Shown: positions 1-43,039 of the stretch, one piece after another
Layout: the number at the start of each line of letters is the position of its first letter
How positions within the stretch are numbered: position 1 is the first letter of the stretch
Source of the DNA: Escherichia phage SM_S24
Length of the DNA stretch: 43,039 nucleotides
Sequence record: PP920554.1
Reading direction: 5' to 3' (one strand)
The notes under the pieces: model-generated
What the model was told of the DNA's origin: nothing
What the model saw: only the letters and a program-made list of their open reading frames with translations
Databases searched by the model: none
Program-made: the position numbers and the translations under genes

Positions 1-22
1 ATGTTGCCGATGGTCGGCGCAT

Positions 23-595
23 ATGAACAAAAGGGCTTATATCATGGCAGAAATTAAAGTTAAGGGCCGTCGCGCCAAACTGGACGGACGAGTGGCAGTA
101 ACCCCGCGCCGTAAACCAGGCGAGCAAACCGAGCATACCAATCTCGGACCTGAGATCGAGTACGGCAAGCGCCGTAAAGGCGGCAAATGTGGACGCCCTA
201 CTGACTACCGATCTGTTTACTGCGACCAGCTTCGTCGCTATTTTGCCGATGCCGTAGCCTGGCAGGTCAATTACTCCGTTAAAGGCGCTGCGCAGGTAAT
301 CCCTCGCAACAAAATGCCAACCTTCGGCAGATTTGCCGCGGAAATCGGTGTGGGCGTCGCTTGCCTGTATCGCTGGGCGCGCGCACATGAGGAGTTCGCC
401 GAGGCTATGGCGGACGCAATGGAGTTGCAGAAAACTTTCCTGATGGAAGCTGGCGGCGTGACTATCGCGGCAGGCTTCGCGACCTTCCTGCTCAAAGCCA
501 ACCACGGCGTACGCGACGATATCCCACTGGATGACGACGAAGATGATAACGGCGACGTCGTTGTCGAACCTACCGGCAAAGGCCAGGGCGAATAA
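23..595 (+). CDS. terminase small subunit (putative)
   Basis: 190-aa ORF directly upstream of the large terminase with TAATG stop/start overlap at 593-597; in-frame ATG at 44 has a better RBS (AAAGGG) and may be the true start. Confidence 0.55.
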   Translation: MNKRAYIMAEIKVKGRRAKLDGRVAVTPRRKPGEQTEHTNLGPEIEYGKRRKGGKCGRPTDYRSVYCDQLRRYFADAVAWQVNYSVKGAAQVIPRNKMPTFGRFAAEIGVGVACLYRWARAHEEFAEAMADAMELQKTFLMEAGGVTIAAGFATFLLKANHGVRDDIPLDDDEDDNGDVVVEPTGKGQGE

Positions 596-1980
596 TGCGT
601 AACTATGCTGCAGAACACCGCGCACTGGAACGCGCGATCGCGAAGCGCAACCGACCACCGCGCCCGACACGCGTTGCGCAGGCGGTGCGGCTTTACCAGC
701 CTGATTGCCTACCGCACCAGGTCGAACTACTGCGGGACACGAAGACTAAAATCCTCGGCCTGTGTTCCGGCTTCGGCGGCGGCAAGTCATGGGTCGCAGC
801 CCGTAAGGTAATCCAGCTTTTAACCCTGAACCCGGGTCATGATGGCATCGTTACCGAACCGACTATTCCACTCCTGGTTAAAATCATGTATCCGGAATTG
901 GAAAAGGCTTTCGACGAGGCTGGCTTCCGGTGGAAGTTCAACAAGCAGGACAAGATCTATAGCGTTCTGGTGAAAGGCAAATGGACCCGCGTGATCTGTG
1001 AATCAATGGAGAACTATACCCGCCTGATCGGGGTCAACGCCGCGTGGATTGTTGCCGACGAGTTCGACACCACGAAACAAGACGTCGCGCTGGCGGCATA
1101 TCACAAATTGCTAGGTCGTCTGCGTGCGGGCTTCGTCCGCCAGTTCGTCATCGTATCCACGCCTGAAGGCTACCGGGCGATGTATCAAATTTTCGAGGTG
1201 GAGAAGGATAGCCAAAAGCGCCTGATCCGGGCGAAGACCACCGACAACCACCATTTACCGGCAGACTTTATCGACACGCTGCGCAGTCAGTACCCGGCTA
1301 ACCTGATTGATGCGTACCTGAACGGCCTGTTTGTTAACCTTACGTCGGGCGCGGTGTACAAGATGTTCAACCGAGAGGAGAACGCCAGCACCGAAGAAGT
1401 GCAGCCGGACGACACGCTGATTATCGGTATGGACTTTAACGTCACTAAGATGGCGGCGGTTGTGTACGTCAGACGGCAGCGAGTCACCGAGAACAAGGAG
1501 TTCCGCGACGAGATTCACGCGGTGGATGAATTTGTGGACCTGTTTGATACCCCGGCTATGATTGAGGCGATCGAGGAGCGCTACCCCGAACATTGTGCCG
1601 CCGGTCGTGTTGTCGTCTACCCGGATAGCAGCGGCAAATCCCGCAAAACGGTCAACGCGTCGTCGTCCGATATCGCGCAACTGGAAGATGCTGGCTTCGA
1701 GGTGGAGTACGACAGCGTTAACCCACCTGTGAAAGACCGATTGATCGCGATGAATACGATGATGTGCAACTCGAAGGGCGTGCGCCAGTATTTTGTCAAC
1801 CTGGATAAATGCCCTACACTAGCGAAATGTCTGGAACAGCAGGTTTACGACCTGAAGAAAGGCGAGCCGGATAAAACCGCCGGGGTGGACCACATGAACG
1901 ATGCCGCGGGCTATCCAATTGCGCACCTGTTCCCAGTGATTCGCCCAATCGCCGTTGTTCCAACTGTAGACTTCTACTAA
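595..1980 (+). CDS. terL: terminase large subunit
   Basis: 461 aa; Walker A-like GLCSGFGGGKS and Walker B-like WIVADEFD in the N-terminal ATPase region, C-terminal nuclease-like region; precedes portal. Confidence 0.9.
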   Translation: MRNYAAEHRALERAIAKRNRPPRPTRVAQAVRLYQPDCLPHQVELLRDTKTKILGLCSGFGGGKSWVAARKVIQLLTLNPGHDGIVTEPTIPLLVKIMYPELEKAFDEAGFRWKFNKQDKIYSVLVKGKWTRVICESMENYTRLIGVNAAWIVADEFDTTKQDVALAAYHKLLGRLRAGFVRQFVIVSTPEGYRAMYQIFEVEKDSQKRLIRAKTTDNHHLPADFIDTLRSQYPANLIDAYLNGLFVNLTSGAVYKMFNREENASTEEVQPDDTLIIGMDFNVTKMAAVVYVRRQRVTENKEFRDEIHAVDEFVDLFDTPAMIEAIEERYPEHCAAGRVVVYPDSSGKSRKTVNASSSDIAQLEDAGFEVEYDSVNPPVKDRLIAMNTMMCNSKGVRQYFVNLDKCPTLAKCLEQQVYDLKKGEPDKTAGVDHMNDAAGYPIAHLFPVIRPIAVVPTVDFY

Positions 1981-1990
1981 GGAAACGACC

Positions 1991-3511
1991 ATGACCGTTA
2001 ACGTTGATAACCAGCACCCACTTTATGCGCGCATCGCGCCAGAGTGGAAGATGATCCGCGATTGTGTAGCAGGGGAGCGCGCCGTGAAGGCGTGCGGCCC
2101 CTTGTACCTGCCTCATCCCGCCAGTGGCGACAATACGGACCCGAAAGCACGGGCGCGGTATAAGGCGTACAAGCAACGCGCTGTATTCCTGAACGCCACC
2201 GCCCGCACACTTAACGCGCTGTTAGGCGTTGCCTTTGCTAAACCGGTAAGTCTGGACCTTTCCGGGGCGATGGCGGACCTGATTGACGACGTAGACGGTA
2301 GCGGTATGCCGCTACCGCAACTCCTGCGCGGTGCTATGTCTGAAGTTCTGCAATCAGGCCGTGCGGGCTTTATGGTCGACTACGACCGCCAGGCGCATTT
2401 TGATGAACTTGGTAATGTAGTGCCGCAGACAGCCGCCGAGATGGCGTCACACCGCCCGCTTATCCGCCTGTACACGGCAGAACAGATCATCAACTGGCGG
2501 CAGACCCACGGCGTCGATACGCTGATTGTGCTGAAGGAAACGGACGAAATCAGCACCGAAGACCCGGACGATTTCGCAAACCACGAAGTAACAATCTGGA
2601 CCGAGCTTCGCATGATTAACGGTGCGGCACACGCCCGCCGCTGGTTTTACAACGCTGACACGTCCGAAGTGCAAATGGACTTGCCGCGTGGATTCACCCG
2701 CACCGACCTTGTTCCGCTGGTGGATGCTGCCGGTCGTGCGCTTACTCAACTTCCGTTTTGCTGGTGTGGCGCGGTGGACAACAACGCAACGCCTGACGCC
2801 GCTCCGCTGGCGGATATCGCATCCATCAACATTAAGCACTACAACGCCGAAGCGGACGTCGCCGAGATTGCGCACATTGTGGGCCAGCCGACCCTTGTTG
2901 CTACGGGCCTGACTCAATCATGGGCAGACAAAAACCTGAAGGGTGGCATTGCTCTCGGCGCGACTAAGGGCGTTATCCTGGGCCAGAACATGGACGCTAA
3001 ACTTATTCAGGCCGAGGAGCGCAACTTGTCTGTCGCTCTTTGTGAGCGCCGCGAATTGCAAATGGCTAAACTGGGCGCGGCCCTGGTCGAGAAGGGGACC
3101 GCACCTAAGACGGCAACCGAGGCGGCCTATGATGCACAGACTGATAACAGTATCCTGTCACTGATTGCCGGTAACGTCGAGAAGGCTTTCAACCGTGCGC
3201 TGCAAATCGTCAAGCTGTTCACGGGCGACACCGCAGATCAACGCGTAACGCTGAATAAGTTCTACACCGAAATCTCGGTTGACGCACAGCTTATGACCGC
3301 AATGATGGCGGGTGTGCAGACCGGTACGGTCCGTCTGGCGGACTTTATCAAGTGGATGATGGCCCAGGGCGTTATTGATGACTCGCAAACCGTCGAGCAG
3401 GTGGAAGACGAACTGCGAAATCAGAACCCATTGCCTCAAATGTCCCCGGATGCGGTAGAATCTACCGAAGAAGACCAGGGCAAGGTAGCGGACGATGGCG
3501 AGAACAATTAA
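1991..3511 (+). CDS. portal protein
   Basis: 506 aa ORF immediately after terL, RBS AAGGAAA 5 nt before the ATG; assignment by size and synteny. Confidence 0.7.
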   Translation: MTVNVDNQHPLYARIAPEWKMIRDCVAGERAVKACGPLYLPHPASGDNTDPKARARYKAYKQRAVFLNATARTLNALLGVAFAKPVSLDLSGAMADLIDDVDGSGMPLPQLLRGAMSEVLQSGRAGFMVDYDRQAHFDELGNVVPQTAAEMASHRPLIRLYTAEQIINWRQTHGVDTLIVLKETDEISTEDPDDFANHEVTIWTELRMINGAAHARRWFYNADTSEVQMDLPRGFTRTDLVPLVDAAGRALTQLPFCWCGAVDNNATPDAAPLADIASINIKHYNAEADVAEIAHIVGQPTLVATGLTQSWADKNLKGGIALGATKGVILGQNMDAKLIQAEERNLSVALCERRELQMAKLGAALVEKGTAPKTATEAAYDAQTDNSILSLIAGNVEKAFNRALQIVKLFTGDTADQRVTLNKFYTEISVDAQLMTAMMAGVQTGTVRLADFIKWMMAQGVIDDSQTVEQVEDELRNQNPLPQMSPDAVESTEEDQGKVADDGENN

Positions 3512-4598
3512 TCAATATATGGCGGATCGCATGATCCGCCGTCACATCTTCACCCAGCGCCTGAGCAATGACCAGGCGCGGAGGGTGCTGGCTATGTGGG
3601 AGAAGTTCCGGCCCACGTTACTGGGTAAGCTGACCGAGTTACTTGATGGCAAAAAGTCCATGAATAACAAAGCACTTACCACACTGTTAACGCAACTCGA
3701 CAAGACCGTCAAAACGGAACTGCGCACCGAGTTTAAGGCGTTGGCTGAAAGCCTTCAGGAGTTCGCCGACACCGAGGCTGATTATCTCGCCGACACATTA
3801 ACGGCAGCGATCCAGCCGGTGGTCGCCGTACCTGCGGTCGAGGTGGTTGGTGTAGTGACCGGTGCGCAGATCGCAGCGACGGCTATGAAAAACCCGTTCC
3901 AAGGTAATACTATGATGCAATGGCCTGACTCACTTTCTGAGTGGACCAGGACGCAGATCGGTAACCAGGTGCGAGCGGGATTCATCCAGGGCAAGCCAAC
4001 GATGGAAATTATCGCGGACGTGAGGCGCGCGCTAGGCGGTCGTAGTGCGCAAGCTATCTCGAGCGTTGTTAAGTCCGCAGTCAACCACTATGCGGCGACA
4101 GCCCGCGAATTAATGGTAAAAGCTAATGACGATATTCTCGAAGGTCGCCAATGGTTATCTACATTGGACACGCATACTTCTCCCATGTGCCAGCTACGCG
4201 ATCGCCTGTTTTATCCGGTTGATGTTACTCCCGACACCAAAGGAAAGCGCGGCGGGAAAGTGGTGGCTGGGTCACAATATGGCGCTGGTCCGGGCAAGCT
4301 GCATTATTGCTGCCGGTCGACGGAGACGTGGAAAGTTAAGGGCATGGAAGATTGGCCCAGTGGTAAGCGTCCGGCACTGAAGGCTGACGCGGGTAGATTG
4401 CTGAGTGAGCAGGTAGACGCGCAGACTGATTTCTTCTCATGGGTGCAGCGCCAGCCGCGCCATATCCTGGAAGAACTATACGGAGTGCAACGCGCCGACC
4501 AGATTATGCGCGGCGTGAAAGTGCCGAAGATGTTCACCGATTCAGGTGAACTGATGACTATCGCACAGCTTAAAAACCGGGGGTTATGGCGTGATTAA
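3495..4598 (+). CDS. head morphogenesis / minor capsid protein (SPP1 gp7 / Mu F-like position)
   Basis: 367 aa ORF overlapping the portal 3' end; synteny terL-portal-morphogenesis; alternative ATG at 3519. Confidence 0.5.
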   Translation: MARTINQYMADRMIRRHIFTQRLSNDQARRVLAMWEKFRPTLLGKLTELLDGKKSMNNKALTTLLTQLDKTVKTELRTEFKALAESLQEFADTEADYLADTLTAAIQPVVAVPAVEVVGVVTGAQIAATAMKNPFQGNTMMQWPDSLSEWTRTQIGNQVRAGFIQGKPTMEIIADVRRALGGRSAQAISSVVKSAVNHYAATARELMVKANDDILEGRQWLSTLDTHTSPMCQLRDRLFYPVDVTPDTKGKRGGKVVAGSQYGAGPGKLHYCCRSTETWKVKGMEDWPSGKRPALKADAGRLLSEQVDAQTDFFSWVQRQPRHILEELYGVQRADQIMRGVKVPKMFTDSGELMTIAQLKNRGLWRD

Positions 4599-4920
4599 AT
4601 ATGCATCGATTGGACTGGTTATCGGTCTGGCGGTAGGATTCTGGCTAGGTGACTCCTATCGCGCTGGCGTAGTGGCGGAGGCGGCGCAAGAAGCGCAAGC
4701 CAAAGCCCAACGGCAGCAAACTAAAGTTGTGGAGCGCTCCGTGCAGGCCGAACAGGCCCGCGACGTGGAATACCGGACTATCACGAAAGAGGTTGTTAAA
4801 TATGTTACGCGCCCTAACCGCCCTGATTGTAGTTTTGATGCTGAGCGCGTGCGGATCAAGCAACGCGCCGTTGATGCCGCTAACGGAGTCGGCACTGCGA
4901 CCGCCGTGCAAGTTCGATAG
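4591..4920 (+). CDS. i-spanin (Rz-like)
   Basis: 109 aa, GTG start with GGGGG RBS; N-terminal TM helix SIGLVIGLAVGFWLG then Ala/Gln-rich helical region; contains the embedded lipoprotein gene in the +1 frame. Confidence 0.6.
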   Translation: MIKYASIGLVIGLAVGFWLGDSYRAGVVAEAAQEAQAKAQRQQTKVVERSVQAEQARDVEYRTITKEVVKYVTRPNRPDCSFDAERVRIKQRAVDAANGVGTATAVQVR

Positions 4921-5032
4921 CCCGTCCGCAGACCCCGACGAGGATTTGATGATTGACGTGAAAAATATGGAATGCGGGGCGAAGCTAAGGGCGCAGGTGC
5001 TGGAGTTGCAGCAAATAATTAAGGGGCCGTAA
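4802..5032 (+). CDS. o-spanin (Rz1-like) outer-membrane lipoprotein
   Basis: 76 aa from ATG 4802 (RBS AAGAGG); signal peptide MLRALTALIVVLMLSAC with lipobox LSAC, Pro-rich mature part; starts inside Rz in another frame and runs past its stop (overlapped architecture). Confidence 0.65.
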   Translation: MLRALTALIVVLMLSACGSSNAPLMPLTESALRPPCKFDSPSADPDEDLMIDVKNMECGAKLRAQVLELQQIIKGP

Positions 5033-5573
5033 TGGCCCCTTTTTCGTTAGCGCGGAATACCGCACGGCAGCGTGGCTTATAGATCGGCAGCGATTTTCCG
5101 TCCTCGTCCACTTCACACACTGAAGCCAACATAACTGTCTCGAACCCCGGAACGATATCGCCGAGATCAGGCGAGAGCTTATTCATATATTTCTCTTCCC
5201 AGTATCCGCGATGTACGCGGTATTGGCGACCGTCACCGCTCAAGGACAAGATGCGAACATTGCCGCCTGCGTTGATTTCAAAGGTGGCGTCGTAAACGCT
5301 GCCGATACCCTTCGGGCGATCTGTGTCATAGCGATATGTTGCCTTGTTGGTGTATACGCTGACGCTGTACATCTGCGACTGGTCGTCGCGGATTGCCTTG
5401 ATATGCTCGCGGAGCGCTGCGAACGTGCGAATGCCTTCCGGCATACAGTCAAGCGTGATTGCGTACGCCAGATCGCGTGAGTCCATCATGATTTGTTTGG
5501 CTTCGGTTGCGATTTCGTGGTCGCGCAGGATGTTAGCCAGAATCTGATTTTTAATGACTTTAGTAAGTCTCAT
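5019..5573 (-). CDS. hypothetical protein (reverse-strand moron in head module)
   Basis: 184 aa from ATG at 5573 (RBS GAGGA, 7-nt spacer); the longer track ORF 5019..6020 is an N-terminal extension antisense to the scaffold gene; own promoter-like boxes upstream and terminator hairpin at its 3' end. Confidence 0.55.
   Translation of the reverse strand: MRLTKVIKNQILANILRDHEIATEAKQIMMDSRDLAYAITLDCMPEGIRTFAALREHIKAIRDDQSQMYSVSVYTNKATYRYDTDRPKGIGSVYDATFEINAGGNVRILSLSGDGRQYRVHRGYWEEKYMNKLSPDLGDIVPGFETVMLASVCEVDEDGKSLPIYKPRCRAVFRANEKGAITAP
5023..5044. terminator. bidirectional intrinsic terminator between Rz1 and the reverse-strand moron
   Basis: GGGGCC-GTAAT-GGCCCC followed by TTTTT; overlaps the last codons of both convergent genes. 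Confidence 0.6.
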
Positions 5574-5602
5574 TTTTGTGTCCTCGTTGTTGGTGTGCAA
5601 CC

Positions 5603-5631
5603 AATATATGCAACCAATACACGGATTGCAA
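5603..5631 (-). promoter_or_regulatory. sigma70-like promoter for the head-module moron, overlapping TGCAACCAAT boxes
   Basis: minus strand reads TTGCAA-17 nt-TATATT; spacer holds ATTGGTTGCA and a second copy lies just downstream. Confidence 0.45.
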
Positions 5632-5721
5632 GCTAATTTTGCGATTATTTTTATCGCTGATAATATTAGAAGCGTGAAGTCGAGCGGGTGGCCTGCTCTG
5701 CCACAATCCCAGGGGGATAGC

Positions 5722-6426
5722 ATGAAACTTACTAAAGCAGAATATGACGCGTTGCCGGAAGGTATGAAGGCGCTTTTTGTTGCCGATGGCGACGGGTATA
5801 AATCAACATTCATGACCGCCGAAGAAGTACAGGCGGAGATCAAGGGTCTGAAAGACAACAACGCTAAGCTGGTTAGCGAGAAGAAAGCAGAAGCTGAACG
5901 CCGCGCCGAAGCCGAGCGCCTTGCGAAAGAGAAAGAGGAAGCCGCCGCGCGCAAAAATGGCGACCTCGAAGCGATCGATAAGTCCTGGAAAGATAAGTTT
6001 GCAAAACACGAAGCAGACACATCGGGAAAAATCGAAGCCTACCGCAAGCAGATCCACGATCTCACCATCGGCAGCGCTGCCAAAGACCTGGCATCGAAGC
6101 TGTTCGGTAAGAATGCGGGCATCATGCAACGTCACGTTATGGACCGCCTGACGCTGGAAGACGGCGAAGACGGCAGCTTGAAAGTGCGTGTATTGCAGGA
6201 TGGCAAACCGTCCGCGCTGACTATGGAAGAGCTTGAAAAAGAGTTCCGTAATAACGCCGATTTTGCATCCGTCCTGGCTGGCACGCCAGCCGGTGGCGCA
6301 CCTAGCAAACCGACGCAGGTTGTCGAAGATGTGAAGTCGAAAATCACTATGGGCCACAGCTTCGGTATCACTGACCTTACGAAACAGGCAGGTGAAATCA
6401 TCGCTAAGATGGGCGACGACGAGTAA
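5722..6426 (+). CDS. scaffolding protein
   Basis: 234 aa from ATG 5722 (RBS AGGGGG); charged Ala/Glu/Lys-rich helical sequence (EKKAEAERRAEAERLAKEKEEAAARK); directly upstream of the major capsid gene. Confidence 0.6.
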   Translation: MKLTKAEYDALPEGMKALFVADGDGYKSTFMTAEEVQAEIKGLKDNNAKLVSEKKAEAERRAEAERLAKEKEEAAARKNGDLEAIDKSWKDKFAKHEADTSGKIEAYRKQIHDLTIGSAAKDLASKLFGKNAGIMQRHVMDRLTLEDGEDGSLKVRVLQDGKPSALTMEELEKEFRNNADFASVLAGTPAGGAPSKPTQVVEDVKSKITMGHSFGITDLTKQAGEIIAKMGDDE

Positions 6427-6523
6427 GCAGATTGCCCGCGAAAGCGGGCAATTTTGCGAGCGCGTAAATCTAAGGTAACATTAACGTCACTGGGCGAATG
6501 CTCACAACTCAAAGGATTTCGAT

Positions 6524-7618
6524 ATGTCTTTAACAGTGTTCCAGCGTAAACTCGTTACCGCGGTTACGCAAATGATCCCCGACAACCTGAACGTGTTCAA
6601 CGCCGCCGCCAATGGCGCTGTTGTTCTCGGTACTGGTGAAGTGCTGAAGGATGTTATTGAGAAAATGTCCGTAGGCTTGATCGCCAACCTCGTTACCGAC
6701 CGTAACGCCTACGCCCCTGTCGGCACTCCGGCAACCGCGAAAGTTCTGGCGCGTATGCTGACCAACTCGGTTAACCTTTCCGCAAAAGTGGGTCCGGTAG
6801 CAATCACTAAGGCTATGATGGCTAAGATCGAAACCAACGTTAACAGCGTTGCGGCTGAGATTGCGGCACAGGCTACTCAAGCGATTATGCTGCACTACCT
6901 GAAAGCTGGTATCGGCGCAAGTAAAGCGGCGATCGAAAGCAACGCAGCGGCAAAATACACCCAACCGGCGCGCGTTGACGGCGTTGGCGGTCGTACCTTC
7001 CCGACCCTGGCAGACTTCCCGCTGGCGGCTTCTAAGTTCGGCGATCAGGCGTCTTTGATTAAGTCCTGGTTTATGGACGGCGTTACCTGGGCAAACTTCA
7101 TTGCGTACCAGGCACTCCCTTCCGCTGAACAGGTATTCGCAATTGGCGATCTACAGGTAATGGGTGATGGCCTGGGCCGTCGATTCATTATCTCCGATGC
7201 CGCTGCCGATGCTATGGGTGCTGGTAACATGCTGGGTCTGGTTCCTGGCGCGGTTGCAGTTACCACCAACGGCCTCGATATGCTGGCGCAGGAGAAAGGC
7301 GGTAACGAGAACATCGAACGCTGGTGGCAGGGCGAGTTCGACTTCAACGTGGCCGTTAAAGGCTACCGTCTGAAGGCGTCCGCTCGTACCCCGATCGAAG
7401 GTGTGCGCTCGTTCAAACTGGACGATATTACCACTTCCGCTAACTGGGAACTGGACCAAGGCCAGGTAGACAACGCACCGGCAACCGTGCAGGACGTTGG
7501 TGGTGATAGCGACACTAAAGGCCGCCGCCGTACACAGACCGCGCAGGCAGTGCCGACCCGTCACATCAAGGAAACGGCTGGCGTACTGGTTACGCTGACT
7601 GCGACTACCGCGTCTTAA
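6524..7618 (+). CDS. major capsid protein
   Basis: 364 aa, RBS AAAGGA; follows scaffold and is followed by a strong intrinsic terminator, the usual arrangement for the most highly expressed head gene. Confidence 0.8.
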   Translation: MSLTVFQRKLVTAVTQMIPDNLNVFNAAANGAVVLGTGEVLKDVIEKMSVGLIANLVTDRNAYAPVGTPATAKVLARMLTNSVNLSAKVGPVAITKAMMAKIETNVNSVAAEIAAQATQAIMLHYLKAGIGASKAAIESNAAAKYTQPARVDGVGGRTFPTLADFPLAASKFGDQASLIKSWFMDGVTWANFIAYQALPSAEQVFAIGDLQVMGDGLGRRFIISDAAADAMGAGNMLGLVPGAVAVTTNGLDMLAQEKGGNENIERWWQGEFDFNVAVKGYRLKASARTPIEGVRSFKLDDITTSANWELDQGQVDNAPATVQDVGGDSDTKGRRRTQTAQAVPTRHIKETAGVLVTLTATTAS

Positions 7619-7634
7619 CGGGCGCAAATCCCAA

Positions 7635-7661
7635 AGGGGCGGGCTTATGCCCGCCTTTTTT
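7635..7661 (+). terminator. intrinsic terminator after the major capsid gene
   Basis: AGGGGCGGGC-TTAT-GCCCGCC followed by TTTTTT. Confidence 0.7.
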
Positions 7662-7676
7662 ATAGGAGTGAATGAA

Positions 7677-8177
7677 ATGTATGGCGACCCGCAAACATTT
7701 GTCGATTATGCCGCGGCGCGAGGCGTTGAAGTCACGCTGAGCGATGCAACGCGACACCTCACCGTCGTTAATGACTTCCTGAACGGCATCAACTGGATCG
7801 GCGAACCCGCAGACCAGACAGGCATCGACGCATGGCCCCGCATCAATTACCCATCGGACGGTAAACCGGTGCGCGACACGCTCACTGAAGTTGTGTCGGT
7901 AGTTCCTGCGTGGCAGATCGTAGACTTTGCGTCAATCCCCGTTGCCGTTGAACAAGCTGTTTACCGGCTGGCGCTGTTGGTGTCTGACGAGGTCGATATT
8001 TCTCCTGTCGGCAGTGGTAAGGAGACTATCCGTGAGACTGTTGGCCCGATCACGATGGAATATGACCCTGCGACGATTGGTAGCGGTGTCTCGTTCCCGT
8101 GGTGGGATGGCTTGCTGGGCCACTGGATTGACTCCGACGGCAACGCAGCGGGTAATTTTGACGTATTCCGGGGGTGA
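7677..8177 (+). CDS. head-tail connector / adaptor protein (putative)
   Basis: 166 aa from ATG 7677 (RBS AGGAG, 7-nt spacer); the track start at 7647 lies inside the terminator hairpin; position between capsid and tail genes. Confidence 0.4.
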   Translation: MYGDPQTFVDYAAARGVEVTLSDATRHLTVVNDFLNGINWIGEPADQTGIDAWPRINYPSDGKPVRDTLTEVVSVVPAWQIVDFASIPVAVEQAVYRLALLVSDEVDISPVGSGKETIRETVGPITMEYDPATIGSGVSFPWWDGLLGHWIDSDGNAAGNFDVFRG

Positions 8178-8178
8178 T

Positions 8179-8295
8179 ATGAATCCTGCATTACTGGCGG
8201 CTATTATCGCCGCAAATACTAAACGCCAACCAGAACCGGAGCCAGCACCAGAACCAGAACCACCGGTACAGGAGGATGATAATGGCGGGCTTTAA
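8179..8295 (+). CDS. small Pro/Glu-rich hypothetical protein
   Basis: 38 aa (MNPALLAAIIAANTKRQPEPEPAPEPEPPVQEDDNGGL), ATG 1 nt after the upstream stop; may not be a real gene. Confidence 0.25.
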   Translation: MNPALLAAIIAANTKRQPEPEPAPEPEPPVQEDDNGGL

Positions 8296-8635
8296 TTACG
8301 CAGGATTAAAGCGGAAAGTCAATCCGCTGATTAAAAAGTTCGGCATGACGGCTACGGTGACGCGCCCAGGTACAGTCGATCGCGTAGACGGCAACGAAGT
8401 AGTAATCCCTCCGTCCTCGTTTGACGTCATCGGACTTCGCGAGGAGTACAAGCCAAGCGAGATCGACGGTACGCGTATCGTTGCCGGGGATGTGAAGTTT
8501 TTGTGCCAGGCCATCAAGCAGGTAAAGGTCGGCGATTTGGTTAGCCTGAACGGCACTGACTACCGGGTTATCAATCCAAACCCGCTGCAACCGGCTGGCG
8601 CGACCATGCTGTTTCAACTACAGCTAAGGGGGTAA
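8282..8635 (+). CDS. head-tail joining / neck protein (putative)
   Basis: 117 aa from ATG 8282 (RBS GGAGG, 6-nt spacer); position in the neck gene block. Confidence 0.4.
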   Translation: MAGFNYAGLKRKVNPLIKKFGMTATVTRPGTVDRVDGNEVVIPPSSFDVIGLREEYKPSEIDGTRIVAGDVKFLCQAIKQVKVGDLVSLNGTDYRVINPNPLQPAGATMLFQLQLRG

Positions 8636-8636
8636 C

Positions 8637-9230
8637 GTGGCTGAGGTCTACTCATTCGCCGCCACTATTGCTACGTGGGTGGATAAGACGAAGGAAAACA
8701 ACGATAAGGCGGTGCGGGCGTACGGGATGCAAATACTCGGACGCCTTATTGAGATCTCCCCGGTGGGCGACCCTCGCAGGTGGAAAATTAACAGGGCTTA
8801 CGCGCTGGCCCGCCAGCACGCGAACAAGGTGAACGCCGCGCAGCGTCGCAAGAATGGTGGCAAACTGAAGCGCGGGCAGAAAAAGCACGCCAGCGTCCTC
8901 GTCTCGTTCAAAACTAAAAACGGCAATGTGACATTCCGCCAGCGTGGCTGGGCCGCGAAGAATTACACCGGCGGGCGCTTCCGTGGTAACTGGCAGGTTA
9001 CGTTCGATCGCCCGGCTGTCGGCGCTATTGATCGCGTTGACAAGGCCGGAACGGCAACATTAGCCGCGGGGCGTGAAGTGCTGGCGCATTACGATTCGAG
9101 TGAATACGGGTCGATCTGGTTTACTAACAACGTGCCATACGCGCAGCGACTTGAGTATGGCTGGAGTAAACAAGCGCCCGCGGGGATTGTTCGCGTCGTA
9201 GCGGCAGAAATTAATTCGAAGGTGAAATAA
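8637..9230 (+). CDS. neck/tail component, HK97 gp10-like (putative)
   Basis: 197 aa, GTG start with RBS AAGGGGG; C-terminal YGSIWFTNNVPYAQRLEYG segment recalls HK97 gp10-type proteins; synteny. Confidence 0.45.
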   Translation: MAEVYSFAATIATWVDKTKENNDKAVRAYGMQILGRLIEISPVGDPRRWKINRAYALARQHANKVNAAQRRKNGGKLKRGQKKHASVLVSFKTKNGNVTFRQRGWAAKNYTGGRFRGNWQVTFDRPAVGAIDRVDKAGTATLAAGREVLAHYDSSEYGSIWFTNNVPYAQRLEYGWSKQAPAGIVRVVAAEINSKVK

Positions 9231-9652
9231 TGAGCAATACCGCAATCCGCAAAGCGCTTAACCGCGTGGTAGAAGAGTTATCGGTAAGCCTGAGCACTAG
9301 CCAGCGCCCGATCCAGGTTAACTGGGAGAACGTGAGCGGCGACCACGCAAAAGGCAGCGGTGTCTACCTGGAACCGTACCTGCTTCCGGCCCCTACCCAG
9401 TTTGTGGGCTTCCAGCAGAAGGGCCGTATCTATGCCGGTGTGTATCAGGTTGCCGTGGTGTTTCCTGCAGGCACTGGCACACAGTATGCGAGCGAACTGG
9501 CGGACGCCATCGCGACGTCTGACAAGTGGCAGGCCGTAAGGCTTACCGGCGCAGCGTTCCAGCTTCAGGACGCGCCATACACCAGTTCGGTGATTGAGGA
9601 TGTTGATCGCGCCCGCATCGTGGTTACAGTGCCCTATTCCTGTTGTGCCTGA
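9230..9652 (+). CDS. tail terminator / tail completion protein (putative)
   Basis: 140 aa, ATG overlaps the upstream stop; last gene before the major tail protein. Confidence 0.4.
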   Translation: MSNTAIRKALNRVVEELSVSLSTSQRPIQVNWENVSGDHAKGSGVYLEPYLLPAPTQFVGFQQKGRIYAGVYQVAVVFPAGTGTQYASELADAIATSDKWQAVRLTGAAFQLQDAPYTSSVIEDVDRARIVVTVPYSCCA

Positions 9653-9712
9653 TTTGGCGCAATTCTGCGCGTGCTGTATCATTAAACCGTATATCTAAAC
9701 AGGAGCTTTATT

Positions 9713-10438
9713 ATGGGTTATCAACTCCCCAACGGGTCCAGCGTCCAGATCGGGTCCGTATTAGGCAGCGGCATCGCTGTTACGGCAGCTACCAACGCCA
9801 CCGCATCAATCTCTGACCTTACGCAAGGTTGCGTAATTACCTGCGCGGCATCGCATGGCCTGGTTGTTGGCGACGTTGTTATGTTCACTAAAACCCCGTG
9901 GGTCCGAGCGCTTAACCGCGCATTCATCGTGGGTAAAGTAGCCGAGAACAACGTGACGCTGGCGCGCTTCGACTCCTCTGACGTCACAAAATACCCTACC
10001 GGCGCTTTCAGCGTAGGCACTCCGGGCGAAGTGGTGAAGGTGTCGGGCTTTATCGACTTCCCTTTCATTACTAACGTTGCCGTGTCGGGTGGCGACCAGC
10101 AGACTACTACCTTCCAGCCGTTGCAGGTGAACACCGCGATCAGTCTGAACACCACGAAAAACCCGTTGGTCCAGACTTACACCTTCACCCACGACGAAGA
10201 AGACCCGATCCGCCCAATCCTGGAAGACCTGGACGACACACAGAAAACCACTGTGATTAAGTTCACTAACCCGGCAGCGGCAAGCGGCAAAGGTGAGATC
10301 CGTATTTACCCGGCAAAGGTATCTTTCCAGAAGATTCCTTCCGCTGAAGTAAACAACGTGGAAACGGTACAGTCCACTCTGACCATGCAGTCTGATATGG
10401 TTATCTACCGTAAGGATCTGGTCGAGGCGTTGTCTTGA
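9713..10438 (+). CDS. major tail protein
   Basis: 241 aa, RBS AGGAG 7 nt upstream; followed by an intrinsic terminator; precedes the chaperone/tape-measure pair. Confidence 0.65.
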   Translation: MGYQLPNGSSVQIGSVLGSGIAVTAATNATASISDLTQGCVITCAASHGLVVGDVVMFTKTPWVRALNRAFIVGKVAENNVTLARFDSSDVTKYPTGAFSVGTPGEVVKVSGFIDFPFITNVAVSGGDQQTTTFQPLQVNTAISLNTTKNPLVQTYTFTHDEEDPIRPILEDLDDTQKTTVIKFTNPAAASGKGEIRIYPAKVSFQKIPSAEVNNVETVQSTLTMQSDMVIYRKDLVEALS

Positions 10439-10468
10439 TTTGGTCGCTTAAATAGCGAGTGTTAATAT

Positions 10469-10491
10469 GGGGCCAGCACGGCCCCTTTTTT
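10469..10491 (+). terminator. intrinsic terminator after the major tail protein gene
   Basis: GGGGCC-AGCAC-GGCCCC followed by TTTTTT. Confidence 0.7.
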
Positions 10492-10507
10492 ATTGGAGAA
10501 TACTACA

Positions 10508-10870
10508 ATGGCTAAAGCACCACTCTTCACACTTGACCCAAAGCCGACCTTTAAGCTGCCGATTGAGATCCCGCGCCCTGGTGAGAACGAACCTGGCAAG
10601 ATGACGTTTACCGTCCGCCACCGCCCTATCGACGAATTTTCGCAAACCATGCAGGACACAGAACGGAAGCTGTCGGAATATGACGACAATGACCCGGACG
10701 GCTTTAACGTTATGGTCGAGGCCATCATGCACGTCGCGGAAGGCTGGAATCTGCCAGACGAATTTAACGCGGAGAACGTCCGCCGCCTGGTGGTCAACTA
10801 TCCACGCGCGTTCGGGGTGTTCCATACGTCGTACTATCTCGAACTGATGGGATTGCGTGAAAAAAACTAA
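10508..10870 (+). CDS. tail assembly chaperone (G-like)
   Basis: 120 aa from ATG 10508 (RBS GGAGAA); acidic small protein immediately upstream of the tape measure gene; ends at slippery A_AAA_AAC. Confidence 0.6.
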   Translation: MAKAPLFTLDPKPTFKLPIEIPRPGENEPGKMTFTVRHRPIDEFSQTMQDTERKLSEYDDNDPDGFNVMVEAIMHVAEGWNLPDEFNAENVRRLVVNYPRAFGVFHTSYYLELMGLREKN

Positions 10871-11184
10871 TTGAGGCGGCGCGACGCTTTTATGGCCCGC
10901 CGCCACCCTCCGAAGATTTAGCCGCGAGTTTATGGGGTGCGGCCCCTGAAGATGTTTGTCCGCCTGTTGCGCTATGGCCTGACAACGCGAAGATAGTCGC
11001 AGTCTTCACAGATTGCTCCACGCAATGGCGCACCGGTTTTGGTGGCGCATACGGCATCGACTACGGCGTGCTGGAGTGGCTATTTAAGATGCACGGTATC
11101 GAAAACGAGCAGCGCGCGTTTAAAGATATCAAGCTAATGGAGCGAATCGCGCTTGATGAGATGGCGCAGCAGAACCCCGCATAA
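10508..11184 (+). CDS. tail assembly chaperone -1 frameshift product (GT-like)
   Basis: Slippery heptamer A_AAA_AAC at 10861-10867 three nt before the G stop; the -1 frame is open for 105 more codons to TAA 11182-11184 and has no start codon of its own near its 5' end. Confidence 0.5.
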
Positions 11185-11185
11185 T

Positions 11186-11447
11186 GAAGCGGGACAAGCG
11201 GGACGCCCCGTTTTGTCCCGCCCCTGTAAAACTGCATATCTAATCACTTTCATTGCATAAACTCAAAGCGGGACAGGCGGGACGTCCCGTTTTGTCCCAC
11301 CCCTGAAATGTGCATACCTATTCGAATTTCGTGCATAAAACAAACGGGACAGAAAGCGGGACAAATGCGGGGCGGGACAAAGCGGGACAGCACCCCATCC
11401 CCACCAGTGCTGCCGCGGTTTTCAGCCGATCGGGACAGGCGGGACAA
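11186..11447 (+). repeat. array A of GCGGGACA(R) octamers with interspersed TGCATA(A) boxes
   Basis: at least 10 same-strand octamer copies (about 11189, 11198, 11268, 11277, 11343, 11355, 11372, 11382, 11431, 11439) plus inverted GTCCCGC copies; non-coding gap between GT stop and tape measure start. Confidence 0.8.
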
Positions 11448-11448
11448 A

Positions 11449-11500
11449 CCCCAGTCTTTCAGACTAGACGGGGGTCAACGGCCCCCCTCGTCTGAGACTG
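11449..11500 (+). other. conserved imperfect hairpin element, copy 1
   Basis: CCCCAGTCTTTCAGACTAGACGGGGG-TCAACGG-CCCCCCTCGTCTGAGACTG; both arms identical to the copy at 38331-38383, loop differs. Confidence 0.75.
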
Positions 11501-11569
11501 AATAAGGTTTGTTTTAAAATCGCTGATACAATGTCAATCGGCAACTGCATAAAAAAAGGGGACTGCATA

Positions 11570-14212
11570 ATGGCAGATCAAGCGGCAGGCATCACGCTGA
11601 AGGCGGATGTCGCACAAATCAGAACGGCGAATACTGTGCTTGATTCATTCGCACAGAAATCCGAGAACACAGAAAACAAGGTTAAGAAATTAAACGACAC
11701 CCTCGGCAAATCCAAAAAGGTGACGAGTGACGCCGCGGGCGGAATGGAGAAGCTGGCGACTGAATCGCAGCGCGCTGCCGATGGCATGACGAAACAGGAG
11801 CGACTTGCCAACAGGTTAGGCATGTCGACCAAAAACCTGGGCTTTGCCTCGCGTAACGCCGCATTCCAGTTACAGGATATTGCGGTAACGCTTGAGATGG
11901 GTATGCCGGTGCACCGCGTTATGCTTCAGCAGTTACCACAGCTTACTGGGGCGTTCGGGGGATTTGGTAACACGCTGCGTTATGTCGCGGGCGTCCTCGG
12001 TCCGGTAGGGATCGGCATTGCAGCACTAACGGCAACTTTAGGCGTAGGGGTGGCAATTACGTCCCGCGCAGAGAACCAGGTCTCAGCGCTTAACAAGACG
12101 CTGGCGCTGTCAGGTAACATTTCCGGCCTAACGGCAAACCAGATCCTGGTGCTATCCGAGAACGCCGAGCGCATGGGCGGATCATTCCGCAAGACGCGTG
12201 ACACAATCCAGGCGCTGGCGGCGGCGGGTGTGAAAGCGGGGGCGGACTTCGGCGCGCTGGCGAAGGTTGTGAATGACTTCGCGAAGGCGTCTAATCAGCC
12301 GATCTCTGACGTGGTTGAATCCATCTCAAAATTGTCGAACGACCCAGTGGGCGGACTGCGTGCGCTGGCGGATAAGTATCATGTCGTTACCGAGGCGCAG
12401 ATCCAGCAGGTGCAATCGCTTGTAGATATGGGGCGTGAAACGGACGCGGTTGCTCTGGCTAACAAAACAGCCGCTGCGTCGTTCTCCAGCATGACCGATG
12501 AGGTAAAGTCCAACATGGGTACGCTTGAGCGGTCGATGAACGTAGTTACATCGGCAGCTAAATCTATGTGGGATGCCATCCTGGATGTGGGCCGCGCGCA
12601 GTCCTCGAATGAGTCCGAGATGAAAGCGCGTGAGTCCTTGCAGCGCATGACCACGGCGTACTATGCCGAGATGAGGGCGGTAAACGCTGCCGGTGGGGTG
12701 ATGACCGAAGCGCAGAAGGCGCGTATTAACATGCTTTACAGCGAACTGGTCGCCCAGGAAAAAGTGGTGGCGTCGCTCACCCTGCGTAACCGTGCTGAGC
12801 GAGACAACGCCCGCGCCGCAGACGAATCCGCAAAGGCGAACGAGGAGGCCAACCGCACTGCCCGTGACCGCGCCGCGTTCGAGAAGGAATACGCCACCAA
12901 CGCTAAGAAGCGCGCCGACGAGATCGCCCGCCTCAATTTGCTGAATAAGCGCGGCGTTATTGATGAGAAAGAACTAGCCGAGGCGGTGAAGCAGGTAAAC
13001 GAGCGGTACAAAGACCCAGCCCCGAAAAAGGCCGCGGCTGTTCGCGTGGATGCCGGTATGAAAATGCTGGAGGTCGCACGGAGCGAACTGGCACAGCTTC
13101 GAGAATCAGGCAAGCAGATCGAAGCCAACGCATCGACGCAGACCCGCACGCAACGCGCGCAAGCGGCCCTTAACAAGCTGATTGCCGACAACGAGCAGTT
13201 AATCGCTGCGAGCAAAGAAAGGGCGCTGACGGCAGCAGAGAAGCAGCAATTAGTCGAATTTGGACGCGTGAAGGAAGTCCGCGAGCAGATCGTCGAAGAA
13301 GCCAAATTGCTGGACGCGAAAGAGAAGCAGGTCAAGGCGCACGCGCAGATCGATGCCTTCGTTAAGAACCAGAACGCAGAGCTAAAAGCCACCGCCGCGG
13401 GCTATGCACTTTCCACTCGCGAAGCGGCTAACCTTCGCGAAGAATTGCAGCTAATTGACCGCCTTCGTCGTGTTGGCGCTAACGATACCGATATTGACCT
13501 GGCGGTGTCTAAGCTGCGCGAAGTGCAGGAAGCACAGACCGGGGCTAACGCCTCGCTATGGGATGGCTTCAGCCGCGGGCTTAAGGATAGCGTTGATGAA
13601 ATGGGTAACGGATATACGCAGATGACGACACTCACAAAATTCACGTTCGGCGCTATGCAGGACACGATGAACGAGTTTTTTGAGACTGGCAAGCTGAACG
13701 CAAAGGATATGGTTAAGTCCATCCTGAGCGAATTAATCAAGCTGGCTACCTCGCAGGCGTTCAAGTCCATCGTTAGCGCTTTCGGTGGTGACGGCGGCAA
13801 AAACGGATTGTTCGGCGCTATCTTCTCTGGCCTTACTAAGAATGCGGACGGCGGAGCGTACGCAGGAGGCAATCTCGCGGCCTATTCGGGGAAAGTGGTA
13901 AGCCAGCCTACCTTTTTCAGTTATGGCGTCCAGGCGTTCGCTAAGGGCGCTGGGTTGATGGGTGAGGCTGGACCCGAGGCCATCATGCCACTGAAGCGCG
14001 GGCCGGACGGGAAACTGGGCGTTGCCGCGTCTGGAGCAGGCGGTGGTATGGTCGTGACGACTAACGTTTACACGGGGACCGGTAAGACGGATACCAGTGT
14101 TGGCGGGCCGGACCCACGTACCGCGCAGGCGTTCGGCAAGCAAATCACCGAGGCGGTGAAGGCCGAGATCGTGAAGGCGACGAAACCGGGTGGTGTACTT
14201 TACAAACGATGA
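11570..14212 (+). CDS. tail tape measure protein
   Basis: 880 aa from ATG 11570 (RBS AAGGGG); long Ala/Gln/Glu-rich helical protein with hydrophobic segments and Gly-rich C-terminal region; position after G/GT. Confidence 0.85.
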   Translation: MADQAAGITLKADVAQIRTANTVLDSFAQKSENTENKVKKLNDTLGKSKKVTSDAAGGMEKLATESQRAADGMTKQERLANRLGMSTKNLGFASRNAAFQLQDIAVTLEMGMPVHRVMLQQLPQLTGAFGGFGNTLRYVAGVLGPVGIGIAALTATLGVGVAITSRAENQVSALNKTLALSGNISGLTANQILVLSENAERMGGSFRKTRDTIQALAAAGVKAGADFGALAKVVNDFAKASNQPISDVVESISKLSNDPVGGLRALADKYHVVTEAQIQQVQSLVDMGRETDAVALANKTAAASFSSMTDEVKSNMGTLERSMNVVTSAAKSMWDAILDVGRAQSSNESEMKARESLQRMTTAYYAEMRAVNAAGGVMTEAQKARINMLYSELVAQEKVVASLTLRNRAERDNARAADESAKANEEANRTARDRAAFEKEYATNAKKRADEIARLNLLNKRGVIDEKELAEAVKQVNERYKDPAPKKAAAVRVDAGMKMLEVARSELAQLRESGKQIEANASTQTRTQRAQAALNKLIADNEQLIAASKERALTAAEKQQLVEFGRVKEVREQIVEEAKLLDAKEKQVKAHAQIDAFVKNQNAELKATAAGYALSTREAANLREELQLIDRLRRVGANDTDIDLAVSKLREVQEAQTGANASLWDGFSRGLKDSVDEMGNGYTQMTTLTKFTFGAMQDTMNEFFETGKLNAKDMVKSILSELIKLATSQAFKSIVSAFGGDGGKNGLFGAIFSGLTKNADGGAYAGGNLAAYSGKVVSQPTFFSYGVQAFAKGAGLMGEAGPEAIMPLKRGPDGKLGVAASGAGGGMVVTTNVYTGTGKTDTSVGGPDPRTAQAFGKQITEAVKAEIVKATKPGGVLYKR

Positions 14213-14246
14213 TAAAATGGCCCTCACTACAACGTGGGGGCTTTTT

Positions 14247-14846
14247 ATGTCACAAGGTACAATCACACTAACGAAAGGAAGTAAGACCGTCACGGGCGCG
14301 GGAACGGCGTTCCTTAGCGAGATCGGTAAGGTACTCGTATTCGCCCGCATCGACGGCAACGACTACACCGGCAAAATTGCTGCATTCAACTCGAACACGG
14401 TCATTACTCTGAAAGATAACTGGGCTGGGCCAACGAAATCCGGTGCGGCATATGAGCTAATCGAAGCACACGACCCGCGATCAAACGAATGGCCCTATTA
14501 CTGGCACATGCAATTGCAGGGCGGTGGCGACGTGCAGTTAGCTTTCCGGTCCGAGGAATTGCAATTCGGTAATGGCTACGGACAGAACATCGCGGACGGC
14601 CCGAACGCCGAAACGAAACAGTTCCCCGTGCAATTCGTCGGGCTGACTACGGACAAGTGGTGCAACCCTAAACTGGTTTACAACTTCCTTCGCGGGCACT
14701 TCGTCAAGCCGTTTGTCGTCACCGCGCCGGATGGCGAAACAGGTTTATTCGTGGTCGAGCGTTCGAGCTTGTCGTACACGGACAACGGACACCTCACGGC
14801 AACCGTATCCGCCACCCTTAAGACTGCTATTGGATTCGTAAGATGA
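14247..14846 (+). CDS. distal/minor tail protein (lambda M position)
   Basis: 199 aa from ATG 14247; N-terminal GTITLTKGSKTVTGAGTAF fiber-like motif; first gene after tape measure. Confidence 0.5.
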   Translation: MSQGTITLTKGSKTVTGAGTAFLSEIGKVLVFARIDGNDYTGKIAAFNSNTVITLKDNWAGPTKSGAAYELIEAHDPRSNEWPYYWHMQLQGGGDVQLAFRSEELQFGNGYGQNIADGPNAETKQFPVQFVGLTTDKWCNPKLVYNFLRGHFVKPFVVTAPDGETGLFVVERSSLSYTDNGHLTATVSATLKTAIGFVR

Positions 14847-15631
14847 ATAAACTTTATCGCGAGGCGACGCGCTTTGACCCATCGGGTCGCGTTCGCCTGA
14901 TTCACATTGACGCGCAGGACGTGGAACCAGGTGACGGTGCGATCGGCGCGGGCCATCACTATTTCCACTACTGCTTTATTCCGCACACTGCCGAGGATAT
15001 TGCTGCCGCCGGTGGTGACGAGGATAAGCTAAAACCTAAATCAATCTTCTTCGGCGGGCAGGAGTTCGAATTTTGGCCCTTCGATTTGTCCGGCCTTAAC
15101 TTCTCCACATCGACGGCGGCAGAACCGCAACTAACAATCGTCGATATTGGCGGCATAATAACCCGGCTGTCGCTGAACCACGACCAGCTACTTGGCGCGA
15201 AGGTTGAGATCATTGATACGTTCGCGAAGTTCCTGGATAACGGGACAGATCCAGACCCGACGCAAAAACGTGTCCAGGAGTATTACATCGACTCACAGGT
15301 CGGGCGCAATCCTGGCAAGCAAATAACCTTCGCATTATCCTCACCCGCGGATATGGAGGGGCAAGTAGTTCCACGCCGCCAGATCATGAACATGTGCGAA
15401 TGGGCGTTAAATGGGAAGTACGCCAGCGGGGATGGCTGCACGTGGAACCTTGCGAAGCCCGGTATCAAATATTACGACGAGCGCGGAAACGAAGTCATCG
15501 CAATGAATATGGACCGCTGCGGCGGATGCTTGTCGGACTGTTATCTTCGATTTGGGCAAGGGCTTGCGGACCCTAAAGCGGCGGTGCTGGACTTCGGCGG
15601 CTTTCCGGGGTCCAGATTAATTAAGGGGTAG
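14843..15631 (+). CDS. minor tail protein L-like
   Basis: 262 aa, ATGA overlap with upstream gene; C-terminal Cys cluster (CEW..C..CGGCLSDC) like the Fe-S site of lambda gpL; synteny. Confidence 0.65.
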   Translation: MNKLYREATRFDPSGRVRLIHIDAQDVEPGDGAIGAGHHYFHYCFIPHTAEDIAAAGGDEDKLKPKSIFFGGQEFEFWPFDLSGLNFSTSTAAEPQLTIVDIGGIITRLSLNHDQLLGAKVEIIDTFAKFLDNGTDPDPTQKRVQEYYIDSQVGRNPGKQITFALSSPADMEGQVVPRRQIMNMCEWALNGKYASGDGCTWNLAKPGIKYYDERGNEVIAMNMDRCGGCLSDCYLRFGQGLADPKAAVLDFGGFPGSRLIKG

Positions 15632-15633
15632 TT

Positions 15634-16374
15634 ATGTTAACGAAAAAGGTTAAAAGCGATATCGCCGCACACGTCGCGGCGTGTCTGCCGGAAGAAGCCT
15701 GTGGCCTGGTTGTCATGGTGGGTCGTAAGCAAGTGTTCGTCCCATGTCTGAACGTATTCGAAGACCCGACCGGCGTGCGATCCCGCAAAGACGCTTTTAC
15801 GATTAGTGATATGGCCTGGATGGATGCCGAGGATATGGGAGACGTCGTGCGCGTAGTCCACTCACACCCGGGTCAGCGCGAGTTAACCCCCTCACTGGGC
15901 GACGTTAACGGATGCAACGGCAGCGGCGTAGTGTGGACCATCACTAACGAATATGGCGACTTTATTGAGATTGACCCGGAAGACCCGCCGCTGGTAGGCC
16001 GCCGATTTGTTCTCGGAATTACGGATTGTTACGGCCTCGTCATGGACTGGCACAAAAAGCAGGGAGTAAATTTGCCAGACTTCCGCGTGCCGTATAACTG
16101 GTGGGAGACAGGCGAAAATCTGTATATGGATAACTGGTACGGCGCTGGATTCAGGGAATGCGAGGAGAATACGCCGGGGGCGATGGTCATCATGCAGATT
16201 AGCGCGCCAGTGCCTAACCACGCCGGGATATTCCTTCCGGGCAACCAACTACTACACCATATCTACGGCAGCCTGTCGAGCGTCGTTCCCTTCCGGGCGG
16301 GATTTTTCCGGGACAATGTGGTTAAATGGGTACGTCATAAAGACCTACCGGGGAATATCACAGAATGGCAATGA
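15634..16374 (+). CDS. tail tip protein K-like (JAB/MPN metalloprotease motif)
   Basis: 246 aa, RBS AAGGGG; HSHPG JAMM-type motif (VVRVVHSHPG) as in lambda gpK; synteny L-K-I-J. Confidence 0.7.
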   Translation: MLTKKVKSDIAAHVAACLPEEACGLVVMVGRKQVFVPCLNVFEDPTGVRSRKDAFTISDMAWMDAEDMGDVVRVVHSHPGQRELTPSLGDVNGCNGSGVVWTITNEYGDFIEIDPEDPPLVGRRFVLGITDCYGLVMDWHKKQGVNLPDFRVPYNWWETGENLYMDNWYGAGFRECEENTPGAMVIMQISAPVPNHAGIFLPGNQLLHHIYGSLSSVVPFRAGFFRDNVVKWVRHKDLPGNITEWQ

Positions 16375-16982
16375 CCACATTTAAATTGTACGGCGTCTTA
16401 GGACGTCGTTTTGGTAAAGTGCATAAGCTGGACTGTTTCACACCAGGCGAAGGCATCACCGGCCTGTGCGTGAAGTTACCCGGCTTACAGGAATTTCTAA
16501 TGTCGGCCCACCTGGACAACATGATGTTCAAAGTGCGCAAGGGCAATCACACAATGACCGGCTACGATGAGCTGGGCGAGTCCCACGGCAACCGCGTAGT
16601 AACAATCGCGCCGGTTATGACTGGGGCAAAAAGCGGACTGGGCCAATTGCTGGCGGGTGTAGCAATCGTGGTGGCGTCGTTCTATACCGGCGGGCTTGCG
16701 ACTGCCGCTTTTGGAGCTTCCGCGGCGACCGCGGCCTCTATCGGCGCAGCGACGTTTTCGTTCGGGATGTCGATGGCGCTGGGGGGCGTTATGCAATTGC
16801 TATCGCCGCAACCGAAAGGATTGCAGACACGGCAGGACGTGGATAACAAAGCGTCGTATGCGTTCGGCGGCCCGGTAAACACGACCGCGCAAGGTACGGC
16901 GCTTGGTGTATTATGGGGCGAGCGTGAGATCGGCGGCGCTATTATTTCAGCCGGAATCGTAACCGAGGACTTGAACGAATGA
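16365..16982 (+). CDS. tail assembly protein I-like
   Basis: 205 aa; Gly/Ala-rich hydrophobic middle (GAKSGLGQLLAGVAIVVASFYTGG) resembling lambda gpI; overlaps K and J. Confidence 0.7.
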   Translation: MAMTTFKLYGVLGRRFGKVHKLDCFTPGEGITGLCVKLPGLQEFLMSAHLDNMMFKVRKGNHTMTGYDELGESHGNRVVTIAPVMTGAKSGLGQLLAGVAIVVASFYTGGLATAAFGASAATAASIGAATFSFGMSMALGGVMQLLSPQPKGLQTRQDVDNKASYAFGGPVNTTAQGTALGVLWGEREIGGAIISAGIVTEDLNE

Positions 16983-19900
16983 CGATTATCTACGACGTCA
17001 CTGGGCATAAAGGCGGCGGCGGCAAACAGCACACCCCGCAGGAAACGCCGGATAGCCTGCATTCCCTGGCTAAAATTCGCATCTTGCTTGCGCTAGGGGA
17101 AGGGGAATTCGAAAGTATTACCAGCGACAGCGAATTACGGCAGCGTGTATATCTGGACGGCACTCCGATCCAGAACGCCGACCTGTCGGAAAACTTCCCC
17201 GGCGCGCGTGTGGAGTTCCGCCCTGGCACACAGCACCAGGATGTGATCCACGGATTTTCAGCGGTTGAAAGTGAGCAATCTGTCGGCGTAAAACTGGAAA
17301 ACGGCACGCCGTGGGTACGCCAGATTAACGATACCAGTCTGGACGCCGTTCGCATTCGCATCGGAATTCCGGCCCTGTACACTAACGAAGATAATGGCGA
17401 CCTGGTTGGCGGGCGCATCGACTATAAGATAGTTGTGTATACGGATAACGCCGACCCGCGTGAGTTCAGATTCGCCGCCGTTGGTAAAACAATGTCGCTA
17501 TATGAGCGCGACCACCGCATCGAATTACCTCCGAACGTTAACACCGGCTGGCGCGTGGAGGTGCACCGCATAACGGCAGACTCCACATCGGCGAAAGTGG
17601 TTAATGATATCCGGGTGCAGTCCATCACTGAGATTATTGACGCCCGCCTGCGTTACCCGCTAACCGCGCTGTTGTTTGTGGAGTTCGACGCCAAAGCGTT
17701 CCAGAACATCCCGCGCGTGTCCATCAAGTGCAAAGGACGTAAAGTGCTGGTGCCGAACAACTATGACCCGATTAATCATACCTATTCGGGAAACTGGGAT
17801 GGCACGTTTAAACGCGCATGGACGGATAACCCTGCGTGGCACTGGTATGATATTTGCATTACGGAGCGCTTCGGCCTCGGGCGTAGGATCAAGCCGCAAA
17901 TGCTGAACCGGTACGCGCTATACCAGATTGCGCAGCGCTGCGACCAGATGGTCAGTGACGGCAACGGCGGGCAAGAAATCCGCTTTAAGAATGATATGTA
18001 CATTCAGTCGCAGACAGACGCCTGGACCGTGCTTAAGGATTTAGCAGCTATCTTTGCCGGTATGACCTGGTGGGGCAACCAGATGTTGAATATCGTAAGT
18101 GACCAGCCGGTCGCAGCGGTATCGCACACTATCACCAACGCCTCGGTTATTGATGGCAGATTCGACTACGCGTCAGGGAGCCAGAAAACTCGCTATTCCA
18201 CGTTCGCGGTAGCATACGGCAACCCTAAGAACCACTACGAAGACGCCATCGCAACGGGACAGCGTGTCGAACTGGTGCGCCGCCATAAAATAAATCGCCT
18301 TGATATTACGGCGATCGGCTGTACGCGTGAATCGGAAGCGCAACGCCGCGGTCACTGGGCGCTAATCTCCAACCAGCTTGACCAGCAAGTTAGCTTTAAG
18401 GTTGGCATGGAAGGACTATTCTTTATTCCGGGTAGCGTAGTCGCTATCGCCGATACAAACATTTCTGGCGGCTTCGAGACACGCGGCGGTCGTCTGTTGT
18501 CAGATCCTGGCACGCGGACGGTGCTGAACACAGACAGCGAAATCACGTTCCGCCCCGGCGATAAATTCCTGGTACGCACCGATAGCGGTAATGTGGAGAC
18601 TCGCGAGATCGCCAGCGTCAACGGCAACAAGGTTACGCTAAAAACCGCACTGGACGCCGACCCGATTCCAGACCAGCCGTTTTGCGTTGATGGCGACGAT
18701 ATCCAGTTGCAAAAATTCCGCATCACCGACCTGGAATATGACGACTCTACTAGCACTTTCTCGGTGCGCGGGATTGAATACAACGATAGCAAATATGATG
18801 CCGTTGATAATGGCGCGCGCCTTGACCCAGGCATCTTTACGCAAGTGCCTGACGGGGTAATGAAGGGGCCGGAATCCGTGACCATCACCCCGTCGCAGAT
18901 TTCATCGCAAGGGCAGCTAATCACCAACGTGGATATTGTATTCCCTCCGGTGAAGGATGCCGTGGTGTATGAAATCCAGTGGAGGCGTACCAGCCTTCAG
19001 AATATGGAAATCCAGTGGGGTAACGACTGGGTGAATATCCCACGCACGGCGTCGAATGGGGCGCACATCCCTAACGTGTTCTCCGGTAACTACCAGGCAC
19101 GCGTCCGCGCGATCGGTATGGGCGAGATTTCATCTCCGTGGGTGTCGTCCGCCATCACGCCGGTGGAAGGTCGTCTCGGTGGGCTTAACGCACCAATCAT
19201 CACCAACGCTATTTCGGGCCTTCACCAGATCTTGTGGAAGTGGAACCACAACAACGCCGCTACTGATATCTCGTACACCGAGCTTGAAGTGCGCAAGACC
19301 GGTGAGACTGAATGGAAATTCCTTACCAACGTCCCATATCCGGGGGCGGAGTATGCGCAAACGTCGCTGGAGTTCGGCATATACCAGCAGTTGCGCGCCC
19401 GCGTAGCGGATAAAATCGGCAACCTGTCGGACTGGTCCGCCCCGTTTGAAGGCCAGGTGAGTGACAAAGTTGACGAGTATATGAAGGGGCTTGATGACGA
19501 GTTCTTGACTTCCGAGGATGGTAAACGCTTCCAGGAAGCAATCAACACGATCCCGCAAGGCATTTATGAGTCAATGCTCACCGACGCCCAGCAGCTATTC
19601 AACGCCCGCGCCGAGTACAAAGGGATTTATGCGGAAATCAAGGTAGCGTATAACGTGGCGGCGGATGCCCACCAGGCGGTGGCGCAACTGGAAACGTTGA
19701 TCGGCACTCGTCTTGACGATGCTGAAGCGGCAATCCATACGTTGCAGACAGCGCAGAGTACGCAGGAACAAGCGTTCGCCCAGTACCAGCAAACTGTCGC
19801 CGCTAAGTTTTCGGAACAGGAAGCCGCCATCCAGTCAGTGCAAACGGCAACGGCTGACGTAGCTGGCGCGCTGGCGGAGTACAAGACCCAGGTCGCGGCA

Positions 19901-20398
19901 CAGTTCGGGCAGCAGTCCGCCGCAATCGAGCAGAAGATGACGTCCACGTTTAACCACTCCGGTGGTAGCGCCACATACAGCCTTAAAGCTGGCGTGACGT
20001 ATAACGGGACTTACTACGACGCCGGTATGCAGCTTTCCGTTGTGACGTCTGGCAGCGCGGTTAAATCCCGCATCGCGTTCAAGGCGGACCAGTTCTACAT
20101 CATGCATCCGTCCAATGGGACGCTGTCGTCTGCGTTTATTGTGGACGGTGGCGCGGTGTATATCGACACGGCACGCATCAAGAACGCGTCCATCAACTTC
20201 GCGCAGATCACAGACACGCTGCAATCGAATAACTACGACGGCAGCACGCGCGGATGGCGCTTAGGGAAAGATGGAACGTTTATCAACCTGGGCACCGGTA
20301 GCGGCGGCGGGATGAAACAGACGAACACAAGAATCAGCGTGAAGGACGGAAACGGCGTTCTCCGCGTGCAGATTGGTGAGCTTACTGGTAGCTGGTAG
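16979..20398 (+). CDS. central tail fiber / host specificity protein J-like
   Basis: 1139 aa; N-terminus HKGGGGKQHTPQE and the NYDP..YSGNWDGTFK..AWHWYD..RYALYQIAQRCDQ block align by eye with lambda gpJ; C-terminal ~250 aa differ and contain internal repeats. Confidence 0.9.
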   Translation: MTIIYDVTGHKGGGGKQHTPQETPDSLHSLAKIRILLALGEGEFESITSDSELRQRVYLDGTPIQNADLSENFPGARVEFRPGTQHQDVIHGFSAVESEQSVGVKLENGTPWVRQINDTSLDAVRIRIGIPALYTNEDNGDLVGGRIDYKIVVYTDNADPREFRFAAVGKTMSLYERDHRIELPPNVNTGWRVEVHRITADSTSAKVVNDIRVQSITEIIDARLRYPLTALLFVEFDAKAFQNIPRVSIKCKGRKVLVPNNYDPINHTYSGNWDGTFKRAWTDNPAWHWYDICITERFGLGRRIKPQMLNRYALYQIAQRCDQMVSDGNGGQEIRFKNDMYIQSQTDAWTVLKDLAAIFAGMTWWGNQMLNIVSDQPVAAVSHTITNASVIDGRFDYASGSQKTRYSTFAVAYGNPKNHYEDAIATGQRVELVRRHKINRLDITAIGCTRESEAQRRGHWALISNQLDQQVSFKVGMEGLFFIPGSVVAIADTNISGGFETRGGRLLSDPGTRTVLNTDSEITFRPGDKFLVRTDSGNVETREIASVNGNKVTLKTALDADPIPDQPFCVDGDDIQLQKFRITDLEYDDSTSTFSVRGIEYNDSKYDAVDNGARLDPGIFTQVPDGVMKGPESVTITPSQISSQGQLITNVDIVFPPVKDAVVYEIQWRRTSLQNMEIQWGNDWVNIPRTASNGAHIPNVFSGNYQARVRAIGMGEISSPWVSSAITPVEGRLGGLNAPIITNAISGLHQILWKWNHNNAATDISYTELEVRKTGETEWKFLTNVPYPGAEYAQTSLEFGIYQQLRARVADKIGNLSDWSAPFEGQVSDKVDEYMKGLDDEFLTSEDGKRFQEAINTIPQGIYESMLTDAQQLFNARAEYKGIYAEIKVAYNVAADAHQAVAQLETLIGTRLDDAEAAIHTLQTAQSTQEQAFAQYQQTVAAKFSEQEAAIQSVQTATADVAGALAEYKTQVAAQFGQQSAAIEQKMTSTFNHSGGSATYSLKAGVTYNGTYYDAGMQLSVVTSGSAVKSRIAFKADQFYIMHPSNGTLSSAFIVDGGAVYIDTARIKNASINFAQITDTLQSNNYDGSTRGWRLGKDGTFINLGTGSGGGMKQTNTRISVKDGNGVLRVQIGELTGSW

Positions 20399-20402
20399 TA
20401 TA

Positions 20403-20421
20403 GGGGCTTCGGCCCCTTTTT
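20403..20421 (+). terminator. intrinsic terminator after the J-like gene
   Basis: GGGGC-TTCG-GCCCC followed by TTTTT. Confidence 0.65.
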
Positions 20422-20434
20422 AACGAGGTTATTT

Positions 20435-20737
20435 ATGGCATTCGGTATCGCAACGTGGGACGCGCAAGGACGCCCAAACAACTACGGCATTAAACCGGTA
20501 AGCGTGATCGGAAGGATTCATCTTGCGGAAGGACAAAAATCAGGCGCATGGTCATTCCCTGTACCGGCGGGGATGAAGGTCGGATACGTGGTCGCACTGG
20601 ATAAAGGCGCGGTCGGGCCAGGCCGCAGAATAACCGCCAGCGGGAACACTATCACGGTTTCCGCGGCAAGTGCGGTAGGTGGCGGGGTTTACTCCGCATC
20701 TGAATGTGACGTTATTGTTTTTGTGGAGCGAGCATAA
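20435..20737 (+). CDS. hypothetical tail-associated protein
   Basis: 100 aa, RBS ACGAGG after the J terminator; position only. Confidence 0.35.
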   Translation: MAFGIATWDAQGRPNNYGIKPVSVIGRIHLAEGQKSGAWSFPVPAGMKVGYVVALDKGAVGPGRRITASGNTITVSAASAVGGGVYSASECDVIVFVERA

Positions 20738-21411
20738 TGGCTAATTACGGCGCGTTGATTGACTTACCAAACGGCAACCCGTTTATCACGCCAGAATCGA
20801 CGCCGTTTTGTCTATTCCGCCGTGTGGTTGTTGGGTCTTCGGCTAACGGCACTGCGCAGTCGGCGGCTGCCGATATTAATTTGGGCGGTGACTACCCCGC
20901 AATAGCGTTTGTGAAAACTACGCACACCGCCCAGCCGACCGTCGTAGGGTCTTCTCGCGTTGGTAATGTGGTGAAGGTGAGCGCCAGCAATCCATTCGGG
21001 AAGGGCTTCACGATGACGGCTTACATCTTTGCTATATTCCCACAGTCCCTTCCGCGGTGGGGCTTCGCTATTTGGGATAAGACGGGGAAGCTAGTGCTTA
21101 CTAATGAGAGTCGCGTACTAAGTGATTTAGTTACCGTCGGATCGCCAGGCGCTAACGGGGGGATTAACATTGACCAGACGCTAAACGGCAGCTACGCCGT
21201 CGCTCCGGGCATATTGGGGTCTACGCTGATCCGGTTTTTTGTGCAGGGCCAGCCGCAAGTAATATCGGTAACGGCGTACACGGGGGCCAGATTTGATGGG
21301 TCGCGAACGCGTATATCGGCAGCGTCGTCGGGGAACGCCACGGGGGATGTGGTGGGGTATACTAACAACGGCAACGCGATTATGGCGATTAACACCGCCA
21401 ATTATGATTGA
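20737..21411 (+). CDS. hypothetical tail fiber-associated protein
   Basis: 224 aa, Gly/Ser/Thr/Asn-rich; followed by a bidirectional terminator. Confidence 0.35.
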   Translation: MANYGALIDLPNGNPFITPESTPFCLFRRVVVGSSANGTAQSAAADINLGGDYPAIAFVKTTHTAQPTVVGSSRVGNVVKVSASNPFGKGFTMTAYIFAIFPQSLPRWGFAIWDKTGKLVLTNESRVLSDLVTVGSPGANGGINIDQTLNGSYAVAPGILGSTLIRFFVQGQPQVISVTAYTGARFDGSRTRISAASSGNATGDVVGYTNNGNAIMAINTANYD

Positions 21412-21413
21412 AG

Positions 21414-21437
21414 AAAGCCCCGAAAGGGGCTTATTTG
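21414..21437. terminator. hairpin at the convergent junction of tail gene and lipoprotein gene
   Basis: AGCCCC-GAAA-GGGGCT followed by TATTT on the plus strand; T-rich on the minus strand too. Confidence 0.5.
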
Positions 21438-21649
21438 CAGGTTGTGCTTTTGAAGTGGTCGACCGACACATACTGGAAGTTGAATGGGTATCCCGCCCGT
21501 AACATTTTATGACCGCTAACGTCTGCAACCCCAAACACAGGGACGGAATACTCCACGCCACTATTCATGTATGTCGCGTCGCAGACTTTAGTCGGCATGT
21601 TGGCACAACCCGACAAAAGAACCCCACAAATCATAATTAAAGTTTTCAT
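21431..21649 (-). CDS. small lipoprotein, candidate superinfection-exclusion protein (Llp/Cor-like)
   Basis: 72 aa from ATG 21649 (RBS AGGAG, 8-nt spacer); signal peptide MKTLIMICGVLLSGC with lipobox LSGC; reverse orientation between tail fiber genes. Confidence 0.5.
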   Translation of the reverse strand: MKTLIMICGVLLSGCANMPTKVCDATYMNSGVEYSVPVFGVADVSGHKMLRAGYPFNFQYVSVDHFKSTTCK

Positions 21650-21729
21650 GGTATCATCTCCTATATTTGGTCGAGTTTTAGTATCGCACCGCTCGACCAG
21701 GATTGCAACCAATTTAAGAGGATTCAGCT

Positions 21730-22728
21730 ATGGCAGCGGGTACACTATCCGTAACGAATAACAGCAAGGCGGTTGTCGGGGTCGGCACAACGTTTACGGC
21801 GTTTAAAGCGGGCGACTTCTTAACGCTGGTGGTGGGTCAAGTCCCCTACACCGTAGCGATCGCGTCCATTGAAAGCGAAACCGCGCTTACGCTGGTGTTA
21901 CCGTTCGACGGCCCAACGGCAACCGGCCTAGCGTGGGATGGCGTTAAGCGCGATACCATGTCACTGGCAACGATGGGCGTTACCGTACAGGCACAAAAAG
22001 CATTGCGCTTGATGATTGCAGATGAAAACAACTGGCGTGCCATCTTCGGCGACGCTGAAGAAATCACCGTGACGTTGCCTAACGGGCAGGTAATGCAGGG
22101 TATGTCATGGGGCTACCTATCGCAGTTGATGAAACAGATCGACCCAGTGGAGATGCGCGACCTGCAACAACAAGCCGCCGCATCGGAAGCAGCCGCGCAG
22201 GGATACCGGAACGAGGCCGAACAATTCAAGAATGCGATCGACCCGGCGCTGATCACTGAATGGCGAGACTTTCTGGTTCGGGATTTAAACACAACAGTTG
22301 ATAGTAACGGTTTTATTAAAATTGCGTCCCCTATTGTAAAAATCAAAGGTGACGGAAGCGCCGAGCTAAACGATGAATCCGAAGGGTGCACGGTCACACG
22401 TGTTGAAAAGGGTGTTTACCTTATTTCAGGGTGTCTAGGACTTAACTCTGACGCATCGTGGGGCGGTATTGACGGTGGTTTCGAGATACCCGTGGACATC
22501 AACAAGCAGCCGCTGATATGGATCGATTATAAAGTTTTGTCTGACGGTTCCATTGAGCTGCGGACGTACCACCGCACTTACCAAGAATCGCCAGTTTTCG
22601 CAAGGAATATTATTGAGGGAATAAACGACGGCGACCCTATTGACATCCCACCGGGTACTTATGTTTCGGTGCGTGTTGAAATGCCATCGTCTGATACGCA
22701 AGCCACAGTCCCTCTATACGGCGCGTAG
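21730..22728 (+). CDS. tail fiber / receptor-binding protein (putative)
   Basis: 332 aa, RBS AAGAGG; N-terminal GTLSVTNNSKAVVGVGTTFTAF fiber-type motif; last rightward structural gene, followed by a bidirectional terminator. Confidence 0.5.
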   Translation: MAAGTLSVTNNSKAVVGVGTTFTAFKAGDFLTLVVGQVPYTVAIASIESETALTLVLPFDGPTATGLAWDGVKRDTMSLATMGVTVQAQKALRLMIADENNWRAIFGDAEEITVTLPNGQVMQGMSWGYLSQLMKQIDPVEMRDLQQQAAASEAAAQGYRNEAEQFKNAIDPALITEWRDFLVRDLNTTVDSNGFIKIASPIVKIKGDGSAELNDESEGCTVTRVEKGVYLISGCLGLNSDASWGGIDGGFEIPVDINKQPLIWIDYKVLSDGSIELRTYHRTYQESPVFARNIIEGINDGDPIDIPPGTYVSVRVEMPSSDTQATVPLYGA

Positions 22729-22738
22729 CAGAGGAGAC

Positions 22739-22760
22739 GGGGCCGTATGGCCCCTTTTTT
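22739..22760. terminator. bidirectional intrinsic terminator between structural and leftward modules
   Basis: GGGGCC-GTAT-GGCCCC followed by TTTTTT; convergent gene ends on both sides. Confidence 0.65.
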
Positions 22761-23334
22761 AGTTTGAGTTTTCCCAGTCCATTTTGCGCCGCACTAGCGG
22801 GCTTTCGTAATACTCCTTTCCCTCCACTTCCACCAGGGGCCAGTCGTTCACAATCACGTATGGTTCTGCGATATCCTCAATAACGCCATGCGCGCTGTGC
22901 TGACAGAACGTTACCCCCACCAGGATAACCCCGGCAACGCGACGAGTGAGATACTCGCGAGCGCAACGGGCCTCGACCAGTCCTCGACGTATGCCGCTGG
23001 TGGCCTTAACCTCGTAGGTCCAGACGGCATCGATCACATGTTCGCGGAAGTCGGGACCGGATTTTACCTTGCGCTTGCCGACCATGATAATATCGCCGCG
23101 GTCGATAGTGTTAGCGCTAAACAGGCCGGTACGCATGAGTAAGCCTTGCGGGATACAGCTACGCCCACCCGTCTGCCCTTCGAGGTACATGCCTGCAAAC
23201 ATTTCGCCCAGCACACCAACCAGTCGGCTTTGCTTGCACGCGTCAGACTTTAAGCGCCACTGATCAAACTCGATGCTTGCTATCATTGCCGCCAGGTGGA
23301 ATTGTTTACCAGATATTTCATATTCGCCGTACAT
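22759..23334 (-). CDS. hypothetical protein (possible PD-(D/E)XK-like nuclease fold)
   Basis: 191 aa, ATG with RBS GAGGA; D(IIMV)...E-V-K arrangement (RGDIIMVGKRK...AVWTYEVK) compatible with a PD-(D/E)XK core but weak. Confidence 0.4.
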   Translation of the reverse strand: MYGEYEISGKQFHLAAMIASIEFDQWRLKSDACKQSRLVGVLGEMFAGMYLEGQTGGRSCIPQGLLMRTGLFSANTIDRGDIIMVGKRKVKSGPDFREHVIDAVWTYEVKATSGIRRGLVEARCAREYLTRRVAGVILVGVTFCQHSAHGVIEDIAEPYVIVNDWPLVEVEGKEYYESPLVRRKMDWENSN

Positions 23335-23376
23335 CGTGTGGTCCTCATTGATGCGGGCCGAAGCCCGCGATTAGAA

Positions 23377-23898
23377 TTATTTAAGTGCGCCAGTCACCAG
23401 TGTTTTTTCCATGTTGCGGAAGTCTTCCGGCGTCATGAGGATTTTGGACCCGTCTTCGCCAGTTAGAACGACCATAGGCTGGACTTCTTGATCTGCAATG
23501 CCGAAATTGGCGGCTTTAACCATCTTGCCAGCCGATGCCGAAGGATGCCACGTACCTGCGGTGGCGATGGGCCAACCTTTAAGGCTGTCGTATTGCGCTG
23601 CCGTTGTATCGACCTGAATCTCGTCGTGAACGGTCATGTGGGATTCGCCCAGCAAGGCCGCATACGCTACCAGGTCGACGATATTGTCTTCCTGGTGCTT
23701 ACGGTGCTGGCGCACCAGCTTCAGGCAGATCAAGAAGGTCCAGGCTTCTTGCTCGGTAAGGTCACGACCGGTAAGCGCGTTAAACACGGCGGCAATTTGT
23801 TTCGCGCTGCGTTCCTCTTTCGCGTTGTCATAGCCGTTTTCTTTTCCGCGCTGTTCCATAGTGGTGGCGGCGTTTTTGCAGTATTCGTATGCTTTCAT
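23377..23898 (-). CDS. hypothetical protein
   Basis: 173 aa, RBS AGGA; promoter-like boxes and a 5' UTR hairpin upstream; no motif recognised. Confidence 0.45.
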   Translation of the reverse strand: MKAYEYCKNAATTMEQRGKENGYDNAKEERSAKQIAAVFNALTGRDLTEQEAWTFLICLKLVRQHRKHQEDNIVDLVAYAALLGESHMTVHDEIQVDTTAAQYDSLKGWPIATAGTWHPSASAGKMVKAANFGIADQEVQPMVVLTGEDGSKILMTPEDFRNMEKTLVTGALK

Positions 23899-23944
23899 GA
23901 TGTGGTCCTTTTTCGGGGAGGCCGTATTGCCTCCCGACGCGTTA

Positions 23945-23974
23945 ACTATAGTGCAACCAACCTATTGGTTGCAA
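23945..23974 (-). promoter_or_regulatory. sigma70-like promoter with inverted-repeat operator
   Basis: minus strand TTGCAA-18 nt-TATAGT; spacer holds palindrome TGCAACCAA-CCTA-TTGGTTGCA; a 5' UTR hairpin follows. Confidence 0.45.
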
Positions 23975-24432
23975 GTAAATTTTGCAACGTTTATTGCGTA
24001 AATTTTCGGGACCAAATCGCTGCACGCCCGACGAATTGCCGCGATGTTCTTCTCGCAGTCCTCAATGATGACCAGTTCAGACACGTCCGCGTAGCAGACC
24101 ATTTTGAACACGGCGCACGCCTTAAACTCTGGCGGCGGGGTGTCGTCCAGCATGTGGCGCATGAATAACCGGCCTACAGGGAAGACTTCCAGTTGTTTAG
24201 CGGTGGTGTCCCAACATTCTCGCTGCCGGTTGGTCAGATACGCGATCTCGAAGCCTTGCTCTTTATACATGCGCAGTAGCGGCAGCATATCCATGTTCAG
24301 GTCTTCGCGGACGTGCGCCTTGTGCCACTTCGCCCAAAAGGTGGATTTAGTTTTTATGCCAGGCACCAGATCGGCACGCGCATCGCTTGAGCCGTTAATA
24401 ACGCCATCCAAATCGCAAATCAGTAATTTCAT
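23962..24432 (-). CDS. HAD-superfamily phosphatase-like protein
   Basis: 156 aa; N-terminal LICDLDGVI matches HAD motif I (DxDG), downstream Thr (AYLTNR) plausible motif II. Confidence 0.5.
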   Translation of the reverse strand: MKLLICDLDGVINGSSDARADLVPGIKTKSTFWAKWHKAHVREDLNMDMLPLLRMYKEQGFEIAYLTNRQRECWDTTAKQLEVFPVGRLFMRHMLDDTPPPEFKACAVFKMVCYADVSELVIIEDCEKNIAAIRRACSDLVPKIYAINVAKFTCNQ

Positions 24433-24653
24433 TTTAAGCTCTCAATAAGTGTCTGTCGGGCGCTTCGCGCAGTAAAGGAGTTGCATACGAAATGGCAACG
24501 CCGAGTTATGACAAGCCAACCGGTGAGGTCAAGGCCCATGATGCGTCCGGGATGGGACGCGCGCACCACATGATTGCGGCGTGGGTCGATGCAGAAGTCT
24601 TTTTGCATTTGGTCTACTACCGCGGGGTCGCGGTCAACGATTAAGATATTCAT
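24429..24653 (-). CDS. hypothetical small protein
   Basis: about 74 aa from ATG 24653 (track ORF begins at a GTG); ATGA coupling to the downstream HAD gene. Confidence 0.3.
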   Translation of the reverse strand: MNILIVDRDPAVVDQMQKDFCIDPRRNHVVRASHPGRIMGLDLTGWLVITRRCHFVCNSFTARSARQTLIESLK

Positions 24654-25119
24654 GTAGCTCACTCTCGCTCATTATTTCAATTTGTGCGCTGCCGCATGGC
24701 GGCGCTTCGTCAAATATTATCAATTGCTGGCACTTGTTATTGCTCGGCCCGACTTCACCGGTTACAGCATGTATGAATCGGATCCGCCAGTCCAGAAGAA
24801 TTATCAGGTTTGCAGTCTTCCTGGCCAGCTTCGCCCACTTCGTCGACGTGTCCTGATTCAGTAGCATGACCGTCCGGCGTCCGTGCGCTGCGCACTCTAC
24901 CCACGGCAGCGGATCGGAATACGGCGGATTGCACCACTTCCACCCTTTCAACTCGGACCAGTCCACATCAAGCGCGCTGTGTTCCGCCGTGAAGTAACGT
25001 GGTAGCAGATGATTGGTGTCGCTTGCCGCCATATCGTAACGGAATCGGTATTTCTGACGAAGCGGTTTAAATAAAGCTGGCGGCGTGCGCCAGCTATCTT
25101 TTTGCTCATTCTCCGTCAT
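24634..25119 (-). CDS. DNA N6-adenine methyltransferase (phage Dam-like)
   Basis: 161 aa; WRTPP near the N-terminus, DMAASD and catalytic CNPPY motifs typical of small phage N6-adenine methyltransferases. Confidence 0.75.
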   Translation of the reverse strand: MTENEQKDSWRTPPALFKPLRQKYRFRYDMAASDTNHLLPRYFTAEHSALDVDWSELKGWKWCNPPYSDPLPWVECAAHGRRTVMLLNQDTSTKWAKLARKTANLIILLDWRIRFIHAVTGEVGPSNNKCQQLIIFDEAPPCGSAQIEIMSESELHEYLNR

Positions 25120-25564
25120 AGTCGGGATCTATCGCATACAGGGCGGTTTTCTTGCCACTGGATAGCACGCGTTGGACTCGGGATAGCTCCGCCCTACTGA
25201 GCGGTCGGCTATCGGAATAGTAGCTGCCGTTTGCACGCCACGCTATACGCACCAGTCCTTTCCGCGGGATCGAAGACTGGCTGCCCTTCGGACGGACGTA
25301 CTCCTCGGCCAGTTTGCAATGCTCGCGCAGACCTTCGGCAGTGATGCGGTTTAGCGCGACGGTGGTTGTGTACCCGGTGCGCTGCATAATACCCATCAAC
25401 TCATACAGCAGTTCGAAGCGCTCCTCTAACTCCTTGCGCATCTTTTCCTCGCCTTCATAGCTCGCCATGTAGGTATCCGCCAGCGCGTTCGCCCGTTCGA
25501 CCTGTTCGCGGGCTTCGAGGCATTGCGCGGCCCAGTAATTTTTCTCTTCTTGTAAAATTTTCAT
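25106..25564 (-). CDS. hypothetical protein
   Basis: 152 aa, RBS GGAGA; first gene of a leftward operon downstream of paired TGCAACCAAT boxes. Confidence 0.4.
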   Translation of the reverse strand: MKILQEEKNYWAAQCLEAREQVERANALADTYMASYEGEEKMRKELEERFELLYELMGIMQRTGYTTTVALNRITAEGLREHCKLAEEYVRPKGSQSSIPRKGLVRIAWRANGSYYSDSRPLSRAELSRVQRVLSSGKKTALYAIDPDYDGE

Positions 25565-25645
25565 CGTGTTGTCTCCAGGTATTAAAAAAGGCGTCCAAAC
25601 CGGACACCCTTAAGATAATGCAACCAATATGATTATGCAACCAAT

Positions 25646-25969
25646 TTACGAATAAAAATTTGGGTCGCGTGCAACGTCTACTAGATACAGGTTACTCATG
25701 CGATTGCCGTAGTGCCCCGGTGTGCGCTGGCGGCACACAACGGCGAAGCCTGGTGGAATTGTATTGCCCGTCTCGATAATCCACGCCACGCGTGCGCCAG
25801 ACAGCGTCTTGCCGTTGTATTCGATGCGCGTGCCACCATCGGCAGTGTTAAGGTTGCCAATCTTACATCCTGTGGACTTCAGGCGAATGACACCGGTCTT
25901 GCTGTCGTAGGAAAAAAGCTGATTGGTCATTGCCACTGAAAAGTCGATTGCGTCGAATGCAGTATTCAT
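25646..25969 (-). CDS. hypothetical protein
   Basis: 107 aa, ATGA coupling with the upstream gene; faint resemblance to HNH_3/NUMOD-type DNA-binding proteins but no catalytic His seen. Confidence 0.4.
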   Translation of the reverse strand: MNTAFDAIDFSVAMTNQLFSYDSKTGVIRLKSTGCKIGNLNTADGGTRIEYNGKTLSGARVAWIIETGNTIPPGFAVVCRQRTPGHYGNRMSNLYLVDVARDPNFYS

Positions 25970-26661
25970 TTTAAATTTTCCTCGTTAACCGCTATCGCGA
26001 AGCCGCGCGGGGTGAGTGAGCGGATTAATTTTGTACGAGCGGATTTACCACCGAGGCGACTATACTGCTTCGAGTACCCTTTTTCAACGAAAACAGGTTT
26101 CTTCTCTGGCATACGGAAGCCGTTTCCAGTCCATAAGCAGGTCAGCTTCGGATATGAATCGCGGGCGTTGATGTATTCAGGGAACAACGGATGTACGTCA
26201 TCCTCCGGCAGATATCCCCCATACTCCCACGGGTCGAACGAGTGATCAGGCTTGCGCCACTGGGTGGAAAGCACACTGCGCGGATTCTCAATCATATATG
26301 GCACTTCGAAGAAGTCACCCAGGTAAGCGGCGATCTTCGCGGTTCGCACCGCCTTAAGCTGAAAGGCGGGGTCTTTTGCACGCTTGCGCGGGAAAGCTGG
26401 CGCGCCGCTCACTGCCAGATCCGTACACGGAGGGAACGCATAGATTATATCCGGCGTACCGAAATCGCCATTCATCGCGCGGTCCACGAAGTCCAGGTCG
26501 ATAAACTCATTGCGATACCGTATTCCGCGACCATAAATCCGGTAGTCAAGGTACGACCCGTGATCGGCTTCGGAGTAGTTAAAACAGTAGCACTTATGCC
26601 CCATCTCGGCAGCACGCTCAATCATCAAGCCGCTGCCGTCAAACAATGACCAGATTATCAT
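25966..26661 (-). CDS. DNA cytosine-5 methyltransferase-like protein (short)
   Basis: 231 aa; SLFDGSG (motif I-like FxGxG), AFPPCTD (motif IV-like Pro-Cys), MIENP (motif VI-like ENV); unusually short for a complete C5 enzyme. Confidence 0.45.
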   Translation of the reverse strand: MIIWSLFDGSGLMIERAAEMGHKCYCFNYSEADHGSYLDYRIYGRGIRYRNEFIDLDFVDRAMNGDFGTPDIIYAFPPCTDLAVSGAPAFPRKRAKDPAFQLKAVRTAKIAAYLGDFFEVPYMIENPRSVLSTQWRKPDHSFDPWEYGGYLPEDDVHPLFPEYINARDSYPKLTCLWTGNGFRMPEKKPVFVEKGYSKQYSRLGGKSARTKLIRSLTPRGFAIAVNEENLK

Positions 26662-28082
26662 TTGCGCGCCTTCTTAGCTTTCATGTATTCCATCAAGTCG
26701 TCCTGAATGTCTCGCTTACTGTCGCGACGCTCGGCGACCAATTCGTCCAGTGTCCCGCGAGCCTGGATAATGTAGACGAATACTGGTCGAGGGTGTCCGG
26801 CTTGCATCTGGCGAACCGGCCCGATACGTTCAACGATCTGCGAAAAGTGTTCAAAGTTCCAGGTGTCGGAGAAGATTGCCAGGTGATGACCGCCGTCCTG
26901 CAAGTTAAGGCCGTGGCCCGCCGATGCCGGGTGTGCAAACATGATGGGGATCTCGCCCCTGTTCCATGCTTCCATATCCTTATTGCCCTGCTTACCTTTA
27001 CCCAACGCAACGCCGTGCGGGAATTTCTTCTTGAGACGTGCCAGATCATGCTTGTACTGGTAGGCAACGAGCAACGGTGCGCCGTTCAACTCCTCCACGA
27101 TACTTTCCAGCGCGTCCAGTTTAGCGTCGTGAATTTTCACCCATTCGTCGGTGCGCTCGCCGTCTTCGTCGACCTTATACACGGCCCCGGAAGCAAGCTG
27201 AAGGCACTTAATAGTCTTCGAAGCAGCGTTCGCCGCCTCCACCGTTCCGCTTTCCAGTTCGGCAAATAGCTCCGCTTCGAATTGGTCATAAATCTTGCGG
27301 GCTTTTTTCGGCAGGTCCACAACAACCGGCGTATAGATTGGCTTGTCACACCCGAAGTATTCAGCCGCATCAACGGTTAGCGACACGTCGGACAGTCGTT
27401 GTTGTATTTCTTTCTCGGAGTTCTTAAGCGGGGCGTGCTGCATCGTGAAGCTGCCAGGCTTAACAGGCTTGCTAATAAACCAGCGGTCCGTGAACGCCTT
27501 ATAGCTACTGCCGAGACGTTCGCCGCCGTCGACAAACCACGTCTGACCCCATAGGTCTTTCAGCCCGTTCGGTGCGGGTGTGCCAGTCAGGTTAATCCAG
27601 CGCTTGACGTGCTTATGTGCAATCGCTGCCAGCGCACGGGCGCGCTTACTTCCCTGCTTGCTTCTATAGCCTTTCAGCTTAGTGGATTCATCGGCAACAA
27701 CGACCGTAAAGGGCCACTCGTCGCCGCAATACTCTACAAGCCACTCAACCACATCATAGTTAACACAAACCACGTTAGCGTCGCTCTCAAGCGCAGCGAT
27801 GCGGTCCTTCTCTGGTCCGGTGCCGTCTACTACCAGCAGGGCAGGGAAGCGCCATTTTTCTTGCTCCGGAGGCCATGTACCGGACGCAACGCGCAGCGGG
27901 GCCAGCACCAGTACGCGGTCCTCCTGGTTGGATAGGATGCCGGTCTGGAACATTTTATTCAGCGCCCACATAGTCGCGCCGGTTTTACCCGACCCCATTG
28001 TCGCCCAAATATTGCAGCGCTTATGCTTGAGGATGAACGCGGTTATCAACTTCTGATATTCGCGACGTCGGAAACGTGCCAT
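26658..28082 (-). CDS. SNF2/DEAD-like helicase
   Basis: 474 aa from ATG 28082; REYQ Q-motif, Walker A ATMGSGKT, DExx box VVADEST; ATGA coupling to the downstream gene. Confidence 0.75.
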   Translation of the reverse strand: MARFRRREYQKLITAFILKHKRCNIWATMGSGKTGATMWALNKMFQTGILSNQEDRVLVLAPLRVASGTWPPEQEKWRFPALLVVDGTGPEKDRIAALESDANVVCVNYDVVEWLVEYCGDEWPFTVVVADESTKLKGYRSKQGSKRARALAAIAHKHVKRWINLTGTPAPNGLKDLWGQTWFVDGGERLGSSYKAFTDRWFISKPVKPGSFTMQHAPLKNSEKEIQQRLSDVSLTVDAAEYFGCDKPIYTPVVVDLPKKARKIYDQFEAELFAELESGTVEAANAASKTIKCLQLASGAVYKVDEDGERTDEWVKIHDAKLDALESIVEELNGAPLLVAYQYKHDLARLKKKFPHGVALGKGKQGNKDMEAWNRGEIPIMFAHPASAGHGLNLQDGGHHLAIFSDTWNFEHFSQIVERIGPVRQMQAGHPRPVFVYIIQARGTLDELVAERRDSKRDIQDDLMEYMKAKKARK

Positions 28083-28086
28083 ATCT

Positions 28087-28305
28087 TTATTCCGCCTTTT
28101 TCCAGACTTCGGTTTCACTGTTCCAGTTCCTTTTTGTAGCGTCGTAGTTGGTGGCGTGTCCGATGTGCACACCCGTCGCCCGGAAGCTCTTAAATTTTTG
28201 CCAGCATACCGTCAACGGCAGCGGGTCATTCATGCCCGCGATAAACCATACTCGATCGCCCGGTTTACATTCGCCCAGCTTGGTGAGTCGGTAATGATCT
28301 TTCAT
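28087..28305 (-). CDS. hypothetical small protein
   Basis: 72 aa from ATG 28305 (RBS GGGAGA, about 7-nt spacer); track ORF starts at TTG 28320. Confidence 0.3.
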   Translation of the reverse strand: MKDHYRLTKLGECKPGDRVWFIAGMNDPLPLTVCWQKFKSFRATGVHIGHATNYDATKRNWNSETEVWKKAE

Positions 28306-28317
28306 CGTCATGTCTCC

Positions 28318-28341
28318 CAAAAATGGCGGGACAAGCCCGCC
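28318..28341 (-). terminator. intra-operon terminator/attenuator (minus strand)
   Basis: GGCGGGCTTGTCCCGCC followed by ATTTTT on the minus strand, overlapping the RBS of the next gene. Confidence 0.45.
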
Positions 28342-28348
28342 GTATTAA

Positions 28349-28522
28349 TTATTTTTGCTCTGCGCGGTAGCGGCGCTGCCGTTCGCGCTCTTTTTTATTG
28401 CGGCACGATTTGCACTCGGCCCGATACCCGTCCGGGCTGCGTGCAGTCTTACCAGTGTATTTATGGAACTGGGATAGCGGTTTAATGCAGCCGCAATTAC
28501 TGCAACGTTTTTCTTCAATCAT
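28349..28522 (-). CDS. zinc-ribbon protein
   Basis: 57 aa from ATG 28522 (RBS GAGGG); two CxxC pairs (CSNCGC...CKSC) and basic C-terminus. Confidence 0.4.
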   Translation of the reverse strand: MIEEKRCSNCGCIKPLSQFHKYTGKTARSPDGYRAECKSCRNKKERERQRRYRAEQK

Positions 28523-28553
28523 CTCTAAAACCCTCGATATTGCTAACCGGCAC

Positions 28554-28582
28554 ACTATACCGCTATGCGACCAATTCAGCAA
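28554..28582 (-). promoter_or_regulatory. sigma70-like promoter for the zinc-ribbon operon
   Basis: minus strand TTGCTG-17 nt-TATAGT with ATTGGTTGC / ATTGGTCGC boxes at the -35 and in the spacer. Confidence 0.4.
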
Positions 28583-28841
28583 CCAATAAATCACAGTCGG
28601 CGATGTTGTCTATAACGCGAACGTCAGCGCCGCGGCGGGCCATCCGCTCATGTTCACGTACCTGGTGCGGCTTCGGTTTTCCTCCTGGGCGCTTCACTTC
28701 AACGAACACTATTTTGCCGTTGATGATGATAATCAGGTCGGGCGCACCTGCGCGCCCCTCCCAGGCCATTTTGCGGCAGAATCCGCCTACCTCTTTCACC
28801 CGTCGCATCAGGTGACTTTGAATCTTGCCTTCTGGTGTCAT
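28563..28841 (-). CDS. VRR-NUC domain nuclease
   Basis: 92 aa from ATG 28841 (TAATG overlap with the polymerase stop); GAPDLIIIINGKIVFVEVKRPGGKPKPHQ matches the VRR-NUC PD-(D/E)XK core. Confidence 0.7.
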   Translation of the reverse strand: MTPEGKIQSHLMRRVKEVGGFCRKMAWEGRAGAPDLIIIINGKIVFVEVKRPGGKPKPHQVREHERMARRGADVRVIDNIADCDLLVAELVA

Positions 28842-31132
28842 TACTTCCTGTACCTGTACATGATGTCGCCTTCGGCGGCAAGCGGGAAGCCTTTCGCCCA
28901 AACAGGCAGGTCGCACATCAGCGCGCATAGCTCCTCGGTCGTGTAGTCGTCAGTATCCGGAACCTCGGTGATCAGTTCATCGTGTACGGACAGTACGATC
29001 TCATACCCCGCGGCTTCAACGCCTGGCATGGACCATGCGAGAATATCGCGGCATAGCGCCTGTACGATGTTTTCCGTCAGTTTGCCGCCGTAGGTATACT
29101 GGAAGCCCCACTGGCGCGTCGTCTGATTCTCGCCCTGGTATTTGATGCGGGTGCTGGTGCGCTTCTTGCCGGTGTCTTCGTCGATCTCGGTCGTGACAGA
29201 CAGCGCGATGCCCGGGTAGCTCATGATGCGCCCTGACGGCAACTCAATTTTCAACCACCACCCTGCGGCGTTCGGGTCGTCGCGCTCCTCGTCGAAGGTT
29301 GGGTCATGCTTCGCCTTCGTGCGAACAATCTTAAGCGCTTTCCTGCCATCCGGGCGAACGTTCGCACCCGCCCAGTATGCTTTGCCCGGATTGCGGATCG
29401 CGCAGAGCACCGCGTCTTCCAGTTCAGCCCAAAATGCTACCGTCTTAGGGTGAGCCTCGCGCCACATACGTTTGATCGCGTCACACGTCAACCACACGTT
29501 TTTCGGCAGTATGTAAGTTGGGCGCTCGTCTTTCTTGCCAGGCTTCGGCGGGCGCTTGGCTTCGTTAATGCGGGCATACTCATAACCACGTTTCGCCGCG
29601 GCCCAAATATGATCGGGGAATGTGCCCTTCATGACGTCCGCCATCGCATACAGGTCGAGGCCCAGGTTTTTAGCAAACTGCAGGAACGCTGCAACACCGC
29701 CACCATAGCCCAACCCCAATTCGCACGCCTTACCAATCTGGCGCAAGTCTTTGCGGTTGGCTTTGATGTATTCCGGGTCGAGGCCAAACATCTTACCGGC
29801 AGTTTCACAATAGATATCGCGACCCGCCCTGAACACCATTAGCGCGGTTTTCTCCCCCGCGATCCAGGCGAGGCCACGCCCTTCCACGTTGGAGTAGTCA
29901 GCTACGACAAACTTCTTACCCTTCGCCGGAATAATGCACCCGCGAACAGTCGATGCCGTTAGCTTCGATATGTCATACGCCCAGTGCGCTGTCCCGCGTA
30001 ACAGGGAGTTGATGCCGTTGGTAAGCATGTGCGACCGCACCCAAAACGCGACGTCGCTCTCGCCTTCACGGCGCTTAATCTTCCCTTCGTGGTCGTCGCT
30101 ATACTCGCCGCGTGCCAGGTTTTGCGGCTGGAAGCCTTTGCCCGCCCAGCGTAGCGTGCGTTTCGCCCCACCATACTGGAGACACCCACGACGGCGACCA
30201 TCTGCAGATAAGCCATTAACGAGCGGATTGTACTTAGTCGATGCCGTTGATGATGCACCGAGGCGCATCTCGATAAGCACTTTGCCCTCGTCGGGGAAGT
30301 CCGGGTCTTCCAGCAGGTCGTTAAGCGTGGATTTCTGCGCGTTGTGTATTGTGAACGCAGGCGCGAGGTCGCGCAGCGCTGGCAGGAAGTCATTGCCGGT
30401 CAGCTTACCGCCAAAGCGCTCCCATGCTTCTTCCTTCAATTCTTCCTTATGCGCCTGTACCGCTTTGATCGCGGCGCGCGCCAGGTCAACGTCCACATAG
30501 AAGCCGCGGTCATTGATCAACTGGTCAATAAGCAGGATTTCGTCTTCCTTCGGCGTGTTACCCCAGTCCGGTATGCGCCAGTAGACTTCCCTCATCGCTA
30601 TAATATCCAGCGCGGCATAGCGCAGGAATTTAGCCCACTCCTCGTGGTGCGTCTCGCGCGTGTAGCGGCGGATTTTGTATGTCTTAGGGGTTGGCTTACA
30701 GAATCGTTTGATCAGCGCCTTGCCCGCCTTATCCTTCGCGTGCTCTGCGTCGACGCCCAACACCTGGCACTGCATATCGAGGCTACCCGGCAGCGCGTGT
30801 CGAAAGGCCATAATCATGGTGTCTTCGATCTGGCCTACCGGCAGGTCAATGCCCCACTTCTCGCGAATAACCAGGCGGTCAAACAGGAGGCCGTTAGCCA
30901 TCACGATTTTTGCTTTCTTGCGGGATACCTGGCGGAGAGCCTTGCGCAGTTCACGCGGCATTGTAGGGGACTCGGTGCAATCCCATGTCTGCACGCGCCC
31001 CTCGTCGATGGCGTAGGTGCAAATCATAATCTCGGTTGTCGGGTGCTCCGCGTAGGCGTATGCGCCAACTTTCTTCAGGTCCACCCCGCTAAATGTCTCG
31101 GTATCGAGAAAAAGGCGTTCGAAGTCTTTCAT
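28841..31132 (-). CDS. DNA polymerase I-like (family A) with 3'-5' exonuclease domain
   Basis: 763 aa; N-terminal exonuclease motif LFLDTETFSG, polymerase motif A-like VVADYSNVEGRGLAWIAGE; RBS GAGGA. Confidence 0.9.
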   Translation of the reverse strand: MKDFERLFLDTETFSGVDLKKVGAYAYAEHPTTEIMICTYAIDEGRVQTWDCTESPTMPRELRKALRQVSRKKAKIVMANGLLFDRLVIREKWGIDLPVGQIEDTMIMAFRHALPGSLDMQCQVLGVDAEHAKDKAGKALIKRFCKPTPKTYKIRRYTRETHHEEWAKFLRYAALDIIAMREVYWRIPDWGNTPKEDEILLIDQLINDRGFYVDVDLARAAIKAVQAHKEELKEEAWERFGGKLTGNDFLPALRDLAPAFTIHNAQKSTLNDLLEDPDFPDEGKVLIEMRLGASSTASTKYNPLVNGLSADGRRRGCLQYGGAKRTLRWAGKGFQPQNLARGEYSDDHEGKIKRREGESDVAFWVRSHMLTNGINSLLRGTAHWAYDISKLTASTVRGCIIPAKGKKFVVADYSNVEGRGLAWIAGEKTALMVFRAGRDIYCETAGKMFGLDPEYIKANRKDLRQIGKACELGLGYGGGVAAFLQFAKNLGLDLYAMADVMKGTFPDHIWAAAKRGYEYARINEAKRPPKPGKKDERPTYILPKNVWLTCDAIKRMWREAHPKTVAFWAELEDAVLCAIRNPGKAYWAGANVRPDGRKALKIVRTKAKHDPTFDEERDDPNAAGWWLKIELPSGRIMSYPGIALSVTTEIDEDTGKKRTSTRIKYQGENQTTRQWGFQYTYGGKLTENIVQALCRDILAWSMPGVEAAGYEIVLSVHDELITEVPDTDDYTTEELCALMCDLPVWAKGFPLAAEGDIMYRYRK

Positions 31133-31299
31133 TGCTTAATCCTCACTACGGCGTCAGCGCTGCCGATCATGGAGAAGATGCCGTCTGACAGGGTGATCTC
31201 TTCGCCGTTGTTGCGAATCTCGGCAACTGTGAAATACTCGCCCAGCAATTTGGACCATACCTGCATTCCGACTTTTACTTCGCTGGCTTTAATACGCAT
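31129..31299 (-). CDS. hypothetical small protein
   Basis: 56 aa (MRIKASEVKVGMQVWSKLLGEYFTVAEIRNNGEEITLSDGIFSMIGSADAVVRIKQ), RBS AGGA, ATGA coupling to the polymerase start; below the 60-aa track cutoff. Confidence 0.35.
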   Translation of the reverse strand: MRIKASEVKVGMQVWSKLLGEYFTVAEIRNNGEEITLSDGIFSMIGSADAVVRIKQ

Positions 31300-31315
31300 T
31301 TTTCATTGTCCTATT

Positions 31316-31339
31316 AAAAAGCCCGCATTAAGCGGGCTT
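31316..31339 (-). terminator. intrinsic terminator after the SSB gene (minus strand)
   Basis: AAGCCCGC-TTAAT-GCGGGCTT followed by TTTTTA on the minus strand. Confidence 0.55.
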
Positions 31340-31357
31340 GAATAGTGGGCTTTGCCC

Positions 31358-32134
31358 TTAACGGCGGCGACGTTTACGTGGCGCTTCGTCTTCGTCCTCA
31401 TCTTCGTCATCGCGTGGCTTACGACGTTTGCGAGGTTTCTCATCTTCGTCTTCGTCGTCGTCATCGCGGCGCTTGGATTTTTTGGACTTGCGCGGCTTGT
31501 CATCTTCATCATCGTCATCACGACGTTTTGACTTCTTAGCCTTGCGCGGTGCTTCGTCTTCGTCGTCGTTGTCCAGGTCTTCATCGGAGCAAGAAGACCC
31601 GCCACCGCCGAAGGCTTCACCGTCATCACGGAATCGCAGACCCAGCAAGCCAGCACCGAGTCCTTTACCGTTGGTATTGTTCCACGCCCAAATATCAAGG
31701 GACACGTTGCAATAACAACCAGAGTAGATCTCCTGGCCTTCAATCTCGTCGCCGTCGATGGTCAGACCTTGTTCAGTCTGCTTCTCGCCGAGTGACGTTT
31801 GAATGATCGGCTGTTTGAACGATTTGGCGTTGATGTACAACATGCCTTCGAATTCTTCGGTTACTTCGTCGCGCTCGTCACCGTCGCGAACTGCGCATTC
31901 CTTAGAATCCTGGGCGTAGTGGCGGTCCATCCACTTATCAGCATTCTTCTCGGATTTCAGCTTGTCGGTGAGCACTGCGCGCGCTGCCGCTTCCACTTTG
32001 TCCACCTGCGGATCTTCTTTATCAAGGAGAATCACTGCACGGTATGCCGGTTTTTGTCCATCCTGTTTAGGGGTATCACGTTCCCAAATTTTAAGGAAAC
32101 ATACGCGCACATTTTTCAGGTTGACTTTAGCCAT
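31358..32134 (-). CDS. T7 gp2.5-like ssDNA-binding protein (DUF2815-like) with alternating acidic/basic repeat tail
   Basis: 258 aa from ATG 32134 (RBS GAGGAA); N-terminus MAKVNLKNVRV typical of gp2.5/DUF2815-type SSBs; C-terminal about 80 aa are four blocks of [D/E]6-9 then [K/R]5-8. Confidence 0.55.
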   Translation of the reverse strand: MAKVNLKNVRVCFLKIWERDTPKQDGQKPAYRAVILLDKEDPQVDKVEAAARAVLTDKLKSEKNADKWMDRHYAQDSKECAVRDGDERDEVTEEFEGMLYINAKSFKQPIIQTSLGEKQTEQGLTIDGDEIEGQEIYSGCYCNVSLDIWAWNNTNGKGLGAGLLGLRFRDDGEAFGGGGSSCSDEDLDNDDEDEAPRKAKKSKRRDDDDEDDKPRKSKKSKRRDDDDEDEDEKPRKRRKPRDDEDEDEDEAPRKRRRR

Positions 32135-32199
32135 TTTCCAATTCCTCATTTTCACATGTATCGGGGTTATTATGAGCCACCCCGTTCGGCTTGGTTGCT

Positions 32200-32228
32200 A
32201 ATCTACTTGGTTGCGCCTAAGCGGTCAA
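32200..32228 (-). promoter_or_regulatory. sigma70-like promoter for the SSB operon
   Basis: minus strand TTGACC-17 nt-TAGATT; GCAACCAAG in the spacer and again just downstream of the -10. Confidence 0.45.
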
Positions 32229-32467
32229 GCATTTTCATTAAAAAGATTTCTGGTAACGTAGTCGGTAGCGTTCTCGATCCAGCTTAATGGCGGGCGGTCG
32301 ATATTCTTCGCCACCCAATCGGCGGCAGCTTCGCTATAACCGTCATCCAGCCAGCGGGTCGGATGGCGAATCATCCACGCCACCATTAACACGCCTTGCA
32401 CGCAATGCAGGATAAAGCCCAGCGCTCCGAGCAAAAACATCAATAAGATTGCGAATACTTTATTCAT
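32225..32467 (-). CDS. small membrane protein (hypothetical)
   Basis: 80 aa with one hydrophobic helix (FAILLMFLLGALGFIL). Confidence 0.35.
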   Translation of the reverse strand: MNKVFAILLMFLLGALGFILHCVQGVLMVAWMIRHPTRWLDDGYSEAAADWVAKNIDRPPLSWIENATDYVTRNLFNENA

Positions 32468-33890
32468 TGCTTAAGTCCTCGTCAGTAGCTTCCGACCACG
32501 CAGGGCGCGGGTCGTCGATTGGTGCTAACACCGGTTTGGCAGGTGCGCGCGTTATTTTATCACACAACTTTGCCCACACTTTCGGCTTCTCGTCCTTCAG
32601 TACCTTCTCGGCATCAGTAGGGCTGAGTAATGTTTCTTTGTACATAACATCGCGCTTGATCCGGGCCTTCGTGAAGATTTCAATAACTTCGCTCTCGTCC
32701 GCCCACTTACGGATCCCTTCCTTACCGGCAACCATCTTGAGGCCCAGCGATTCACCATCACCCGCCATTACAGCCTTAAATACCGCGGACTCGATCGCTT
32801 TGATGTGCTGGCGCATTGCGTCCAGACCTTCATAAGCCTTGCGCAGTTCCGCAGCGCTCATAGCGCCTGGGGCCGCTTCTTTCTTACCGCGCTTCGCACG
32901 TCGTGCCGCCTTCCTGGCTTCGCGGGCCATATTGCGGTCGTGATTGGCGCATTCTTCCTCGGTCGCCACGCTCACGTCGTCGCCCAGGTCTTCGTCGGTT
33001 GCCGTTGGAGGTGTCATCGTGTCGATTGCGGCCTTAGCGCGGGCACTACACTGATCCGCAAATCGACACCACTGGCACGCATCAACGCTGGGCCGGAAGT
33101 CTGCGCGGGTGAGTCCCTTCTTGCCTCGGGAATACGCCTCCAGTGCGGCAATAGCGCGCTTGGATGCAAACTTCGCGAATATCTCCAGGGCTTCTACCGA
33201 AATATCCCACTCCGACGCCCCGCCGCAATACGGCTGGAAGATAACCAGTCGCACGGTTGTAATGTCGTACATAGTTTGCAGCTTGCGCAGCAGTCCGAGC
33301 GCGTACAACATAAGCTGTTTGTTCTCTTTCGCCTCGACCTTATGCCGCCCGGTCTTCAGGTCGCCAACAATCAGCATGTACGTTCCATCGGTCTTTTTCA
33401 TTACCATGACCATATCGGCAGTACCGAACGTTTTAATCCTGTTGCCGTCGATCTCGTAGCCTGAGTGAAGGACGCGGGTCAGATCGGCGCGCATCTCAAG
33501 CTGGACAAACTCCGCCACTTCGAGGAGCGGTCGCCAGTGGTCGATGTACGCGTCGCACTGTTTCACCATGTCGTCGTTGACCAGTACGCCGCCTTTCGGT
33601 GCTTTAGGGTGTGCCTTTACTGGCCCCTTGCCTTCGTTCTCGACGTAGCACCCTTTATACGTCTTCGCGGTTATCAGCTTTTCCCCAGCAATGATGCGGT
33701 TTAGCACGACCTCTGATACAGTGTGCATACTTGTACCGTTAATCGCAGCTTGCCCGGATTCGTTCGGGATATCTTTTTCGACCACCAGGGCGGCAGGGCA
33801 ACCCATCCATTTTTTAGCACCGGACGGTCCGAGTAATGAGTGTTCCGTATTGCTACCGGATTGCGTTTTACGTTTTGGTTTAATCGCCAT
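32460..33890 (-). CDS. Cas4/RecB-like PD-(D/E)XK exonuclease (DUF2800-like)
   Basis: 476 aa; N-terminal HSLLGPSGAKKWMGCP motif and Cys cluster CQWCRFADQC (one N-terminal plus three C-terminal Cys) typical of Cas4-like nucleases; co-located with gp2.5-like SSB and PolA. Confidence 0.7.
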   Translation of the reverse strand: MAIKPKRKTQSGSNTEHSLLGPSGAKKWMGCPAALVVEKDIPNESGQAAINGTSMHTVSEVVLNRIIAGEKLITAKTYKGCYVENEGKGPVKAHPKAPKGGVLVNDDMVKQCDAYIDHWRPLLEVAEFVQLEMRADLTRVLHSGYEIDGNRIKTFGTADMVMVMKKTDGTYMLIVGDLKTGRHKVEAKENKQLMLYALGLLRKLQTMYDITTVRLVIFQPYCGGASEWDISVEALEIFAKFASKRAIAALEAYSRGKKGLTRADFRPSVDACQWCRFADQCSARAKAAIDTMTPPTATDEDLGDDVSVATEEECANHDRNMAREARKAARRAKRGKKEAAPGAMSAAELRKAYEGLDAMRQHIKAIESAVFKAVMAGDGESLGLKMVAGKEGIRKWADESEVIEIFTKARIKRDVMYKETLLSPTDAEKVLKDEKPKVWAKLCDKITRAPAKPVLAPIDDPRPAWSEATDEDLSNE

Positions 33891-34078
33891 TATTCCACCC
33901 TTGAAAACTGAGCAATGTAATAATCATGTTCAACATTGGCCCGCTTAGCGGCATTGTTCATGGTAGCCGCCAGTCCTCGGGCTTGCATCCAGCAGCAATT
34001 CCAGTTTTGATTCATAACAATTTCCGGTTGCTCGTCGCCGGTAATACGGCAACGAAATAAAACAAAGAAGATAGCCAT
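33890..34078 (-). CDS. hypothetical small protein
   Basis: 62-aa track ORF overlapping the start of the nuclease gene; start uncertain. Confidence 0.25.
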   Translation of the reverse strand: MAIFFVLFRCRITGDEQPEIVMNQNWNCCWMQARGLAATMNNAAKRANVEHDYYIAQFSRVE

Positions 34079-34330
34079 TTATTTTGTCTCCCAGCGGTCA
34101 ATTGTTCTTGCTTCGGATGCAACTGCGAAGCGAACATATTCCAGATTGGAATCCGCCCAAATATAAAAATCGGGGTTAGTAAAGGTGGTGCGCTTAATTT
34201 GCGCGGGGGTGTTGCGGCGTTTATCTATTACGGCAACTCGCGACTGAAAGCTGCCGATGCGTTCGAACAGCCAATAGTACGGGCGCTGGTCGCGGGAGTC
34301 CACCGCCTCGATTAGCGTGAAGCGTGCCAT
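34079..34330 (-). CDS. hypothetical protein
   Basis: 83 aa, ATG with RBS GAGGA directly after an intrinsic terminator. Confidence 0.4.
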   Translation of the reverse strand: MARFTLIEAVDSRDQRPYYWLFERIGSFQSRVAVIDKRRNTPAQIKRTTFTNPDFYIWADSNLEYVRFAVASEARTIDRWETK

Positions 34331-34342
34331 TGTCTCGTCCTC

Positions 34343-34370
34343 TAAAAAGAGGCCCGCTAATCTGCGGGCC
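34343..34370 (-). terminator. intrinsic terminator after the acidic repeat protein gene (minus strand)
   Basis: GGCCCGC-AGATTA-GCGGGCC followed by TCTTTTTAG on the minus strand. Confidence 0.6.
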
Positions 34371-34378
34371 GGAATATA

Positions 34379-34894
34379 CTAATCTTCCAGTTCGAAATAG
34401 GTTTCGACGATTTCTTTTAGCTCTTTGTGGAAGTCTTCGACGTCGTCATCTTCCAGCTTGGCGATTGATTTGATCTCGAACGATTCCAGCAGGTCGTCGA
34501 ATTCGTCGATCGCATCGTCGTCATCGCCACCGGCGATAATCGCGGCATACTGTTTGATTTCGTCGCGCATCTCTGCCAGCGGGTCGGCATCTTTCTTACC
34601 TTTGCCTTTCGCCGGTGCTTTCTTAGACTTAGCCGGTTTTTCGTCTTCGGCATCGTCGTCGTCATCTTCTACGACTTCTTTTTTAGCCTTACCTTTCGCC
34701 GGTGCTTTTTTAGATTTAGCCGGTTTTTCGTCTTCAGCTTCATCGTCGTCATCTTCGACAACTTCTTTTTTCGCCTTAGATGGCTTTTTATCTTCCTGCT
34801 TACCAACGGCAGCGCCAACGGTTTCATAATGTTTAGCGATTGTTTCCAGTGCTACTACGCCGCGAGTAATCAGGTTTACGATTTGTTCGAACAT
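34379..34894 (-). CDS. acidic mixed-charge repeat protein (first leftward early gene)
   Basis: 171 aa from ATG 34894 (RBS GGAG); two tandem KPAKSKKAPAKGKAKKEVVEDDDDDAEDE repeats and a strongly acidic C-terminus; own sigma70-like promoter upstream and intrinsic terminator downstream. Confidence 0.5.
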   Translation of the reverse strand: MFEQIVNLITRGVVALETIAKHYETVGAAVGKQEDKKPSKAKKEVVEDDDDEAEDEKPAKSKKAPAKGKAKKEVVEDDDDDAEDEKPAKSKKAPAKGKGKKDADPLAEMRDEIKQYAAIIAGGDDDDAIDEFDDLLESFEIKSIAKLEDDDVEDFHKELKEIVETYFELED

Positions 34895-35090
34895 GGTATA
34901 TCTCCGATTGGTTAAGTTTAGGTGTCGGCAGTTAACTTCGTCGGTGGCCTTAACATATTGCCCGGTTGCGCGTTCTCCCGTTCGGGTAGTGGACCGGGTT
35001 ATATAATCACGGTTGGGAATCCTGACACTTCGATCCGGCCCCTGCGTTGCCCCTCTCCAGTTTGCGTCCTGCATCCTGTCGACGGAGTGA

Positions 35091-35120
35091 ATGATAGATT
35101 GGTTGCAGGATGGGTGTCAA
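35091..35120 (-). promoter_or_regulatory. leftward early promoter (sigma70-like)
   Basis: minus strand TTGACA-18 nt-TATCAT; TGCAACCAAT box inside the spacer. Confidence 0.55.
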
Positions 35121-35131
35121 CAACTAATTTC

Positions 35132-35165
35132 AAAAAAAAAGCGCCGAGGCAAAATGCACCGGCGC
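35132..35165 (-). terminator. intrinsic terminator upstream of the leftward early promoter (minus strand)
   Basis: GCGCCGGTGCATTTTGCCTCGGCGC followed by nine T on the minus strand. Confidence 0.6.
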
Positions 35166-35195
35166 TAACCAATAAGAGACAATGAGACGGGAATT

Positions 35196-35224
35196 ATTAT
35201 TACACGCGTGCGCGCCCGTTTCAA
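35196..35224 (-). promoter_or_regulatory. second leftward promoter-like element upstream of the terminator
   Basis: minus strand TTGAAA-17 nt-AATAAT; predicted start about 58 nt upstream of the 35132-35165 terminator end. Confidence 0.35.
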
Positions 35225-35236
35225 TATCCAAAGGAT

Positions 35237-35265
35237 TTGACACCTTGTGGTTTTAGGTGTAGTTT
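35237..35265 (+). promoter_or_regulatory. rightward early promoter for the HTH regulator gene
   Basis: TTGACA-17 nt-TAGTTT, back-to-back with the leftward promoter elements. Confidence 0.5.
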
Positions 35266-35296
35266 CATTGGTCATTAGCCAACAGGAGACTGAATT

Positions 35297-35626
35297 ATGA
35301 ATATCAAAGAAGCAATTGAAGTGTTATCTAATGCAATCCGCGGCGAAGCGGGTAAATCCTGGTATTACACAAATGCGGTGGATACTCTGTTATTTGAAGT
35401 GTCCAGATTATCGCGTGCTGAGAAGGAGCTTACCGCGAAGCTGGAATTACTCAACGGTACGGCAGCAAGCAAGCTGCAAAAGCACAATGAAGAAATGGAA
35501 GAATACAAAAAACAGGTTATCCGTCTACGTGAGGAAGGTAAATCCTGGGCGATGATTGCCGAGTTGACCGGAATTAATCAGAGCACAGTGCGCTCCTGGG
35601 TACGCAATAATAAAACTTCTAAGTAA
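35297..35626 (+). CDS. HTH DNA-binding protein (putative transcriptional regulator)
   Basis: 109 aa, RBS AGGAG; C-terminal helix-turn-helix-like segment WAMIAELTGINQSTVRSWV; first rightward gene at the divergent promoter region. Confidence 0.55.
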   Translation: MNIKEAIEVLSNAIRGEAGKSWYYTNAVDTLLFEVSRLSRAEKELTAKLELLNGTAASKLQKHNEEMEEYKKQVIRLREEGKSWAMIAELTGINQSTVRSWVRNNKTSK

Positions 35627-35636
35627 GGCCACGGCA

Positions 35637-37901
35637 ATGAGCTTAATTAAATTCGCTGTAACAAGACCCGCTAAAAAAGGCGAAAAAGCCAGGGCGGAAA
35701 ACTTCCAGATGACTACCGAAGAGTTTTTCGAATTTATCAATGATGCGAAAGAAATCTCCTCGGTGCATATCAACAAAACGGAAGATAAAGCCGAGTATGC
35801 ACGCCGCAAGCGTAAGGCCGACGGCATCGTGGCGTATACCAGTGACGGATTGCGTCGCAAGACCAGTGCGGTGGACCGCTCGATCCTGTTCTTCGATATT
35901 GACCGTACTGACACCCGCACCCTACGCCGCTGCCGTAAGGCGTTCATCGACGCGGGACTGGAGCACGTCTTCCACACCACAACCGGCGACCGTCACCCAC
36001 TGAAAGGTGGAACGCGTTGCGCTCGCTTCCTGGTGTTGACCGACAAGCCTGTACCGGCTGAAGACCTGGGCCGTGTCCAGTATGCGCTATTACACCAACT
36101 GGGCCTGTCAGATGTGGACTTCGACGACTGCACGAAAGACACAAACCGCCTTATGTACCTACCACACCAGCAGTCTGTTATTAAGTGCCACTATGGCAAG
36201 CGCGCCCGCGTCCGTCGTCTGCTTCGCCTGGCTGACAAGCTGGGAGTTGAGAAAGAGGAAGTCCGCCGCGAACTGACCCAGGGCGACGACGCAGTGGCAG
36301 ACGGCATTCTGGACTGGTGCTTCCAGGCAGGATTCGAGGAGTTATCTTCCGGTCGGGGTTATGAAGTGCCGTGCCCGAACGAACATCTGCACAGCGGCGA
36401 AGGGTCGACGGCTATCATGGTCAAGGATGGCGAGATCCGTTTCAAGTGTATGCACACAGGCAACGAGTGTTGCTCGGAACTGAATAGGCACCAGCACCTG
36501 GCGCTACGTCTTATCGGGATCCCGGACCACCTGAACGTCGAGCCACACAATATGTCCCGTAAGCAAATCGCCGCCATCCTTCCGGGGCTGGACGACGAAG
36601 AAGTCGAATCCTTATATGAACATATTGTTGATGCAGTTGGCGACGGCGAAGAATACGGCGTGTGCACCGATGCAGATCTGGATAACGAGCCGGTTGCGCT
36701 GTTCAGTAAGCACGACCCGATTATCGAGGGGTTGATTAACTTTAAATCGACCTGGTACATGGCGGGTGAGTCGAATATCGGTAAGTCTTTCTACGTGCTG
36801 GGCCAGATGGGTGCGGTTGCCGCGGGGATTCCGTTCGGCGGTGCGAAGGTCGTCCAGTCTCATTGCTTCTATTTCGACGCGGAAGGTGGTGAAGCCTCCA
36901 ACCAGCGTAAGGAAGCACTGCAGATCAAATATGAGCACGACCTGGATAAGCTGCACATTATAGACCTGCAGTCACGCGGCTGGGATATCACCAGCAAATC
37001 AGGCTTGCGCGAAGTTATCAGCTTTATCAACCGCACCGCTAACGGCGAACCGGTTGGCCTGGTGGCGTTCGACTCTCTCAACCAGACTGTTGCGCTGCGG
37101 TCCGCCGATGCTAAACCGTTCGACGAGAACAACGCCAGCGATATGGGCGAAGTGGTAAAAGCGCTGAAAGCCATCGCGGAAAATACCGGCGGCAGTGCTG
37201 GCGTCATCCACCACCCGGCGAAGGGTGCAAACGGCAGCAGATCCCCCCGCGGGTCCGGCGCGCTGCATGGTGCTGTTGATTCTGCGTTCTTCCTTGAGCA
37301 ACCGGACGACAACCAGCCAGGCCAATTGAACCTGTATCACGAAAAGGCACGTAACGGCATCAAGCAAGCGCCGCGTGGCTTCGTCCTGCTCAAGTGCAAG
37401 GTGAAGGTAGATCTCCGCAAGTCAGAAGCGTTCGCGTCGCACCAGTCCACCAGCACCGGTCCGGACTTCGGCGACGTGGTTGCCGGATGGGACGTCAAGC
37501 CGATTGCCTCCACGCCACGCGACGAGACTCTCTACCTCGTACCGGTTGCCCTGGCACCGTTCGCTATTGAACAGGCGAAGGCCGCGGGCAAAGCAGCAGT
37601 TAAAGAAGAGAACACCGCCGGACCGCGCAACGAAAAAGAGAAAGTGCTCTATGCGGCACTGGAAAAACTGATGGAAGATAACCCGGACCATACTGGATTC
37701 AGTAAATCGGCAATTGTCCGCCAGGCTGGGCTGGCAAAAGGTGGCACTTCGACGAAGGCAATCGACGATATGGTGGAGCGAGGAGTGATAGGTTTTTACA
37801 CCGATCCGCACACCGGGGCCATCTATGGGTCGTCTAATTTGGTCATCAAATCGGATATACCCATCACGCTTTCAGCGACCGATGACGATTTAAAAGATTA
37901 A
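35637..37901 (+). CDS. primase-helicase (AEP-type primase, zinc-binding region, P-loop NTPase)
   Basis: 754 aa; N-terminal DxD-type motif ILFFDIDRTD, Cys/His cluster CPNEHLHSGE...CMHTGNEC, Walker A GESNIGKS and Walker B-like LVAFDSL; iteron array begins at its stop codon. Confidence 0.7.
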   Translation: MSLIKFAVTRPAKKGEKARAENFQMTTEEFFEFINDAKEISSVHINKTEDKAEYARRKRKADGIVAYTSDGLRRKTSAVDRSILFFDIDRTDTRTLRRCRKAFIDAGLEHVFHTTTGDRHPLKGGTRCARFLVLTDKPVPAEDLGRVQYALLHQLGLSDVDFDDCTKDTNRLMYLPHQQSVIKCHYGKRARVRRLLRLADKLGVEKEEVRRELTQGDDAVADGILDWCFQAGFEELSSGRGYEVPCPNEHLHSGEGSTAIMVKDGEIRFKCMHTGNECCSELNRHQHLALRLIGIPDHLNVEPHNMSRKQIAAILPGLDDEEVESLYEHIVDAVGDGEEYGVCTDADLDNEPVALFSKHDPIIEGLINFKSTWYMAGESNIGKSFYVLGQMGAVAAGIPFGGAKVVQSHCFYFDAEGGEASNQRKEALQIKYEHDLDKLHIIDLQSRGWDITSKSGLREVISFINRTANGEPVGLVAFDSLNQTVALRSADAKPFDENNASDMGEVVKALKAIAENTGGSAGVIHHPAKGANGSRSPRGSGALHGAVDSAFFLEQPDDNQPGQLNLYHEKARNGIKQAPRGFVLLKCKVKVDLRKSEAFASHQSTSTGPDFGDVVAGWDVKPIASTPRDETLYLVPVALAPFAIEQAKAAGKAAVKEENTAGPRNEKEKVLYAALEKLMEDNPDHTGFSKSAIVRQAGLAKGGTSTKAIDDMVERGVIGFYTDPHTGAIYGSSNLVIKSDIPITLSATDDDLKD

Positions 37902-38167
37902 ATTTTGCGCGCATTGGTCGCCGTTATGGGAATCCCCATATCGGTAAAAGATTAAATTTTGCGCGCATTGGTCGCCGTTATGGGAATCCCCATATCGGTA
38001 AAAGATTAAATTTTGCGCGCATTGGTTGCCATTTTGCGTGCTTTTAGCCGGTCGTTAAAAGATTAAATTTTGCGCGCATTGGTCGCCGTTATGGGAATCC
38101 CCATATCGGTAAAAGATTAAATTTTGCGCGCATTGGTTGCCATTTTGCGTGCTTTTAGCCGGTCGTA
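37892..38167. repeat. iteron array, candidate origin of replication
   Basis: five tandem 54-57 bp units (A-A-B-A-B) sharing core AAAAGATTAAATTTTGCGCGCATTGGT(C/T)GCC with the 8-bp palindrome TGCGCGCA; begins at the primase-helicase stop codon. Confidence 0.6.
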
Positions 38168-38194
38168 TTGGTTGCCGTGTAGTGTAAATATAAT
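38168..38194 (+). promoter_or_regulatory. promoter-like element upstream of GGGACA array B
   Basis: perfect TATAAT at about 38189-38194 with weak -35 (TTGGTT, 15-nt spacer) inside an ATTGGTTGCC box. Confidence 0.35.
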
Positions 38195-38224
38195 GAATAG
38201 TTATGCAGTTTTATTGCATAAAGT

Positions 38225-38330
38225 AAGCGGGACAAAAAGCGGGACAGACCAGGGGCGGGACAAAGCGGGACAGCACCCTGTCCCGCCCCGGATGACGCGG
38301 CCTGGCGAGGAGCGGGACAGCGGGACAGCA
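38225..38330 (+). repeat. array B of GCGGGACA(R) octamers
   Basis: copies at about 38227, 38239, 38255, 38265, 38312, 38321 plus inverted TGTCCCGC at 38279; preceded by a TTATGCA/TGCATAA inverted pair and a TATAAT box. Confidence 0.8.
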
Positions 38331-38383
38331 CCCCAGTCTTTCAGACTAGACGGGGGGTCTGGCACCCCCCTCGTCTGAGACTG
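38331..38383 (+). other. conserved imperfect hairpin element, copy 2
   Basis: CCCCAGTCTTTCAGACTAGACGGGGGG-TCTGGCA-CCCCCCTCGTCTGAGACTG; arms identical to copy 1. Confidence 0.75.
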
Positions 38384-38542
38384 CATAAAATCCGGGATTG
38401 CATAACGCACGGCAACAAGATGCGAATTGCGGTCGTCGATGAACTAGGCAACCAATGCGCGTTGCAGAATGGTGGGCGAAAAATGCAGTTTGCAGTTGCA
38501 GCAGATAGCGATCAACTTTTTCATGCGCGTGATTAATATTGG

Positions 38543-38571
38543 TTGCATTCACCCTGGCACCCTGCTATTTT
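38543..38571 (+). promoter_or_regulatory. promoter-like element upstream of the 38600 operon
   Basis: TTGCAT-17 nt-TATTTT; -35 inside ATTGGTTGCAT, second TTGGTTGCA just downstream; region nearly identical to the moron 5' region. Confidence 0.45.
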
Positions 38572-38599
38572 GGTTGCACACCAACAAGAGGACTGAACG

Positions 38600-38926
38600 A
38601 TGAGAGCGATTATCTGGAATTACGCAATGGCTATGGCGGCGGCACAAGAAGCGGCGGAGTTCGCCGGTGAAGGAGCGGAAGCGGTCGAAAGACTATCGGC
38701 AGCGTGGTCCGTTGTTCGCGTTACGCAGCAGGCCATCGCCTGTATGCTGGAGCGCCGCTTCGACACTATGGCAGAGATTCAGCCACTGGCGAACGCTATC
38801 CAGGATTACGCGCTTGCCTTTGCCCGTGAGCGCCTGGCGTATCGCTTCGGGATCGGCGAGACGGCAGTGACTAACGTCGCCCGGATTAAAGCCCAGCGTG
38901 AGCTATTCTCCCAGCTTGCGAAATAA
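38600..38926 (+). CDS. hypothetical protein
   Basis: 108 aa, RBS AAGAGGA 7 nt upstream; first gene after the second GGGACA array. Confidence 0.45.
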   Translation: MRAIIWNYAMAMAAAQEAAEFAGEGAEAVERLSAAWSVVRVTQQAIACMLERRFDTMAEIQPLANAIQDYALAFARERLAYRFGIGETAVTNVARIKAQRELFSQLAK

Positions 38927-38935
38927 GAGGCCAAA

Positions 38936-39205
38936 ATGACCCGTAGACGCGCAAAACAGCTTTCGTGGCATATTCCCCTGCATTGCATACGAATATGGGC
39001 TAAGAATGCGAATGCGGGGGATTCTGTATTCTGGTGTTATCGCGACGACGTTAAGCCGTTGACGCAGACTCGCTACTTGCACCAGTTCGCAGCACAACAC
39101 GATTTCAGGGTGCGGACTTCCTTGCAACCAACGGGAATACGTATTACATTACGCCGGAAGCCCGCCGTTGAGCGGGTAGGCAAACACTGGAGACTGAGCA
39201 AATGA
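38936..39205 (+). CDS. hypothetical basic protein
   Basis: 89 aa, RBS AAGAGG; Arg/Lys-rich. Confidence 0.45.
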   Translation: MTRRRAKQLSWHIPLHCIRIWAKNANAGDSVFWCYRDDVKPLTQTRYLHQFAAQHDFRVRTSLQPTGIRITLRRKPAVERVGKHWRLSK

Positions 39206-39354
39206 CACCAATGCAAATAACGCTAATGGCAGGGTATTCGCAGCAATTCGTAGACCTGTTATCTTGCATTGCGGACTATGAGATGGACGGCATCGCTACG
39301 GTGTGCGATGGCGACACGAAGACTGTCGACGAGATTGAGGAGACTGAGCAATGA
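39202..39354 (+). CDS. hypothetical small protein
   Basis: 50 aa, ATG 39202 with GGAG upstream, ATGA coupling to the next gene; below the track size cutoff. Confidence 0.3.
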   Translation: MTPMQITLMAGYSQQFVDLLSCIADYEMDGIATVCDGDTKTVDEIEETEQ

Positions 39355-39923
39355 AATTACTATTCCGCCGTAAAGCAGATGGCTACCTAATGCGGCCGAT
39401 CCAGGCCCTTGCTACATGCGTGCGCTTGCGCCATGTACACAGCGGACTTGAGTGCCTGGCAGATACGGTTCACCTACCGGCAAACTTTGACGTACTCACA
39501 CATGATATTGAGCGCGGCGATGTTCTGCGTGACATTCGCGACGGGCAGCTATGGATCGTGGAACGCACCTACCGGAACGGCCTGCGTATGCAGACCCGCA
39601 AGGGCGGCGTAGTGGGTAACGTTCAGAGGGGTATGACTTACTTCGGCCTTGTCAACTACGAACGAGTGGGCCGCAAATACTGCCTACGCAACCGCCAGCC
39701 TCATGACCGCGTTGAGTTCCGCAAGTCGCAGCCCGCCTATGCCACCTACGACGCCCACCAGGTGCAGGCGAGGATGAAACGCACCGCGCACGAAATCGTC
39801 AATCGCTTTGATGCCGTGACAAACGCACAGCGCCGTGCGCAGGAATACGGCGTTGGATTCATCCGGGTGGAACGAGACGGCAGCATGAAGGCCATCGACC
39901 CGCGCTCGGTGATTCTGAAATGA
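39351..39923 (+). CDS. hypothetical protein
   Basis: 190 aa, RBS GAGGAG; no motif recognised. Confidence 0.45.
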   Translation: MKLLFRRKADGYLMRPIQALATCVRLRHVHSGLECLADTVHLPANFDVLTHDIERGDVLRDIRDGQLWIVERTYRNGLRMQTRKGGVVGNVQRGMTYFGLVNYERVGRKYCLRNRQPHDRVEFRKSQPAYATYDAHQVQARMKRTAHEIVNRFDAVTNAQRRAQEYGVGFIRVERDGSMKAIDPRSVILK

Positions 39924-40060
39924 GTGCGACGATCCGCGATATGCTTCAGCATAACCGCTTTGAGATAGGCGGTCGGGTATTTCGCAATTACTTCGTGGCG
40001 CGGGCATGGGCGCGCCATATTGGCAAACCAGAGGGGGCAATACGATGCTACACGATTTGA
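39920..40060 (+). CDS. hypothetical small protein
   Basis: 46 aa, ATGA coupling with the upstream gene; hand-translated, below the track cutoff. Confidence 0.25.
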   Translation: MSATIRDMLQHNRFEIGGRVFRNYFVARAWARHIGKPEGAIRCYTI

Positions 40061-40332
40061 TATATTGGTTTGGATTGGGGTGCGCGACACTCTTTGCCAC
40101 GGTGCTGGCGCTGTTGGTATGGGTGTTCCTGATTTGGCCCGCGGTGGAGGCAGCCAGCATTACCCGCATGACGTTCCAGATATACAAGCGCCGTGGCATC
40201 ACTGAGCACCCTACCAGGTTGCGCATGTGGTGGCTATGGTATCGGGATATGATAGGGGGCCGGATGTTCGAGGCCGTCCGATCGGAAGGGTGGGAGTGGA
40301 AAGGCGTCGGCAAGTGGTCCATTTTCGATTAA
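40045..40332 (+). CDS. small membrane protein (hypothetical)
   Basis: 95 aa from ATG 40045 (RBS GAGGGGG); hydrophobic helix LGCATLFATVLALLVWVFLIW. Confidence 0.35.
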   Translation: MLHDLIYWFGLGCATLFATVLALLVWVFLIWPAVEAASITRMTFQIYKRRGITEHPTRLRMWWLWYRDMIGGRMFEAVRSEGWEWKGVGKWSIFD

Positions 40333-40343
40333 TTATGCAAGCG

Positions 40344-40352
40344 TGATATAGT
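40344..40352 (+). promoter_or_regulatory. extended -10-like element (TGaTATAGT) inside the 5' arm of the pre-holin hairpin
   Basis: TG, one nt, TATAGT; a transcript started here would begin within the hairpin stem. Confidence 0.3.
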
Positions 40353-40384
40353 CCCAGTGAGCTAAAACTTACTGGGACTTTTTT
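40350..40384 (+). terminator. intrinsic terminator hairpin immediately upstream of the holin start codon
   Basis: AGTCCCAGTGAG-CTAAAA-CTTACTGGGACT followed by TTTTTT; the T-run ends at the holin ATG. Confidence 0.6.
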
Positions 40385-40675
40385 ATGGATAAGCTAAACG
40401 AGTGGTTATTTGCCCTCGCATGTCTGGCTGGCGGCTTCGTAGGCGCACGCATTCATGGCGAGGCTACGAAAGGGCCGCTAAACTTCGTTTTATATATCGT
40501 AGTTGGCTTCCTGTGTGCCATATTTGGTGCGCCAGCTATCGCCGAGTGGGCGGGCTTATCTGGCGAGCGCACTGTCGCCGGTTTGGGCTTCGTAACTGCA
40601 ATCTTCTGGATGCCAATAGCCGCCCGGATCAGGGGGACTATTGAGTCGTTCCGACTTCCGGGGGGCGCAAAATGA
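40385..40675 (+). CDS. holin (putative)
   Basis: 96 aa with two to three hydrophobic segments; immediately upstream of the endolysin gene and preceded by a terminator hairpin. Confidence 0.5.
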   Translation: MDKLNEWLFALACLAGGFVGARIHGEATKGPLNFVLYIVVGFLCAIFGAPAIAEWAGLSGERTVAGLGFVTAIFWMPIAARIRGTIESFRLPGGAK

Positions 40676-40917
40676 GTATCACCGTCCTTTTGTTTGTTAT
40701 CATCGGGGCTTCGTCCCTGTTTAACGTGTATGCGCCGTCCGTTCAGGATGGCTTCTTCGGTCGGGTGTTATATCTGCTTACGGCGATGGTCTGCATTATC
40801 GGACTGTTGCAAACCGGAGACGTATCTGACGCCACCTGGACCGCGTTAATCTGGTTGTTTGCATTGCGCACGCTGCGTAATGCTGTTCTAAATGGGGTAA
40901 AACATGCGATTCAGTGA
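40672..40917 (+). CDS. holin/antiholin-like small membrane protein
   Basis: 81 aa with two hydrophobic helices; overlaps both the upstream holin and the endolysin start. Confidence 0.4.
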   Translation: MSITVLLFVIIGASSLFNVYAPSVQDGFFGRVLYLLTAMVCIIGLLQTGDVSDATWTALIWLFALRTLRNAVLNGVKHAIQ

Positions 40918-41395
40918 CAACGGTCTAAGATTTACGGCAGCATGGGAGCAATTCAGCCCAGTGCCGTATTTTGCGACTAAGAAAGAGCAGGCACGCGGCC
41001 TGTACACCTGGGGCTATGGGCACACCGGCACTAATCCGCCGCGGAGCATTACCCGTGCGGAAGCACTGGAGCTACTCAAGCGCGACGTGGCGTATGCCGA
41101 AAACTGGGTGAACAAGTACGCACACCCGAGCATCAATCAGGCGCAATTCGACGCGCTGGTGGACCTGGTTATCAATGCCGGTCCAGGTCCGATCATGCCG
41201 GACAACATCGCCAACGACTTTGACGACGCGGTGCGCCTGGGTGACTGGGCGAAGGTCCGTGCGACTCTGCCGCAGTTCCGCAAGCAAGGCGGGGAAGTGC
41301 TGAAAGGGCTGGTCCGTCGAGCAATCGGCAGGCAGGCGCTATTCGATGGTAAGCAGTGGGACGTTGCCGAGAAAATCGGTCGTAACGCAGCATAA
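40904..41395 (+). CDS. endolysin, lysozyme-like (GH24-type)
   Basis: 163 aa; TAAWEQF...GLYTWGYGHTG signature resembling T4/lambda-type lysozymes; lysis-cassette position. Confidence 0.8.
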   Translation: MRFSDNGLRFTAAWEQFSPVPYFATKKEQARGLYTWGYGHTGTNPPRSITRAEALELLKRDVAYAENWVNKYAHPSINQAQFDALVDLVINAGPGPIMPDNIANDFDDAVRLGDWAKVRATLPQFRKQGGEVLKGLVRRAIGRQALFDGKQWDVAEKIGRNAA

Positions 41396-41411
41396 TACGA
41401 GGTAACACAGT

Positions 41412-41573
41412 ATGCTAAAAAGTATTCTTGATCATAATGCCGACGCGCTCGCCGCGCTGGCTAAAACCGAAGACCCAGGCGCACGCGCCATTATCGCGGA
41501 CACTATCAGTCACGCTGGCGTCTTTGACGCGAAGCTGCCGAGTCCGCCACCGCCCGCAGAGCCAGAAGAGTAA
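41412..41573 (+). CDS. hypothetical small protein
   Basis: 53 aa (MLKSILDHNADALAALAKTEDPGARAIIADTISHAGVFDAKLPSPPPPAEPEE), followed by an intrinsic terminator. Confidence 0.3.
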   Translation: MLKSILDHNADALAALAKTEDPGARAIIADTISHAGVFDAKLPSPPPPAEPEE

Positions 41574-41578
41574 ACCAC

Positions 41579-41604
41579 AAGCCCGGTTAATTCCGGGCTT
41601 TTTA
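41579..41604 (+). terminator. intrinsic terminator after the lysis cassette
   Basis: AGCCCGG-TTAATT-CCGGGCT followed by TTTTAT. Confidence 0.6.
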
Positions 41605-41608
41605 TTGC

Positions 41609-41638
41609 TTGACTTGCAACCAATTAATAGCTCATACT
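41609..41638 (+). promoter_or_regulatory. promoter-like element upstream of the leader-like peptide and HTH-phosphoesterase gene
   Basis: TTGACT then TGCAACCAAT in the spacer, -10-like CATACT, second TGCGACCAAT downstream. Confidence 0.4.
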
Positions 41639-41668
41639 GCGACCAATCAACGAGAGGAGTAATACACT

Positions 41669-41749
41669 ATGGCACGTAATGATATTTGGGTATTGGCAAT
41701 CTGGTCAGCCGCGGGATTTATCGGTATGGTTATTTGCGAATTGATATAG
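41669..41749 (+). CDS. hydrophobic mini-ORF (leader-like peptide)
   Basis: 26 aa (MARNDIWVLAIWSAAGFIGMVICELI) with RBS AGGAG 9 nt upstream, followed by a perfect 9-bp hairpin; may be regulatory rather than a stable protein. Confidence 0.2.
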   Translation: MARNDIWVLAIWSAAGFIGMVICELI

Positions 41750-41810
41750 CCCGCCGCCATACGGACCGTGGTATATTGTCCACGGTCCACTAATCAGGAA
41801 TTAATTAAAT

Positions 41811-42953
41811 ATGCACCCGCAAACTAAAATTACCGATGAGCAATTGATCGCAGAAATTCAGGCAGGGACTACGGTTAAAGATATTGCGAAGAAATACGGG
41901 ATTGCCCTACGCAATGTTTATATGCGGAAAGCCCGCCTGTCGAAAAAAGGCATTGGACACGGCAACGATGCCGTAATACGCAAGCGCGTTGCCGATGGGT
42001 TTGGGGTTAAGCGCGTATCGGCCCTGGTGCGCGGCAATGGCGAAGAGGTCATGTCGTGGGTCATCACTGAGCAGGACAAAGAGCGCCAACTCGAAGCCAT
42101 GCGCGCTGTTGTCGAGGGTATGAACAGCGAAATCACACCGGCAGCGCCAGTAAAAGCCCCGCCAGTACCGATCCAGGCGCTAGACTTGCTCAACCTGTAC
42201 ACCGTGTCAGACTTCCACCTGGGCATGTTGGCATGGGGCGAGGAGACTGGCGAAGACTGGGATATGGCGATCGCCGAAGACCTGTTCTACCGCTGGTTTG
42301 TCGAAGCCTTCGCACGCGCCCCGGACGCAGGCACTGCCGTGATCAATATCCTCGGCGATATGGCGCACTTTGATAGCCTTGATGCCGTCACACCGGCAAG
42401 CGGTCACGTATTGGACGCCGACACCCGATACCAGAAGTTAGTCCGCTACATGATCCGCATGGTGCGCAACGTGGTAGACCTAGCGCTGCAAAAACACCAC
42501 AAAGTCAAACTGCTAATCGTCCAGGGTAATCATGACGAGTCAGGCATGATTTGGCTTGCTGAGATGTTCAACACGCTGTACGAGAACGAGCCGCGCGTCG
42601 ATGTGGATACGTCCCCGGACGTCTACAAAATGGTGCAGCACGGTAAGACCACGCTATTCTTCCACCACGGGCACAAAGCGCGCTTCGATGCTATCGAAAC
42701 CGTCATGATTTCTAAATTCAGACAGGCGTTCGGGTCGAGCGAATACAGCTACGCGCATGTCGGTCACTTGCACCACCAGAAGATTGTTGAATCCCGCAAC
42801 ATGATTGTTGAACAGCACCGGACCCTCGCAGCGAAAGACGCATATGCCAGCCGTGGTGGTTGGATGTCCGGTCGCAGTGCCAACGTAATCACCTATAGCG
42901 CCAACTACGGCGAAGTGGCGCGCTTAACCATTAGCCCGGAAATGTTGAAGTAA
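41811..42953 (+). CDS. HTH domain + calcineurin-like metallophosphoesterase (SbcD/Mre11-like motif set)
   Basis: 380 aa; N-terminal HTH-like TVKDIAKKYGIALRNVYMRK; motifs SDFHLG, GDMAHFD, QGNHDE, FHHGH, GHLHHQ in the canonical metallophosphoesterase order. Confidence 0.55.
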   Translation: MHPQTKITDEQLIAEIQAGTTVKDIAKKYGIALRNVYMRKARLSKKGIGHGNDAVIRKRVADGFGVKRVSALVRGNGEEVMSWVITEQDKERQLEAMRAVVEGMNSEITPAAPVKAPPVPIQALDLLNLYTVSDFHLGMLAWGEETGEDWDMAIAEDLFYRWFVEAFARAPDAGTAVINILGDMAHFDSLDAVTPASGHVLDADTRYQKLVRYMIRMVRNVVDLALQKHHKVKLLIVQGNHDESGMIWLAEMFNTLYENEPRVDVDTSPDVYKMVQHGKTTLFFHHGHKARFDAIETVMISKFRQAFGSSEYSYAHVGHLHHQKIVESRNMIVEQHRTLAAKDAYASRGGWMSGRSANVITYSANYGEVARLTISPEMLK

Positions 42954-43039
42954 CGGCAACCCATAAGCCTCCCAGCCTGCCGATTTGGTGGGCTTTTTTG
43001 TGCCTGTTATAATCCCCTTAGATGGCAGGGCCGTCTCCT

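Follow-up and report, generated by a model that had tools for sequence, protein, structure and literature searches.

Two overlapping reading frames lie between the head-morphogenesis and scaffold genes of Escherichia phage SM_S24, and they raise the question of whether this phage keeps its spanins within the head module, apart from its holin and endolysin genes. The window, by which we mean the whole stretch of DNA analysed (43,039 bp), begins with the terminase genes and ends with the lysis genes and an exonuclease-like gene, and from this layout we regard it as a complete Dhillonvirus (HK578-like) genome. When the region 3400-6500 was compared by megablast with 50,697 phage records, 158 records matched, and query coverage was at least 80% in 150 of them. 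Identity was 90-99% in 154 records and 80-90% in the remaining four. Almost all of these relatives are Dhillonvirus phages of Escherichia or Shigella, among them HK578, JL1, EP23, YD-2008.s and Over9000. The genes for the terminase subunits, the portal and head morphogenesis precede the two frames, and those for the scaffold and the major head protein follow them. The features of the locus are given below.

3495-4598: head-morphogenesis gene
4579-4583, plus strand: GGGGG, Shine-Dalgarno of the i-spanin gene, assigned from the sequence 5' of the GTG
4591-4920, plus strand: predicted i-spanin gene, GTG start, 330 nt, 109 aa, assigned from the open reading frame and hydropathy
4787-4792, plus strand: AAGAGG, Shine-Dalgarno of the o-spanin gene, 9 nt before the ATG
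4802-4920, plus strand: 119 nt read in two frames, as the i-spanin C-terminus and as the o-spanin signal peptide and N-terminal linker
4802-5032, plus strand: predicted o-spanin gene, ATG start, +1 frame, 231 nt, 76 aa
5021-5041: G+C-rich hairpin AAGGGGCC-GTA-GGCCCCTT followed by TTTTCG, from a consensus scan
minus strand: nmad5 gene, converging on the 3' end of the o-spanin gene
5722-6426: scaffold gene

A sequence-only reading of this DNA had proposed that 4591-4920 encodes a type II membrane protein, that 4802-5032 encodes an out-of-frame lipoprotein with the lipobox LSAC, and that the two form an overlapped pair between the head-morphogenesis and scaffold genes. All of these points agree with our results. 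The coordinates of the two flanking genes place the pair between them. The two frames share 119 nt, the second frame is +1 relative to the first, and it extends 112 nt beyond the end of the i-spanin gene.

Judged by its sequence, the product of 4591-4920 is a type II inner-membrane protein, the i-spanin, with one predicted N-terminal transmembrane helix. Its N-terminus reads MIKYASIGLVIGLAVGFWLGDSYR. Residues ~2-20 form its only hydrophobic stretch (IKYASIGLVIGLAVGFWLG; Kyte-Doolittle 15-residue maximum 2.15), with Lys3 on the N-terminal side, and the remaining 89 residues are polar. The periplasmic domain has a single cysteine, Cys80, which is invariant in Dhillonvirus, and a second allele of the gene within this genus encodes a 102-aa i-spanin with the end NRVGL. 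The string agcttaaaaaccGGGGGttatggc, given as the Shine-Dalgarno region of HK578, JL1 and EP23 in the supplement of Kongari 2018 (PMC6139136), is the same here. The head-morphogenesis gene ends in a stop codon that the GTG start overlaps (GTGATTAA, 4591-4598), and this overlap suggests translational coupling of the two genes. A single-sequence AlphaFold2 model of low confidence (mean pLDDT 58.9, pTM 0.18) has helices at residues 5-72 and 84-97 with a break at 73-83, and so hints weakly at a helix-linker-helix layout. For the i-spanins of the short Jersey subfamily, Kongari 2018 predicted two helices and one beta element in the linker, and the supplementary coiled-coil table of the same study lists 0 predicted segments for the 109-aa i-spanins of HK578, JL1 and EP23 (PMC6139136). 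Coiled-coil details of the lambda type may therefore not transfer to this protein.

The +1 frame at 4802-5032 has the features expected of a small lipoprotein, the o-spanin, whose N-terminus reads MLRALTALIVVLMLSACGSS. Specifically, the signal peptide MLRALTALIVVLMLSAC contains Arg3, a hydrophobic core and the lipobox L-S-A-C, with Cys17 as the lipid cysteine. The lipobox was called by pattern match and conservation; its cysteine is kept in 25 of 25 related loci. Cys17 is followed by Gly at +2 and Ser at +3, so that there is no Asp at +2 as a signal for inner-membrane retention, and with Gly there instead the lipoprotein is predicted to be sorted to the outer membrane. The mature protein would have 60 aa including Cys36, Cys58 and 7 prolines. 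A scan of both strands of the window with a loose lipobox pattern found four distinct candidates: two are antisense inside large genes, one belongs to a Cor-like exclusion lipoprotein (21431-21649; phrog_1119, 1.9e-27) and one is the frame at 4802, the only one of the four with a type II membrane protein as its partner. As for the start codon, an upstream TTG at 4793 was considered and rejected: in 9 of 19 relatives the frame is closed by a stop codon after the TTG and before ATG 4802, which leaves ATG 4802 as the start.

The hairpin at 5021-5041 begins within the last o-spanin codons and has a 9-pair stem with 6 G-C pairs. With its T-run it is terminator-like and faces the converging nmad5 gene. 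It should be read as a consensus match only, since the region has no excess of such sites over shuffled sequences. A feature named 'terminator' lies beneath the o-spanin match in two relatives.

Whether both frames of the overlap are used was examined in a comparative set of 25 loci, 20 of them from Dhillonvirus (GenBank and IMG/VR) and five more distantly related. The 442-nt segment of the 20 Dhillonvirus loci and the window aligned with zero gaps, at 84-100% identity, and comprised 19 distinct sequences. Among these 19, the numbers of variable sites at codon positions 1/2/3 were 15/8/35 in the part that only the i-spanin uses and 9/2/22 in the part that only the o-spanin uses; the latter sites counted in the i-spanin frame give 22/9/2, a pattern at odds with coding. 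Within the overlap, counts were 13/3/12 in the i-spanin frame. The most constrained position there is the second of the i-spanin codon and the first of the o-spanin codon, where 3 of 40 sites vary. Changes in the overlap of the closer relatives are synonymous for the i-spanin and mostly exchange one hydrophobic residue for another in the o-spanin signal peptide. No frameshift or premature stop was found in either frame in the 19 sequences, and ATG 4802, its Shine-Dalgarno sequence and the lipobox cysteine are invariant in 19 of 19. On this pattern of variation, both frames are coding and under purifying selection in the 19 Dhillonvirus sequences. The more distant o-spanin relatives, with 30-46% identity, come from Jerseyvirus, Kagunavirus and two IMG/VR viral contigs. 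They keep the ATG and a lipobox (LSGC, LNGC, LSAC or LCSC), two further cysteines (in PPCK and EC) and a D(E/S)DEDL motif.

Both proteins match known spanin profiles. The i-spanin matches phrog_2536 'Rz-like spanin' (9.7e-37), and the o-spanin matches two profiles of the same name, phrog_5672 (4e-26, residues 32-76) and phrog_1267 (7.1e-12, residues 4-74). Homologues of each partner were found by tblastn in ~650 phage records, mostly of Salmonella and Escherichia siphophages. The i-spanin is 98.2% identical to that of JL1, 98.1% to EK99P-1, 94.5% to HK578 and 94.4% to EP23, and it is one residue apart (Ser6 for Ala6) from the JL1 sequence in the Kongari supplement. Among the 20 Dhillonvirus loci, identity of the o-spanin is 91-100% for 14 and 75-82% for six; it is 97% to the copy on a 43,741-bp IMG/VR sequence and 43-46% to the proteins of Ent3 and K1ind1. 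Kongari 2018 assembled overlapped i- and o-spanins of this kind into the 'Jersey' family of 27 members, which include HK578, JL1, EP23, EK99P-1, SSL-2009a and SO-1, with a shorter subfamily 'EP23 to SO-1' and two constant o-spanin cysteines (PMC6139136). The supplement of that work places the i- and o-spanin genes at 4569-4899 and 4780-5011 in HK578 and at 4624-4954 and 4835-5066 in EP23; for HK578, JL1 and EP23 it gives 330 and 231 nt, 109 and 76 aa, a mature o-spanin of 60 aa and an overlap of 119 nt (PMC6139136). In the BASEL phages PaulFeyerabend and GeorgBuechner, an i-spanin and a full-length 231-nt o-spanin are annotated at the same place with the help of the Kongari database. Each defining feature of a two-component spanin (as defined by Summer et al. 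2007 and Kongari et al. 2018) that can be read from sequence is found here, apart from a largely alpha-helical periplasmic domain of the i-spanin, on which there is the low-confidence model described above. It is thus very probable that the pair is the two-component spanin of Dhillonvirus, a member of the overlapped 'Jersey' family. The spanin function itself we infer from topology, synteny and curation; in the papers searched we found no Jersey-family spanin that had been tested by experiment.

The second part of the question concerns the position of the pair. The genes with which it would act are at the other end of the window.

40385-41395, plus strand: holin-holin-endolysin cassette (40385-40675, 40672-40917 and 40904-41395)

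The three products match phrog_2359 holin (2.8e-31), phrog_2508 holin (2.3e-26) and phrog_7 endolysin (1.5e-36), and the endolysin also matches Pfam family PF00959 Phage_lysozyme (8.7e-21), which assigns it to the lysozyme family. If the map is circular, 6,234 bp across the genome ends separate the end of the endolysin gene from the start of the i-spanin gene, in keeping with the earlier estimate of about 6-7 kb from a cassette at 40385-41395. A second or unimolecular spanin beside the endolysin was sought among all open reading frames (30 aa or longer) within 39900-41900, as well as in the lipobox scan of the whole window, and none was found. The frame next after the endolysin gene (41412-41573) encodes a conserved soluble 53-aa protein with neither a transmembrane helix nor a lipobox. 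The order head morphogenesis, spanin pair, scaffold recurs in every Dhillonvirus locus examined, in the Jerseyviruses Ent3 and YMFM0293 and in the Kagunavirus K1ind1, which has an inserted Hoc-like gene ahead of the pair. In a Dhillonvirus paper, the lysis system is taken to include an Rz-like spanin that several genes separate from the holins and endolysin, and separation of the spanins from the holin and endolysin genes is already in print for the related phage Schulenberg (PMC6763661). The earlier statement that detached spanins are known agrees with Schulenberg (PMC6763661) and T4. The arrangement is not peculiar to this genome, being conserved in three genera. The position in the head block could itself be functional, setting the dose or timing of the spanins independently of the holin-endolysin cassette. 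This idea would fit the overlap of the i-spanin start with the preceding stop codon, the hairpin closing the unit and the conservation of position in three genera; we consider it rather unlikely, though not far-fetched.

Two other readings of the locus have to be weighed against that of a spanin pair. According to one of them only the membrane protein is real, and the +1 frame is either untranslated or gives a 52-aa soluble peptide from ATG 4874 without a lipid anchor. Such a start is used in GenBank records: in those inspected, the o-spanin is called from an internal ATG of the 4874 type, with a length of 159 or 144 nt, in YD-2008.s, BMA1, Over9000, Gluttony, vB_SenS-Ent3 and YMFM0293, and the phrog_5672 profile likewise spans residues 32-76 only. 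Wrong or missing o-spanin starts are, however, a common annotation error according to Kongari 2018 (PMC6139136), and phrog_1267 matches residues 4-74. The excess of variable third positions in the +1 frame (9/2/22) shows that this frame is translated, and this is also our finding on the possibility, raised beforehand as one that would count against a spanin pair, that the lipoprotein frame is not translated. We rejected ATG 4874 as the start: the signal peptide and lipobox are conserved upstream of it, with ATG 4802, AAGAGG and the lipobox cysteine invariant in 19 of 19 sequences. Substitutions 5' of 4874 are mostly hydrophobic exchanges (A/V, V/A, M/T, L/M), as a signal peptide would show, and the distant relatives with 30-46% identity align from residue 1-5 with the lipobox kept. 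On this sequence evidence the correct o-spanin start here is ATG 4802, and the reading with a single real protein has very little left to recommend it; we regard it as the least probable of all.

The other reading accepts both proteins and makes them a membrane-associated accessory of head assembly or of superinfection exclusion, which would explain their place in the head module. The location between the head-morphogenesis and scaffold genes in three genera and the overlap of the i-spanin start with the head-morphogenesis stop codon are in its favour, as is the fact that the lysis role of the pair is a prediction. On the other hand, a Cor-like exclusion lipoprotein is already encoded at 21431-21649, and without this pair the genome would have no spanin at all. 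The combination of a type II membrane protein, an overlapped outer-membrane lipoprotein and conserved periplasmic cysteines is the spanin signature of Kongari 2018 (PMC6139136), and the pseT.3/pseT.2 genes of T4 are a precedent for spanin genes that are unlinked to holin and endolysin. We therefore find an accessory role highly improbable, by a slight degree less so than the reading with a single protein, and retain the spanin pair.

The sequence-only reading had also held that such a pair is easily missed by annotation, and public records bear this out: in many of them the o-spanin is shortened, or one of the two partners has no name or no annotation at all. A call from an internal ATG, as in the six records named above, costs the o-spanin its signal peptide and lipobox. 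Among the records inspected, one partner is hypothetical or unannotated in Over9000, SECphi18 and SM_W22. Kongari 2018 counted 64 o-spanins with wrong starts and 196 that were unannotated, and flagged this class of error as frequent (PMC6139136).

By analogy with lambda Rz/Rz1, the i-spanin and o-spanin would be made late, together with the head proteins. The i-spanin would be placed in the inner membrane and the o-spanin in the outer membrane, and their C-terminal regions would bind across the periplasm. Each could form disulfide-held homodimers, the i-spanin through Cys80 and the o-spanin through Cys36 and Cys58; these periplasmic cysteines, suitable for homotypic disulfides, are present and invariant in Dhillonvirus. 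The complex would stay trapped in the peptidoglycan meshwork for as long as this is intact; after its destruction by the holins and lysozyme encoded at 40385-41395, the freed spanins would fuse the inner and outer membranes, removing the last barrier to phage release. The lambda paradigm behind this scheme is summarised in PMC6139136. Most likely, judging by this analogy, the phage uses the pair to break the host outer membrane at lysis.

It is important to note that the pair, its geometry and its position among head genes were catalogued in 2018 for close relatives (PMC6139136) and are thus already known, which makes the locus an ordinary feature of these phages. Since the literature and several curated genome records already contain the pair, the overlap and the detachment, there is little discovery value here. 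The practical value is in annotation, namely in the correction of o-spanin starts and of unnamed partners.

When compared with known systems, the pair resembles lambda Rz/Rz1 in combining a type II inner-membrane protein with a small proline-containing outer-membrane lipoprotein in the +1 frame. Both systems have periplasmic cysteines for intermolecular disulfides and are presumed to complete lysis once holin and endolysin have acted. In lambda, however, the whole of Rz1 is embedded in Rz, and both directly follow the endolysin gene R. The i-spanin described here is also shorter, with 109 aa as compared to 153 aa in lambda Rz. At E <= 0.1 there were zero matches to Pfam-A families for either the i-spanin or the o-spanin, including PF03245 and PF06085, which we take to be the models for lambda Rz and Rz1. 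The Pfam comparison thus gives no support for sequence homology to lambda Rz/Rz1, and the earlier label 'Rz/Rz1-type' holds for the architecture and the presumed mechanism only.

With pseT.3/pseT.2 of T4 the pair shares a detached spanin locus. The T4 genes differ in their 'separated' architecture, their unrelated family and their neighbourhood, and in T4 the holin and endolysin genes are unlinked as well. The spanins of the E. coli siphophage Schulenberg, which its published genome description likens to Guernseyvirinae, similarly lie apart from the holin and endolysin genes in a different phage lineage (PMC6763661). The nearest counterparts are HK578, JL1 and EP23 of the short Jersey subfamily, which have the same geometry, the same genomic position, the same two o-spanin cysteines and essentially the same proteins, so that nothing of substance distinguishes the pair described here from theirs.

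Annotation of the spanin pair is faulty across the public records inspected, which include the related-phage loci L001, L002, L003, L005, L022, L023, L024 and L025. In the records of YD-2008.s, BMA1, Over9000, Gluttony, Ent3 and YMFM0293 the o-spanin is called from an internal ATG, equivalent to position 4874 of the window, as a gene of 159 or 144 nt, and the signal peptide and lipobox are thereby lost. Moreover, the i-spanin of YMFM0293 is mislabelled 'putative o-spanin', the SECphi18 record lacks an i-spanin call and that of SM_W22 lacks an o-spanin call.

Comparison of the window i-spanin (4591-4920) with loci L004, L018 and L021-L024 revealed two alleles in Dhillonvirus, one of 109 aa ending in NGVGTATAVQVR and one of 102 aa ending in NRVGL. 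The 102-aa allele is paired with a distinct o-spanin linker, SVYRPPCTFENAS in place of SALRPPCKFDSPS. Such co-occurrence is expected because the two genes share DNA.

Two features lie downstream of the spanin pair:

5019-5573, minus strand: Nmad5 gene (PF18757, nucleotide modification associated domain 5; profile match)
5574-5721: variable slot from nmad5 to the scaffold gene, compared with L003 3913-4406 and L023 3510-4225

The nmad5 gene converges on the o-spanin gene, and its stop codon (5019-5021) is located within the o-spanin 3' end. Its product is C-terminally truncated in the window. Specifically, the window protein covers positions 1-121 of 206 in the PF18757 profile (9.6e-26) and the 254-aa Over9000 homologue covers positions 1-206 (1.3e-60). 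The two proteins are 97% identical across residues 1-176, after which the window protein has 8 novel residues and then a stop. The deletion amounts to about 230-240 bp, and its junction is absent from all 50,697 phage records searched. It has been reported that Dhillonvirus phages escaped the Tmn defence system through nmad5 mutations (PMC11846954). If the truncation is natural, it could therefore be a Tmn-escape allele; alternatively, it could be an assembly error. The content of the adjacent slot differs among the Dhillonvirus genomes compared. An additional gene on the minus strand, coding for 109-122 aa, is present in Over9000, YD-2008.s and BMA1. SM_W22 has an unrelated 172-aa minus-strand gene with an internal duplication, and the window, PaulFeyerabend and Gluttony lack any extra gene there.

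Three further genes were considered, one past the tail genes and two flanking the holin-endolysin cassette:

21431-21649, minus strand: 72-aa lipoprotein (MKTLIMICGVLLSGC...), phrog_1119, 1.9e-27
40006-40332, plus strand: product of 108 aa containing a hydrophobic segment (LIYWFGLGCATLFATVLALLVWVFLIWPAV), phrog_2531
41412-41573, plus strand: conserved 53-aa ORF, phrog_11068, 7.7e-38

The lipoprotein, encoded directly past the tail genes, matches the Cor superinfection-exclusion family (phrog_1119). Immediately 5' of the two holin genes, the 40006-40332 gene might be part of the lysis cassette, e.g. as a regulator; its product has no Pfam match, and phrog_2531, like phrog_11068, is a family without assigned function. 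Neither a transmembrane helix nor a lipobox was found in the 53-aa product. This ORF lies directly 3' of the endolysin gene, the position expected for a spanin gene if the cassette were lambda-like.

Follow-up and report, generated by a model that had tools for sequence, protein, structure and literature searches.

The closest described counterparts of the locus analysed here are the nmad5 genes of the Dhillonviruses SM_A8 and SM_S22, which were studied by Yamashita et al. 2025 (PMC11846954). In that work, mutants of SM_A8 and of SM_S22-delta-anti-Tmn that escaped the defence on Tmn-expressing E. coli carried the changes K216E and K296E, respectively; reversion of the K-to-E change brought Tmn sensitivity back and its introduction conferred resistance (PMC11846954). 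The same authors found that nmad5 was uncloneable, with apparent toxicity, and that its deletion left a viable phage that did not escape Tmn. Moreover, wild-type nmad5 gave no protection from Tmn, only K216E giving escape, and the anti-Tmn gene of SM_S22 was a different one, ORF35 (PMC11846954). These findings speak against nmad5 having a simple anti-Tmn role.

DNA-modification gene neighbourhoods were the basis on which the Nmad5 family itself was defined (Iyer et al. 2013, cited through PMC11846954), and in the M6-like phages Nmad5 has been listed with the thymidine-hypermodification cassette (PMC9476957). Here we describe the nmad5 locus of Escherichia phage SM_S24 (PP920554.1), for which the whole stretch of 43,039 nucleotides, hereafter the window, was analysed. 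Previous publications cover the gene, where it lies and its connection with Tmn; what is new is a frame-shifted deletion allele without the module in which the Tmn-escape change lies.

The locus and its gene

A DNA search with positions 4500-6500 matched 158 phage records at 80-97% identity, nearly all of them from Dhillonvirus phages of Escherichia or Shigella (L-h 1M, BMA1, EC115, Over9000 and EP23 among others). The window opens with the small terminase gene and reaches its end after a metallophosphatase gene. Its gene order is collinear with the annotated BMA1 genome, and we therefore take it to be the nearly complete genome of a Dhillonvirus, that is, of an HK578/EP23-like virulent coliphage.

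An ORF of 184 codons (ATG at 5573-5571, TAA at 5021-5019) lies on the reverse strand, with the spanin genes on one side and the scaffold gene on the other. It is preceded by the Shine-Dalgarno sequence GAGGA (5585-5581), which lies 7 nt 5' of the ATG and is conserved in the relatives. The product has a GRAVY of -0.40 and a maximum 19-residue hydropathy of 1.24, with no transmembrane helix. In these respects a first-pass annotation, made from the sequence without database searches, was accurate: it had described a unit with its own signals inside the structural operon, encoding a protein that looked soluble behind a good ribosome-binding site. It had recognised no motif in the protein, and here it has to be corrected, as the 184-aa product is a clear member of the Pfam family Nmad5 (PF18757; 91.5 bits, E=9.6e-26, with a gathering cut-off of 27 bits) and also matches phrog_1965 of PHROGs (E=7.3e-25).

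The Nmad5 profile match covers positions 1-121 of 206 only, whereas the full-length BMA1 protein spans positions 1-206 (E=1.8e-60). The N-terminal signature (RLT..I...I..N) and the central sheet of the window protein fit PF18757/PHROG 1965 over positions 1-121, but the part corresponding to positions 122-206 is missing, and with it the C-terminal helical module that carries T.KKL..AWPE and LN...GLP. At the same locus, the Nmad5 of both BMA1 and EP23 has 254 aa. Residues 1-170 of the window protein are 93% identical to the BMA1 protein, 33 of the 43 clusters of close homologues are exactly 254 aa long, and a tblastn search of all phages found full-length nmad5 in 147 GenBank records, of the 158 that match the locus by DNA. 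By position, orientation and collinear sequence, the window gene is the orthologue of Dhillonvirus nmad5.

The nmad5 genes of SM_A8 (PP920553, 254 aa) and SM_S22 (PP627283, annotated as 334 aa) occupy this same reverse-strand locus between spanin and scaffold, and their products are 79-80% identical to the window protein over residues 1-170. In SM_S22, as in the window, nmad5 abuts its promoter with no cargo gene in between. The escape residues K216 (SM_A8) and K296 (SM_S22) share one alignment column, the 80-residue offset in numbering corresponding to an N-terminal extension annotated in SM_S22. This lysine is the second K of T-x-KKL-x2-AWPE. Unlike both published proteins, however, the window protein lacks residues 171-249, K216 included, and ends instead in a 14-residue out-of-frame tail.

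The 238-bp deletion

BLAST comparison with BMA1 and EP23 and inspection of the junction sequences placed a deletion of 238 bp, relative to full-length nmad5, at positions 5063..5065. At the junction, an imperfect repeat (AATaCCgCA / AAT-CCaCA) contains a CA microhomology. Because 238 cannot be divided by three, the protein is native up to residue 170 and out of frame over residues 171-184. The native part (codons 1-170, 5064..5573, reverse strand) corresponds in Pfam and alignments to the N-terminal alpha/beta domain. The tail (codons 171-184, AVFRANEKGAITAP, 5022..5063, reverse strand) runs through the terminator stem to the TAA at 5019..5021; in the native frame, translation would end at the TAA at 5050-5052. 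What has been removed amounts to residues 171-249, the 3' third of the gene.

A 151-base query across the junction was split in two pieces spanning 389 bases in all 21 records that covered it, and no contiguous junction was found among 50,697 phage records. Likewise, no exact copy of the 184-aa protein turned up among 15 billion collected protein sequences. As the alignments indicate, the 184-aa ORF is a deletion product and not a native protein. The first-pass annotation had taken it for a whole protein and thereby missed a frame-shifted deletion allele without its conserved C-terminal third; the ORF should be annotated as a truncated, pseudogene-like allele of Nmad5 rather than as a novel hypothetical protein. 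In the retained N-terminal part D6V is the only private substitution, and this lies within the range of the intact alleles. We looked for decay in this part; with a single private substitution none is visible, and the comparison is uninformative.

Conserved C-terminal module and predicted structure

Searches beyond the genus pointed to the C-terminal region of Nmad5 as its most widely shared part. In tblastn against all phages, the distant homologues, which come from Pseudomonas Yuavirus/M6-like phages, Stx-converting and other lambdoid phages, Vibrio phages and Bordetella phages, aligned only at residues about 156-253. An exhaustive HMMER search of 1.84 billion representatives gave residues about 150-254 as the best-scoring stretch of most distant hits. 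The C-terminal module is the sole part of Nmad5 that the Yuavirus, lambdoid/Stx, Vibrio and Bordetella phages have in common.

In an alignment of 82 sequences, L217, W221 and N247 were invariant and P222, E223, P229 and L246 nearly so, and 17 of the 26 columns conserved at 60% or more lay at residue 193 or later. The remaining such columns were those of the N-terminal signature (R2, L3, T4, I7, I11 and N14) plus a few glycines and one proline; beyond the genus, the N-terminal domain shows little conservation except at residues 2-14. Within the genus the pattern is similar, with a mean entropy of 0.14 for residues 170-254 versus 0.42 for residues 1-169, and with 58 of 85 C-terminal positions invariant versus 77 of 169 in the rest. 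The native sequence of the window protein stops at R170, so that it has no T-x-K-K-L-x2-A-W-P-E ... L-N-x3-G-L-P motif, and nearly all the positions conserved across the family (T213, K215/K216, L217, W221, P222, E223, P229, L246 and N247) are in the lost module. Judged by these alignments, the deleted segment is the conserved core of the Nmad5 family.

AlphaFold2, run on the alignment, modelled the full-length protein with a pLDDT of 89.3 and a pTM of 0.82. The model has three N-terminal helices, a four-stranded sheet (79-110) and a poorly defined loop (about 119-127), followed in the C-terminal part by a long helix (178-209) and short helices (214-227 and 243-250). For the truncated window protein, residues 1-170 were also modelled confidently (pLDDT 88.1, pTM 0.84), with the tail disordered (pLDDT 44-71). 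In these models, residues 1-170 form a plausible autonomous N-terminal domain, which does not imply that the fragment is stable or active. No structural relative of Nmad5 was found among the solved structures of the PDB.

Predicted promoter and terminator

A consensus scan identified, on the reverse strand, a -35-like hexamer TTGCAA (5626..5631), which is also present in the relatives L012-L014, and, after a 17-nt spacer, a -10-like hexamer TATATT (5603..5608). Two exact copies of the box TTGGTTGCA accompany them on the same strand, one within the promoter spacer (5609..5617) and the other overlapping the end of the -10 hexamer and the start of the 5' UTR (5596..5604). The sigma70-like promoter with its box and the bidirectional terminator reported in the first-pass annotation were thus recovered where it had placed them. 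The scan yielded 1 match to the promoter consensus versus 1.5 expected, which is not above chance. In contrast, the window contains 12 exact copies of TTGGTTGCA versus 0.39 expected, with a maximum of 2 in any of 100 shuffles, and a box-bearing promoter heads the nmad5 cassette in 10 of the 10 IMG/VR relatives examined, 8 of which have the paired box. It is because of the boxes and of this conservation, and not of the hexamer match by itself, that we consider the promoter prediction credible. It would presumably be used by the host RNA polymerase.

At the other end of the cassette, a terminator scan and folding identified a bidirectional intrinsic terminator hairpin (5021..5041, both strands; folding energy -15.9 kcal/mol for the minus strand and -15.5 kcal/mol for the plus strand, with z about -3.2), and the homologous site of HK578 is annotated with terminators on both strands. 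By prediction, the portal-MuF-spanin transcript coming from the left and the nmad5 transcript coming from the right would both stop at this hairpin. At the level of sequence, the cassette carries candidate signals of the kind expected of a moron, a putative promoter and terminator of its own, and these signals are conserved in the relatives.

The near identity of the nmad5 5' region with that of the 38600 operon, already noticed in the first-pass annotation, was borne out: 38 of 45 columns match, including an 18/18 identical core (TTGGTTGCACACCAACAA), and positions 38564-38592 hardly differ from the segment that runs from the -10 hexamer to the ribosome-binding site. The early-type regulation suggested in the first-pass annotation presupposes that the unit of ORF 38600 is early, which is an assumption; that unit continues into lysis and packaging genes. 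The TTGGTTGCA boxes occur at most intergenic promoter-like sites of the genome, on both strands, with no restriction to one operon class, and we dropped the box as a marker of an 'early' class on these grounds. A literature search found no transcription data for Dhillonviruses.

Loss of nmad5 in related phages

The window is not the only genome in which nmad5 is defective. HK578, the type species, has no nmad5, only a cargo gene being found between promoter and terminators, and vB_EcoD_Teewinot (Teewinot) has retained only residues 1-38. Independent deletions of the 3' half, of about 262 and 113 bp, were found in the metagenomic contigs SRR25542883_36620 and ERR10744563_240, and another allele (P0043) is frame-shifted near codon 80. 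HK578, Teewinot and the two contigs resemble the window in having independently lost all or the 3' part of nmad5 with promoter and bidirectional terminator kept, but they differ from it in the extent of the loss (deletions of about 113, 262 and 642 bp versus 238 bp) and, in HK578, in the cargo gene that is kept.

The first-pass annotation had called the gene a moron and had proposed that its presence or absence in related phages be checked. Its accessory character is upheld by HK578, by the Teewinot deletion and by the viable deletion mutant (PMC11846954), and the locus is polymorphic for presence and absence of the gene; however, with full-length nmad5 in 147 records, its distribution is not sporadic. 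As for the suggestion that a gene at such a site would act in host interaction or against defences, a relevance to defence is backed by the K216E change in the orthologue, with which the phage escapes Tmn, and the published data speak against a simple anti-Tmn role (PMC11846954).

Interpretation of the deletion allele

Taken as a whole, we read the locus with good confidence as a Dhillonvirus nmad5 cassette that carries a deletion allele and has probably lost its function. A short unit transcribed leftward, lying between spanin and scaffold genes, would be expressed from the conserved box promoter. An ancestral 254-aa nmad5 would have lost 238 bp by deletion at the short imperfect repeat, and the resulting frame shift after residue 170 would add 14 unrelated residues encoded through the terminator stem. 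The deletion would thereby have stripped the protein of its helical C-terminal module, including the residue that decides Tmn sensitivity. Given the intact promoter, ribosome-binding site and ORF, the truncated protein is probably made, but from the conservation of what is missing it would be a loss-of-function or strongly hypomorphic remnant. Loss of function is the most likely outcome because the conserved C-terminus is gone, the tail is nonsense and phages live without the gene; the phage would tolerate the truncation since nmad5 is dispensable. The evidence supports a view of the intact Nmad5 as a phage-specific, host-toxic accessory protein, with the C-terminal module as its conserved interaction or active part.

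It might be argued instead that the truncated ORF is a functional variant consisting of the N-terminal domain only, and that loss of the C-terminal module was adaptive in removing a part that is toxic or sensed by a defence. The intact expression signals, the single private substitution and the confident AlphaFold2 model of an autonomous fold for residues 1-170 would all be compatible with this, as would the location of the Tmn-escape mutation in the C-terminal module. In addition, three deletions that arose independently, in the window, P0033 and P0037, took away the C-terminal region but spared 155 or more residues at the N-terminus. On the other hand, Teewinot and HK578 have lost nearly the whole gene and P0043 is frame-shifted at about residue 80, so that retention of the N-terminal domain is not general. 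Complete deletion of nmad5 gave no escape from Tmn (PMC11846954), little of the N-terminal domain other than residues 2-14 is conserved beyond the genus, and AlphaFold2 confidence that is driven by the alignment is uninformative on the stability of a fragment. We consider such a variant unlikely.

A second possibility is that Nmad5 is a DNA base-modification enzyme or an accessory factor of one, in which case the phage of the window would be modification-deficient. The family was defined by DNA-modification neighbourhoods (Iyer et al. 2013, as cited in PMC11846954), and in the M6-like phages and Yuavirus Nmad5 stands beside thymidine-hypermodification genes (PMC9476957): its neighbours there are an aGPT-Pplase, a kinase, a radical-SAM enzyme, a PLP enzyme and a pyrimidine hydroxymethylase, and in the Yuavirus Aergia it lies between the hypermodification genes and a thymidylate-synthase-like gene. 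However, other contexts do not fit. The homologue of an Stx1 phage directly follows N in the pL operon, that of the lambdoid phage mEp235 follows N and a Nun-like gene in the same operon, and that of Vibrio phage Athena1 precedes the replication gene O, with no modification genes near nmad5 in the lambdoid, Stx and Vibrio phages examined. In Dhillonvirus, nmad5 stands alone among the head genes. A tblastn search, at BLAST-level sensitivity, detected no homologues of the Aergia hypermodification cluster in the window. Pfam analysis of ten window ORFs, from the replication region and other non-structural parts, found no hypermodification families, the only matches being Dam, VRR-NUC, a HAD-like phosphatase and a metallophosphatase; the BMA1 annotation lists no hypermodification genes either. 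Among the residues conserved across the family, L, W, P, G and N predominate and only one residue is acidic; they do not look like an obvious catalytic set, nor was a fold relative found among solved enzymes. What these contexts share is an accessory gene in early or replication-proximal settings; a modification pathway is not the common element. The label 'DNA modification enzyme' comes from gene neighbourhood only and is unproven, as it finds no support in the gene context of Dhillonvirus or lambdoid phages and the conserved residues do not look catalytic; we consider a modification role of Nmad5, and with it a modification-deficient window phage, unlikely.

Finally, the uniqueness of the junction among 50,697 records, the absence of the protein from 15 billion sequences and the position of the junction at a short imperfect repeat could be taken to mean that the phage has an ordinary 254-aa gene and that the deletion stems from faulty sequencing or assembly or arose in only a few phages of the stock. 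A modern assembler, however, should not be misled by an imperfect repeat of just 9 nt, and independent deletions of similar size and place, one in a deposited genome and others in two metagenomic assemblies unrelated to it, show that nmad5 deletions do occur in nature, so that we regard this as very improbable.

Returning to the preferred reading, a Dhillonvirus cassette with a probably inactive nmad5, one may speculate that the C-terminal module of Nmad5 is a liability exploited by defences, Tmn being the first known case, and that Dhillonviruses shed it repeatedly by deletion. We hold this only tentatively and think it improbable as it stands; if true, the window, the two metagenomic alleles, Teewinot and HK578 would be footprints of selection, with the N-terminal domain sometimes kept as useful. 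For phage-therapy work, natural nmad5-defective phages are ready material with which to study the function of Nmad5 and its reading by Tmn.

Cargo genes and a second lone reverse-strand gene

What truly varies at the locus is a cargo slot upstream of nmad5, between the box promoter and the nmad5 ATG. This slot is empty in the window, in SM_S22 and in L012-14, and in the relatives at least four alternative cargo genes occupy it: a 53-aa ORF (4 records), an ORF of 104-122 aa belonging to phrog_24635 (about 61 records at 90% identity or more), a 135-aa ORF (7 E. coli phage records) and a 170-aa beta-clamp-like ORF (16 records at 80% identity or more, plus 233 distant records from other phages). 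Three of the cargo types have in common a hairpin at their 3' boundary, GGGGCGAAAGCCCC. We considered whether a cargo gene at the nmad5 locus was the published anti-Tmn gene, but it is not, as ORF35 of SM_S22 lies elsewhere (nmad5 is CDS6 in that phage).

A comparable arrangement is found in the tail module of the window, where a Cor-type gene (21431-21649, minus strand) is, like nmad5, a lone reverse-strand accessory gene in a structural operon with a TTGGTTGCA-box promoter. Unlike the nmad5 of the window, this gene is intact; its sequence is unrelated, and its product is a lipoprotein annotated in BMA1 as the Cor superinfection-exclusion protein.

Distribution of the TTGGTTGCA box

The 9-nt sequence TTGGTTGCA was found 12 times in the window, against 0.39 copies expected, at 5596-5617 (the nmad5 promoter), 21704-21712, 23952-23973, 25619-25644, 35099-35107, 38539-38578, 39123-39131 and 41615-41623. 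The copies lie on both strands and all but one are in intergenic, promoter-like DNA, the exception being that at 23965-23973, which overlaps an ORF at its final codons. Direct pairs are spaced by 13, 17 and 31 nt, and one arrangement, TGCAACCAA-TAGG-TTGGTTGCA, is a perfect palindrome. The box may act as an extended -35 element or as an operator for a phage regulator. The first gene past the box at 35099 is a 109-aa ORF (35297-35626, plus strand) with matches to HTH_23 and Sigma70 region 4 (E about 8e-7), which the annotation of relatives calls a 'transposase'; purely as speculation, this HTH protein can be put forward as a candidate binder of the boxes.

The box at 21704-21712 belongs to a second reverse-strand unit among the structural genes of the window. 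This unit (21431-21649, minus strand) encodes a 72-aa lipoprotein (MKTLIMICGVLLSGC...) corresponding to the gene annotated in the relative BMA1 as a Cor superinfection-exclusion protein, and it resembles the nmad5 cassette in having a box promoter and the same architecture.

Variation at the nmad5 locus

The slot separating nmad5 from its box promoter, empty in the window (5574-5595), is a hot spot that holds alternative cargo genes in relatives (2852-3220 in locus L001, 2893-3405 in L002 from EP23, 2550-2957 in L008 and 2825-2986 in L011). Apart from the empty state, ORFs of 53 aa, 104-122 aa (phrog_24635), 135 aa and 170 aa (beta-clamp-like) were observed in it, and three of these cargo types end in an identical hairpin, GGGGCGAAAGCCCC. 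The labels of the 170-aa protein, EP23 gp08 (L002 2893-3405), are in conflict: whereas GenBank names it 'DNA polymerase III beta subunit', RefSeq and PHROGs give 'RusA-like Holliday junction resolvase'. Pfam matched it only to the central domain of the beta clamp, below threshold (E=7e-4), and 233 distant homologues were found in Salmonella, Klebsiella and other phages.

The nmad5 gene itself is entirely missing from HK578 (L023, 5002-5500), and independent deletions within it were found in Teewinot (L004) and in two metagenomic contigs (L021 and L022). On the right-hand side, the deletions in the window, in L021 and in Teewinot end close together, in a stretch of about 17 bp (positions 1320-1336 of the BMA1 reference), with the native stop codon lying 15-31 bp past these end points.

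When ORFs are called mechanically, a GTG start extends nmad5 to 333 aa (5019-6020, minus strand) and makes it overlap the opposite-strand scaffold gene. The 334-aa nmad5 deposited for the Dhillonvirus SM_S22 is an over-extension of the same kind, which is why the literature numbers the affected lysine both as K296 and as K216.

On the other side of nmad5, the spanin genes (4591-5032, plus strand; a 109-aa i-spanin and an overlapping o-spanin ending at 5032) lie between a MuF-like head morphogenesis gene and the scaffold gene, distant from the genes at about 40.0-41.4 kb that, judging from collinearity with BMA1, appear to encode the holin and endolysin. The o-spanin stop codon falls within the stem of the bidirectional terminator.

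Follow-up and report, generated by a model that had tools for sequence, protein, structure and literature searches.

A nine-base box at predicted promoters of Escherichia phage SM_S24 and a small zinc-ribbon protein as its candidate binder

The stretch of DNA analyzed here (the window; 43,039 nucleotides) represents a near-complete genome of the Escherichia phage SM_S24, a Dhillonvirus (an HK578-like, lytic coliphage). A short box with the consensus wwTTGGTTGCA and the invariant core TGGTTGC is found on nearly every predicted promoter of its non-structural genes, and again in the repeats of a putative origin of replication (Table 1). One of these promoters precedes the gene that the first-pass annotation had described as a moron at position 5573, which is the minus-strand Nmad5 gene; because this gene runs on the minus strand, its promoter contains the box pair 5596/5609.

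Table 1. Predicted box promoters (P1-P9) and associated features of the window
Feature	Coordinates	Strand	Description
P1	5596-5617	-	Promoter of Nmad5 gene 5019-5573; direct boxes 5609-5617 and 5596-5604, 13-bp period; TTGCAA (5631-5626), N8, box, TATATT (5608-5603) overlapping second box and likely start site
P2	21704-21712	-	Single box, its TTGCAA as -35; 17-bp spacer; GATACT (21685-21680); serves gene 21431-21649 (minus), with the annotation superinfection exclusion / lipoprotein
P3	23952-23973		Inverted pair TGCAACCAA-ccta-TTGGTTGCA; serves gene 23377-23898 (minus); layout in minus-strand sense, TTGCAA (23974-23969, in reversed box), 18 bp containing box 23960-23952, TATAGT (23950-23945)
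P4	25619-25644	-	Direct pair, 17-bp period; serves gene 25106-25564 (minus); box 1 as -35 TTGCAT (25640-25635), box 2 in spacer, -10 TATCTT (25617-25612)
P5	28566-28586	-	Direct pair, 12-bp period, directly upstream of candidate binder gene 28349-28522; box 1 TTGGTTGCT (28586-28578) gives -35 TTGCTG, box 2 TTGGTCGCA (28574-28566) within spacer, -10 TATAGT (28559-28554)
P6	32191-32215	+	TTGGTTGCT at 32191, TTGGTTGCG at 32207, reversed relative to minus-strand SSB-polymerase operon promoter; TTGACC (32228-32223), 17 bp with one box, TAGATT (32205-32200), second box 1 nt downstream
P7	35099-35107	+	Reversed box in 18-bp spacer of leftward promoter TTGACA (35120-35115) / TATCAT (35096-35091); first gene of operon 34379-34894 (minus)
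P8	38539-38578	+	Boxes 38539 and 38570, 31-bp period; upstream of 38600 operon extending into lysis genes; box 1 as -35 TTGCAT (38543-38548), variable 17-bp spacer, TATTTT (38566-38571) overlapping box 2 and start site
P9	41615-41646	-	Two boxes, reversed relative to plus-strand promoter; upstream of gene 41811-42953; TTGACT (41609-41614), box 41615-41623 in spacer, CATACT (41633-41638), box 41638-41646
HTH-gene degenerate palindrome	35268-35282	+	TTGGTCATTAGCCAA, directly after -10 TAGTTT (35260-35265), which pairs with -35 TTGACA (35237-35242); TTGGT-N5-ACCAA layout as at P1 and P8, conserved in 16 Dhillonviruses
Isolated box variant	38447-38455	-	TTGGTTGCC, between repeat region and P8
Gene-internal exact box	39123-39131	-	Inside gene 38936-39205; kept in HK578 and Over9000
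Repeat array	37901-38176	+	Five 54-57 bp units directly 3' of primase-helicase gene; putative origin of replication
Candidate box binder	28349-28522	-	57 aa ("gp39", Over9000 numbering): MIEEKRCSNCGCIKPLSQFHKYTGKTARSPDGYRAECKSCRNKKERERQRRYRAEQK
HTH protein	35297-35626	+	109 aa; coiled-coil N-terminus, C-terminal HTH (HTH_23 / Sigma70_r4_2-like)

Exact copies of the 9-base sequence TTGGTTGCA occur 12 times in the window, while 0.45 copies are expected from Markov-1 simulations, whose maximum was 4. Those of the minus strand are at 5596, 5609, 21704, 23952, 25619, 25636, 39123, and 41615, those of the plus strand at 23965, 35099, 38539, and 38570. All sites listed in the first-pass annotation are present, several of them with coordinates off by one, and the enrichment over coding DNA that it had set as a check of its proposal was observed: 10 of the 12 exact copies are intergenic, although intergenic DNA makes up just 7.8% of the window (binomial P = 5e-10). 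Likewise, 16 of the 20 copies of the 8-mer TTGGTTGC fall between genes (P = 6e-15), and an unbiased count ranked GCAACCAA/ATTGGTTGC as the top k-mer for intergenic enrichment. Of the two exact copies that are formally coding, the one at 23965 occupies the final codons of a gene and is one half of the P3 inverted pair; only the copy at 39123 truly lies in the interior of a gene. When a single mismatch was tolerated, 25 matches were found vs. 10.7 +/- 3.1 in dinucleotide shuffles, a number reached in 0 of 100 shuffles. These one-mismatch copies complete the pairs at additional promoters (28566/28578, 32191/32207, and 41638), occur singly at 38447, and are present in the repeats 3' of the primase-helicase gene (38022, 38133, and 38168).

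The reading of the box as a shared cis-regulatory site at promoters, often in pairs, is upheld by its overlap with promoter elements, its variable placement and orientation, and its footprint-like conservation. Boxes are single or paired, with a pair spacing of 12, 13, 17, 23, or 31 bp in direct or inverted arrangement, and in both orientations they cover sigma-70-like core elements, i.e., the -35 hexamer, the spacer, or the -10/+1 region. In a sequence scan, the box promoters showed -35- and -10-like hexamers 16-18 bp apart upstream of genes, and the three best consensus promoters recovered by an independent scan (35120-35091, 32228-32200, and 23974-23945) all contain boxes. The first of these, P7, matches the sigma-70 consensus at 11 of 12 positions and is the best match between 20 and 40 kb. 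As had been suggested, the box either supplies the -35 hexamer or sits in the spacer, and this is seen, for example, at the predicted promoters P2, P4, P5, P7, and P8. When we searched six genomes for box-derived TTGCAN 16-18 bp upstream of TAnnnT, 23 of 129 pattern matches (18%) had this arrangement, mostly with a spacing of exactly 17 bp, compared with a background of 3.6%. The near-identity of two leader regions, TAT(A/T)TTGGTTGCACACCAACAA(C)GAGGA, was also confirmed; they lie at 38566-38592 and, on the minus strand, at 5573-5610. Alignments of 3-16 Dhillonviruses show invariant boxes at P4, P7, P8, and P9 next to spacer bases that vary. Such overlap combined with conservation is the pattern seen when an operator is bound by a diffusible DNA-binding protein. 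The palindrome with fixed half-site spacing typical of dimeric HTH (Cro/CI) operators was not found at the boxes, which are asymmetric 9-mers; a weak TTGGT-N5-ACCAA dyad is present only at P1, P8, and the promoter of the HTH gene.

Box variants were correctly placed by the first-pass annotation inside iteron units: the repeats that follow the primase-helicase gene carry TTGGTCGCC at 37914, 37968, and 38079, TTGGTTGCC at 38022 and 38133, and another variant at 38168. A box variant is present in every one of the five units. The window contains tandem direct repeats adjoining an initiator-like gene, as is the case for iterons. Equivalent box clusters lie near the primase-helicase gene in phages eiAU, Tsm2, and VLCpiS11a.

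The box regulon extends to at least five lineages besides Dhillonvirus, including the Edwardsiella phage eiAU, the Serratia phage Tsm2, the Klebsiella phage VLCpiS11a, and several metagenomic lineages. Phage eiAU-183, whose primase-helicase is 46% identical to that of the window, has 25 matches to TTGGTYGC that are mostly intergenic, and in VLCpiS11a GCAACCAAC was found 10 times in intergenic and 0 times in coding DNA. The regulon is absent from equally distant relatives, among them Snoke (E. coli) as well as GRNsp27 and Ent1 (Salmonella). Only one protein of the window, the 57-aa product of gene 28349-28522, has homologues in all box-bearing lineages and in 0 of 9 box-less relatives, a correlation that comprises perhaps five to seven independent lineages and in which several of the negative loci are partial genomes. 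A tblastn search with this protein returned no Salmonella Jersey-like or Kagunavirus record among its matches. As a test of prediction, we inspected lineages found solely through homologues of this protein (L156/L157, L172, L174, and L239-L242); all of them carry [T/C/A]TGGTTGC boxes in intergenic DNA, and some possess a different primase family and have no homologues of the primase-helicase and HTH proteins of the window. In every lineage examined, boxes are positioned about 60 bp upstream of the gene for the homologue in a P5-like architecture, a placement at the candidate binder's own promoter that suggests an autoregulatory layout.

The 28349-28522 product combines a Cys4 (CxxC...CxxC) zinc ribbon, whose pattern (C7, C10, C37, and C40) is invariant in the family, with a basic C-terminal helix. 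An AlphaFold2 model (mean pLDDT 76) shows the zinc ribbon and a basic helix spanning residues 38-56. When the model was compared with known structures, no DNA-binding domain matched it significantly; the highest-ranking match, a weak one, was the tandem zinc finger of Stc1, a protein-interaction module. The same zinc module is also attached to Endo VII and HNH nucleases. Databases label the protein "Lar-like," "HNH," or "KilA." The first of these labels traces to PHROG 5558 (E = 2e-16), itself an annotation, and an identity as a Lar restriction-alleviation protein is not supported, as no Pfam Lar match was found. A Pfam scan with E-values up to 10 yielded only chance-level matches to DUF6510, Zn_ribbon_RPB9, and Zn_ribbon_NUD, and none to Ogr_Delta. 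Our literature searches retrieved no paper on the function of this protein family and no binding or transcription results for any of these phages.

Helix and box vary together. Proteins with the motif C-K-x-C-R-(N/R) are accompanied by TTGGTTGC, and proteins with C-x-x-C-R-C-A by CTGGTTGC at all of their sites; in the clade in which RCA replaces RN or RR in the helix, every box has changed to CTGGTTGCA. This covariation of CTGG with RCA may represent a single evolutionary event. Lineage L174 retains an RNKK helix, yet its boxes read ATGGTTGC, and the proposed read-out of the flanking bases is therefore not simple.

Taken together, the sequence comparisons lead us to favor the view that the box is recognized by a small DNA-binding protein that the phage itself encodes, probably the zinc-ribbon/basic-helix product of 28349-28522. 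The co-distribution of site and protein suggests that this Cys4 protein may control the promoters, and it points to the zinc ribbon rather than to the HTH protein as the binder. Because the site is asymmetric and the geometry of the pairs is loose, one protein might occupy one box as a monomer. Occupancy would most simply occlude the promoter, so that early and middle transcription would be throttled or switched off as the protein accumulates, along with transcription from its own promoter, P5. An activator or a promoter-specificity element would account equally well for boxes that sit precisely at -35 and precede a 17-bp spacer.

This latter arrangement is the basis for a reading in which the box acts positively as a promoter element: TTGGTTGCA would replace or extend the -35 region for the zinc ribbon or for an RNA polymerase that it has modified, thereby defining a phage-specific (middle) promoter class, while copies in the spacer or at +1 would repress, as in the dual switches of phi29 p4 and T4 MotA. 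The predominance of the 17-bp spacing to a -10 element that is often TATAGT speaks for it, as does the embedded -35, TTGCAN, which fits the consensus at just three to four of six positions; furthermore, in P6, P7, and P9, which possess a consensus -35 of the type TTGAC(A/C/T), the box is instead found in the spacer, in reversed orientation. However, a promoter made up of TTGCAA, a 17-bp spacer, and TATAGT should suffice for sigma-70 alone, a 57-aa protein bound at the -35 hexamer would be in competition with sigma region 4, and many promoters with a box at -35 also hold a second box in the spacer. We consider a positive element unlikely.

The other alternatives assign the box to a different protein. 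The first-pass annotation regarded the HTH protein 35297-35626 as the obvious binder, and such a protein heading the rightward operon could act as a Cro-like early regulator. It is a credible DNA-binding protein, with matches to HTH_23 and Sigma70_r4_2 (E about 1e-6) and a conserved HTH domain joined to an N-terminus that exists in three allelic forms; its own promoter contains a degenerate TTGGT-N5-ACCAA site, and a perfect box is present in the divergent promoter. Yet the protein is confined to Dhillonvirus and thus is probably not the box binder: the regulon occurs without any homologue of it in eiAU (eiAU-183), Tsm2, VLCpiS11a, and the metagenomic box lineages, as well as in L156/157 and L239-242. 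The corresponding genome position of these phages is taken by HTH proteins of the Cro/CI type that are unrelated to it and have recognition helices unlike one another's. Other repeats of the window, the TATGGGAATCCCCATA palindrome or GCGGGACA, could be its targets, and its binding to the boxes appears improbable. The N-terminal domain of the 41811 product, put forward alongside it, is not supported either, with no homologue in eiAU-183, Tsm2, VLCpiS11a, or the metagenomic box lineages. Quite improbable, too, is that the boxes are iterons read by an origin-binding domain of the primase-helicase (35637-37901), with the promoter copies coupling replication to transcription. Initiator-type precedents for such coupling are DnaA boxes, plasmid Rep proteins, and SV40 T antigen; in Dhillonvirus, eiAU, Tsm2, and VLCpiS11a, the 3' end of the primase-helicase gene contains or is closely followed by box clusters, and box-less relatives have different repeats at the same place. 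Nevertheless, L156/L157, L241, and L242 possess boxes and no homologue of this enzyme, and neither its N- nor its C-terminal domain covaries with the repeat type: C-termini diverge most strongly in the three TTGGTTGC lineages (30-43 bits), whereas relatives with differing repeats have similar ones (110-150 bits). Phages of Escherichia, Edwardsiella, Serratia, and Klebsiella share an identical 9-mer at a protein identity of just 40-60%, which might instead reflect a conserved DNA-binding protein of their Enterobacterales hosts. We regard this as very improbable, since same-host relatives such as Snoke (E. coli) and GRNsp27 and Ent1 (Salmonella) lack the box and its flanking bases shift in concert within a lineage (CTGG, ATGG) together with a phage protein; to our knowledge, no E. 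coli factor recognizes this site.

With the 28349-28522 zinc ribbon as the preferred candidate, the system can be compared with several known ones. In the temperate Cluster A mycobacteriophages L5 and Bxb1, an HTH immunity repressor recognizes 13-bp stoperators, most of which point the same way with respect to transcription and which affect elongation. Many short asymmetric sites scattered across intergenic DNA, some of them on promoters, are common to both systems, and one phage protein binds the stoperators as a monomer, a mode that we infer for the box. Unlike stoperators, which lie throughout transcription units, the boxes are found in a lytic phage, in both orientations and on core promoters rather than in operon interiors, and their candidate binder is a zinc ribbon. 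The activators P2 Ogr and P4 Delta (about 60-70 aa) are, like the candidate controller of this promoter set, small phage Cys4 zinc proteins; however, their target is a dyad, TGT-N12-ACA, around position -55 of late promoters instead of asymmetric 9-mers on the core promoter, and Pfam detected no sequence relationship. Plasmid Rep iterons and DnaA boxes resemble the box as short asymmetric sites present in a tandem array and at promoters, including that of the (candidate) binder itself, but there the binder is the initiator, whereas the box does not vary in step with the initiator-like primase-helicase. Phi29 p4 and T4 MotA (box at -30) are phage switch proteins that act on promoters of the host RNA polymerase, and a protein of this type can repress other promoters. 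Their families are unrelated to the zinc ribbon, activation is a rival reading for the box, and no counterpart of AsiA, which MotA needs, was identified. Common to these switches and to the box promoters is a phage box at or near -35 combined with a retained sigma-70-type -10 element.

The window covers nearly the entire genome of a lytic, HK578-like E. coli siphophage of the Dhillonvirus group, for which more than 150 related records are available. Dhillonviruses are common and easy-to-handle coliphages that are present in the BASEL collection and are employed in many defence-system studies; we know of no description of their transcription programme. Phage Over9000 matches the window over its full length with 94-97% identity, and its annotation was carried to the window coordinates by tblastn, with adoption of its gene numbers.

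All sites at which the first-pass annotation had placed a recurrent intergenic box are present in the sequence, a few coordinates being off by one. Exact copies of the 9-base box TTGGTTGCA number 12 in the window, where Markov-1 simulations predict 0.45; 25 matches are found when up to one mismatch is allowed, compared with 10.7 +/- 3.1 in dinucleotide shuffles. The frequency of the box differs between intergenic and coding DNA: 10 of the 12 exact copies fall into the 7.8% of the window that is intergenic (P = 5e-10), as do 16 of the 20 copies of the 8-mer TTGGTTGC (P = 6e-15), and an unbiased k-mer count of the window returned GCAACCAA/ATTGGTTGC as the top intergenic-enriched word. The box is also contained, as had been proposed, in the iteron units, each of the five carrying a copy (see the table), and the near-identity of the leaders of the gene at 5573 and of the 38600 operon is real. 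The former gene had been labeled a moron; it is a minus-strand gene encoding an Nmad5-domain protein, so that the box pair at 5596/5609 does fall within its promoter. A scan of IMG/VR for pairs of the type TTGGTTGCA-N2-32-TTGGTTGCA was uninformative, most of what it recovered being tandem repeats within coding DNA or unrelated sequence resembling a -35; Rfam gave no match to the window, and nothing relevant turned up in the literature searched on the motif, on promoters of Dhillonvirus or HK578, or on Lar-like proteins. The motif and its regulon are real, and they appear to be undescribed.

Every box, whether single or paired, overlaps a predicted sigma-70-like promoter directed into the neighboring gene (P1-P9). 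The box had been suggested to serve as the -35 or to lie in the -35/-10 spacer, with a second copy just downstream of the -10, and these layouts indeed occur among the nine promoters (see the table). The spacer box is reversed in P6, P7 and P9, promoters that possess a consensus -35 (TTGAC(A/C/T)). An independent consensus promoter scan selected P7 (11 of 12 positions), P6 and P3; since its total number of promoter-like matches was no higher than chance, the remaining assignments rest on geometry and position. Among 129 matches to the pattern [ACT]TGGT[TC]GCN in six box-bearing genomes, 23 (18%) have the TTGCAN of the box 16-18 bp (mostly exactly 17) upstream of TAnnnT, against a background of 3.6%. 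The HTH gene promoter (35237-35265) is followed by the degenerate TTGGTCATTAGCCAA, with the TTGGT-N5-ACCAA layout also seen in the P1 and P8 leaders.

Box layouts in the predicted promoters, the box-bearing origin repeats, and box variants sorted by zinc-ribbon sequence
Feature	Location or occurrence	Context	Box
Layout 1	P2, P4, P5, P8	followed by 17-bp spacer and good -10	3' part (TTGCAN) is the -35
Layout 2	P1, P3, P4, P5, P6, P7, P9		within the spacer, either orientation
Layout 3	P1, P6, P8, P9	covers likely start site	over or directly after the -10
Putative origin repeat array, five units of 54-57 bp	37901-38176	3' of primase-helicase gene	TTGGT(C/T)GCC in each unit
C-x-x-C-R-C-A	L156/L157, L241, L242 (phage or metagenomic loci)	residues after second CxxC	CTGGTTGC at all sites
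C-K-x-C-R-(N/R)	window, eiAU, L172, VLCpiS11a, L239, L240, Tsm2	residues after second CxxC	TTGGTTGC at all sites

Alignment of 3-16 non-identical Dhillonviruses shows no change in the boxes, whereas bases of the same spacer vary freely, most clearly in P4, P7, P8 and P9; the equivalent places in HK578 and Over9000 also carry boxes. Such conservation, as judged from aligned genomes, resembles a footprint and speaks for sequence-specific constraint at the DNA level. That the box varies in position and orientation relative to the -35 and -10 points to a separate DNA-binding factor rather than to a fixed RNA polymerase contact. To our knowledge, neither the conserved TTGGTTGCA nor the pair spacings fit the sites of sigma-54, CytR, PdhR/GntR-type regulators, NtrC, FNR, or DnaA.

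The obvious binder had seemed to be the helix-turn-helix (HTH) protein encoded at 35297-35626 (+), a credible DNA binder by sequence with three allelic N-termini and a conserved HTH; among PDB sequences it matches only 8VD6, a repeat protein of de novo design that is irrelevant here. Its distribution led us to reject it: there is no homologue outside Dhillonvirus, and the distant relatives that carry the box, gathered with the primase-helicase (35637-37901) as probe, possess other HTH proteins. One of them, Edwardsiella phage eiAU-183 (hereafter eiAU; primase-helicase 46% identical), has 25 TTGGTYGC matches, mostly intergenic, with box pairs in the promoters that serve the SSB gene and the gp39-like region and a cluster of eight boxes immediately after the primase-helicase gene; at the position of the HTH gene it encodes an unrelated Cro-type HTH. 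In Serratia phage Tsm2, four boxes fall within the 3'-terminal part of the primase-helicase gene and a further one within the divergent promoter region; this phage, too, encodes a Cro-type HTH. These Cro-like proteins were discarded in turn, being absent from Dhillonvirus and differing in their recognition helices. The primase-helicase had initial appeal, as the box clusters are located at its gene. It was rejected as the binder, however: its terminal domains (compared by identity and bit score) do not covary with the type of repeat, the C-termini diverging most of all in the three TTGGTTGC lineages, and boxes occur in lineages that lack it. Equally distant relatives (L018-L025, L027, Salmonella phages GRNsp27 and Ent1, and E. 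coli phage Snoke) lack the box and have other repeats at the same location. A very permissive all-against-all phmmer comparison of window and eiAU proteins returned only noise.

A presence/absence table of all window proteins in box-bearing and box-less relatives singled out gp39 (Over9000 numbering), a 57-residue zinc-ribbon protein encoded at 28349-28522 (-) and preceded by P5. Homologues are present in eiAU and Tsm2 and in none of nine box-less loci, of which four include the syntenic helicase-polymerase interval and some are partial genomes. When gp39 was compared by tblastn with the phage collection, the matches included Klebsiella phage VLCpiS11a and comprised no Salmonella Jersey-like phage and no Kagunavirus. 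VLCpiS11a contains 13 TTGGTTGC sites (10 intergenic), two boxes directly upstream of its gp39 homologue, and a top intergenic word, GCAACCAAC, with 10 intergenic and no coding copies. Another match, Yersinia phage vB_Yep_9, was not a fair test case, since in this T7-like phage the module probably belongs to a nuclease. A metagenomic homologue (P0003, 65% identical) is found on contigs whose replication module is a different one (DUF5906 primase, AAA_24, DEAD helicase) and which lack homologues of both the primase-helicase and the HTH protein of the window. Their top intergenic word, CTGGTTGC, has 6-7 copies in fewer than 750 intergenic bases versus one coding copy, and the promoter layouts of the window recur, with direct pairs of 12 bp (upstream of the homologue) and 17 bp and with an inverted pair that precedes an Nmad5 gene. 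In the updated table, gp39 is the only window protein common to all five box-bearing lineages, a correlation that covers a limited number of independent lineages. Four more lineages recovered by profile search (L239-L242) again contain boxes, including pairs just upstream of the gp39-type gene. Among 80 IMG/VR loci retrieved with the family alignment, TGGTTGC occurs at 3.3 times expectation (55 vs. 16.8) where the homologue stands alone, but at 1.2 times (65 vs. 54) where the module resides in a protein of more than 110 amino acids. The residues after the second CxxC vary with the box (see the table); locus L174 is an exception, with RNKK kept and the box ATGGTTGC.

The gp39 protein has four invariant cysteines (C7, C10, C37, C40) and a basic tail, and its AlphaFold2 model (mean pLDDT 76) predicts a zinc ribbon and, after it, a helix (residues 38-56); Foldseek found nothing significantly similar to this model in the PDB. 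Most remote relatives contain several repeats and match the Pfam Stc1 zinc finger, a protein-interaction module, and in PHROGs the gp39 module is further linked with Endo VII and HNH nucleases. The module has 874 cluster representatives, most with 200-700 amino acids, 2-9 tandem copies and Stc1 matches (proteins P0004-P0152); stand-alone proteins of 54-87 amino acids are a minority. No Pfam match supports the names that databases give it, "Lar-like restriction alleviation protein," "HNH endonuclease," or "KilA anti-repressor," and no functional study of a gp39-type protein was found in the literature searched. The probable box regulator is a member of an uncharacterised zinc-ribbon family.

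Several features were recorded alongside. Box promoters precede the genes for the Nmad5 (nucleotide-modification-associated) protein (5019-5573, -), a DUF6378 protein (23377-23898, -), and a HAD-phosphatase-like protein (23962-24432, -). Homologues of Nmad5, the HAD-phosphatase and the DUF6378 protein (gp30) adjoin the zinc-ribbon gene in the unrelated L156/L157 lineage, and the three genes may form a DNA-modification module. The box-less loci L022, L024, L027 and L151 have primase-helicase termini that are alike one another and lineage-specific repeats at the 3' end of that gene, namely TCCGACAG in L022, AGGGATAA in L024, and TGTTGGCTG(C), one base from the Dhillonvirus box, in L027 and phage GRNsp27; no zinc-ribbon homologue was found in these partial loci. 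The HTH gene and the first ~200 primase-helicase codons form a mosaic block exchanged together (window 35297-36240; HK578 35575-36600), with 40-72% identity between HK578 and the window inside the block and 98-100% over the rest of the primase-helicase. The annotated 231-amino-acid reading frame at 34379-35074 (-) probably starts at an internal ATG at 34894 (MFEQIV...), in agreement with the eiAU and HK578 homologues and preceded by a GGAG ribosome-binding site; this start leaves a regulatory region of ~400 bp (34895-35296) with a leftward terminator-like hairpin (35139-35170).

A second intergenic repeat family, GCGGGACA (15-17 intergenic vs. 3-5 coding copies), is clustered at 11185-11520, upstream of the tape-measure gene, and at 38227-38395, between the origin repeats and P8 and near the genome end and terminal repeat of the WF5505 record. 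Both clusters end in the same ~60-nt sequence (ccccagtctttcagactagacggggg...cccccctcgtctgagactg), which can fold as a long hairpin, and neither matches Rfam. Dhillonvirus WF5505 (NC_073060.1) has a direct terminal repeat of ~2 kb (1-2030 and 45057-47082), and because the left end of this record corresponds to a point shortly before the P8 operon of the window, P8 and the origin region would be located at a physical genome end. The word AATTTTGCG has seven intergenic copies (5635, 6450, 37901, 37955, 38009, 38066, 38120) and no coding one; it forms the -35 region (TTGCGA, N16, TAATAT or TAACAT) of the likely scaffold and major capsid promoters, opens each 54-bp origin repeat unit, and may regulate late genes as a second element of this kind. 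The near-palindrome TATGGGAATCCCCATA lies in three of the five origin units (37925-37945, 37979-37999, 38090-38110), where a dimeric protein, possibly that with the HTH, could plausibly bind.

As the likeliest mechanism, we propose that gp39 would be expressed both as part of the leftward early operon and from P5, its own promoter with boxes, and would bind single boxes as a monomer. Since the boxes lie on the -35, in the spacer, or over the -10/+1 region, their occupancy should block RNA polymerase, and gp39 would repress the non-structural promoters globally, its own included. It might have a dual role, activating where the box replaces the -35 and repressing elsewhere, and the box array at the putative origin may link it to replication or serve as a titration sink. 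The residues after the second CxxC would set the preferred box: proteins of the L156/L241/L242 type (C-x-x-C-R-C-A) would favor CTGGTTGCA, that of the window TTGGTTGCA. Across phage genomes, the presence of a stand-alone homologue would go with intergenic enrichment of NTGGTTGC.

More tentatively, as a reading that is less likely than not, one might see gp39 as the founder of a new family of minimal, monomeric zinc-ribbon/basic-helix regulators, in which the core reads TGGTTGC and the helix tunes the flanking bases; in several genera of Enterobacterales siphophages, nearly every non-structural promoter would be under the control of a single protein of this kind, which would repress from spacer and +1 boxes, might activate at the -35, and would occupy origin repeats, thereby coupling transcription to replication. 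If so, tandem arrays of the module (up to nine copies) in larger proteins could be modular DNA readers.

One 9-bp box on about 10 promoters and in the origin repeats provides an almost complete promoter map of a Dhillonvirus and a one-protein handle on the gene-expression programme of the phage. If gp39 is the binder, a global regulator lies behind its three database labels, and a 57-residue domain with 8-9 bp specificity and a natural variant (TTGG vs. CTGG) would offer a compact, engineerable DNA-binding part. As a phage-wide regulon, the box system is akin to the asymmetric repressor sites of Cluster A mycobacteriophages and to the regulons of the zinc-finger factors Ogr of phage P2 and Delta of phage P4, and its iteron/operator duality resembles that of plasmid Rep proteins and DnaA; yet it stands apart from each of these systems and belongs to none of them.

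Follow-up and report, generated by a model that had tools for sequence, protein, structure and literature searches.

A putative replication-origin repeat module beside the helicase-primase gene of Dhillonvirus phages and its copy in the tail operon

The window analysed here is a 43,039-nucleotide stretch, the complete Dhillonvirus genome of Escherichia phage SM_S24 (PP920554.1). Between its GT tail chaperone and tape measure genes lies a gap filled with short repeats that end in a hairpin. What is such an element doing in the middle of a tail operon? A preliminary description had called it unusual for this place and had favoured RNA-level roles, listing a DNA operator array last. It was right about the place and about the anatomy; the array, the inverted copies, the TGCATAA boxes, the hairpin and a second copy near 38 kb are all present. 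The array and hairpin are, on balance, probably DNA replication-origin iterons, and the tail operon would carry a duplicate of them that serves as a second origin or cis-replication site. The kind of element is already known; what is unusual is its place in a tail operon and a repeat motif common to many unrelated phages. Dhillonviruses are common E. coli phages; they serve in screens of defence systems and as therapy candidates, and members are part of the BASEL collection. We know of no description of a Dhillonvirus replication origin.

The octamer GCGGGACA occurs 18 times in the window compared to 2.03 ± 1.5 times in shuffled sequences, and none of 100 shuffles reached 18. Fourteen of the 18 exact copies sit in two clusters, 11186-11447 and 38227-38327, each with seven copies, six on the + strand and one on the - strand (those of the tail cluster span 11189-11446). 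The core CGGGAC is found ten times on the same strand in the tail cluster (11190, 11199, 11269, 11278, 11345, 11357, 11373, 11383, 11431 and 11440), twice in inverted form (11215 and 11284), and six times on the + strand of the 38 kb module (38228-38321). The count of at least ten same-strand octamers given in the preliminary description holds only if the one-base variants GCGGGACG, ACGGGACA and TCGGGACA are included, the exact + strand copies being six. The inverted GTCCCGC and the palindrome CGGGACGTCCCG were found as described, and TGCATAA boxes number 13 against 5.8 expected, 8 of the 13 lying within the two modules. As in an iteron-type origin, both arrays consist of direct repeats. These are spaced by 9, 9, 12, 16, 10 and 9 nt in the tail copy and by 12, 16, 10 and 8 nt in the 38 kb copy, a range of 8-16 nt or about one helical turn. 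The 12, 16, 10 spacing of the four iterons in the middle of the tail array is repeated at 38228-38272.

The two copies are related over part of their length. The whole module had been said to recur at 38225-38383. This is true of the distal part, in which 11332-11505 and 38215-38388 are 80.7% identical over 176 nt, but the 38 kb locus lacks the proximal part (11187-11339), which consists of a local tandem duplication of 79 bp. The second copy lies in a 700-nt intergenic region adjoining the helicase-primase gene, and its first iteron lies 326 nt past the stop codon of that gene (37901). A different repeat family, TTGGTTGC, is found at 37950-38185 between the helicase gene and the 38 kb array, and is common to Eiauvirus and Smarc3. 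TGCATAA boxes follow the second hairpin at 38382 and 38399. The features are collected in Table 1.

Table 1. Features of the two modules and of the helicase-primase gene in the window
Feature	Position	Strand	Details
Tandem unit 1 (79-bp tandem)	11187..11261	+	GCGGGACA 11189-11196; GCGGGAC 11198-11204; inverted GTCCCGC 11215-11221; then A+T-rich segment with TGCATA 11233, TGCATAA 11254
Tandem unit 2	11266..11339	+	91% (D2) and 71% (D4) identical to unit 1, 78-79 nt apart; GCGGGACA 11268; GCGGGAC 11277; palindrome CGGGACGTCCCG 11278-11289; inverted GTCCCA; then TGCATA 11311, TGCATAA 11332
Four direct putative iterons, ACGGGACA then GCGGGACA x3	11344..11390	+	Start-to-start 12, 16, 10 nt
Invariant spacer block CCAGTGCTGCCGCGG	11404..11418	+	From conservation; tail-operon copy only
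Last putative iteron pair, TCGGGACA, GCGGGACA	11430..11446	+	Abuts hairpin directly
52-nt bulged hairpin / imperfect palindrome	11449..11500	.	Arms 11452-11474 and 11483-11500 invariant; loop variable
Extended -10 promoter-like TGATACAAT	11524..11532	+	38 nt upstream of tape measure ATG
Two TGCATAA boxes (11546, 11564) around tape measure RBS AAAAAGGGG	11546..11570	+	
Replicative helicase-primase, 754 aa	35637..37901	+	phrog_3228 'replicative helicase-primase'; Pfam AAA_25
Inverted pair TTATGCA / TGCATAA	38194..38221	.	Immediately upstream of the 38 kb array
Putative origin-proximal iteron array	38227..38327	+	Six direct GCGGGACA, one inverted (38279-38286)
Second hairpin copy	38331..38383	.	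Same arms, loop GTCTGGCA

The imperfect hairpin noted at the end of the tail array folds at -25.8 kcal/mol (z = -3.75) and the second copy at -28.0 kcal/mol. Unit 1 folds into a local hairpin of its own (-25.2 kcal/mol, z = -5.3). In both copies the hairpin directly follows the last iteron, and A+T-rich TGCATA segments, candidate unwinding DNA, are found past the hairpin as well as inside units 1 and 2. A palindrome and A+T-rich DNA therefore accompany the repeats, as in an iteron-type origin. The loops of the two hairpins do differ, as had been reported, and loop alleles are exchanged between the copies. Identical arms with different loops had been read as the mark of a selected structure. 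The pattern is there, but a DNA or single-stranded DNA structure recognised by a protein, or gene conversion from copy to copy, fits it equally well. Neither hairpin is followed by a U/T-run in a terminator scan (AATAAGG and CATAAAA follow instead), and an intrinsic terminator was rejected for both sites; the same scan found a terminator after the major tail protein gene at 10469-10495.

The element is present in 158 of 158 Dhillonvirus-type records that match the flanking genes. Column identity is 94% in the iteron cores and 85.5% in the spacers, 99.8% in the hairpin arms and 84% in the loop. The CGGGAC cores and hairpin arms are essentially invariant across Dhillonviruses; spacers and loop vary. 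No conserved ORF covers the region, in agreement with the preliminary description. Of 15 relatives, 4 lack the 65-aa ORF at 11308-11505, and its frame, start and length shift in the others, so that a conserved small protein was rejected. CTGATACAAT, at the TGATACAAT element, is invariant in 15 of 15 relatives and, judged by the consensus, TGATACAAT may act as a promoter element; a hexamer promoter scan did not call it, there being no -35 element. The second TGCATAA box near the tape measure RBS overlaps the start codon (11568-11570). The module is absent from 5,426 E. coli genomes and from PLSDB plasmids, so that nothing there points to a satellite or host element with the same site.

The layout extends beyond the genus. 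Eiauvirus, a sister genus, has the same two-locus arrangement with a different repeat. In Edwardsiella phage eiAU-183, the helicase-primase of which is 47% identical to that of Dhillonvirus, a common 52-nt repeat-plus-palindrome element is found both behind the helicase gene and between GT and the tape measure gene. The hairpin core GACGGGGG..CCCCTCGTC, common to the two genera, precedes the tape measure gene of eiAU-183. Serratia phage Smarc3, with a 46% identical helicase-primase, is without the tail-operon copy.

Unrelated phages give further evidence on function. Searching viral contigs with the pattern CGGGACA-N1-9-CGGGACA-N1-9-CGGGAC gave at least 120 matching stretches, of which 107 come from outside Dhillonvirus; 300 nt hold as many as 26 copies, and the spacing peaks at 10 nt (range 9-12). 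The motif abuts or sits inside replication genes in at least 59 unrelated loci, and most of the multi-copy arrays are found at primase-helicase 3' ends or inside initiator genes. A primase-helicase with Prim-Pol and AAA_25 domains is encoded at 35 loci, and the array starts between -223 and +287 nt of its stop codon in 33 of these. In 24 loci a DnaD/O-like replication initiator gene contains the array, and each of the three reading frames is used; the PHROG families matched by the initiators with GGGACA are 'replication initiation O-like' and 'DnaD-like helicase loader'. Other arrays abut DnaB_N + AAA_25 helicase, D5_N/Pox_D5 primase-helicase and phrog_35358 primase genes. Arrays elsewhere occur in both orientations, as palindromes. 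The location in initiation genes, the use of three frames and the two orientations together argue for a signal in DNA.

In addition, a terminal palindrome, GGGACA..CCC-TWWA-GGG..TGTCCC, is present in 13 of the 35 Prim-Pol loci versus 0 of 72 other loci, and this order of array then palindrome matches the order of array then hairpin in Dhillonvirus. In Roseobacter phage CRP-823 the repeat is a different one, ACTACAAA, and the array is again joined to a palindrome. Repeat motifs also differ between related helicase-primases (GCGGGACA, CGCCCCG, TTCCGCACA and ACTACAAA). A literature search on (C)GGGACA arrays beside Prim-Pol/AAA_25 genes found no experimental characterisation.

GGGACA is common to several unrelated initiator architectures, which is unusual for iterons and counts against the origin reading. 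A broader and tentative reading takes (C)GGGACA as a pan-phage origin word, read by at least four architectures (Prim-Pol/AAA_25, DnaB_N/AAA_25, D5-type and O/DnaD-type) in phages of hosts that range from 37% to 72% G+C, with the tail copy of Dhillonvirus and Eiauvirus as a dedicated device. A word of this kind would imply either a common mobile origin-binding module or a shared structural property of the repeat. The helicase-primase at the tail copy would then couple replication to late expression or to the concatemer switch, and the invariant bulged hairpin would be a primase/helicase loading site recognised in single-stranded form.

Which protein would bind the repeats? The candidate is the helicase-primase, most likely by way of a winged helix modelled at its C-terminus. 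The AAA_25 helicase core (aa 357-531) aligns by blastp with the primase-helicase set at E = 7e-16 to 1e-9; pairwise BLAST with one Prim-Pol protein (L031) was not significant, the homology being seen only with the wider set. The N-terminus has weak matches to PHROG primase families (phrog_9765, 3.8e-6). The helicase core is of AAA_25 and not of SF3 type, and the protein may be analogous in organisation to the P4 alpha type but is not a member of that family. The C-terminus (~aa 665-735, nt ~37629-37841) was modelled as H-H-H-strand-wing-strand with medium confidence (pLDDT 65-73), and its top Foldseek matches are all winged-helix domains, but at E > 0.3. Comparison of the C-terminal domains of the Dhillonvirus, Prim-Pol and O/DnaD-like classes by hhalign gave probabilities <10%, in topologically sensible winged-helix alignments, and a protein search with the C-terminal 133 aa returned 3 matches only. 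The HTH protein encoded at 35297-35626 or a host factor could be the binder instead, and the TTGGTTGC repeats could be the true initiator site.

These features suggest a mechanism. The 38215-38388 copy, just downstream of the helicase-primase gene, would be the origin-proximal module; its repeats and hairpin (38227-38388) lie where an iteron-type origin is expected, beside the replication gene. The 11186-11500 copy, 24 kb from any replication gene, would be a duplicate of the distal half of the 38 kb module enlarged by the 79-bp tandem. The helicase-primase would bind the repeats and oligomerise on the array, then open or load at the hairpin and flanking A+T-rich DNA and prime synthesis. The tail copy might fire as a second origin, or pair with the primary origin like P4 crr, or, with initiator bound, form a fork barrier that aids the concatemer switch, as proposed for SPP1 oriR. 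The promoter-like element after the hairpin would restart tape measure transcription. GC skew tracks the direction of transcription only and gave no origin signal. DnaA boxes (TTATNCACA, up to 1 mismatch) number 29 in the genome versus 26 expected, with 2 in the module; a DnaA-box cluster was rejected for lack of enrichment, the TGCATAA boxes matching at best 7-8 of 9 positions. Literature searches on the motif and on Dhillonvirus origins or repeats returned primer noise only, with no binding, marker-frequency or origin-cloning data.

Could the array regulate transcription instead? A phage regulator, e.g., the HTH protein, might bind GCGGGACA and/or TGCATAA and so turn on or off both the distal tail genes and the operon that runs rightward at 38.6 kb, with the hairpin as a pause or terminator and TGATACAAT as a regulated start. 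This is unlikely, although several features suit it. Gene blocks on the + strand lie downstream of both modules, the tail hairpin is followed by an extended -10-like element that does not vary, TGCATAA boxes are enriched in both modules and bracket the tape measure RBS, and the HTH gene adjoins the helicase gene. Iteron-binding initiators of iteron plasmids often double as repressors, which counts on the same side. However, the arrays of other phages are at or in replication genes, not promoters, no sigma-70-like promoter was called in module 2, and the hairpin has no T-run. An operator also leaves unexplained why array and palindrome travel with primase-helicase genes. The operator array of the preliminary description came closest to the evidence in being a DNA array that binds protein; the context is that of replication and not of a transcriptional operator.

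The RNA-level roles that had been favoured found no support. Here the repeats would be a protein-binding array in the late mRNA, of CsrA type or other, and the hairpin an RNase III site, an antiterminator or a stabiliser that uncouples GT and tape measure expression. The repeats are indeed on the sense strand of a transcribed operon, and the hairpin, stable as RNA, combines conserved arms with a variable loop. In the single cross-genus comparison, with eiAU-183, the lower stem is different yet still paired, a pattern that a DNA hairpin would fit equally well. Among ~30 Dhillonvirus copies the arms, bulged bases included, never vary, and hence there is no covarying pair; a scan of viral contigs for the hairpin core added chance G+C-rich matches to the Dhillonvirus and Eiauvirus copies and no covariation set. 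The reverse strand folds equally well (-27.3 kcal/mol). No Rfam family, CsrB/RsmZ-type included, matched anywhere in the window at the gathering threshold. CsrA-type recognition of GGA fails on the motif, which is (G)CGGGACA and not A(N)GGA, with G/C before the GGA and the GGA in stems or single-stranded spacers and not in loops. Homologous arrays form palindromes, use both strands and run through coding sequence in three frames, and the second copy is in an intergenic region, not in an operon needing processing. A late-mRNA element is thus improbable as the main function, and an added RNA-level effect of the sense-strand array is possible.

Least credible of all is a duplicated pac-like terminase site or recombination hotspot. 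In its favour, a few GenBank records (CHD5UKE2, Kente, PNS1) have an end that falls within the array or close to it, the pac site annotated in Smarc3 is intergenic and follows the helicase gene, and loop alleles are exchanged. But the ~5 record ends (of 158) that lie no more than 700 nt from the array are at the chance level (random linearisation, repeat assembly breaks), the motif's partners elsewhere are replication and not terminase genes, and two pac sites in the same orientation 27 kb apart would be unusual.

If the origin reading is true, the exact coordinates of a Dhillonvirus origin and of a second cis-replication site would be available for mutation, and the conserved non-coding gap in mid tail operon would be explained. 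Deleting or moving the gap may then alter replication and not just tail gene expression, which matters for engineering. GGGACA arrays with 10-nt spacing and a palindrome end would become an origin signature in many uncultured phages.

Among the closest systems are the Prim-Pol/AAA_25 loci of uncultured phages and the array of CRP-823. They share with Dhillonvirus the (C)GGGACA motif (CRP-823 excepted, with ACTACAAA), the ~10 nt spacing, repeats on the helicase strand, direct repeats followed by a palindrome or hairpin, and a homologous core. In the partial loci compared, the stop codon lies within or right beside the array, and inverted iterons around CCC-TWWA-GGG make up the palindrome, whereas the Dhillonvirus array is well downstream of the stop and its hairpin is distinct, bulged and not made of iterons. 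In lambda, with its ori in gene O, and in O-like/DnaD-like initiator genes, direct repeats likewise lie by an A+T-rich segment and a palindrome. Such genes tolerate internal GGGACA repeats, e.g., SUAG_00025 of Sulfitobacter phage pCB2047-A. The Dhillonvirus arrays differ in being intergenic, and the protein that goes with them is a helicase-primase and no O-type initiator.

The oriV of plasmid RSF1010 combines iterons with the ssiA and ssiB hairpins and is served by the RepA helicase, the RepB' primase and RepC. Its hairpins are sequence-specific and are recognised single-stranded by the plasmid primase, and RepA is broadly of the AAA_25 fold. By analogy, the ssi hairpins offer a model for the invariant arms and bulges of the phage hairpin. 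RSF1010 differs in having two oppositely oriented ssi hairpins and three separate proteins, and there is no sequence similarity.

The iterons of P4 are reportedly octamers, TGTTCACC, in two separated clusters, direct and inverted (Ziegelin and Lanka 1995). A tandem duplication makes up one of these clusters, crr, much as it does units 1 and 2 of Dhillonvirus. The alpha protein joins, in a single chain, a primase, a helicase and a winged-helix domain at the C-terminus that binds the origin, an organisation that the Dhillonvirus protein may share. The primase of alpha is of DnaG type and its helicase of SF3 type; in the Dhillonvirus protein the core is AAA_25 (RepA/DnaB-like) and the N-terminal primase region is divergent. 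In P4 the two sites lie ~4.5 kb apart, both near the replication gene, and neither the iterons nor the binding domains are similar in sequence. The combination of primase, helicase and C-terminal winged helix is common to P4 alpha and pRN1 ORF904, and pRN1 has an essential non-coding stretch downstream of ORF904 (PMC2777425). An iteron origin comes after the pri-rep genes of phage-inducible chromosomal islands (PICIs; PMC6092414).

A close parallel in layout is Bacillus phage SPP1. Its oriL lies inside gene 38 and its oriR interrupts late morphogenesis genes; both consist of gp38-bound direct repeats and a DNA unwinding element, and the late-region copy has been proposed to stall forks and trigger the switch from theta to concatemer replication (PMC6316719). 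Unlike a fused helicase-primase, the SPP1 initiator is a separate replisome organiser, used alongside a loader and a helicase of DnaB type. Its repeats are unrelated in sequence, oriR is not between tail chaperone and tape measure genes, and no terminal bulged hairpin has been described; binding and activity were shown for SPP1, whereas the Dhillonvirus modules are known from sequence. Like Dhillonvirus, SPP1 is a virulent siphophage of ~44 kb with two modules, in Dhillonvirus putative origins, of direct repeats and an unwinding region (PMC6316719). In both, one copy is in the replication cluster and the other in a late-gene intergenic segment bracketed by transcription signals. The Dhillonvirus modules, if they are origins, would be a Gram-negative counterpart to the two-origin arrangement of SPP1.

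The analysis supports reading the two arrays as a DNA-binding array in a replication context, probably an origin built of iterons whose cis site is duplicated. Such an element is of a known kind; its position is unusual. With 2 kb around the tail module as query, 158 phage records match, nearly all of them Escherichia or Shigella Dhillonvirus; identities are 80-98%, the best being vB_EcoD_Over9000 (97.9%), and the gene order agrees with that of a complete annotated Dhillonvirus.

Features of the SM_S24 genome in and around the two modules
Feature	Position	Strand	Remarks
Terminase, head, tail genes	1 to ~22.7 kb	+	
Intrinsic terminator, canonical	10469-10495		GGGGCC-loop-GGCCCC then TTTTTTATTG; directly 3' of major tail protein gene
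GCGGGACA clusters	11189-11446; 38227-38327		
Distal part of tail module and its repeat	11332-11505; 38215-38388		80.7% identity
TGCATA(A) pairs	11233-11260; 11311-11338; 11546-11570; 38201-38221; 38382-38405		17-21 nt start to start; 11546-11570 flanks tape measure RBS and overlaps its ATG
Replication genes	up to ~35.1 kb	-	
Small HTH gene	35297-35626	+	109 aa; directly upstream of helicase-primase gene
Helicase-primase gene	35637-37901	+	754 aa
700-nt intergenic region, then small genes and lysis genes	after helicase-primase	+	wraps to terminase
(A)TTGGTTGC(C/A) repeats	37950-38185; 38447-38461; 38539-38578		adjoin helicase gene
Perfect 111-bp tandem duplication	37950-38055 / 38061-38166		five direct (A)TTGGTTGC(C/A) copies
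Close (A)TTGGTTGC(C/A) pairs	5597/5610; 23953/23965; 25620/25637; 32191/32207		other intergenic or regulatory sites

The octamer GCGGGACA occurs 18 times in the window against 2.0 expected, a number reached in no shuffle. Fourteen copies lie in two clusters, one in the tail-operon module between the tail chaperone gene GT and the tape measure gene, the other in the origin-proximal module downstream of the helicase-primase gene. Counted by the CGGGAC core, 10 copies in the tail cluster are on the + strand and 2 are inverted. A 79-bp tandem duplication makes up the first 150 nt of this cluster; each unit has two direct iterons, one inverted iteron that produces a local hairpin, and a TGCATA-N15-TGCATAAA stretch rich in A+T. 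The distal part of the tail module and its repeat at 38 kb share the 12/16/10-nt repeat spacing and the same terminal hairpin. The hairpins fold as RNA at -25.8 and -28.0 kcal/mol (z about -3.7), and their DNA and opposite-strand forms are likewise stable. TGCATAA occurs 13 times (5.8 expected), eight of them within the modules, where the boxes are paired. These counts and folds bear out the coordinates, array, inverted copies, TGCATAA boxes and hairpin of the preliminary description; its statement that the whole module recurs at 38 kb holds for the distal half, and the remainder does not recur. The TGCATA(A) boxes match the DnaA box at 7-8 of 9 positions at best, and a DnaA-box reading was rejected since DnaA boxes are not enriched in the window.

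Column identity in 15 Dhillonvirus sequences averages 94% in the iteron cores versus 85.5% in the spacers. The hairpin arms, bulged bases included, are 99.8% identical and the loop 84%, and the origin-proximal copy shows the same pattern. The loop variants TCAATGG, TCAGCGG, TCAGTGG, TCTGGCA and TCAACGG are found at either locus, depending on the genome, indicating that the two copies exchange sequence. That the bulged arms do not vary suggests that a particular fold or sequence is recognised there; the RSF1010 ssi hairpins offer an analogy. Besides single-base changes in two sequences (L020 and L081), the sole arm variant observed is in a divergent Dhillonvirus-like IMG/VR contig (L143, 3300045988_050407, 8596-8621), where the 3' arm is GTCTTCAGACTG in place of GTCTGAGACTG; this weakens the middle stem without compensation. 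No conserved ORF spans the tail module: a 65-aa ORF is absent in 4 of the 15 sequences and differs in frame and length in the rest.

The motif also occurs in unrelated viruses. A viral-contig scan for three closely spaced CGGGACA copies gave at least 120 stretches, at least 107 of them non-Dhillonvirus; those listed range from 37% to 72% G+C and hold as many as 26 copies per 300 nt. Clustering of neighbouring ORFs among the matches listed showed two dominant partner genes. The first, at 35 of the listed loci, encodes a Prim-Pol + AAA_25 (Pfam) primase-helicase. The array starts -223 to +287 nt from its stop codon in 33 of the 35, on the strand of the gene, with a spacing mode of 10 nt. Among the matches listed, arrays at 13 of these loci, and none in other classes, end in an inverted-iteron palindrome around CCC-TWWA-GGG, the same order of array then palindrome or hairpin as in the window. 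The second, at 24 of the listed loci, encodes a ~260-aa protein matching PHROG 'DnaD-like helicase loader', 'replication initiation protein' and 'replication initiation O-like', usually with a DnaB helicase gene next. Here the gene itself contains the array, and all three reading frames are used; thus the repeat is a DNA signal, not a peptide repeat. Further multi-copy arrays adjoin a DnaB_N + AAA_25 helicase, phrog_35358 primases, or a D5_N/DUF5906/Pox_D5 primase-helicase with an RFX-type winged helix. A few low-copy matches in portal or methylase genes look like chance. One repeat word accompanies several unrelated initiator types, and its wide distribution appears undescribed in the searchable literature. 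The replication-gene partners and three-frame reading favor the DNA-binding array, an option the preliminary description had listed.

Two phages illustrate these arrangements. Sulfitobacter phage pCB2047-A (L200, 1745-1895) has 8 GGGACA copies, 5 in a run with an 11-nt period, inside the 'hypothetical' gene SUAG_00025, which likely encodes its replication initiator and contains the origin. In Roseobacter phage CRP-823, the primase-helicase shares 45% identity with one Prim-Pol-class protein, and just after its gene come repeats (L201, ~3600-3790) ending ACTACAAA-aa-CCCTTTAGGG-t-TTGTAGT. The architecture, including CCCTTTAGGG, is that of the GGGACA arrays, but the repeat word, ACTACAAA, differs.

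The two-locus layout extends to a sister lineage. Edwardsiella phage eiAU-183, with a helicase-primase 47% identical to the Dhillonvirus protein, has long non-coding regions at both sites, one following the helicase gene and the other in the GT-tape measure gap. They share a 52-nt element (88% identity, E = 4e-14) in which CGCCCCG repeats accompany a GCCCCnGGGGC palindrome, and have GCAACCAA and TGCATAA-type boxes; similar TTATGCATAA sequences occur in the modules. A hairpin 40 nt before the tape measure gene has the same core and TC bulge (GACGGGGG..CCCCTCGTC), with a lower stem that is different, still paired. Layout and hairpin core thus indicate an arrangement older than the genus split, in which the G+C-rich repeat changed. 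The eiAU-183 gap is ~1.1 kb (42122-43017 + 1-222) and contains an ORF on the reverse strand (42367-42720); the ends of the GenBank record fall in this gap, within GCAACCAA repeats. In Serratia phage Smarc3 (helicase-primase 46% identical), four TTCCGCACA repeats directly follow the helicase gene, and the tail operon has no copy.

A second repeat family, (A)TTGGTTGC(C/A), adjoins the helicase gene in the window, with one inverted copy and two more before the 38600 gene. The same word, as GCAACCAA, clusters at both eiAU-183 sites and, in Smarc3, where the helicase gene ends. The family is probably an operator, perhaps of a regulator, or an alternative site for the initiator, and possibly the real one.

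The PHROG family of the 754-aa protein is phrog_3228 'replicative helicase-primase'; Pfam AAA_25 covers residues 357-531, the N-terminus has a weak primase match, and the protein aligns with array-associated primase-helicases (E = 7e-16 to 1e-9). In a structural model, the final ~90 structured residues form a winged helix (H45-60, H69-75, H86-93, two strands; pLDDT 65-73). The top Foldseek matches of this model are all winged-helix domains, yet with E-values above 0.3, and profile comparisons of the C-terminal region with those of other classes were not significant. That the helicase-primase binds the array is a reasoned guess. The 109-aa protein has a C-terminal HTH (Pfam HTH_23 / Sigma70_r4_2; PHROG 'transposase') and is a candidate binder of one repeat family.

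In the proposed mechanism the arrays would be the iterons of a phage origin. The helicase-primase would bind them, oligomerise, and open or load at the hairpin and adjacent A+T-rich DNA. The tail-operon copy would act as a second origin, as a partner site like crr, or as a fork barrier formed by bound initiator. After the hairpin and ahead of the tape measure start, the 15 Dhillonvirus sequences have an invariant CTGATACAAT (TG-n-TACAAT, extended -10 form). Judged by consensus, this promoter-like TGATACAAT would allow transcription of the tape measure gene to resume beyond an array occupied by protein. The mechanical tape measure ORF begins at ATG 11531, a codon that overlaps the -10-like TACAAT and is without an RBS; ATG 11568-11570, with AAAAAGGGG upstream, is the start annotated in relatives and likely the true one. 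The terminator after the major tail protein gene, annotated as such in phage CS16 too, is the attenuator usually found between this gene and the chaperone genes. GC skew was uninformative on the origin, and the module was absent from the E. coli genomes and plasmids searched.

A transcriptional operator array could coexist with an origin role, as initiators often autoregulate, but it leaves the motif's genomic partners elsewhere unexplained. A pac site would fit the few record ends near the array, but these are compatible with chance. The RNA element favored earlier is not supported: the window has no RNA family match, the hairpins are without a U-tract, the CsrA-type motif is absent, and there is no covariation because the arms never vary in Dhillonvirus copies.

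An iteron origin whose cis site is duplicated, as proposed here, has close precedents in SPP1, P4 alpha, pRN1 and the PICIs. The ori and crr of P4 carry octamer sites. In SPP1, gene 38 contains oriL, while oriR occupies an intergenic stretch that interrupts the late morphogenesis genes. Both are bound by gp38, and it has been proposed that oriR stalls forks and so starts concatemer synthesis (PMC6316719). Both P4 alpha and pRN1 ORF904 unite a primase and a helicase with a C-terminal winged helix; in pRN1 an essential non-coding region is found downstream of the gene (PMC2777425). In PICIs, pri-rep is followed by an iteron origin (PMC6092414).

Follow-up and report, generated by a model that had tools for sequence, protein, structure and literature searches.

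The short reverse-strand gene that lies between the receptor-binding genes and the lateral tail fibre gene of Escherichia phage SM_S24 is very probably cor, carried by a Dhillonvirus that depends on FhuA and is a lytic siphovirus of the HK578/SO-1 kind; taken as a whole, this is the best explanation of the locus. The window, by which we mean the entire 43,039-nucleotide stretch of record PP920554.1, is that of a Dhillonvirus, a genus of lytic siphoviruses, and is 96.7% identical to phage Over9000 over 25 kb. As a gene, cor is nothing new: it is an ordinary, already annotated member of a well-described cassette that has been set out repeatedly (Wietzorrek 2006; Maffei 2021; KanT1 paper, 2026).

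The cor reading frame and its signals

A sequence-only reading of the region had proposed that the interval 21431-21729 encodes, in reverse, a 72-aa lipoprotein precursor with its own ribosome binding site (RBS), a member of the class of superinfection-exclusion lipoproteins that includes Cor and the Llp protein of T5. The elements of the gene are these:

21431..21649, minus strand: cor coding sequence, 72 codons plus the TAA stop; precursor of the phage exclusion lipoprotein Cor
21605..21649, minus strand: signal peptide codons 1-14 (MKTLIMICGVLLSG) and the acylated Cys15, read from the sequence
21605..21616, minus strand: lipobox L12-S13-G14-C15, read from the sequence
21658..21662, minus strand: RBS AGGAG, 8 nt upstream of the cor ATG and identical in all 12 Dhillonvirus loci compared

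The reading frame runs on the minus strand from an ATG at 21649..21647 to a TAA at 21433..21431, and its full translation, MKTLIMICGVLLSGCANMPTKVCDATYMNSGVEYSVPVFGVADVSGHKMLRAGYPFNFQYVSVDHFKSTTCK, begins MKTLIMICGVLLSGC, exactly as had been quoted. The precursor is thus confirmed, and so is its RBS. Only the extent needs trimming: the gene occupies 21431..21649, and the remainder, 21650..21729, is an 80-bp spacer that separates cor from the plus-strand fibre gene, whose start is at 21730. In the N-terminal region a lysine (K2) is followed by an uncharged hydrophobic stretch, the lipobox and an alanine at the +2 position (A16). Judged by the PROSITE-style rule for lipoboxes, the proposed lipoprotein signal is borne out, and the G14 and C15 of the L-S-G-C15 sequence are invariant in 79 homologues.

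Among seven Dhillonvirus alleles, the variable sites of the frame number 14, 7 and 38 at the first, second and third codon positions, as expected under purifying selection on the minus-strand reading. Two plus-strand reading frames that overlap cor (21509..21640 and 21567..21761) are set aside on the same ground, as variability peaks at the third codon position of cor. An alternative TTG start at 21712, which would give a protein of 93 aa, is also rejected: it would bury the signal peptide, it has no RBS, and the homologues all begin MK.

Membership of the Cor family

The protein passes the NCBIfam equivalog model NF047972, "phage exclusion lipoprotein Cor", with 60.1 bits against a cut-off of 31 over residues 2-71, and it matches PHROG 1119, "Cor superinfection exclusion protein", end to end (E 1.9e-27, residues 1-72). 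With identities of 49% to T1 Cor and 40% to phi80 Cor, and with all of the residues that are invariant in the family present, the proposed place in the Cor/Llp class finds good support. Pfam has no model for Cor, and the sole Pfam match is meaningless (E 0.1). A single-sequence search of a large protein database by word index returned only six close relatives, and an alignment search was then used; by tblastn, a Cor homologue is found in 244 of 50,697 phage records. Identity is 100% to the gene annotated as Cor in phage Zumzum and also to that of Over9000, 87.5% to Envy, 82% to JLBYU60 and 79-94% to other Dhillonviruses, and by tblastn the T1-like phages stand at about 50%, and phi80, HK75 and ES18 at about 40%. 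Zumzum, Over9000, Envy and JLBYU60 all have this gene in the corresponding place, where its existing annotation is superinfection exclusion protein; their versions differ from the present one by allelic variation only, mostly synonymous.

Three features mark the family: the cysteine that carries the lipid anchor, an (R/K)AGYPF core, and two more cysteines, one close to each end of the mature protein. Whether 11 or 79 homologues are aligned, G14, C15, C23, A52, G53 and C71 are invariant, and Y54, P55 and F56 are nearly so (at least 90% conserved among the 79). The Cor proteins of T1, phi80, N15, HK022 and mEp167 resemble the present one in full-length homology, in the lipobox, in the two extra cysteines and in the RAGYPF motif. 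The lambdoid proteins differ in that the present Cor is shorter by a 3-residue gap after the lipobox. A further difference is that the lambdoid hosts of cor are temperate, whereas the present phage is a lytic Dhillonvirus, so that its cor cannot act as a prophage moron.

Could the protein instead be an outer-membrane spanin subunit of the Rz1 type, or some other lysis accessory? Small phage lipoproteins with such signal peptides are often o-spanins, but Pfam, PHROG and NCBIfam searches gave no spanin family match, and the spanin, holin and endolysin of the relatives are annotated elsewhere in the genome. With cor located in the tail and receptor module, and with the Cor equivalog model passed, we regard a lysis function as extremely improbable.

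Gene neighbourhood and the receptor

The genes and signals that surround cor are:

16979..20398, plus strand: J-like tail-tip protein gene (Pfam J domains)
20435..20737, plus strand: 100-aa gene, homologue of N15 gp22, T1 ST32 and phi80 gp22 (PHROG 557)
20737..21411, plus strand: 224-aa gene, homologue of N15 gp23, T1 ST31 and phi80 gp23 (PHROG 425)
21415..21432, unstranded: G+C-rich hairpin AAGCCCC-GAAA-GGGGCTT, where the 224-aa gene and cor converge; it overlaps the cor stop
21730..22728, plus strand: lateral tail fibre gene, 332 aa, divergent from cor (PF25670, E 8e-60; tail fibre PHROGs)

Relative to cor, transcription of the J, gp22-like and gp23-like genes is convergent and that of the lateral tail fibre gene divergent. 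The earlier placement of the gene between tail fibre genes is right for the right-hand neighbour only; on the left are the 100-aa and 224-aa genes that follow J, and the 100-aa gene opens the FhuA-type receptor-binding locus, or cor cassette. The order, with cor directly after J and the pair of N15 gp22/gp23-like genes, is common to T1, phi80 and JLBYU60, and the Cor proteins of T1, phi80, N15, HK022 and mEp167, whose genes hold the same position, come from relatives that use FhuA. T1 matches this order exactly: its cor, too, is reversed and follows a terminator, which is annotated at the corresponding position. The cassette of phi80 is likewise the same but for cor, which is co-oriented with J. 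The hairpin at 21415..21432 (-14.0 kcal/mol and z -3.2 on one strand, -12.4 kcal/mol and z -3.6 on the other) is likely a bidirectional terminator. A consensus terminator scan missed it because its U-tracts are weak, just below the thresholds.

The lateral tail fibre is 84-86% identical to the JLBYU60 and HK578 fibres over its N-terminal ~200 aa. At 332 aa it is shorter than the fibres of JLBYU60, Over9000 and HK578 (561-613 aa), and it ends in a different C-terminal module (PF25670), in keeping with the swapping of a glycan-binding tip.

Which receptor does the phage use? Identity to the JLBYU60 counterparts is 98.3% for J (over its full length), 99% for the 100-aa protein and 99.1% for the 224-aa protein, and experiments have shown that JLBYU60 requires FhuA and, within it, loop L8 (PMC10373560). 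Because of this near identity to a phage that is itself FhuA-dependent, the terminal receptor of the present phage is most probably FhuA, a TonB-dependent transporter, and the earlier suggestion of a TonB-dependent outer-membrane receptor is well supported. The 100-aa protein, 99% identical to JLBYU60 gp25, is 70% identical to phi80 gp22 and 54% to T1 ST32. The 224-aa protein, which at 99.1% corresponds to JLBYU60 gp26, is a candidate FhuA-binding protein at the tail tip, and a protein of the gp26 type has been modelled on FhuA (PMC12309495). In the BASEL collection the full three-gene cassette occurs in FhuA users only, and the cassette is regarded as the FhuA-type receptor-binding locus of small siphoviruses (PMC8594841; PMC13164509).

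One might ask whether Cor is directed at another receptor, such as BtuB or a further TonB-dependent transporter. Lipoproteins like Cor and Llp are also found in phages that use BtuB (PMC13164509), and the present Cor is only 82% identical to the Cor of FhuA-dependent JLBYU60. The adjoining receptor-binding locus, however, is 99% identical to that of JLBYU60, the differences among cor alleles are mostly synonymous, and Envy-type alleles (87.5%) come from phages that are themselves reported to depend on FhuA (PMC10373560). The restriction of the full cassette to FhuA users in the BASEL survey (PMC13164509) also stands against a different target, which we consider very unlikely.

How Cor might inactivate FhuA

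The T5 Llp protein is the obvious point of comparison. Llp is likewise a small outer-membrane lipoprotein that targets FhuA, with three cysteines that align with those of Cor and a small beta fold that may resemble the one predicted for Cor; RefSeq in fact labels T5 Llp "Cor superinfection exclusion protein". The two proteins are only about 27-29% identical, and the RAGYPF motif is absent in Llp. T5, moreover, binds FhuA by means of pb5, a protein that has no relationship to the gp22/gp23-like proteins of the present phage. The Llp mechanism is solved, whereas that of Cor is argued by analogy.

Several comparisons connect the two proteins. Alignment of the Cor profile with T5 Llp by hhalign gave a probability of 91.7% (E 7.7e-7) over 73 columns with the three cysteines aligned, a score that stems in part from the signal peptides. 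A phmmer search of Cor against the PDB had Llp (8A60_B) as its sole match, at E 0.28. An AlphaFold2 model of Cor built from 79 homologues has four beta-strands and a mean pLDDT of 82.5, and its top match among 350,542 PDB chains is again 8A60_B, Llp bound to FhuA. Taken alone, that match is weak (Foldseek E 0.037; TM 0.50/0.57, rmsd 2.8 A, 51 columns). The BFVD matches of the model include lipoproteins of T5-like phages, at E 9e-4 to 7e-3.

In the crystal structure, Llp is periplasmic and binds a non-native state of the FhuA plug, with the effect that extracellular loops EL7 and EL8 turn inward and cover the site at which phages bind; a Cys11-Cys58 disulfide joins the termini of Llp (PMC9586334). 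In mature numbering the cysteines of Cor would be Cys1, Cys9 and Cys57. The Dhillonviruses JLBYU37, JLBYU60 and Teewinot depend on FhuA loop L8 (PMC10373560), which fits a block that works through EL8. [quoted passage not shown]

By analogy with the solved FhuA-Llp complex, then, Cor most likely jams FhuA allosterically from the periplasm. [quoted passage not shown] After export, the precursor would be acylated on Cys15 and cut by signal peptidase II; the mature protein of 58 residues would adopt a small beta-sheet fold, with a disulfide between Cys23 and Cys71 as its clamp. Mature Cor would bind the periplasmic face or the plug of FhuA, as T5 Llp does, and lock FhuA in a state whose extracellular loops refuse the phage receptor-binding protein. 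Superinfecting FhuA-dependent phages would thereby be excluded. The term "masking", which the sequence-only reading had used, probably does not apply literally, as the FhuA-Llp analogy points to allosteric action from the periplasm rather than to a shield on the outside.

It is quite unlikely, in our judgement, that Cor works in a manner unlike Llp, blocking FhuA at the cell surface, or indirectly by way of OmpA, OmpC or OmpF. In work of Arguijo-Hernandez (2018), as relayed by the KanT1 paper that cites it, Cor reportedly interacts with, and needs, other outer-membrane proteins, and such a report would favour a different mode of action. The molecular mechanism of Cor itself has been described as not yet elucidated (bioRxiv 10.64898/2026.03.26.714494), and the first AlphaFold3 attempts docked Cor on the outer face (PMC13164509). 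Against these points stand the alanine at +2 and the standard lipobox, which predict a periplasm-facing inner-leaflet anchor; the profile similarity and cysteine pattern that are common to Cor and Llp, and the fold that they probably share; the periplasmic position of Llp in its crystal structure (PMC9586334); and the high-confidence periplasmic AF3 model of KanT1 Cor (PMC13164509).

What does a lytic phage gain from a receptor block? In addition to excluding other phages, Cor in such a phage would spare progeny from being wasted on FhuA in cell debris. It is a real possibility, though one that falls short of probable, that this protection of progeny ("lytic conversion") is the main benefit, with FhuA on lysed-cell debris and vesicles inactivated and virions kept from irreversible adsorption. 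The phage belongs to a lytic genus, cor has a putative promoter of its own outside the late operon, and the protective role is named in the KanT1 paper (PMC13164509) and, for Llp, in the T5 literature (PMC9586334). Progeny protection does not, however, amount to a different molecular mechanism; it and exclusion both follow from the same inactivation of the receptor, and sequence cannot separate the two.

The putative cor promoter

The sequence-only reading had pointed to a box, ATTGCAACCAAT, in the intergenic region toward the fibre gene. The box is there, exactly and in one occurrence only, at 21702..21713, but it is oriented to cor and forms part of the cor upstream region rather than that of the fibre gene. 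The elements of the spacer are:

21702..21713, minus strand: the box, which in the minus-strand reading is ATTGGTTGCAAT, one copy of the genome-wide motif ATTGGTTGC
21703..21708, minus strand: putative -35 of the cor promoter, TTGCAA, the 3' half of the box
21680..21688, minus strand: putative extended -10, TGc-GATACT, 17 bp downstream of TTGCAA, read from the sequence
21668..21699, unstranded: inverted repeat TGGTCGAG-N16-CTCGACCA, which encloses the putative -10; a possible operator or hairpin

The box begins 56 nt before the cor ATG. We infer that cor is expressed from a sigma-70-type promoter in the 80-bp spacer, with its -35 inside the ATTGGTTGCAAT box. This is a consensus reading in which each hexamer has 4 of 6 matches, just below the threshold of a promoter scan, and the scan did not list a cor promoter. 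The promoter geometry, the RBS and the first five codons are kept in all 12 Dhillonvirus loci, and in the relatives the -10 reads TG(c/t)AATACT. A comparable layout is found in T5, where llp is divergent from the tail/receptor gene oad and promoters are annotated in a spacer of about 80 bp (T5 110349-110449).

Two other readings of the box were discarded. As a plus-strand promoter of the fibre gene, it would be paired with a -10 of AGCTAT that overlaps the start codon; a true palindrome it is not, as only ATTG/CAAT are complementary. The inverted repeat at 21668..21699 has an RNA fold of -12.3 kcal/mol (z -2.5), and its changes among 12 relatives include compensated, wobble and uncompensated ones, a mixture that speaks neither for nor against a structure. 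Rfam gave no match in the cor spacer region at E up to 1, and a riboswitch or RNA hairpin there finds no support.

The putative cor promoter shares its motif class with promoters outside the structural operon, and from this we would suppose that production of Cor probably precedes the late structural transcript or does not depend on it.

A genus-wide promoter-associated motif

The box belongs both to the cor promoter and to a genus-wide motif that is associated with promoters. The core, GCAACCAAT, has 14 copies in the window against 0.49 expected, a number reached in none of 100 shuffles. The 14 exact copies of the motif, ATTGGTTGC(A), lie at:

5597-5618, 21705-21713, 23953-23972, 25620-25645, 28567-28587: first five of the ten intervals
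32191-32214, 35098-35106, 37914-38175, 38448-38577, 41616-41646: last five of the ten intervals

These copies are mostly intergenic, and they often form direct pairs 12-35 bp apart, or in one case an inverted pair. In some of them the motif contributes a TTGCnn hexamer that resembles a -35, with a -10 17 bp further on, and putative promoters of this class front several genes, in the minus-strand block at ~22.8-35.1 kb and in the plus-strand block from ~38 kb.

The motif is kept in Over9000 and HK578, with 13 copies each, and the box is conserved in every Dhillonvirus upstream region examined. Of the degenerate form TTGGTYGC, 12 of 20 copies in Over9000 and 14 of 25 in HK578 are intergenic, in genomes of which intergenic DNA makes up about 6%, and in both phages many copies sit 45-73 nt upstream of a same-strand start codon. 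A -10-like hexamer follows at 16-18 bp in 6 of 27 and 6 of 25 motif copies, against about 1 expected. A literature search with the motif string returned unrelated primers only, and we found no description of the motif in the searchable literature.

The motif may be an operator for a phage regulator. It is conceivable, if doubtful, that ATTGGTTGC(A) is an undescribed Dhillonvirus-wide operator at which such a regulator, for which a 109-aa protein is a candidate, sets a temporal class of promoters that includes that of the exclusion lipoprotein. The gene of the 109-aa protein (35297..35626, plus strand) is called "transposase" in relatives, and its product matches Sigma70_r4_2 and HTH_23 at about 29 bits, above the Pfam cut-offs. 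That this sigma region-4-like protein reads the -35-overlapping motif is pure speculation.

Directly after the primase/helicase gene is a tandem array, 37891..38166, of 54-bp units in 4.6 copies (also readable as 111-bp units), each with ATTGGTYGC; five of the 14 motif copies are there. After the array, at ~38189, is a near-consensus -10, TATAAT. The array at 37891-38166 may be an early regulatory region or an origin. The 8-mer GCGGGACA has 18 copies against 2.0 expected, with two clusters of seven at 11189-11446 and 38227-38327, the one in the non-coding gap before the tape-measure gene and the other after the tandem array. Are these copies iterons, or sites for a binding protein? Inside the plus-strand head module there is also a minus-strand gene, 5019-5573; ahead of it come two motif copies in tandem and TTGGTTGCACACCAACAACGAGGAC, which recurs almost verbatim before the plus-strand gene at 38600.

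Probable recombination at the receptor locus

What evolutionary events have shaped the cassette? In HK578, the slot of the cor cassette is held by genes of the Rtp44/Rtp45 kind, which belong to the LptD type. The HK578 J protein is 96.4% identical to the present J over residues 1-1099 and unrelated beyond. The swapped cassette has its left edge in the last ~40 J residues, where relatives of the FhuA type and of the LptD type part ways. On the other side, the HK578 exclusion lipoprotein has the promoter region and MKTLI in common with Cor and then diverges. In a third type, found at two loci on IMG/VR Dhillonvirus contigs (L012 and L021), a complete Cor-type signal peptide, MKTLIMICAVLLSGC, is fused to an Rtp45-like mature part, which indicates a recombination junction at the lipobox. 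From the points at which J and the lipoprotein diverge, the unit that is swapped would begin in the last ~40 J codons and end, within the lipoprotein gene, at the signal peptide or lipobox. In all, the one Dhillonvirus slot is occupied by three kinds of exclusion lipoprotein (L012, L021; L011 21320-21550).

Rtp45 and its HK578 relative, gp24, do the same kind of job as Cor in blocking the receptor of their own phage, and they share with cor the slot, the promoter region, the RBS and the first five codons. They differ in that their target is LptDE and in their pairing with a same-strand Rtp44-like receptor-binding protein. BLASTP of the present Cor against HK578 gp24 gave no match at E 1e-3, and the mature parts are unrelated.

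A second discontinuity lies within the FhuA-type cassette. Among FhuA-type Dhillonviruses the two receptor-locus genes are 98-100% identical in DNA (window 20300-21650 against loci L026, L018 and L022), whereas the middle of cor (21500-21600) is 77-80% identical in the same comparison, with differences that are mostly synonymous. At the protein level, Cor is 82% identical to JLBYU60 Cor though the adjoining proteins are 99% identical. The drop from 98-100% to 77-80% DNA identity suggests that cor and the receptor genes have had separate recombination histories; it also suggests a recombination break at the terminator between them.

Implications

Apart from the known cassette, the locus offers small additions: a conserved putative promoter with a genus-wide motif, a junction near the lipobox, and a cor allele far more diverged than its neighbours. 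These are of interest mainly for the engineering of receptor modules or the mapping of transcription in small siphoviruses. If the operator reading of the motif were true, the receptor-blocking lipoprotein would stay in its promoter class whichever cassette, FhuA, LptD or the third type, is swapped in, since the junction lies after the promoter and signal peptide. For annotation, the cor cassette lets the probable terminal receptor, FhuA, be read from sequence. The presence of cor also predicts cross-exclusion with phages of the T1, T5 and phi80 types, which matters for the composition of phage cocktails.

Follow-up and report, generated by a model that had tools for sequence, protein, structure and literature searches.

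The SSB of Escherichia phage SM_S24 ends in a tail that is the short acidic tail of its family enlarged, through tandem duplication, into a block polyampholyte of predicted disorder, and comparison of homologous sequences indicates that such mixed-charge tails recur across the family and are not restricted to this phage. SM_S24 is a Dhillonvirus (HK578-like) infecting E. coli, and the window, by which we mean the whole stretch of 43,039 nucleotides that was analysed (sequence record PP920554.1), contains an SSB gene with counterparts at 85-99% DNA identity in 154 Dhillonvirus records of the phage collection. An initial annotation of the window had called the protein gp2.5-like and had read its C-terminus as four alternating acidic and basic blocks encoded by tandem repeats of about 54 bp on the minus strand.

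The first of these assignments is well founded, as profile comparison and predicted fold both identify the protein as a T7-gp2.5/Enc34-type SSB. Residues 3-193 match the PF10991 profile at 109 bits, where the cutoff is 26 (E = 2.8e-31), PHROG 112 ('Gp2.5-like ssDNA binding and annealing protein') matches with E = 3.3e-55, and sequence matches in the PDB include 4klk, 4jg2 and 5odj. Foldseek with the structural model retrieved 4klk (9e-13), the Enc34 SSB in complex with ssDNA (5odl, 1e-12), 4jg2 (3e-11) and T7 gp2.5 (1je5, 1.4e-6). A Pfam scan of the protein gave no match to PF00436, the bacterial SSB family, and Foldseek matches to bacterial SSB structures had E > 0.2 only; the DDDIPF C-terminal tip of bacterial SSBs is likewise absent, the phage protein ending in RRRR. 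A mechanical list of open reading frames begins the gene at a GTG codon (31358..32155, minus strand, 265 aa). Translation more likely begins with the ATG at 32134, which is preceded by GAGGAA and yields 258 residues from MAKVNL, as in the annotated starts of relatives. Past the core, the hinge retains a GGxG motif across the SSB family (Table 1).

The gene appears to be bounded by its own signals, with a predicted promoter upstream and, past the stop codon, a terminator hairpin that RNA folding supports (-24.6 kcal/mol, z = -5.3, a stability matched by none of 200 shuffles). A consensus terminator scan returned no hairpin after the SSB stop; the annotations of phages CS16 and PTXU06 place a terminator at the corresponding site. 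Pfam places the gene among PolA (28841-31132), DUF2800 (32460-33890) and an AAA_25 primase-helicase (35637-37901), and SETP3, Xfas53, Shemara and metagenomic relatives have a replication module of the same kind, with a family-A polymerase, a DUF2800 PD-(D/E)XK nuclease and a primase-helicase.

Table 1. Features of the SSB gene, its tail and a second mixed-charge protein, in coordinates of the window.
Feature	Position	Strand	Remarks
SSB gene, Enc34/DUF2815, T7 gp2.5-type	31358..32134	minus	258 aa + stop; PF10991, PHROG 112
Predicted sigma-70-like promoter of SSB gene, TTGACC-17-TAGATT	32200..32228	minus	consensus scan
OB-fold core, residues 1-175	31610..32134	minus	AlphaFold2 pLDDT 94-98 over residues 1-170; Foldseek
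Gly/Ser hinge GGGGSSC, residues 176-182	31589..31609	minus	pLDDT < 50 at residues 178-182
Proximal acidic-Leu peptide SDEDL, residues 183-187; putative shared docking peptide	31574..31588	minus	conserved position
Module 1: SDEDLDNDDEDEAPRKAKKSKRR; blocks SDEDLDNDDEDE-AP-RKAKKSKRR	31520-31588	minus	acidic block in all relatives examined
Module 2: DDDDEDDKPRKSKKSKRR; blocks DDDDEDD-KP-RKSKKSKRR	31466-31519	minus	in-frame deletion in HK578, EP23, welsh
Module 3: DDDDEDEDEKPRKRRKPR; blocks DDDDEDEDE-KP-RKRRKPR	31412-31465	minus	in-frame deletion in EP23, welsh; joined to module 4 in SECphi4
Module 4 and Arg-rich C-terminal tip: DDEDEDEDEAPRKRRRR; blocks DDEDEDEDE-AP-RKRRRR	31361-31411	minus	APRKRRRR invariant in the Dhillonvirus sequences examined
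SSB stop codon	31358-31360	minus	after module 4
Intrinsic terminator hairpin and T-run	31316..31339	minus	directly past SSB stop; RNA folding
171-aa acidic protein, phrog_3127, mixed-charge repeat linker	34379..34894	minus	87-bp repeats at 34590-34778

The tail comprises residues 183-258 (76 aa) and is built of four tandem modules, each consisting of an acidic block, an x-Pro junction and a basic block, whose residues read exactly as the initial annotation had them. The modules measure 69, 54, 54 and 51 bp (about 17-23 aa), with 7-12 D/E in the acidic blocks and 6-8 K/R in the basic ones. Tandem Repeats Finder reports a period of 54 with 2.2 copies and 74% matches at 31449-31569, in agreement with the repeat length claimed earlier; pairwise identity among the four DNA units is 60-73%, so the repeats are degenerate and not perfect. 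Purines strongly predominate on the strand that encodes the tail (AT skew about -0.55, plus strand).

The tail contains 34 D/E and 28 K/R, such that 82% of its residues are charged, and it has a net charge of -6, compared with -8 for the OB core and -14 for the whole protein. Like charges are segregated far beyond what this composition would give: the charge-segregation delta is 0.42 versus 0.08 +/- 0.035 (z = 9.9), a value reached by none of 10,000 composition-preserving shuffles, and kappa is about 0.55 versus 0.10 for shuffles. Sequence charge decoration (SCD) does not tell the tail apart from shuffles (z = -1.3) because the blocks alternate at short range, and kappa is the fitting measure. 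With its high charged fraction and its like charges gathered into blocks beyond random, the tail is a block polyampholyte. AlphaFold2 assigns it a pLDDT of 47-66 and no secondary structure, and it is predicted to be disordered. What characterizes the canonical tail of the family, an acidic composition with an acidic-hydrophobic end, is not found here, as the K/R residues fall in four blocks and the protein ends in PRKRRRR. The earlier view that this tail departs from the canonical short acidic form is supported; the tail is a product of tandem duplication.

Homologues across the family carry 0-11 such modules, the unit again being an acidic block, x-Pro and a basic block in 15-20 aa. Whole-protein searches are biased to tails that share words with the query, a bias from which a core-only survey is free (2066 representatives in the core search, with tails taken from 147). 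In that survey about 137 of the 147 representatives (about 90%) have a short canonical acidic tail and about 10 have a mixed-charge tail; since most of the family keeps the canonical tail, the mixed-charge tail is a derived minority state. Repeat units are more alike within a protein (similarity 0.71) than between proteins (0.52), indicating repeated, lineage-specific amplification in which lineages amplified their modules separately. Module length, the x-Pro junction and an excess of acid over base persist whether core identity is as low as 25% or as high as 98%, family tails are net negative at every module number, and of 123 family tails 98 have a P-x-R-rich block among their last 22 residues. 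A single module is present in the SSBs of Jerseyvirus and Kagunavirus, the tip in Jerseyvirus being TPRRERRRNR; many family members bear an acidic-hydrophobic tip beyond the last basic block (RRRRSRDDDVA), and some distant relatives end in DDEIPF or DDDDLPF. A literature search for mixed-charge SSB tails gave none.

Within Dhillonvirus, where copy-number variation was taken from GenBank phage records (an IMG/VR scan yielded 8 loci), cultured relatives have one module (welsh), two (EP23), three (HK578, SECphi4) or up to four, and four modules are present in about 78% of the records sampled. The natural variants differ by in-frame deletions with breakpoints within the repeats that remove internal modules; whatever the module number (1-4), every cultured relative retains the opening acidic block, SDEDL included, and the closing APRKRRRR. 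A particular copy number is not required, as phages with one to four modules form plaques, several of them on the same K-12 host. Many synonymous differences are found within and between the tail repeats, and the pooled pN/pS of 0.11 for the tail (0.05 for the core) indicates that the tail evolves under purifying selection. The initial annotation had held that repeat number varying freely with no phenotype, or loss of the tail from the mature protein, would speak against a role for it: number does vary among viable phages, but the tail is never absent, its end blocks do not change and selection acts to preserve it. Annotations reading 'hypothetical protein (x2)' had suggested split or frameshifted SSB genes in 101114BS4, Opt212 and UAE_MI-01; all three genes proved intact (261-265 aa). 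Rare frameshifted SSB tails are held in databases (P0005, P0008).

The proximal acidic peptide occupies a conserved position across the family in the form (S/T)D(D/E)DL or (D/E)(D/E)F(D/E)DL. Over 11 lineages it and the C-terminal end of the DUF2800 nuclease vary together (p about 1e-5), and the C-termini of the primase-helicases resemble it as well; the three sequences are SSCSDEDLDNDDEDE, SEATDEDLSNE at the end of the nuclease and SATDDDLKD at the end of the primase-helicase. This pattern suggests that the SDEDL-type sequence may be a docking peptide shared by SSB, nuclease and primase-helicase. Two points absent from the initial annotation are that SDEDL, a probable partner-docking peptide, lies upstream of the repeats and that the C-terminal tip is basic.

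Characterized SSBs offer partial parallels to this layout. T7 gp2.5 (1je5) has an OB core of the same structural type and a disordered, net acidic tail, and its gene likewise accompanies a family-A polymerase and a primase-helicase. Through this tail gp2.5 contacts polymerase and helicase; the tail also stabilises dimers and acts as a competitor of ssDNA (PMC10359462; PMC5686142); T7 SSB and helicase share acidic tails that contact the polymerase (PMC5686142, PMC10359462), to which the (S/T)D(D/E)DL peptides here are analogous. However, identity to T7 gp2.5 is about 10-13%, and the T7 tail is about 26 aa long, purely acidic and terminated by an essential Phe, whereas the SM_S24 tail is 76 aa long, has four basic blocks and an Arg-rich end, and carries its acidic-hydrophobic peptide internally. 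The ORF6 SSB of the Enterobacter/Hafnia phage Enc34 (5odj, 5odk, 5odl) belongs to PF10991, is the best structural match and has the same module context, yet it is about 22% identical and its tail is canonical (D/E at 16 of the last 29 residues, hydrophobic end; PMC5686142), with neither basic blocks nor repeats. The Enc34 tail enters the beta-sheet groove of a neighbour, and its removal permits dsDNA binding; preferential ssDNA binding in the PF10991 family has been biochemically shown only for this protein (PMC5686142). E. coli SSB also combines an OB core, a long disordered low-complexity region and a short acidic-hydrophobic docking peptide, and its linker tunes cooperativity and condensation (PMC7584906, PMC12143593). 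It belongs, however, to an unrelated OB family (tetrameric PF00436), its linker is Gly/Pro/Gln-rich with few charges, and its docking peptide DDDIPF stands at the very C-terminus, whereas in SM_S24 the low-complexity region follows the peptide and the protein ends in basic residues. T4 gp32 has a basic N-terminal B-domain with a LAST motif for cooperative self-interaction and an acidic C-terminal A-domain for partner binding. RKSKKSKRR in the SM_S24 tail resembles a (K/R)3(S/T)2 LAST-type motif; gp32 differs in fold, and its basic and acidic elements are single and at opposite ends, whereas here they alternate in one tail.

The reading we favour, at a probability a little short of even, is that the tail extends the gp2.5 type into one that is multivalent and electrostatically self-complementary, and that it tunes contacts of the SSB with other SSBs, with partners and with DNA. 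Drawing on charge physics and on other SSBs, we propose that the acidic blocks would retain gp2.5-type roles, shielding the basic groove in which the OB fold takes up ssDNA or competing for it, and that SDEDL would be the contact for a partner in the replisome. With basic blocks set between the acidic ones, the tail would be both self-complementary and multivalent, and could pair with acidic blocks on adjacent SSBs, with the acidic ends of the nuclease and the primase-helicase and possibly with DNA. Such contacts would adjust SSB-SSB cooperativity as well as how concentrated replication proteins become locally on ssDNA. The strength of the effect would follow from module number, which would be adjustable through repeat recombination but not essential; indeed, multivalency cannot be essential, because phage welsh forms plaques with one module. 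In favour of this reading we count the predicted disorder, the non-random charge blocks, purifying selection, recurrence of the module across the family and in a second protein of the replication module, the natural in-frame deletions, the co-varying peptide and the precedents of the T7 and Enc34 tails. The net negative charge of both core and tail works against simple self-coacervation.

Another account, which we consider unlikely but deserving of some weight, is that the tail is a weakly constrained spacer. On this view only net acidity, SDEDL and the Arg-rich tip would matter; the internal modules would have arisen as purine-rich repetitive codons slipped or recombined unequally, and would be tolerated as a flexible linker with no role in its own right. 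The cultured isolates with 1-4 copies, the breakpoints inside repeats, the loss of internal modules in particular, the purine skew of the coding strand and the rare frameshifted database tails would all fit this account. It sits less well with the low tail pN/pS despite substantial synonymous divergence between repeats, with the retention of module length, x-Pro junction and charge balance over the whole range of core identity, with independent amplification in many lineages and with the prevalence of four modules among the sampled Dhillonvirus records.

The same replication module encodes a second mixed-charge protein, as the initial annotation had pointed out (Table 1). Tandem Repeats Finder gives its gene a period of 87 with 2.2 copies and 88% matches, acidic and basic residues are equally numerous in the 71-aa linker (22 each), and repeat copy number differs among relatives. 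A homologue in Shemara bears EDDLDDEEPEEKPKRKPR, and the pattern of acidic block, x-Pro and basic block recurs in this protein family. We considered a common origin of the linker and the SSB tail and rejected it: the two share only short GA-rich DNA matches (32 bp, 87%), which shared codon composition explains, leaving homology unsupported.

Two such proteins in one module could be taken to favour a condensate scaffold, the possibility raised by the initial annotation, in which the block-charged tail would drive liquid-liquid phase separation of the SSB, with or without ssDNA, into droplets serving as replication compartments that concentrate polymerase, helicase-primase and nuclease. Charge-block disordered regions (Ddx4, Arg-rich mixed-charge domains) promote condensation, and the eukaryotic mixed-charge domains (nuclear speckle Arg-rich, Ddx4) have a high charge fraction, alternating blocks, disorder and Arg in the basic blocks, as here; they differ in having no evolutionary relation to this bacterial virus protein, in which the segment is much shorter. 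The charged fraction of 0.82, the high kappa, the predicted disorder and the four modules (up to 11 elsewhere) are consistent with such a scaffold, and E. coli SSB condenses via its disordered linker (PMC7584906, PMC12143593). We nevertheless regard a scaffold as quite improbable. The valency of viable relatives with one or two modules, and of Jerseyvirus and Kagunavirus SSBs with one, is too low for tail-driven phase separation, the ionic strength of the cytoplasm would screen the interaction, and the whole protein is net negative.

The basic blocks might alternatively be nucleic-acid-binding arms. In that case the Arg/Lys blocks, PRKRRRR above all, would attach directly to DNA or RNA, be it an ss/ds junction, an RNA primer or the partner strand during annealing, and would stay masked by the adjacent acidic blocks until the SSB has engaged ssDNA, boosting annealing or loading. 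No part of the tail is better conserved than the Arg-rich tip, RefSeq and PHROG call the family ssDNA annealing proteins, and the dsDNA binding gained by Enc34 ORF6 on loss of its acidic tail shows that tail charge controls nucleic-acid specificity. The likeness of the Jerseyvirus tip to the arginine-rich RNA-binding motifs of phage N proteins is a lead only. As the tail is net negative, and as family members with an acidic-hydrophobic tip demonstrate that a basic block need not be terminal, we judge a binding function of this kind doubtful. That the detectable tandem DNA repeats act in cis as iterons, an origin or a regulatory site, with coding incidental, is scarcely credible and was dismissed, given the modest identity of the units, the concentration of their differences at synonymous sites, the encoding of the same protein pattern by unrelated DNA in distant lineages and the position of the repeats inside a gene with its own predicted promoter and terminator.

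SSBs of this type matter beyond replication. The SSB orthologues of SECphi4 and SECphi18 are published genetic triggers of Retron-Eco8, as is T7 SSB, and other defence systems sense such SSBs too, making the architecture of these proteins relevant to defence research. Published SECphi4/SECphi18 escape mutations comprise T21P, T56P, F95L, F106V and N152H, all five of which map to the OB core, and an upstream change; in SECphi18 this mutation (41725 A>G, 'intergenic upstream of SSB') falls on the last T of the -10 hexamer of the predicted SSB promoter. Deletion of the T7 SSB C-tail leaves Retron-Eco8 activation unaffected. With the published escape mutations outside the tail, a tail role in defence sensing is unsupported.

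Tails with basic blocks and a basic end are found in the 154 Dhillonvirus records and in representatives of Jerseyvirus, Kagunavirus and Cornellvirus, groups with several hundred further records. Natural isolates with one to four modules are available in public collections (BASEL phages, SECphi4/18, welsh, EP23, HK578), so the role of a charge-patterned disordered tail in SSB cooperativity and in the organisation of the replisome can be tested without synthetic design. The co-varying peptide of SSB, nuclease and helicase offers a lead on how parts may be recruited in a little-studied type of replisome. In its widest form, which we put forward as speculation and consider unlikely, the proposal is that a widespread group of enterobacterial siphophages (Dhillonvirus, Jerseyvirus, Kagunavirus, Cornellvirus and many uncultured relatives) has remade the acidic SSB tail as a copy-number-tunable mixed-charge tail with an arginine tip, which, together with a co-evolving shared docking peptide, would assemble the replisome via multivalent electrostatics. 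If true, assembly by multivalent tails would be a phage-encoded analogue of condensate-type organisation, one that the natural one-, two-, three- and four-module variants make directly testable.

The gene product in question likely starts at the ATG at 32134, giving a protein of 258 aa (N-terminus MAKVNL). Residues 3-193 match PF10991 (Enc34_ssDNA-bd, formerly DUF2815) in Pfam (E = 2.8e-31), the protein falls in PHROG 112 (Gp2.5-like ssDNA binding and annealing protein), and its sequence matches in the PDB are 4klk, 4jg2 and the Enc34 ORF6 structure 5odj. An AlphaFold2 model gave pLDDT values of 94-98 for residues 1-170 and 47-66 for the tail, which was without secondary structure; Foldseek with this model returned DUF2815 structures, the Enc34 SSB and T7 gp2.5 (1je5, E = 1.4e-6).

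From residue 183 the tail comprises four modules, each an acidic block followed by A/K-Pro and a basic block. The initial annotation had described four alternating acidic and basic blocks encoded by tandem repeats of about 54 bp. Its reading of the C-terminal residues agrees exactly with the end of the minus-strand ORF, and we recovered the four blocks as units of 69, 54, 54 and 51 bp. The repeats themselves are present (TRF period 54 bp, 2.2 copies, 74% matches) but degenerate, with pairwise DNA identities of 60-73%, and the duplications are therefore old or diverged. The 76-residue tail contains 34 D/E and 28 K/R (82% charged, net −6), and its charge segregation (z = 9.9) was reached by none of 10,000 composition-preserving shuffles; kappa was ~0.55, versus 0.10 for shuffles. 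These module, repeat and charge-segregation results indicate that the pattern is genuine and well beyond chance.

A search with the 901 bp surrounding the tail gave 154 phage records, 85-99% identical to it (closest JLBYU37, 98.7%). With few exceptions they are HK578-like siphophages (genus Dhillonvirus) of Escherichia or Shigella. When 60 of the 154 records were sampled at even spacing, span lengths pointed to four modules in most, three in ~15% and two or one in a few. Sequences bear this out: welsh has one module (202 aa), EP23 and P-GXEC-L2P5 two (224 aa), HK578, Envy, GeorgBuechner and SECphi4 three (236-244 aa), and the window phage, slur05-like phages, SO-1, SECphi18, rolling and Kente four (256-265 aa). 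Thus the comparison of repeat number among related phages, proposed in the initial annotation, found a number varying from one to four; every variant preserves the reading frame, has its breakpoints within the repeats, and retains SDEDL with the acidic block that follows it and the terminal APRKRRRR. Pooled pN/pS (Nei-Gojobori counts, window SSB against 12 relatives) was 0.11 for the tail and 0.05 for the core, values that carry the uncertainty of low-complexity alignment and the non-independence of pairs. Because the variants stay in frame with both ends kept and pN/pS is 0.11, sequence comparison indicates that the tail is translated and constrained and that its internal module number is not fixed. 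A weakly constrained spacer produced by slippage has support from the copy-number variation; we consider it unlikely in view of the pN/pS and the conserved pattern. Two SSB entries in databases, P0005 (phage vB_EcoS-22664B1) and P0008, carry the tail in an alternative frame (…MTKMKHRARLRS…AGFLIGQ) that is also open across the window repeats; they reflect either sequencing errors in this low-complexity stretch or frameshifts that occur, rarely, in nature.

In Enc34 ORF6 the tail is canonical (16 of the last 29 residues acidic); in the crystal it sits in the groove of a neighbour, and without it the protein can bind dsDNA (PMC5686142). Using the OB core alone as query, we obtained 2066 representatives from the whole library and inspected the best 147, in ~137 of which the tail is short, contains a (D/E)(D/E)F(D/E)D(L/I) peptide and ends in an acidic-hydrophobic tip. 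Acid/base modules occur in ~10 of these best 147 (13 including three overlooked by the pattern). Since most tails in this survey are short and canonical, the mixed-charge tail is a derived minority state, very consistent where present. A whole-protein query, which favours mixed-charge tails, yielded 123 tails; they hold 0-11 modules, each 15-20 aa long and commonly with Pro at the acid-to-base junction. The last block is P-x-R-rich in 98 of the 123, and every tail lies on the negative side in net charge (mean −10.6). Modules resemble each other more within a protein (0.71) than between proteins (0.52), indicating lineage-specific amplification. SETP3 (Jerseyvirus; DDLEDDEDETPRRERRRNR) and K1H (Kagunavirus) have one module, Shemara (Cornellvirus) two and Serratia Tsm2 (Guernseyvirinae) three; Xfas53 and APSE-2, of other groups, have canonical acidic tails. 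Many distant relatives, their genes located in the same DUF2800-DUF2815-PolA module, bear an acidic-hydrophobic tip beyond the last basic block (RRRRSRDDDVA, DDEIPF, DDDDLPF). The C-termini of four distant relatives (P0082, P0084, P0116 and P0204) read DDDDLPF, DDEIPF or DDDDIPY, close to the DDDIPF tip of E. coli SSB, a resemblance that hints at possible contacts between these phage SSBs and host proteins that interact with SSB.

A short peptide rich in acidic residues and ending in Leu, (S/T)D(D/E)DL, opens the tail and recurs at the C-termini of both the DUF2800 nuclease and the primase-helicase, with a further copy inside the nuclease. Among window ORFs of at least 60 aa in all six frames, D[DE]DL has only five matches, four of them at these sites. 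Relatives also share the peptide, with co-variation: Shemara (SSB ATDSDLDD, nuclease C-terminus ATDSDLED, helicase C-terminus EEDDLEN), SETP3 (SSB VDDLEDD, nuclease C-terminus TEDDLE, helicase C-terminus TEGDLE), Xfas53 (SSB DFEDLSN, nuclease DFQDLSD) and the relatives' loci L014 (DDFDDDL, DDFADDL) and L027 (GSAKQDF, GSAQSDF). Across 11 lineages, same-phage SSB/nuclease peptide scores total 268; permuted pairings gave 178 ± 16, and none of 100,000 permutations reached the same-phage total (p about 1e-5). The shared peptide and the SSB/nuclease co-variation suggest a common, putative docking peptide, by analogy with T7, where gp2.5 (the SSB) and gp4 (the helicase) both have acidic tails that contact polymerase (PMC5686142; PMC10359462). 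The partner-docking element thus probably lies upstream of the mixed-charge repeats.

As to mechanism, we infer that the acidic blocks would keep the gp2.5-type roles of OB groove shielding and partner docking, and that the basic blocks would make the tail self-complementary and multivalent. Such a tail could contact other tails nearby, the acidic nuclease and helicase termini, or DNA, and in this way would adjust cooperativity and local concentration. The tails of T7 gp2.5 (PMC10359462) and Enc34 (PMC5686142) and the E. coli SSB linker (PMC7584906, PMC12143593) serve as precedents. True condensates, raised in the initial annotation, are possible and fit poorly with viable one-module phages, and we regard them as improbable; its observation is confirmed and its interpretation partly supported. 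Arg-rich nucleic-acid-binding arms with autoinhibitory acidic blocks are a doubtful alternative. A DNA-level role for the 54-bp repeats was rejected, given the divergence of the units and the same protein pattern arising from unrelated DNA elsewhere.

The replication module runs leftward from the 171-aa protein to the family-A polymerase, with the primase-helicase on the opposite strand (see table).

Features of the window, in order of position
Feature	Coordinates	Strand
AAGCGGGAC / GCGGGAC(A)AAG motifs	11187-11386	
79-bp tandem repeat	11187-11362	
Family-A DNA polymerase (PolA)	28841-31132	-
56-aa ORF	31129-31299	-
ORF in alternative tail frame	31303-31743	-
Stem-loop and T-run	31316-31339	-
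SSB	31358-32134	-
Tail module 4	31361-31411	-
Tail module 3	31412-31465	-
Tail module 2	31466-31519	-
Tail module 1	31520-31588	-
SDEDL, start of tail	31574-31588	-
Promoter-like site	32200-32228	-
80-aa ORF, between SSB and nuclease		
DUF2800 PD-(D/E)XK nuclease	32460-33890	-
Nuclease C-terminus, …EATDEDLSNE	32460-32492	-
Internal nuclease copy of peptide	32985-32999	-
Small ORFs, between nuclease and 171-aa protein		
171-aa acidic protein	34379-34894	-
Repeats in 171-aa protein	34590-34778	-
Primase-helicase	35637-37901	+
Primase-helicase C-terminus, …SATDDDLKD	37875-37901	+
Tandem array	37891-38166	
Further motif copy	38311-38329	

The SECphi4 and SECphi18 orthologues, annotated 'predicted SSB (Gp2.5 family)', trigger Retron-Eco8 when expressed; SECphi18 is a Dhillonvirus according to its record, and SECphi4 is 92.8% identical in DNA to the window's replication module. 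None of the published SSB escape mutations of these two phages lies in the tail, all being in the OB core or promoter. A consensus scan found a promoter-like site (TTGACC-17-TAGATT) upstream of the SSB gene, and its function as the SSB promoter is supported by the SECphi18 Retron-Eco8 escape mutation 41725 A>G ('intergenic upstream of SSB'), which falls precisely on the final T of the -10 hexamer. Directly 3' of the stop codon, a strong stem-loop with a T-run (-24.6 kcal/mol, z = -5.3), not listed by a consensus terminator scan, is likely an intrinsic terminator separating the SSB gene from the 56-aa ORF and polymerase gene. At all but one residue, the 56-aa ORF matches the 'SECphi4 56aa protein of unknown function', which appears in the escape-mutant table of a published defence-escape study and was cloned there for expression.

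The similar mixed-charge design ascribed to the 171-aa protein (phrog_3127) was borne out: an 87-bp repeat in 2.2 copies encodes an acid/base linker (KKEVVEDDDDEAEDEKPAKSKKAPAKGK) of net charge 0 in a protein of −22, whose C-terminal part also contains the peptide DEFDDLL. Its repeat number varies among Dhillonviruses, HK578 and TheodorHerzl being shorter by 84 bp. At the DNA level its repeats share with the SSB tail nothing beyond short GA-rich matches; the Shemara homologue carries EDDLDDEEPEEKPKRKPR, the kind of module seen in SSB. Elsewhere, a tandem array (TRF period 54 × 4.6 or 111 × 2.5 copies, 84-91% matches) starts in the last primase-helicase codons and extends downstream; it may represent iterons or serve as a regulatory or origin-like array. 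The AAGCGGGAC / GCGGGAC(A)AAG motifs include the 79-bp repeat (TRF, 2.2 copies), and the same 8-9-mer recurs at 38311-38329.

The SSB protein family and the role of its tails are known; in the literature searched we found no description of a mixed-charge, Arg-tipped tail of variable copy number. The question that this tail poses is readily testable with existing phage isolates.
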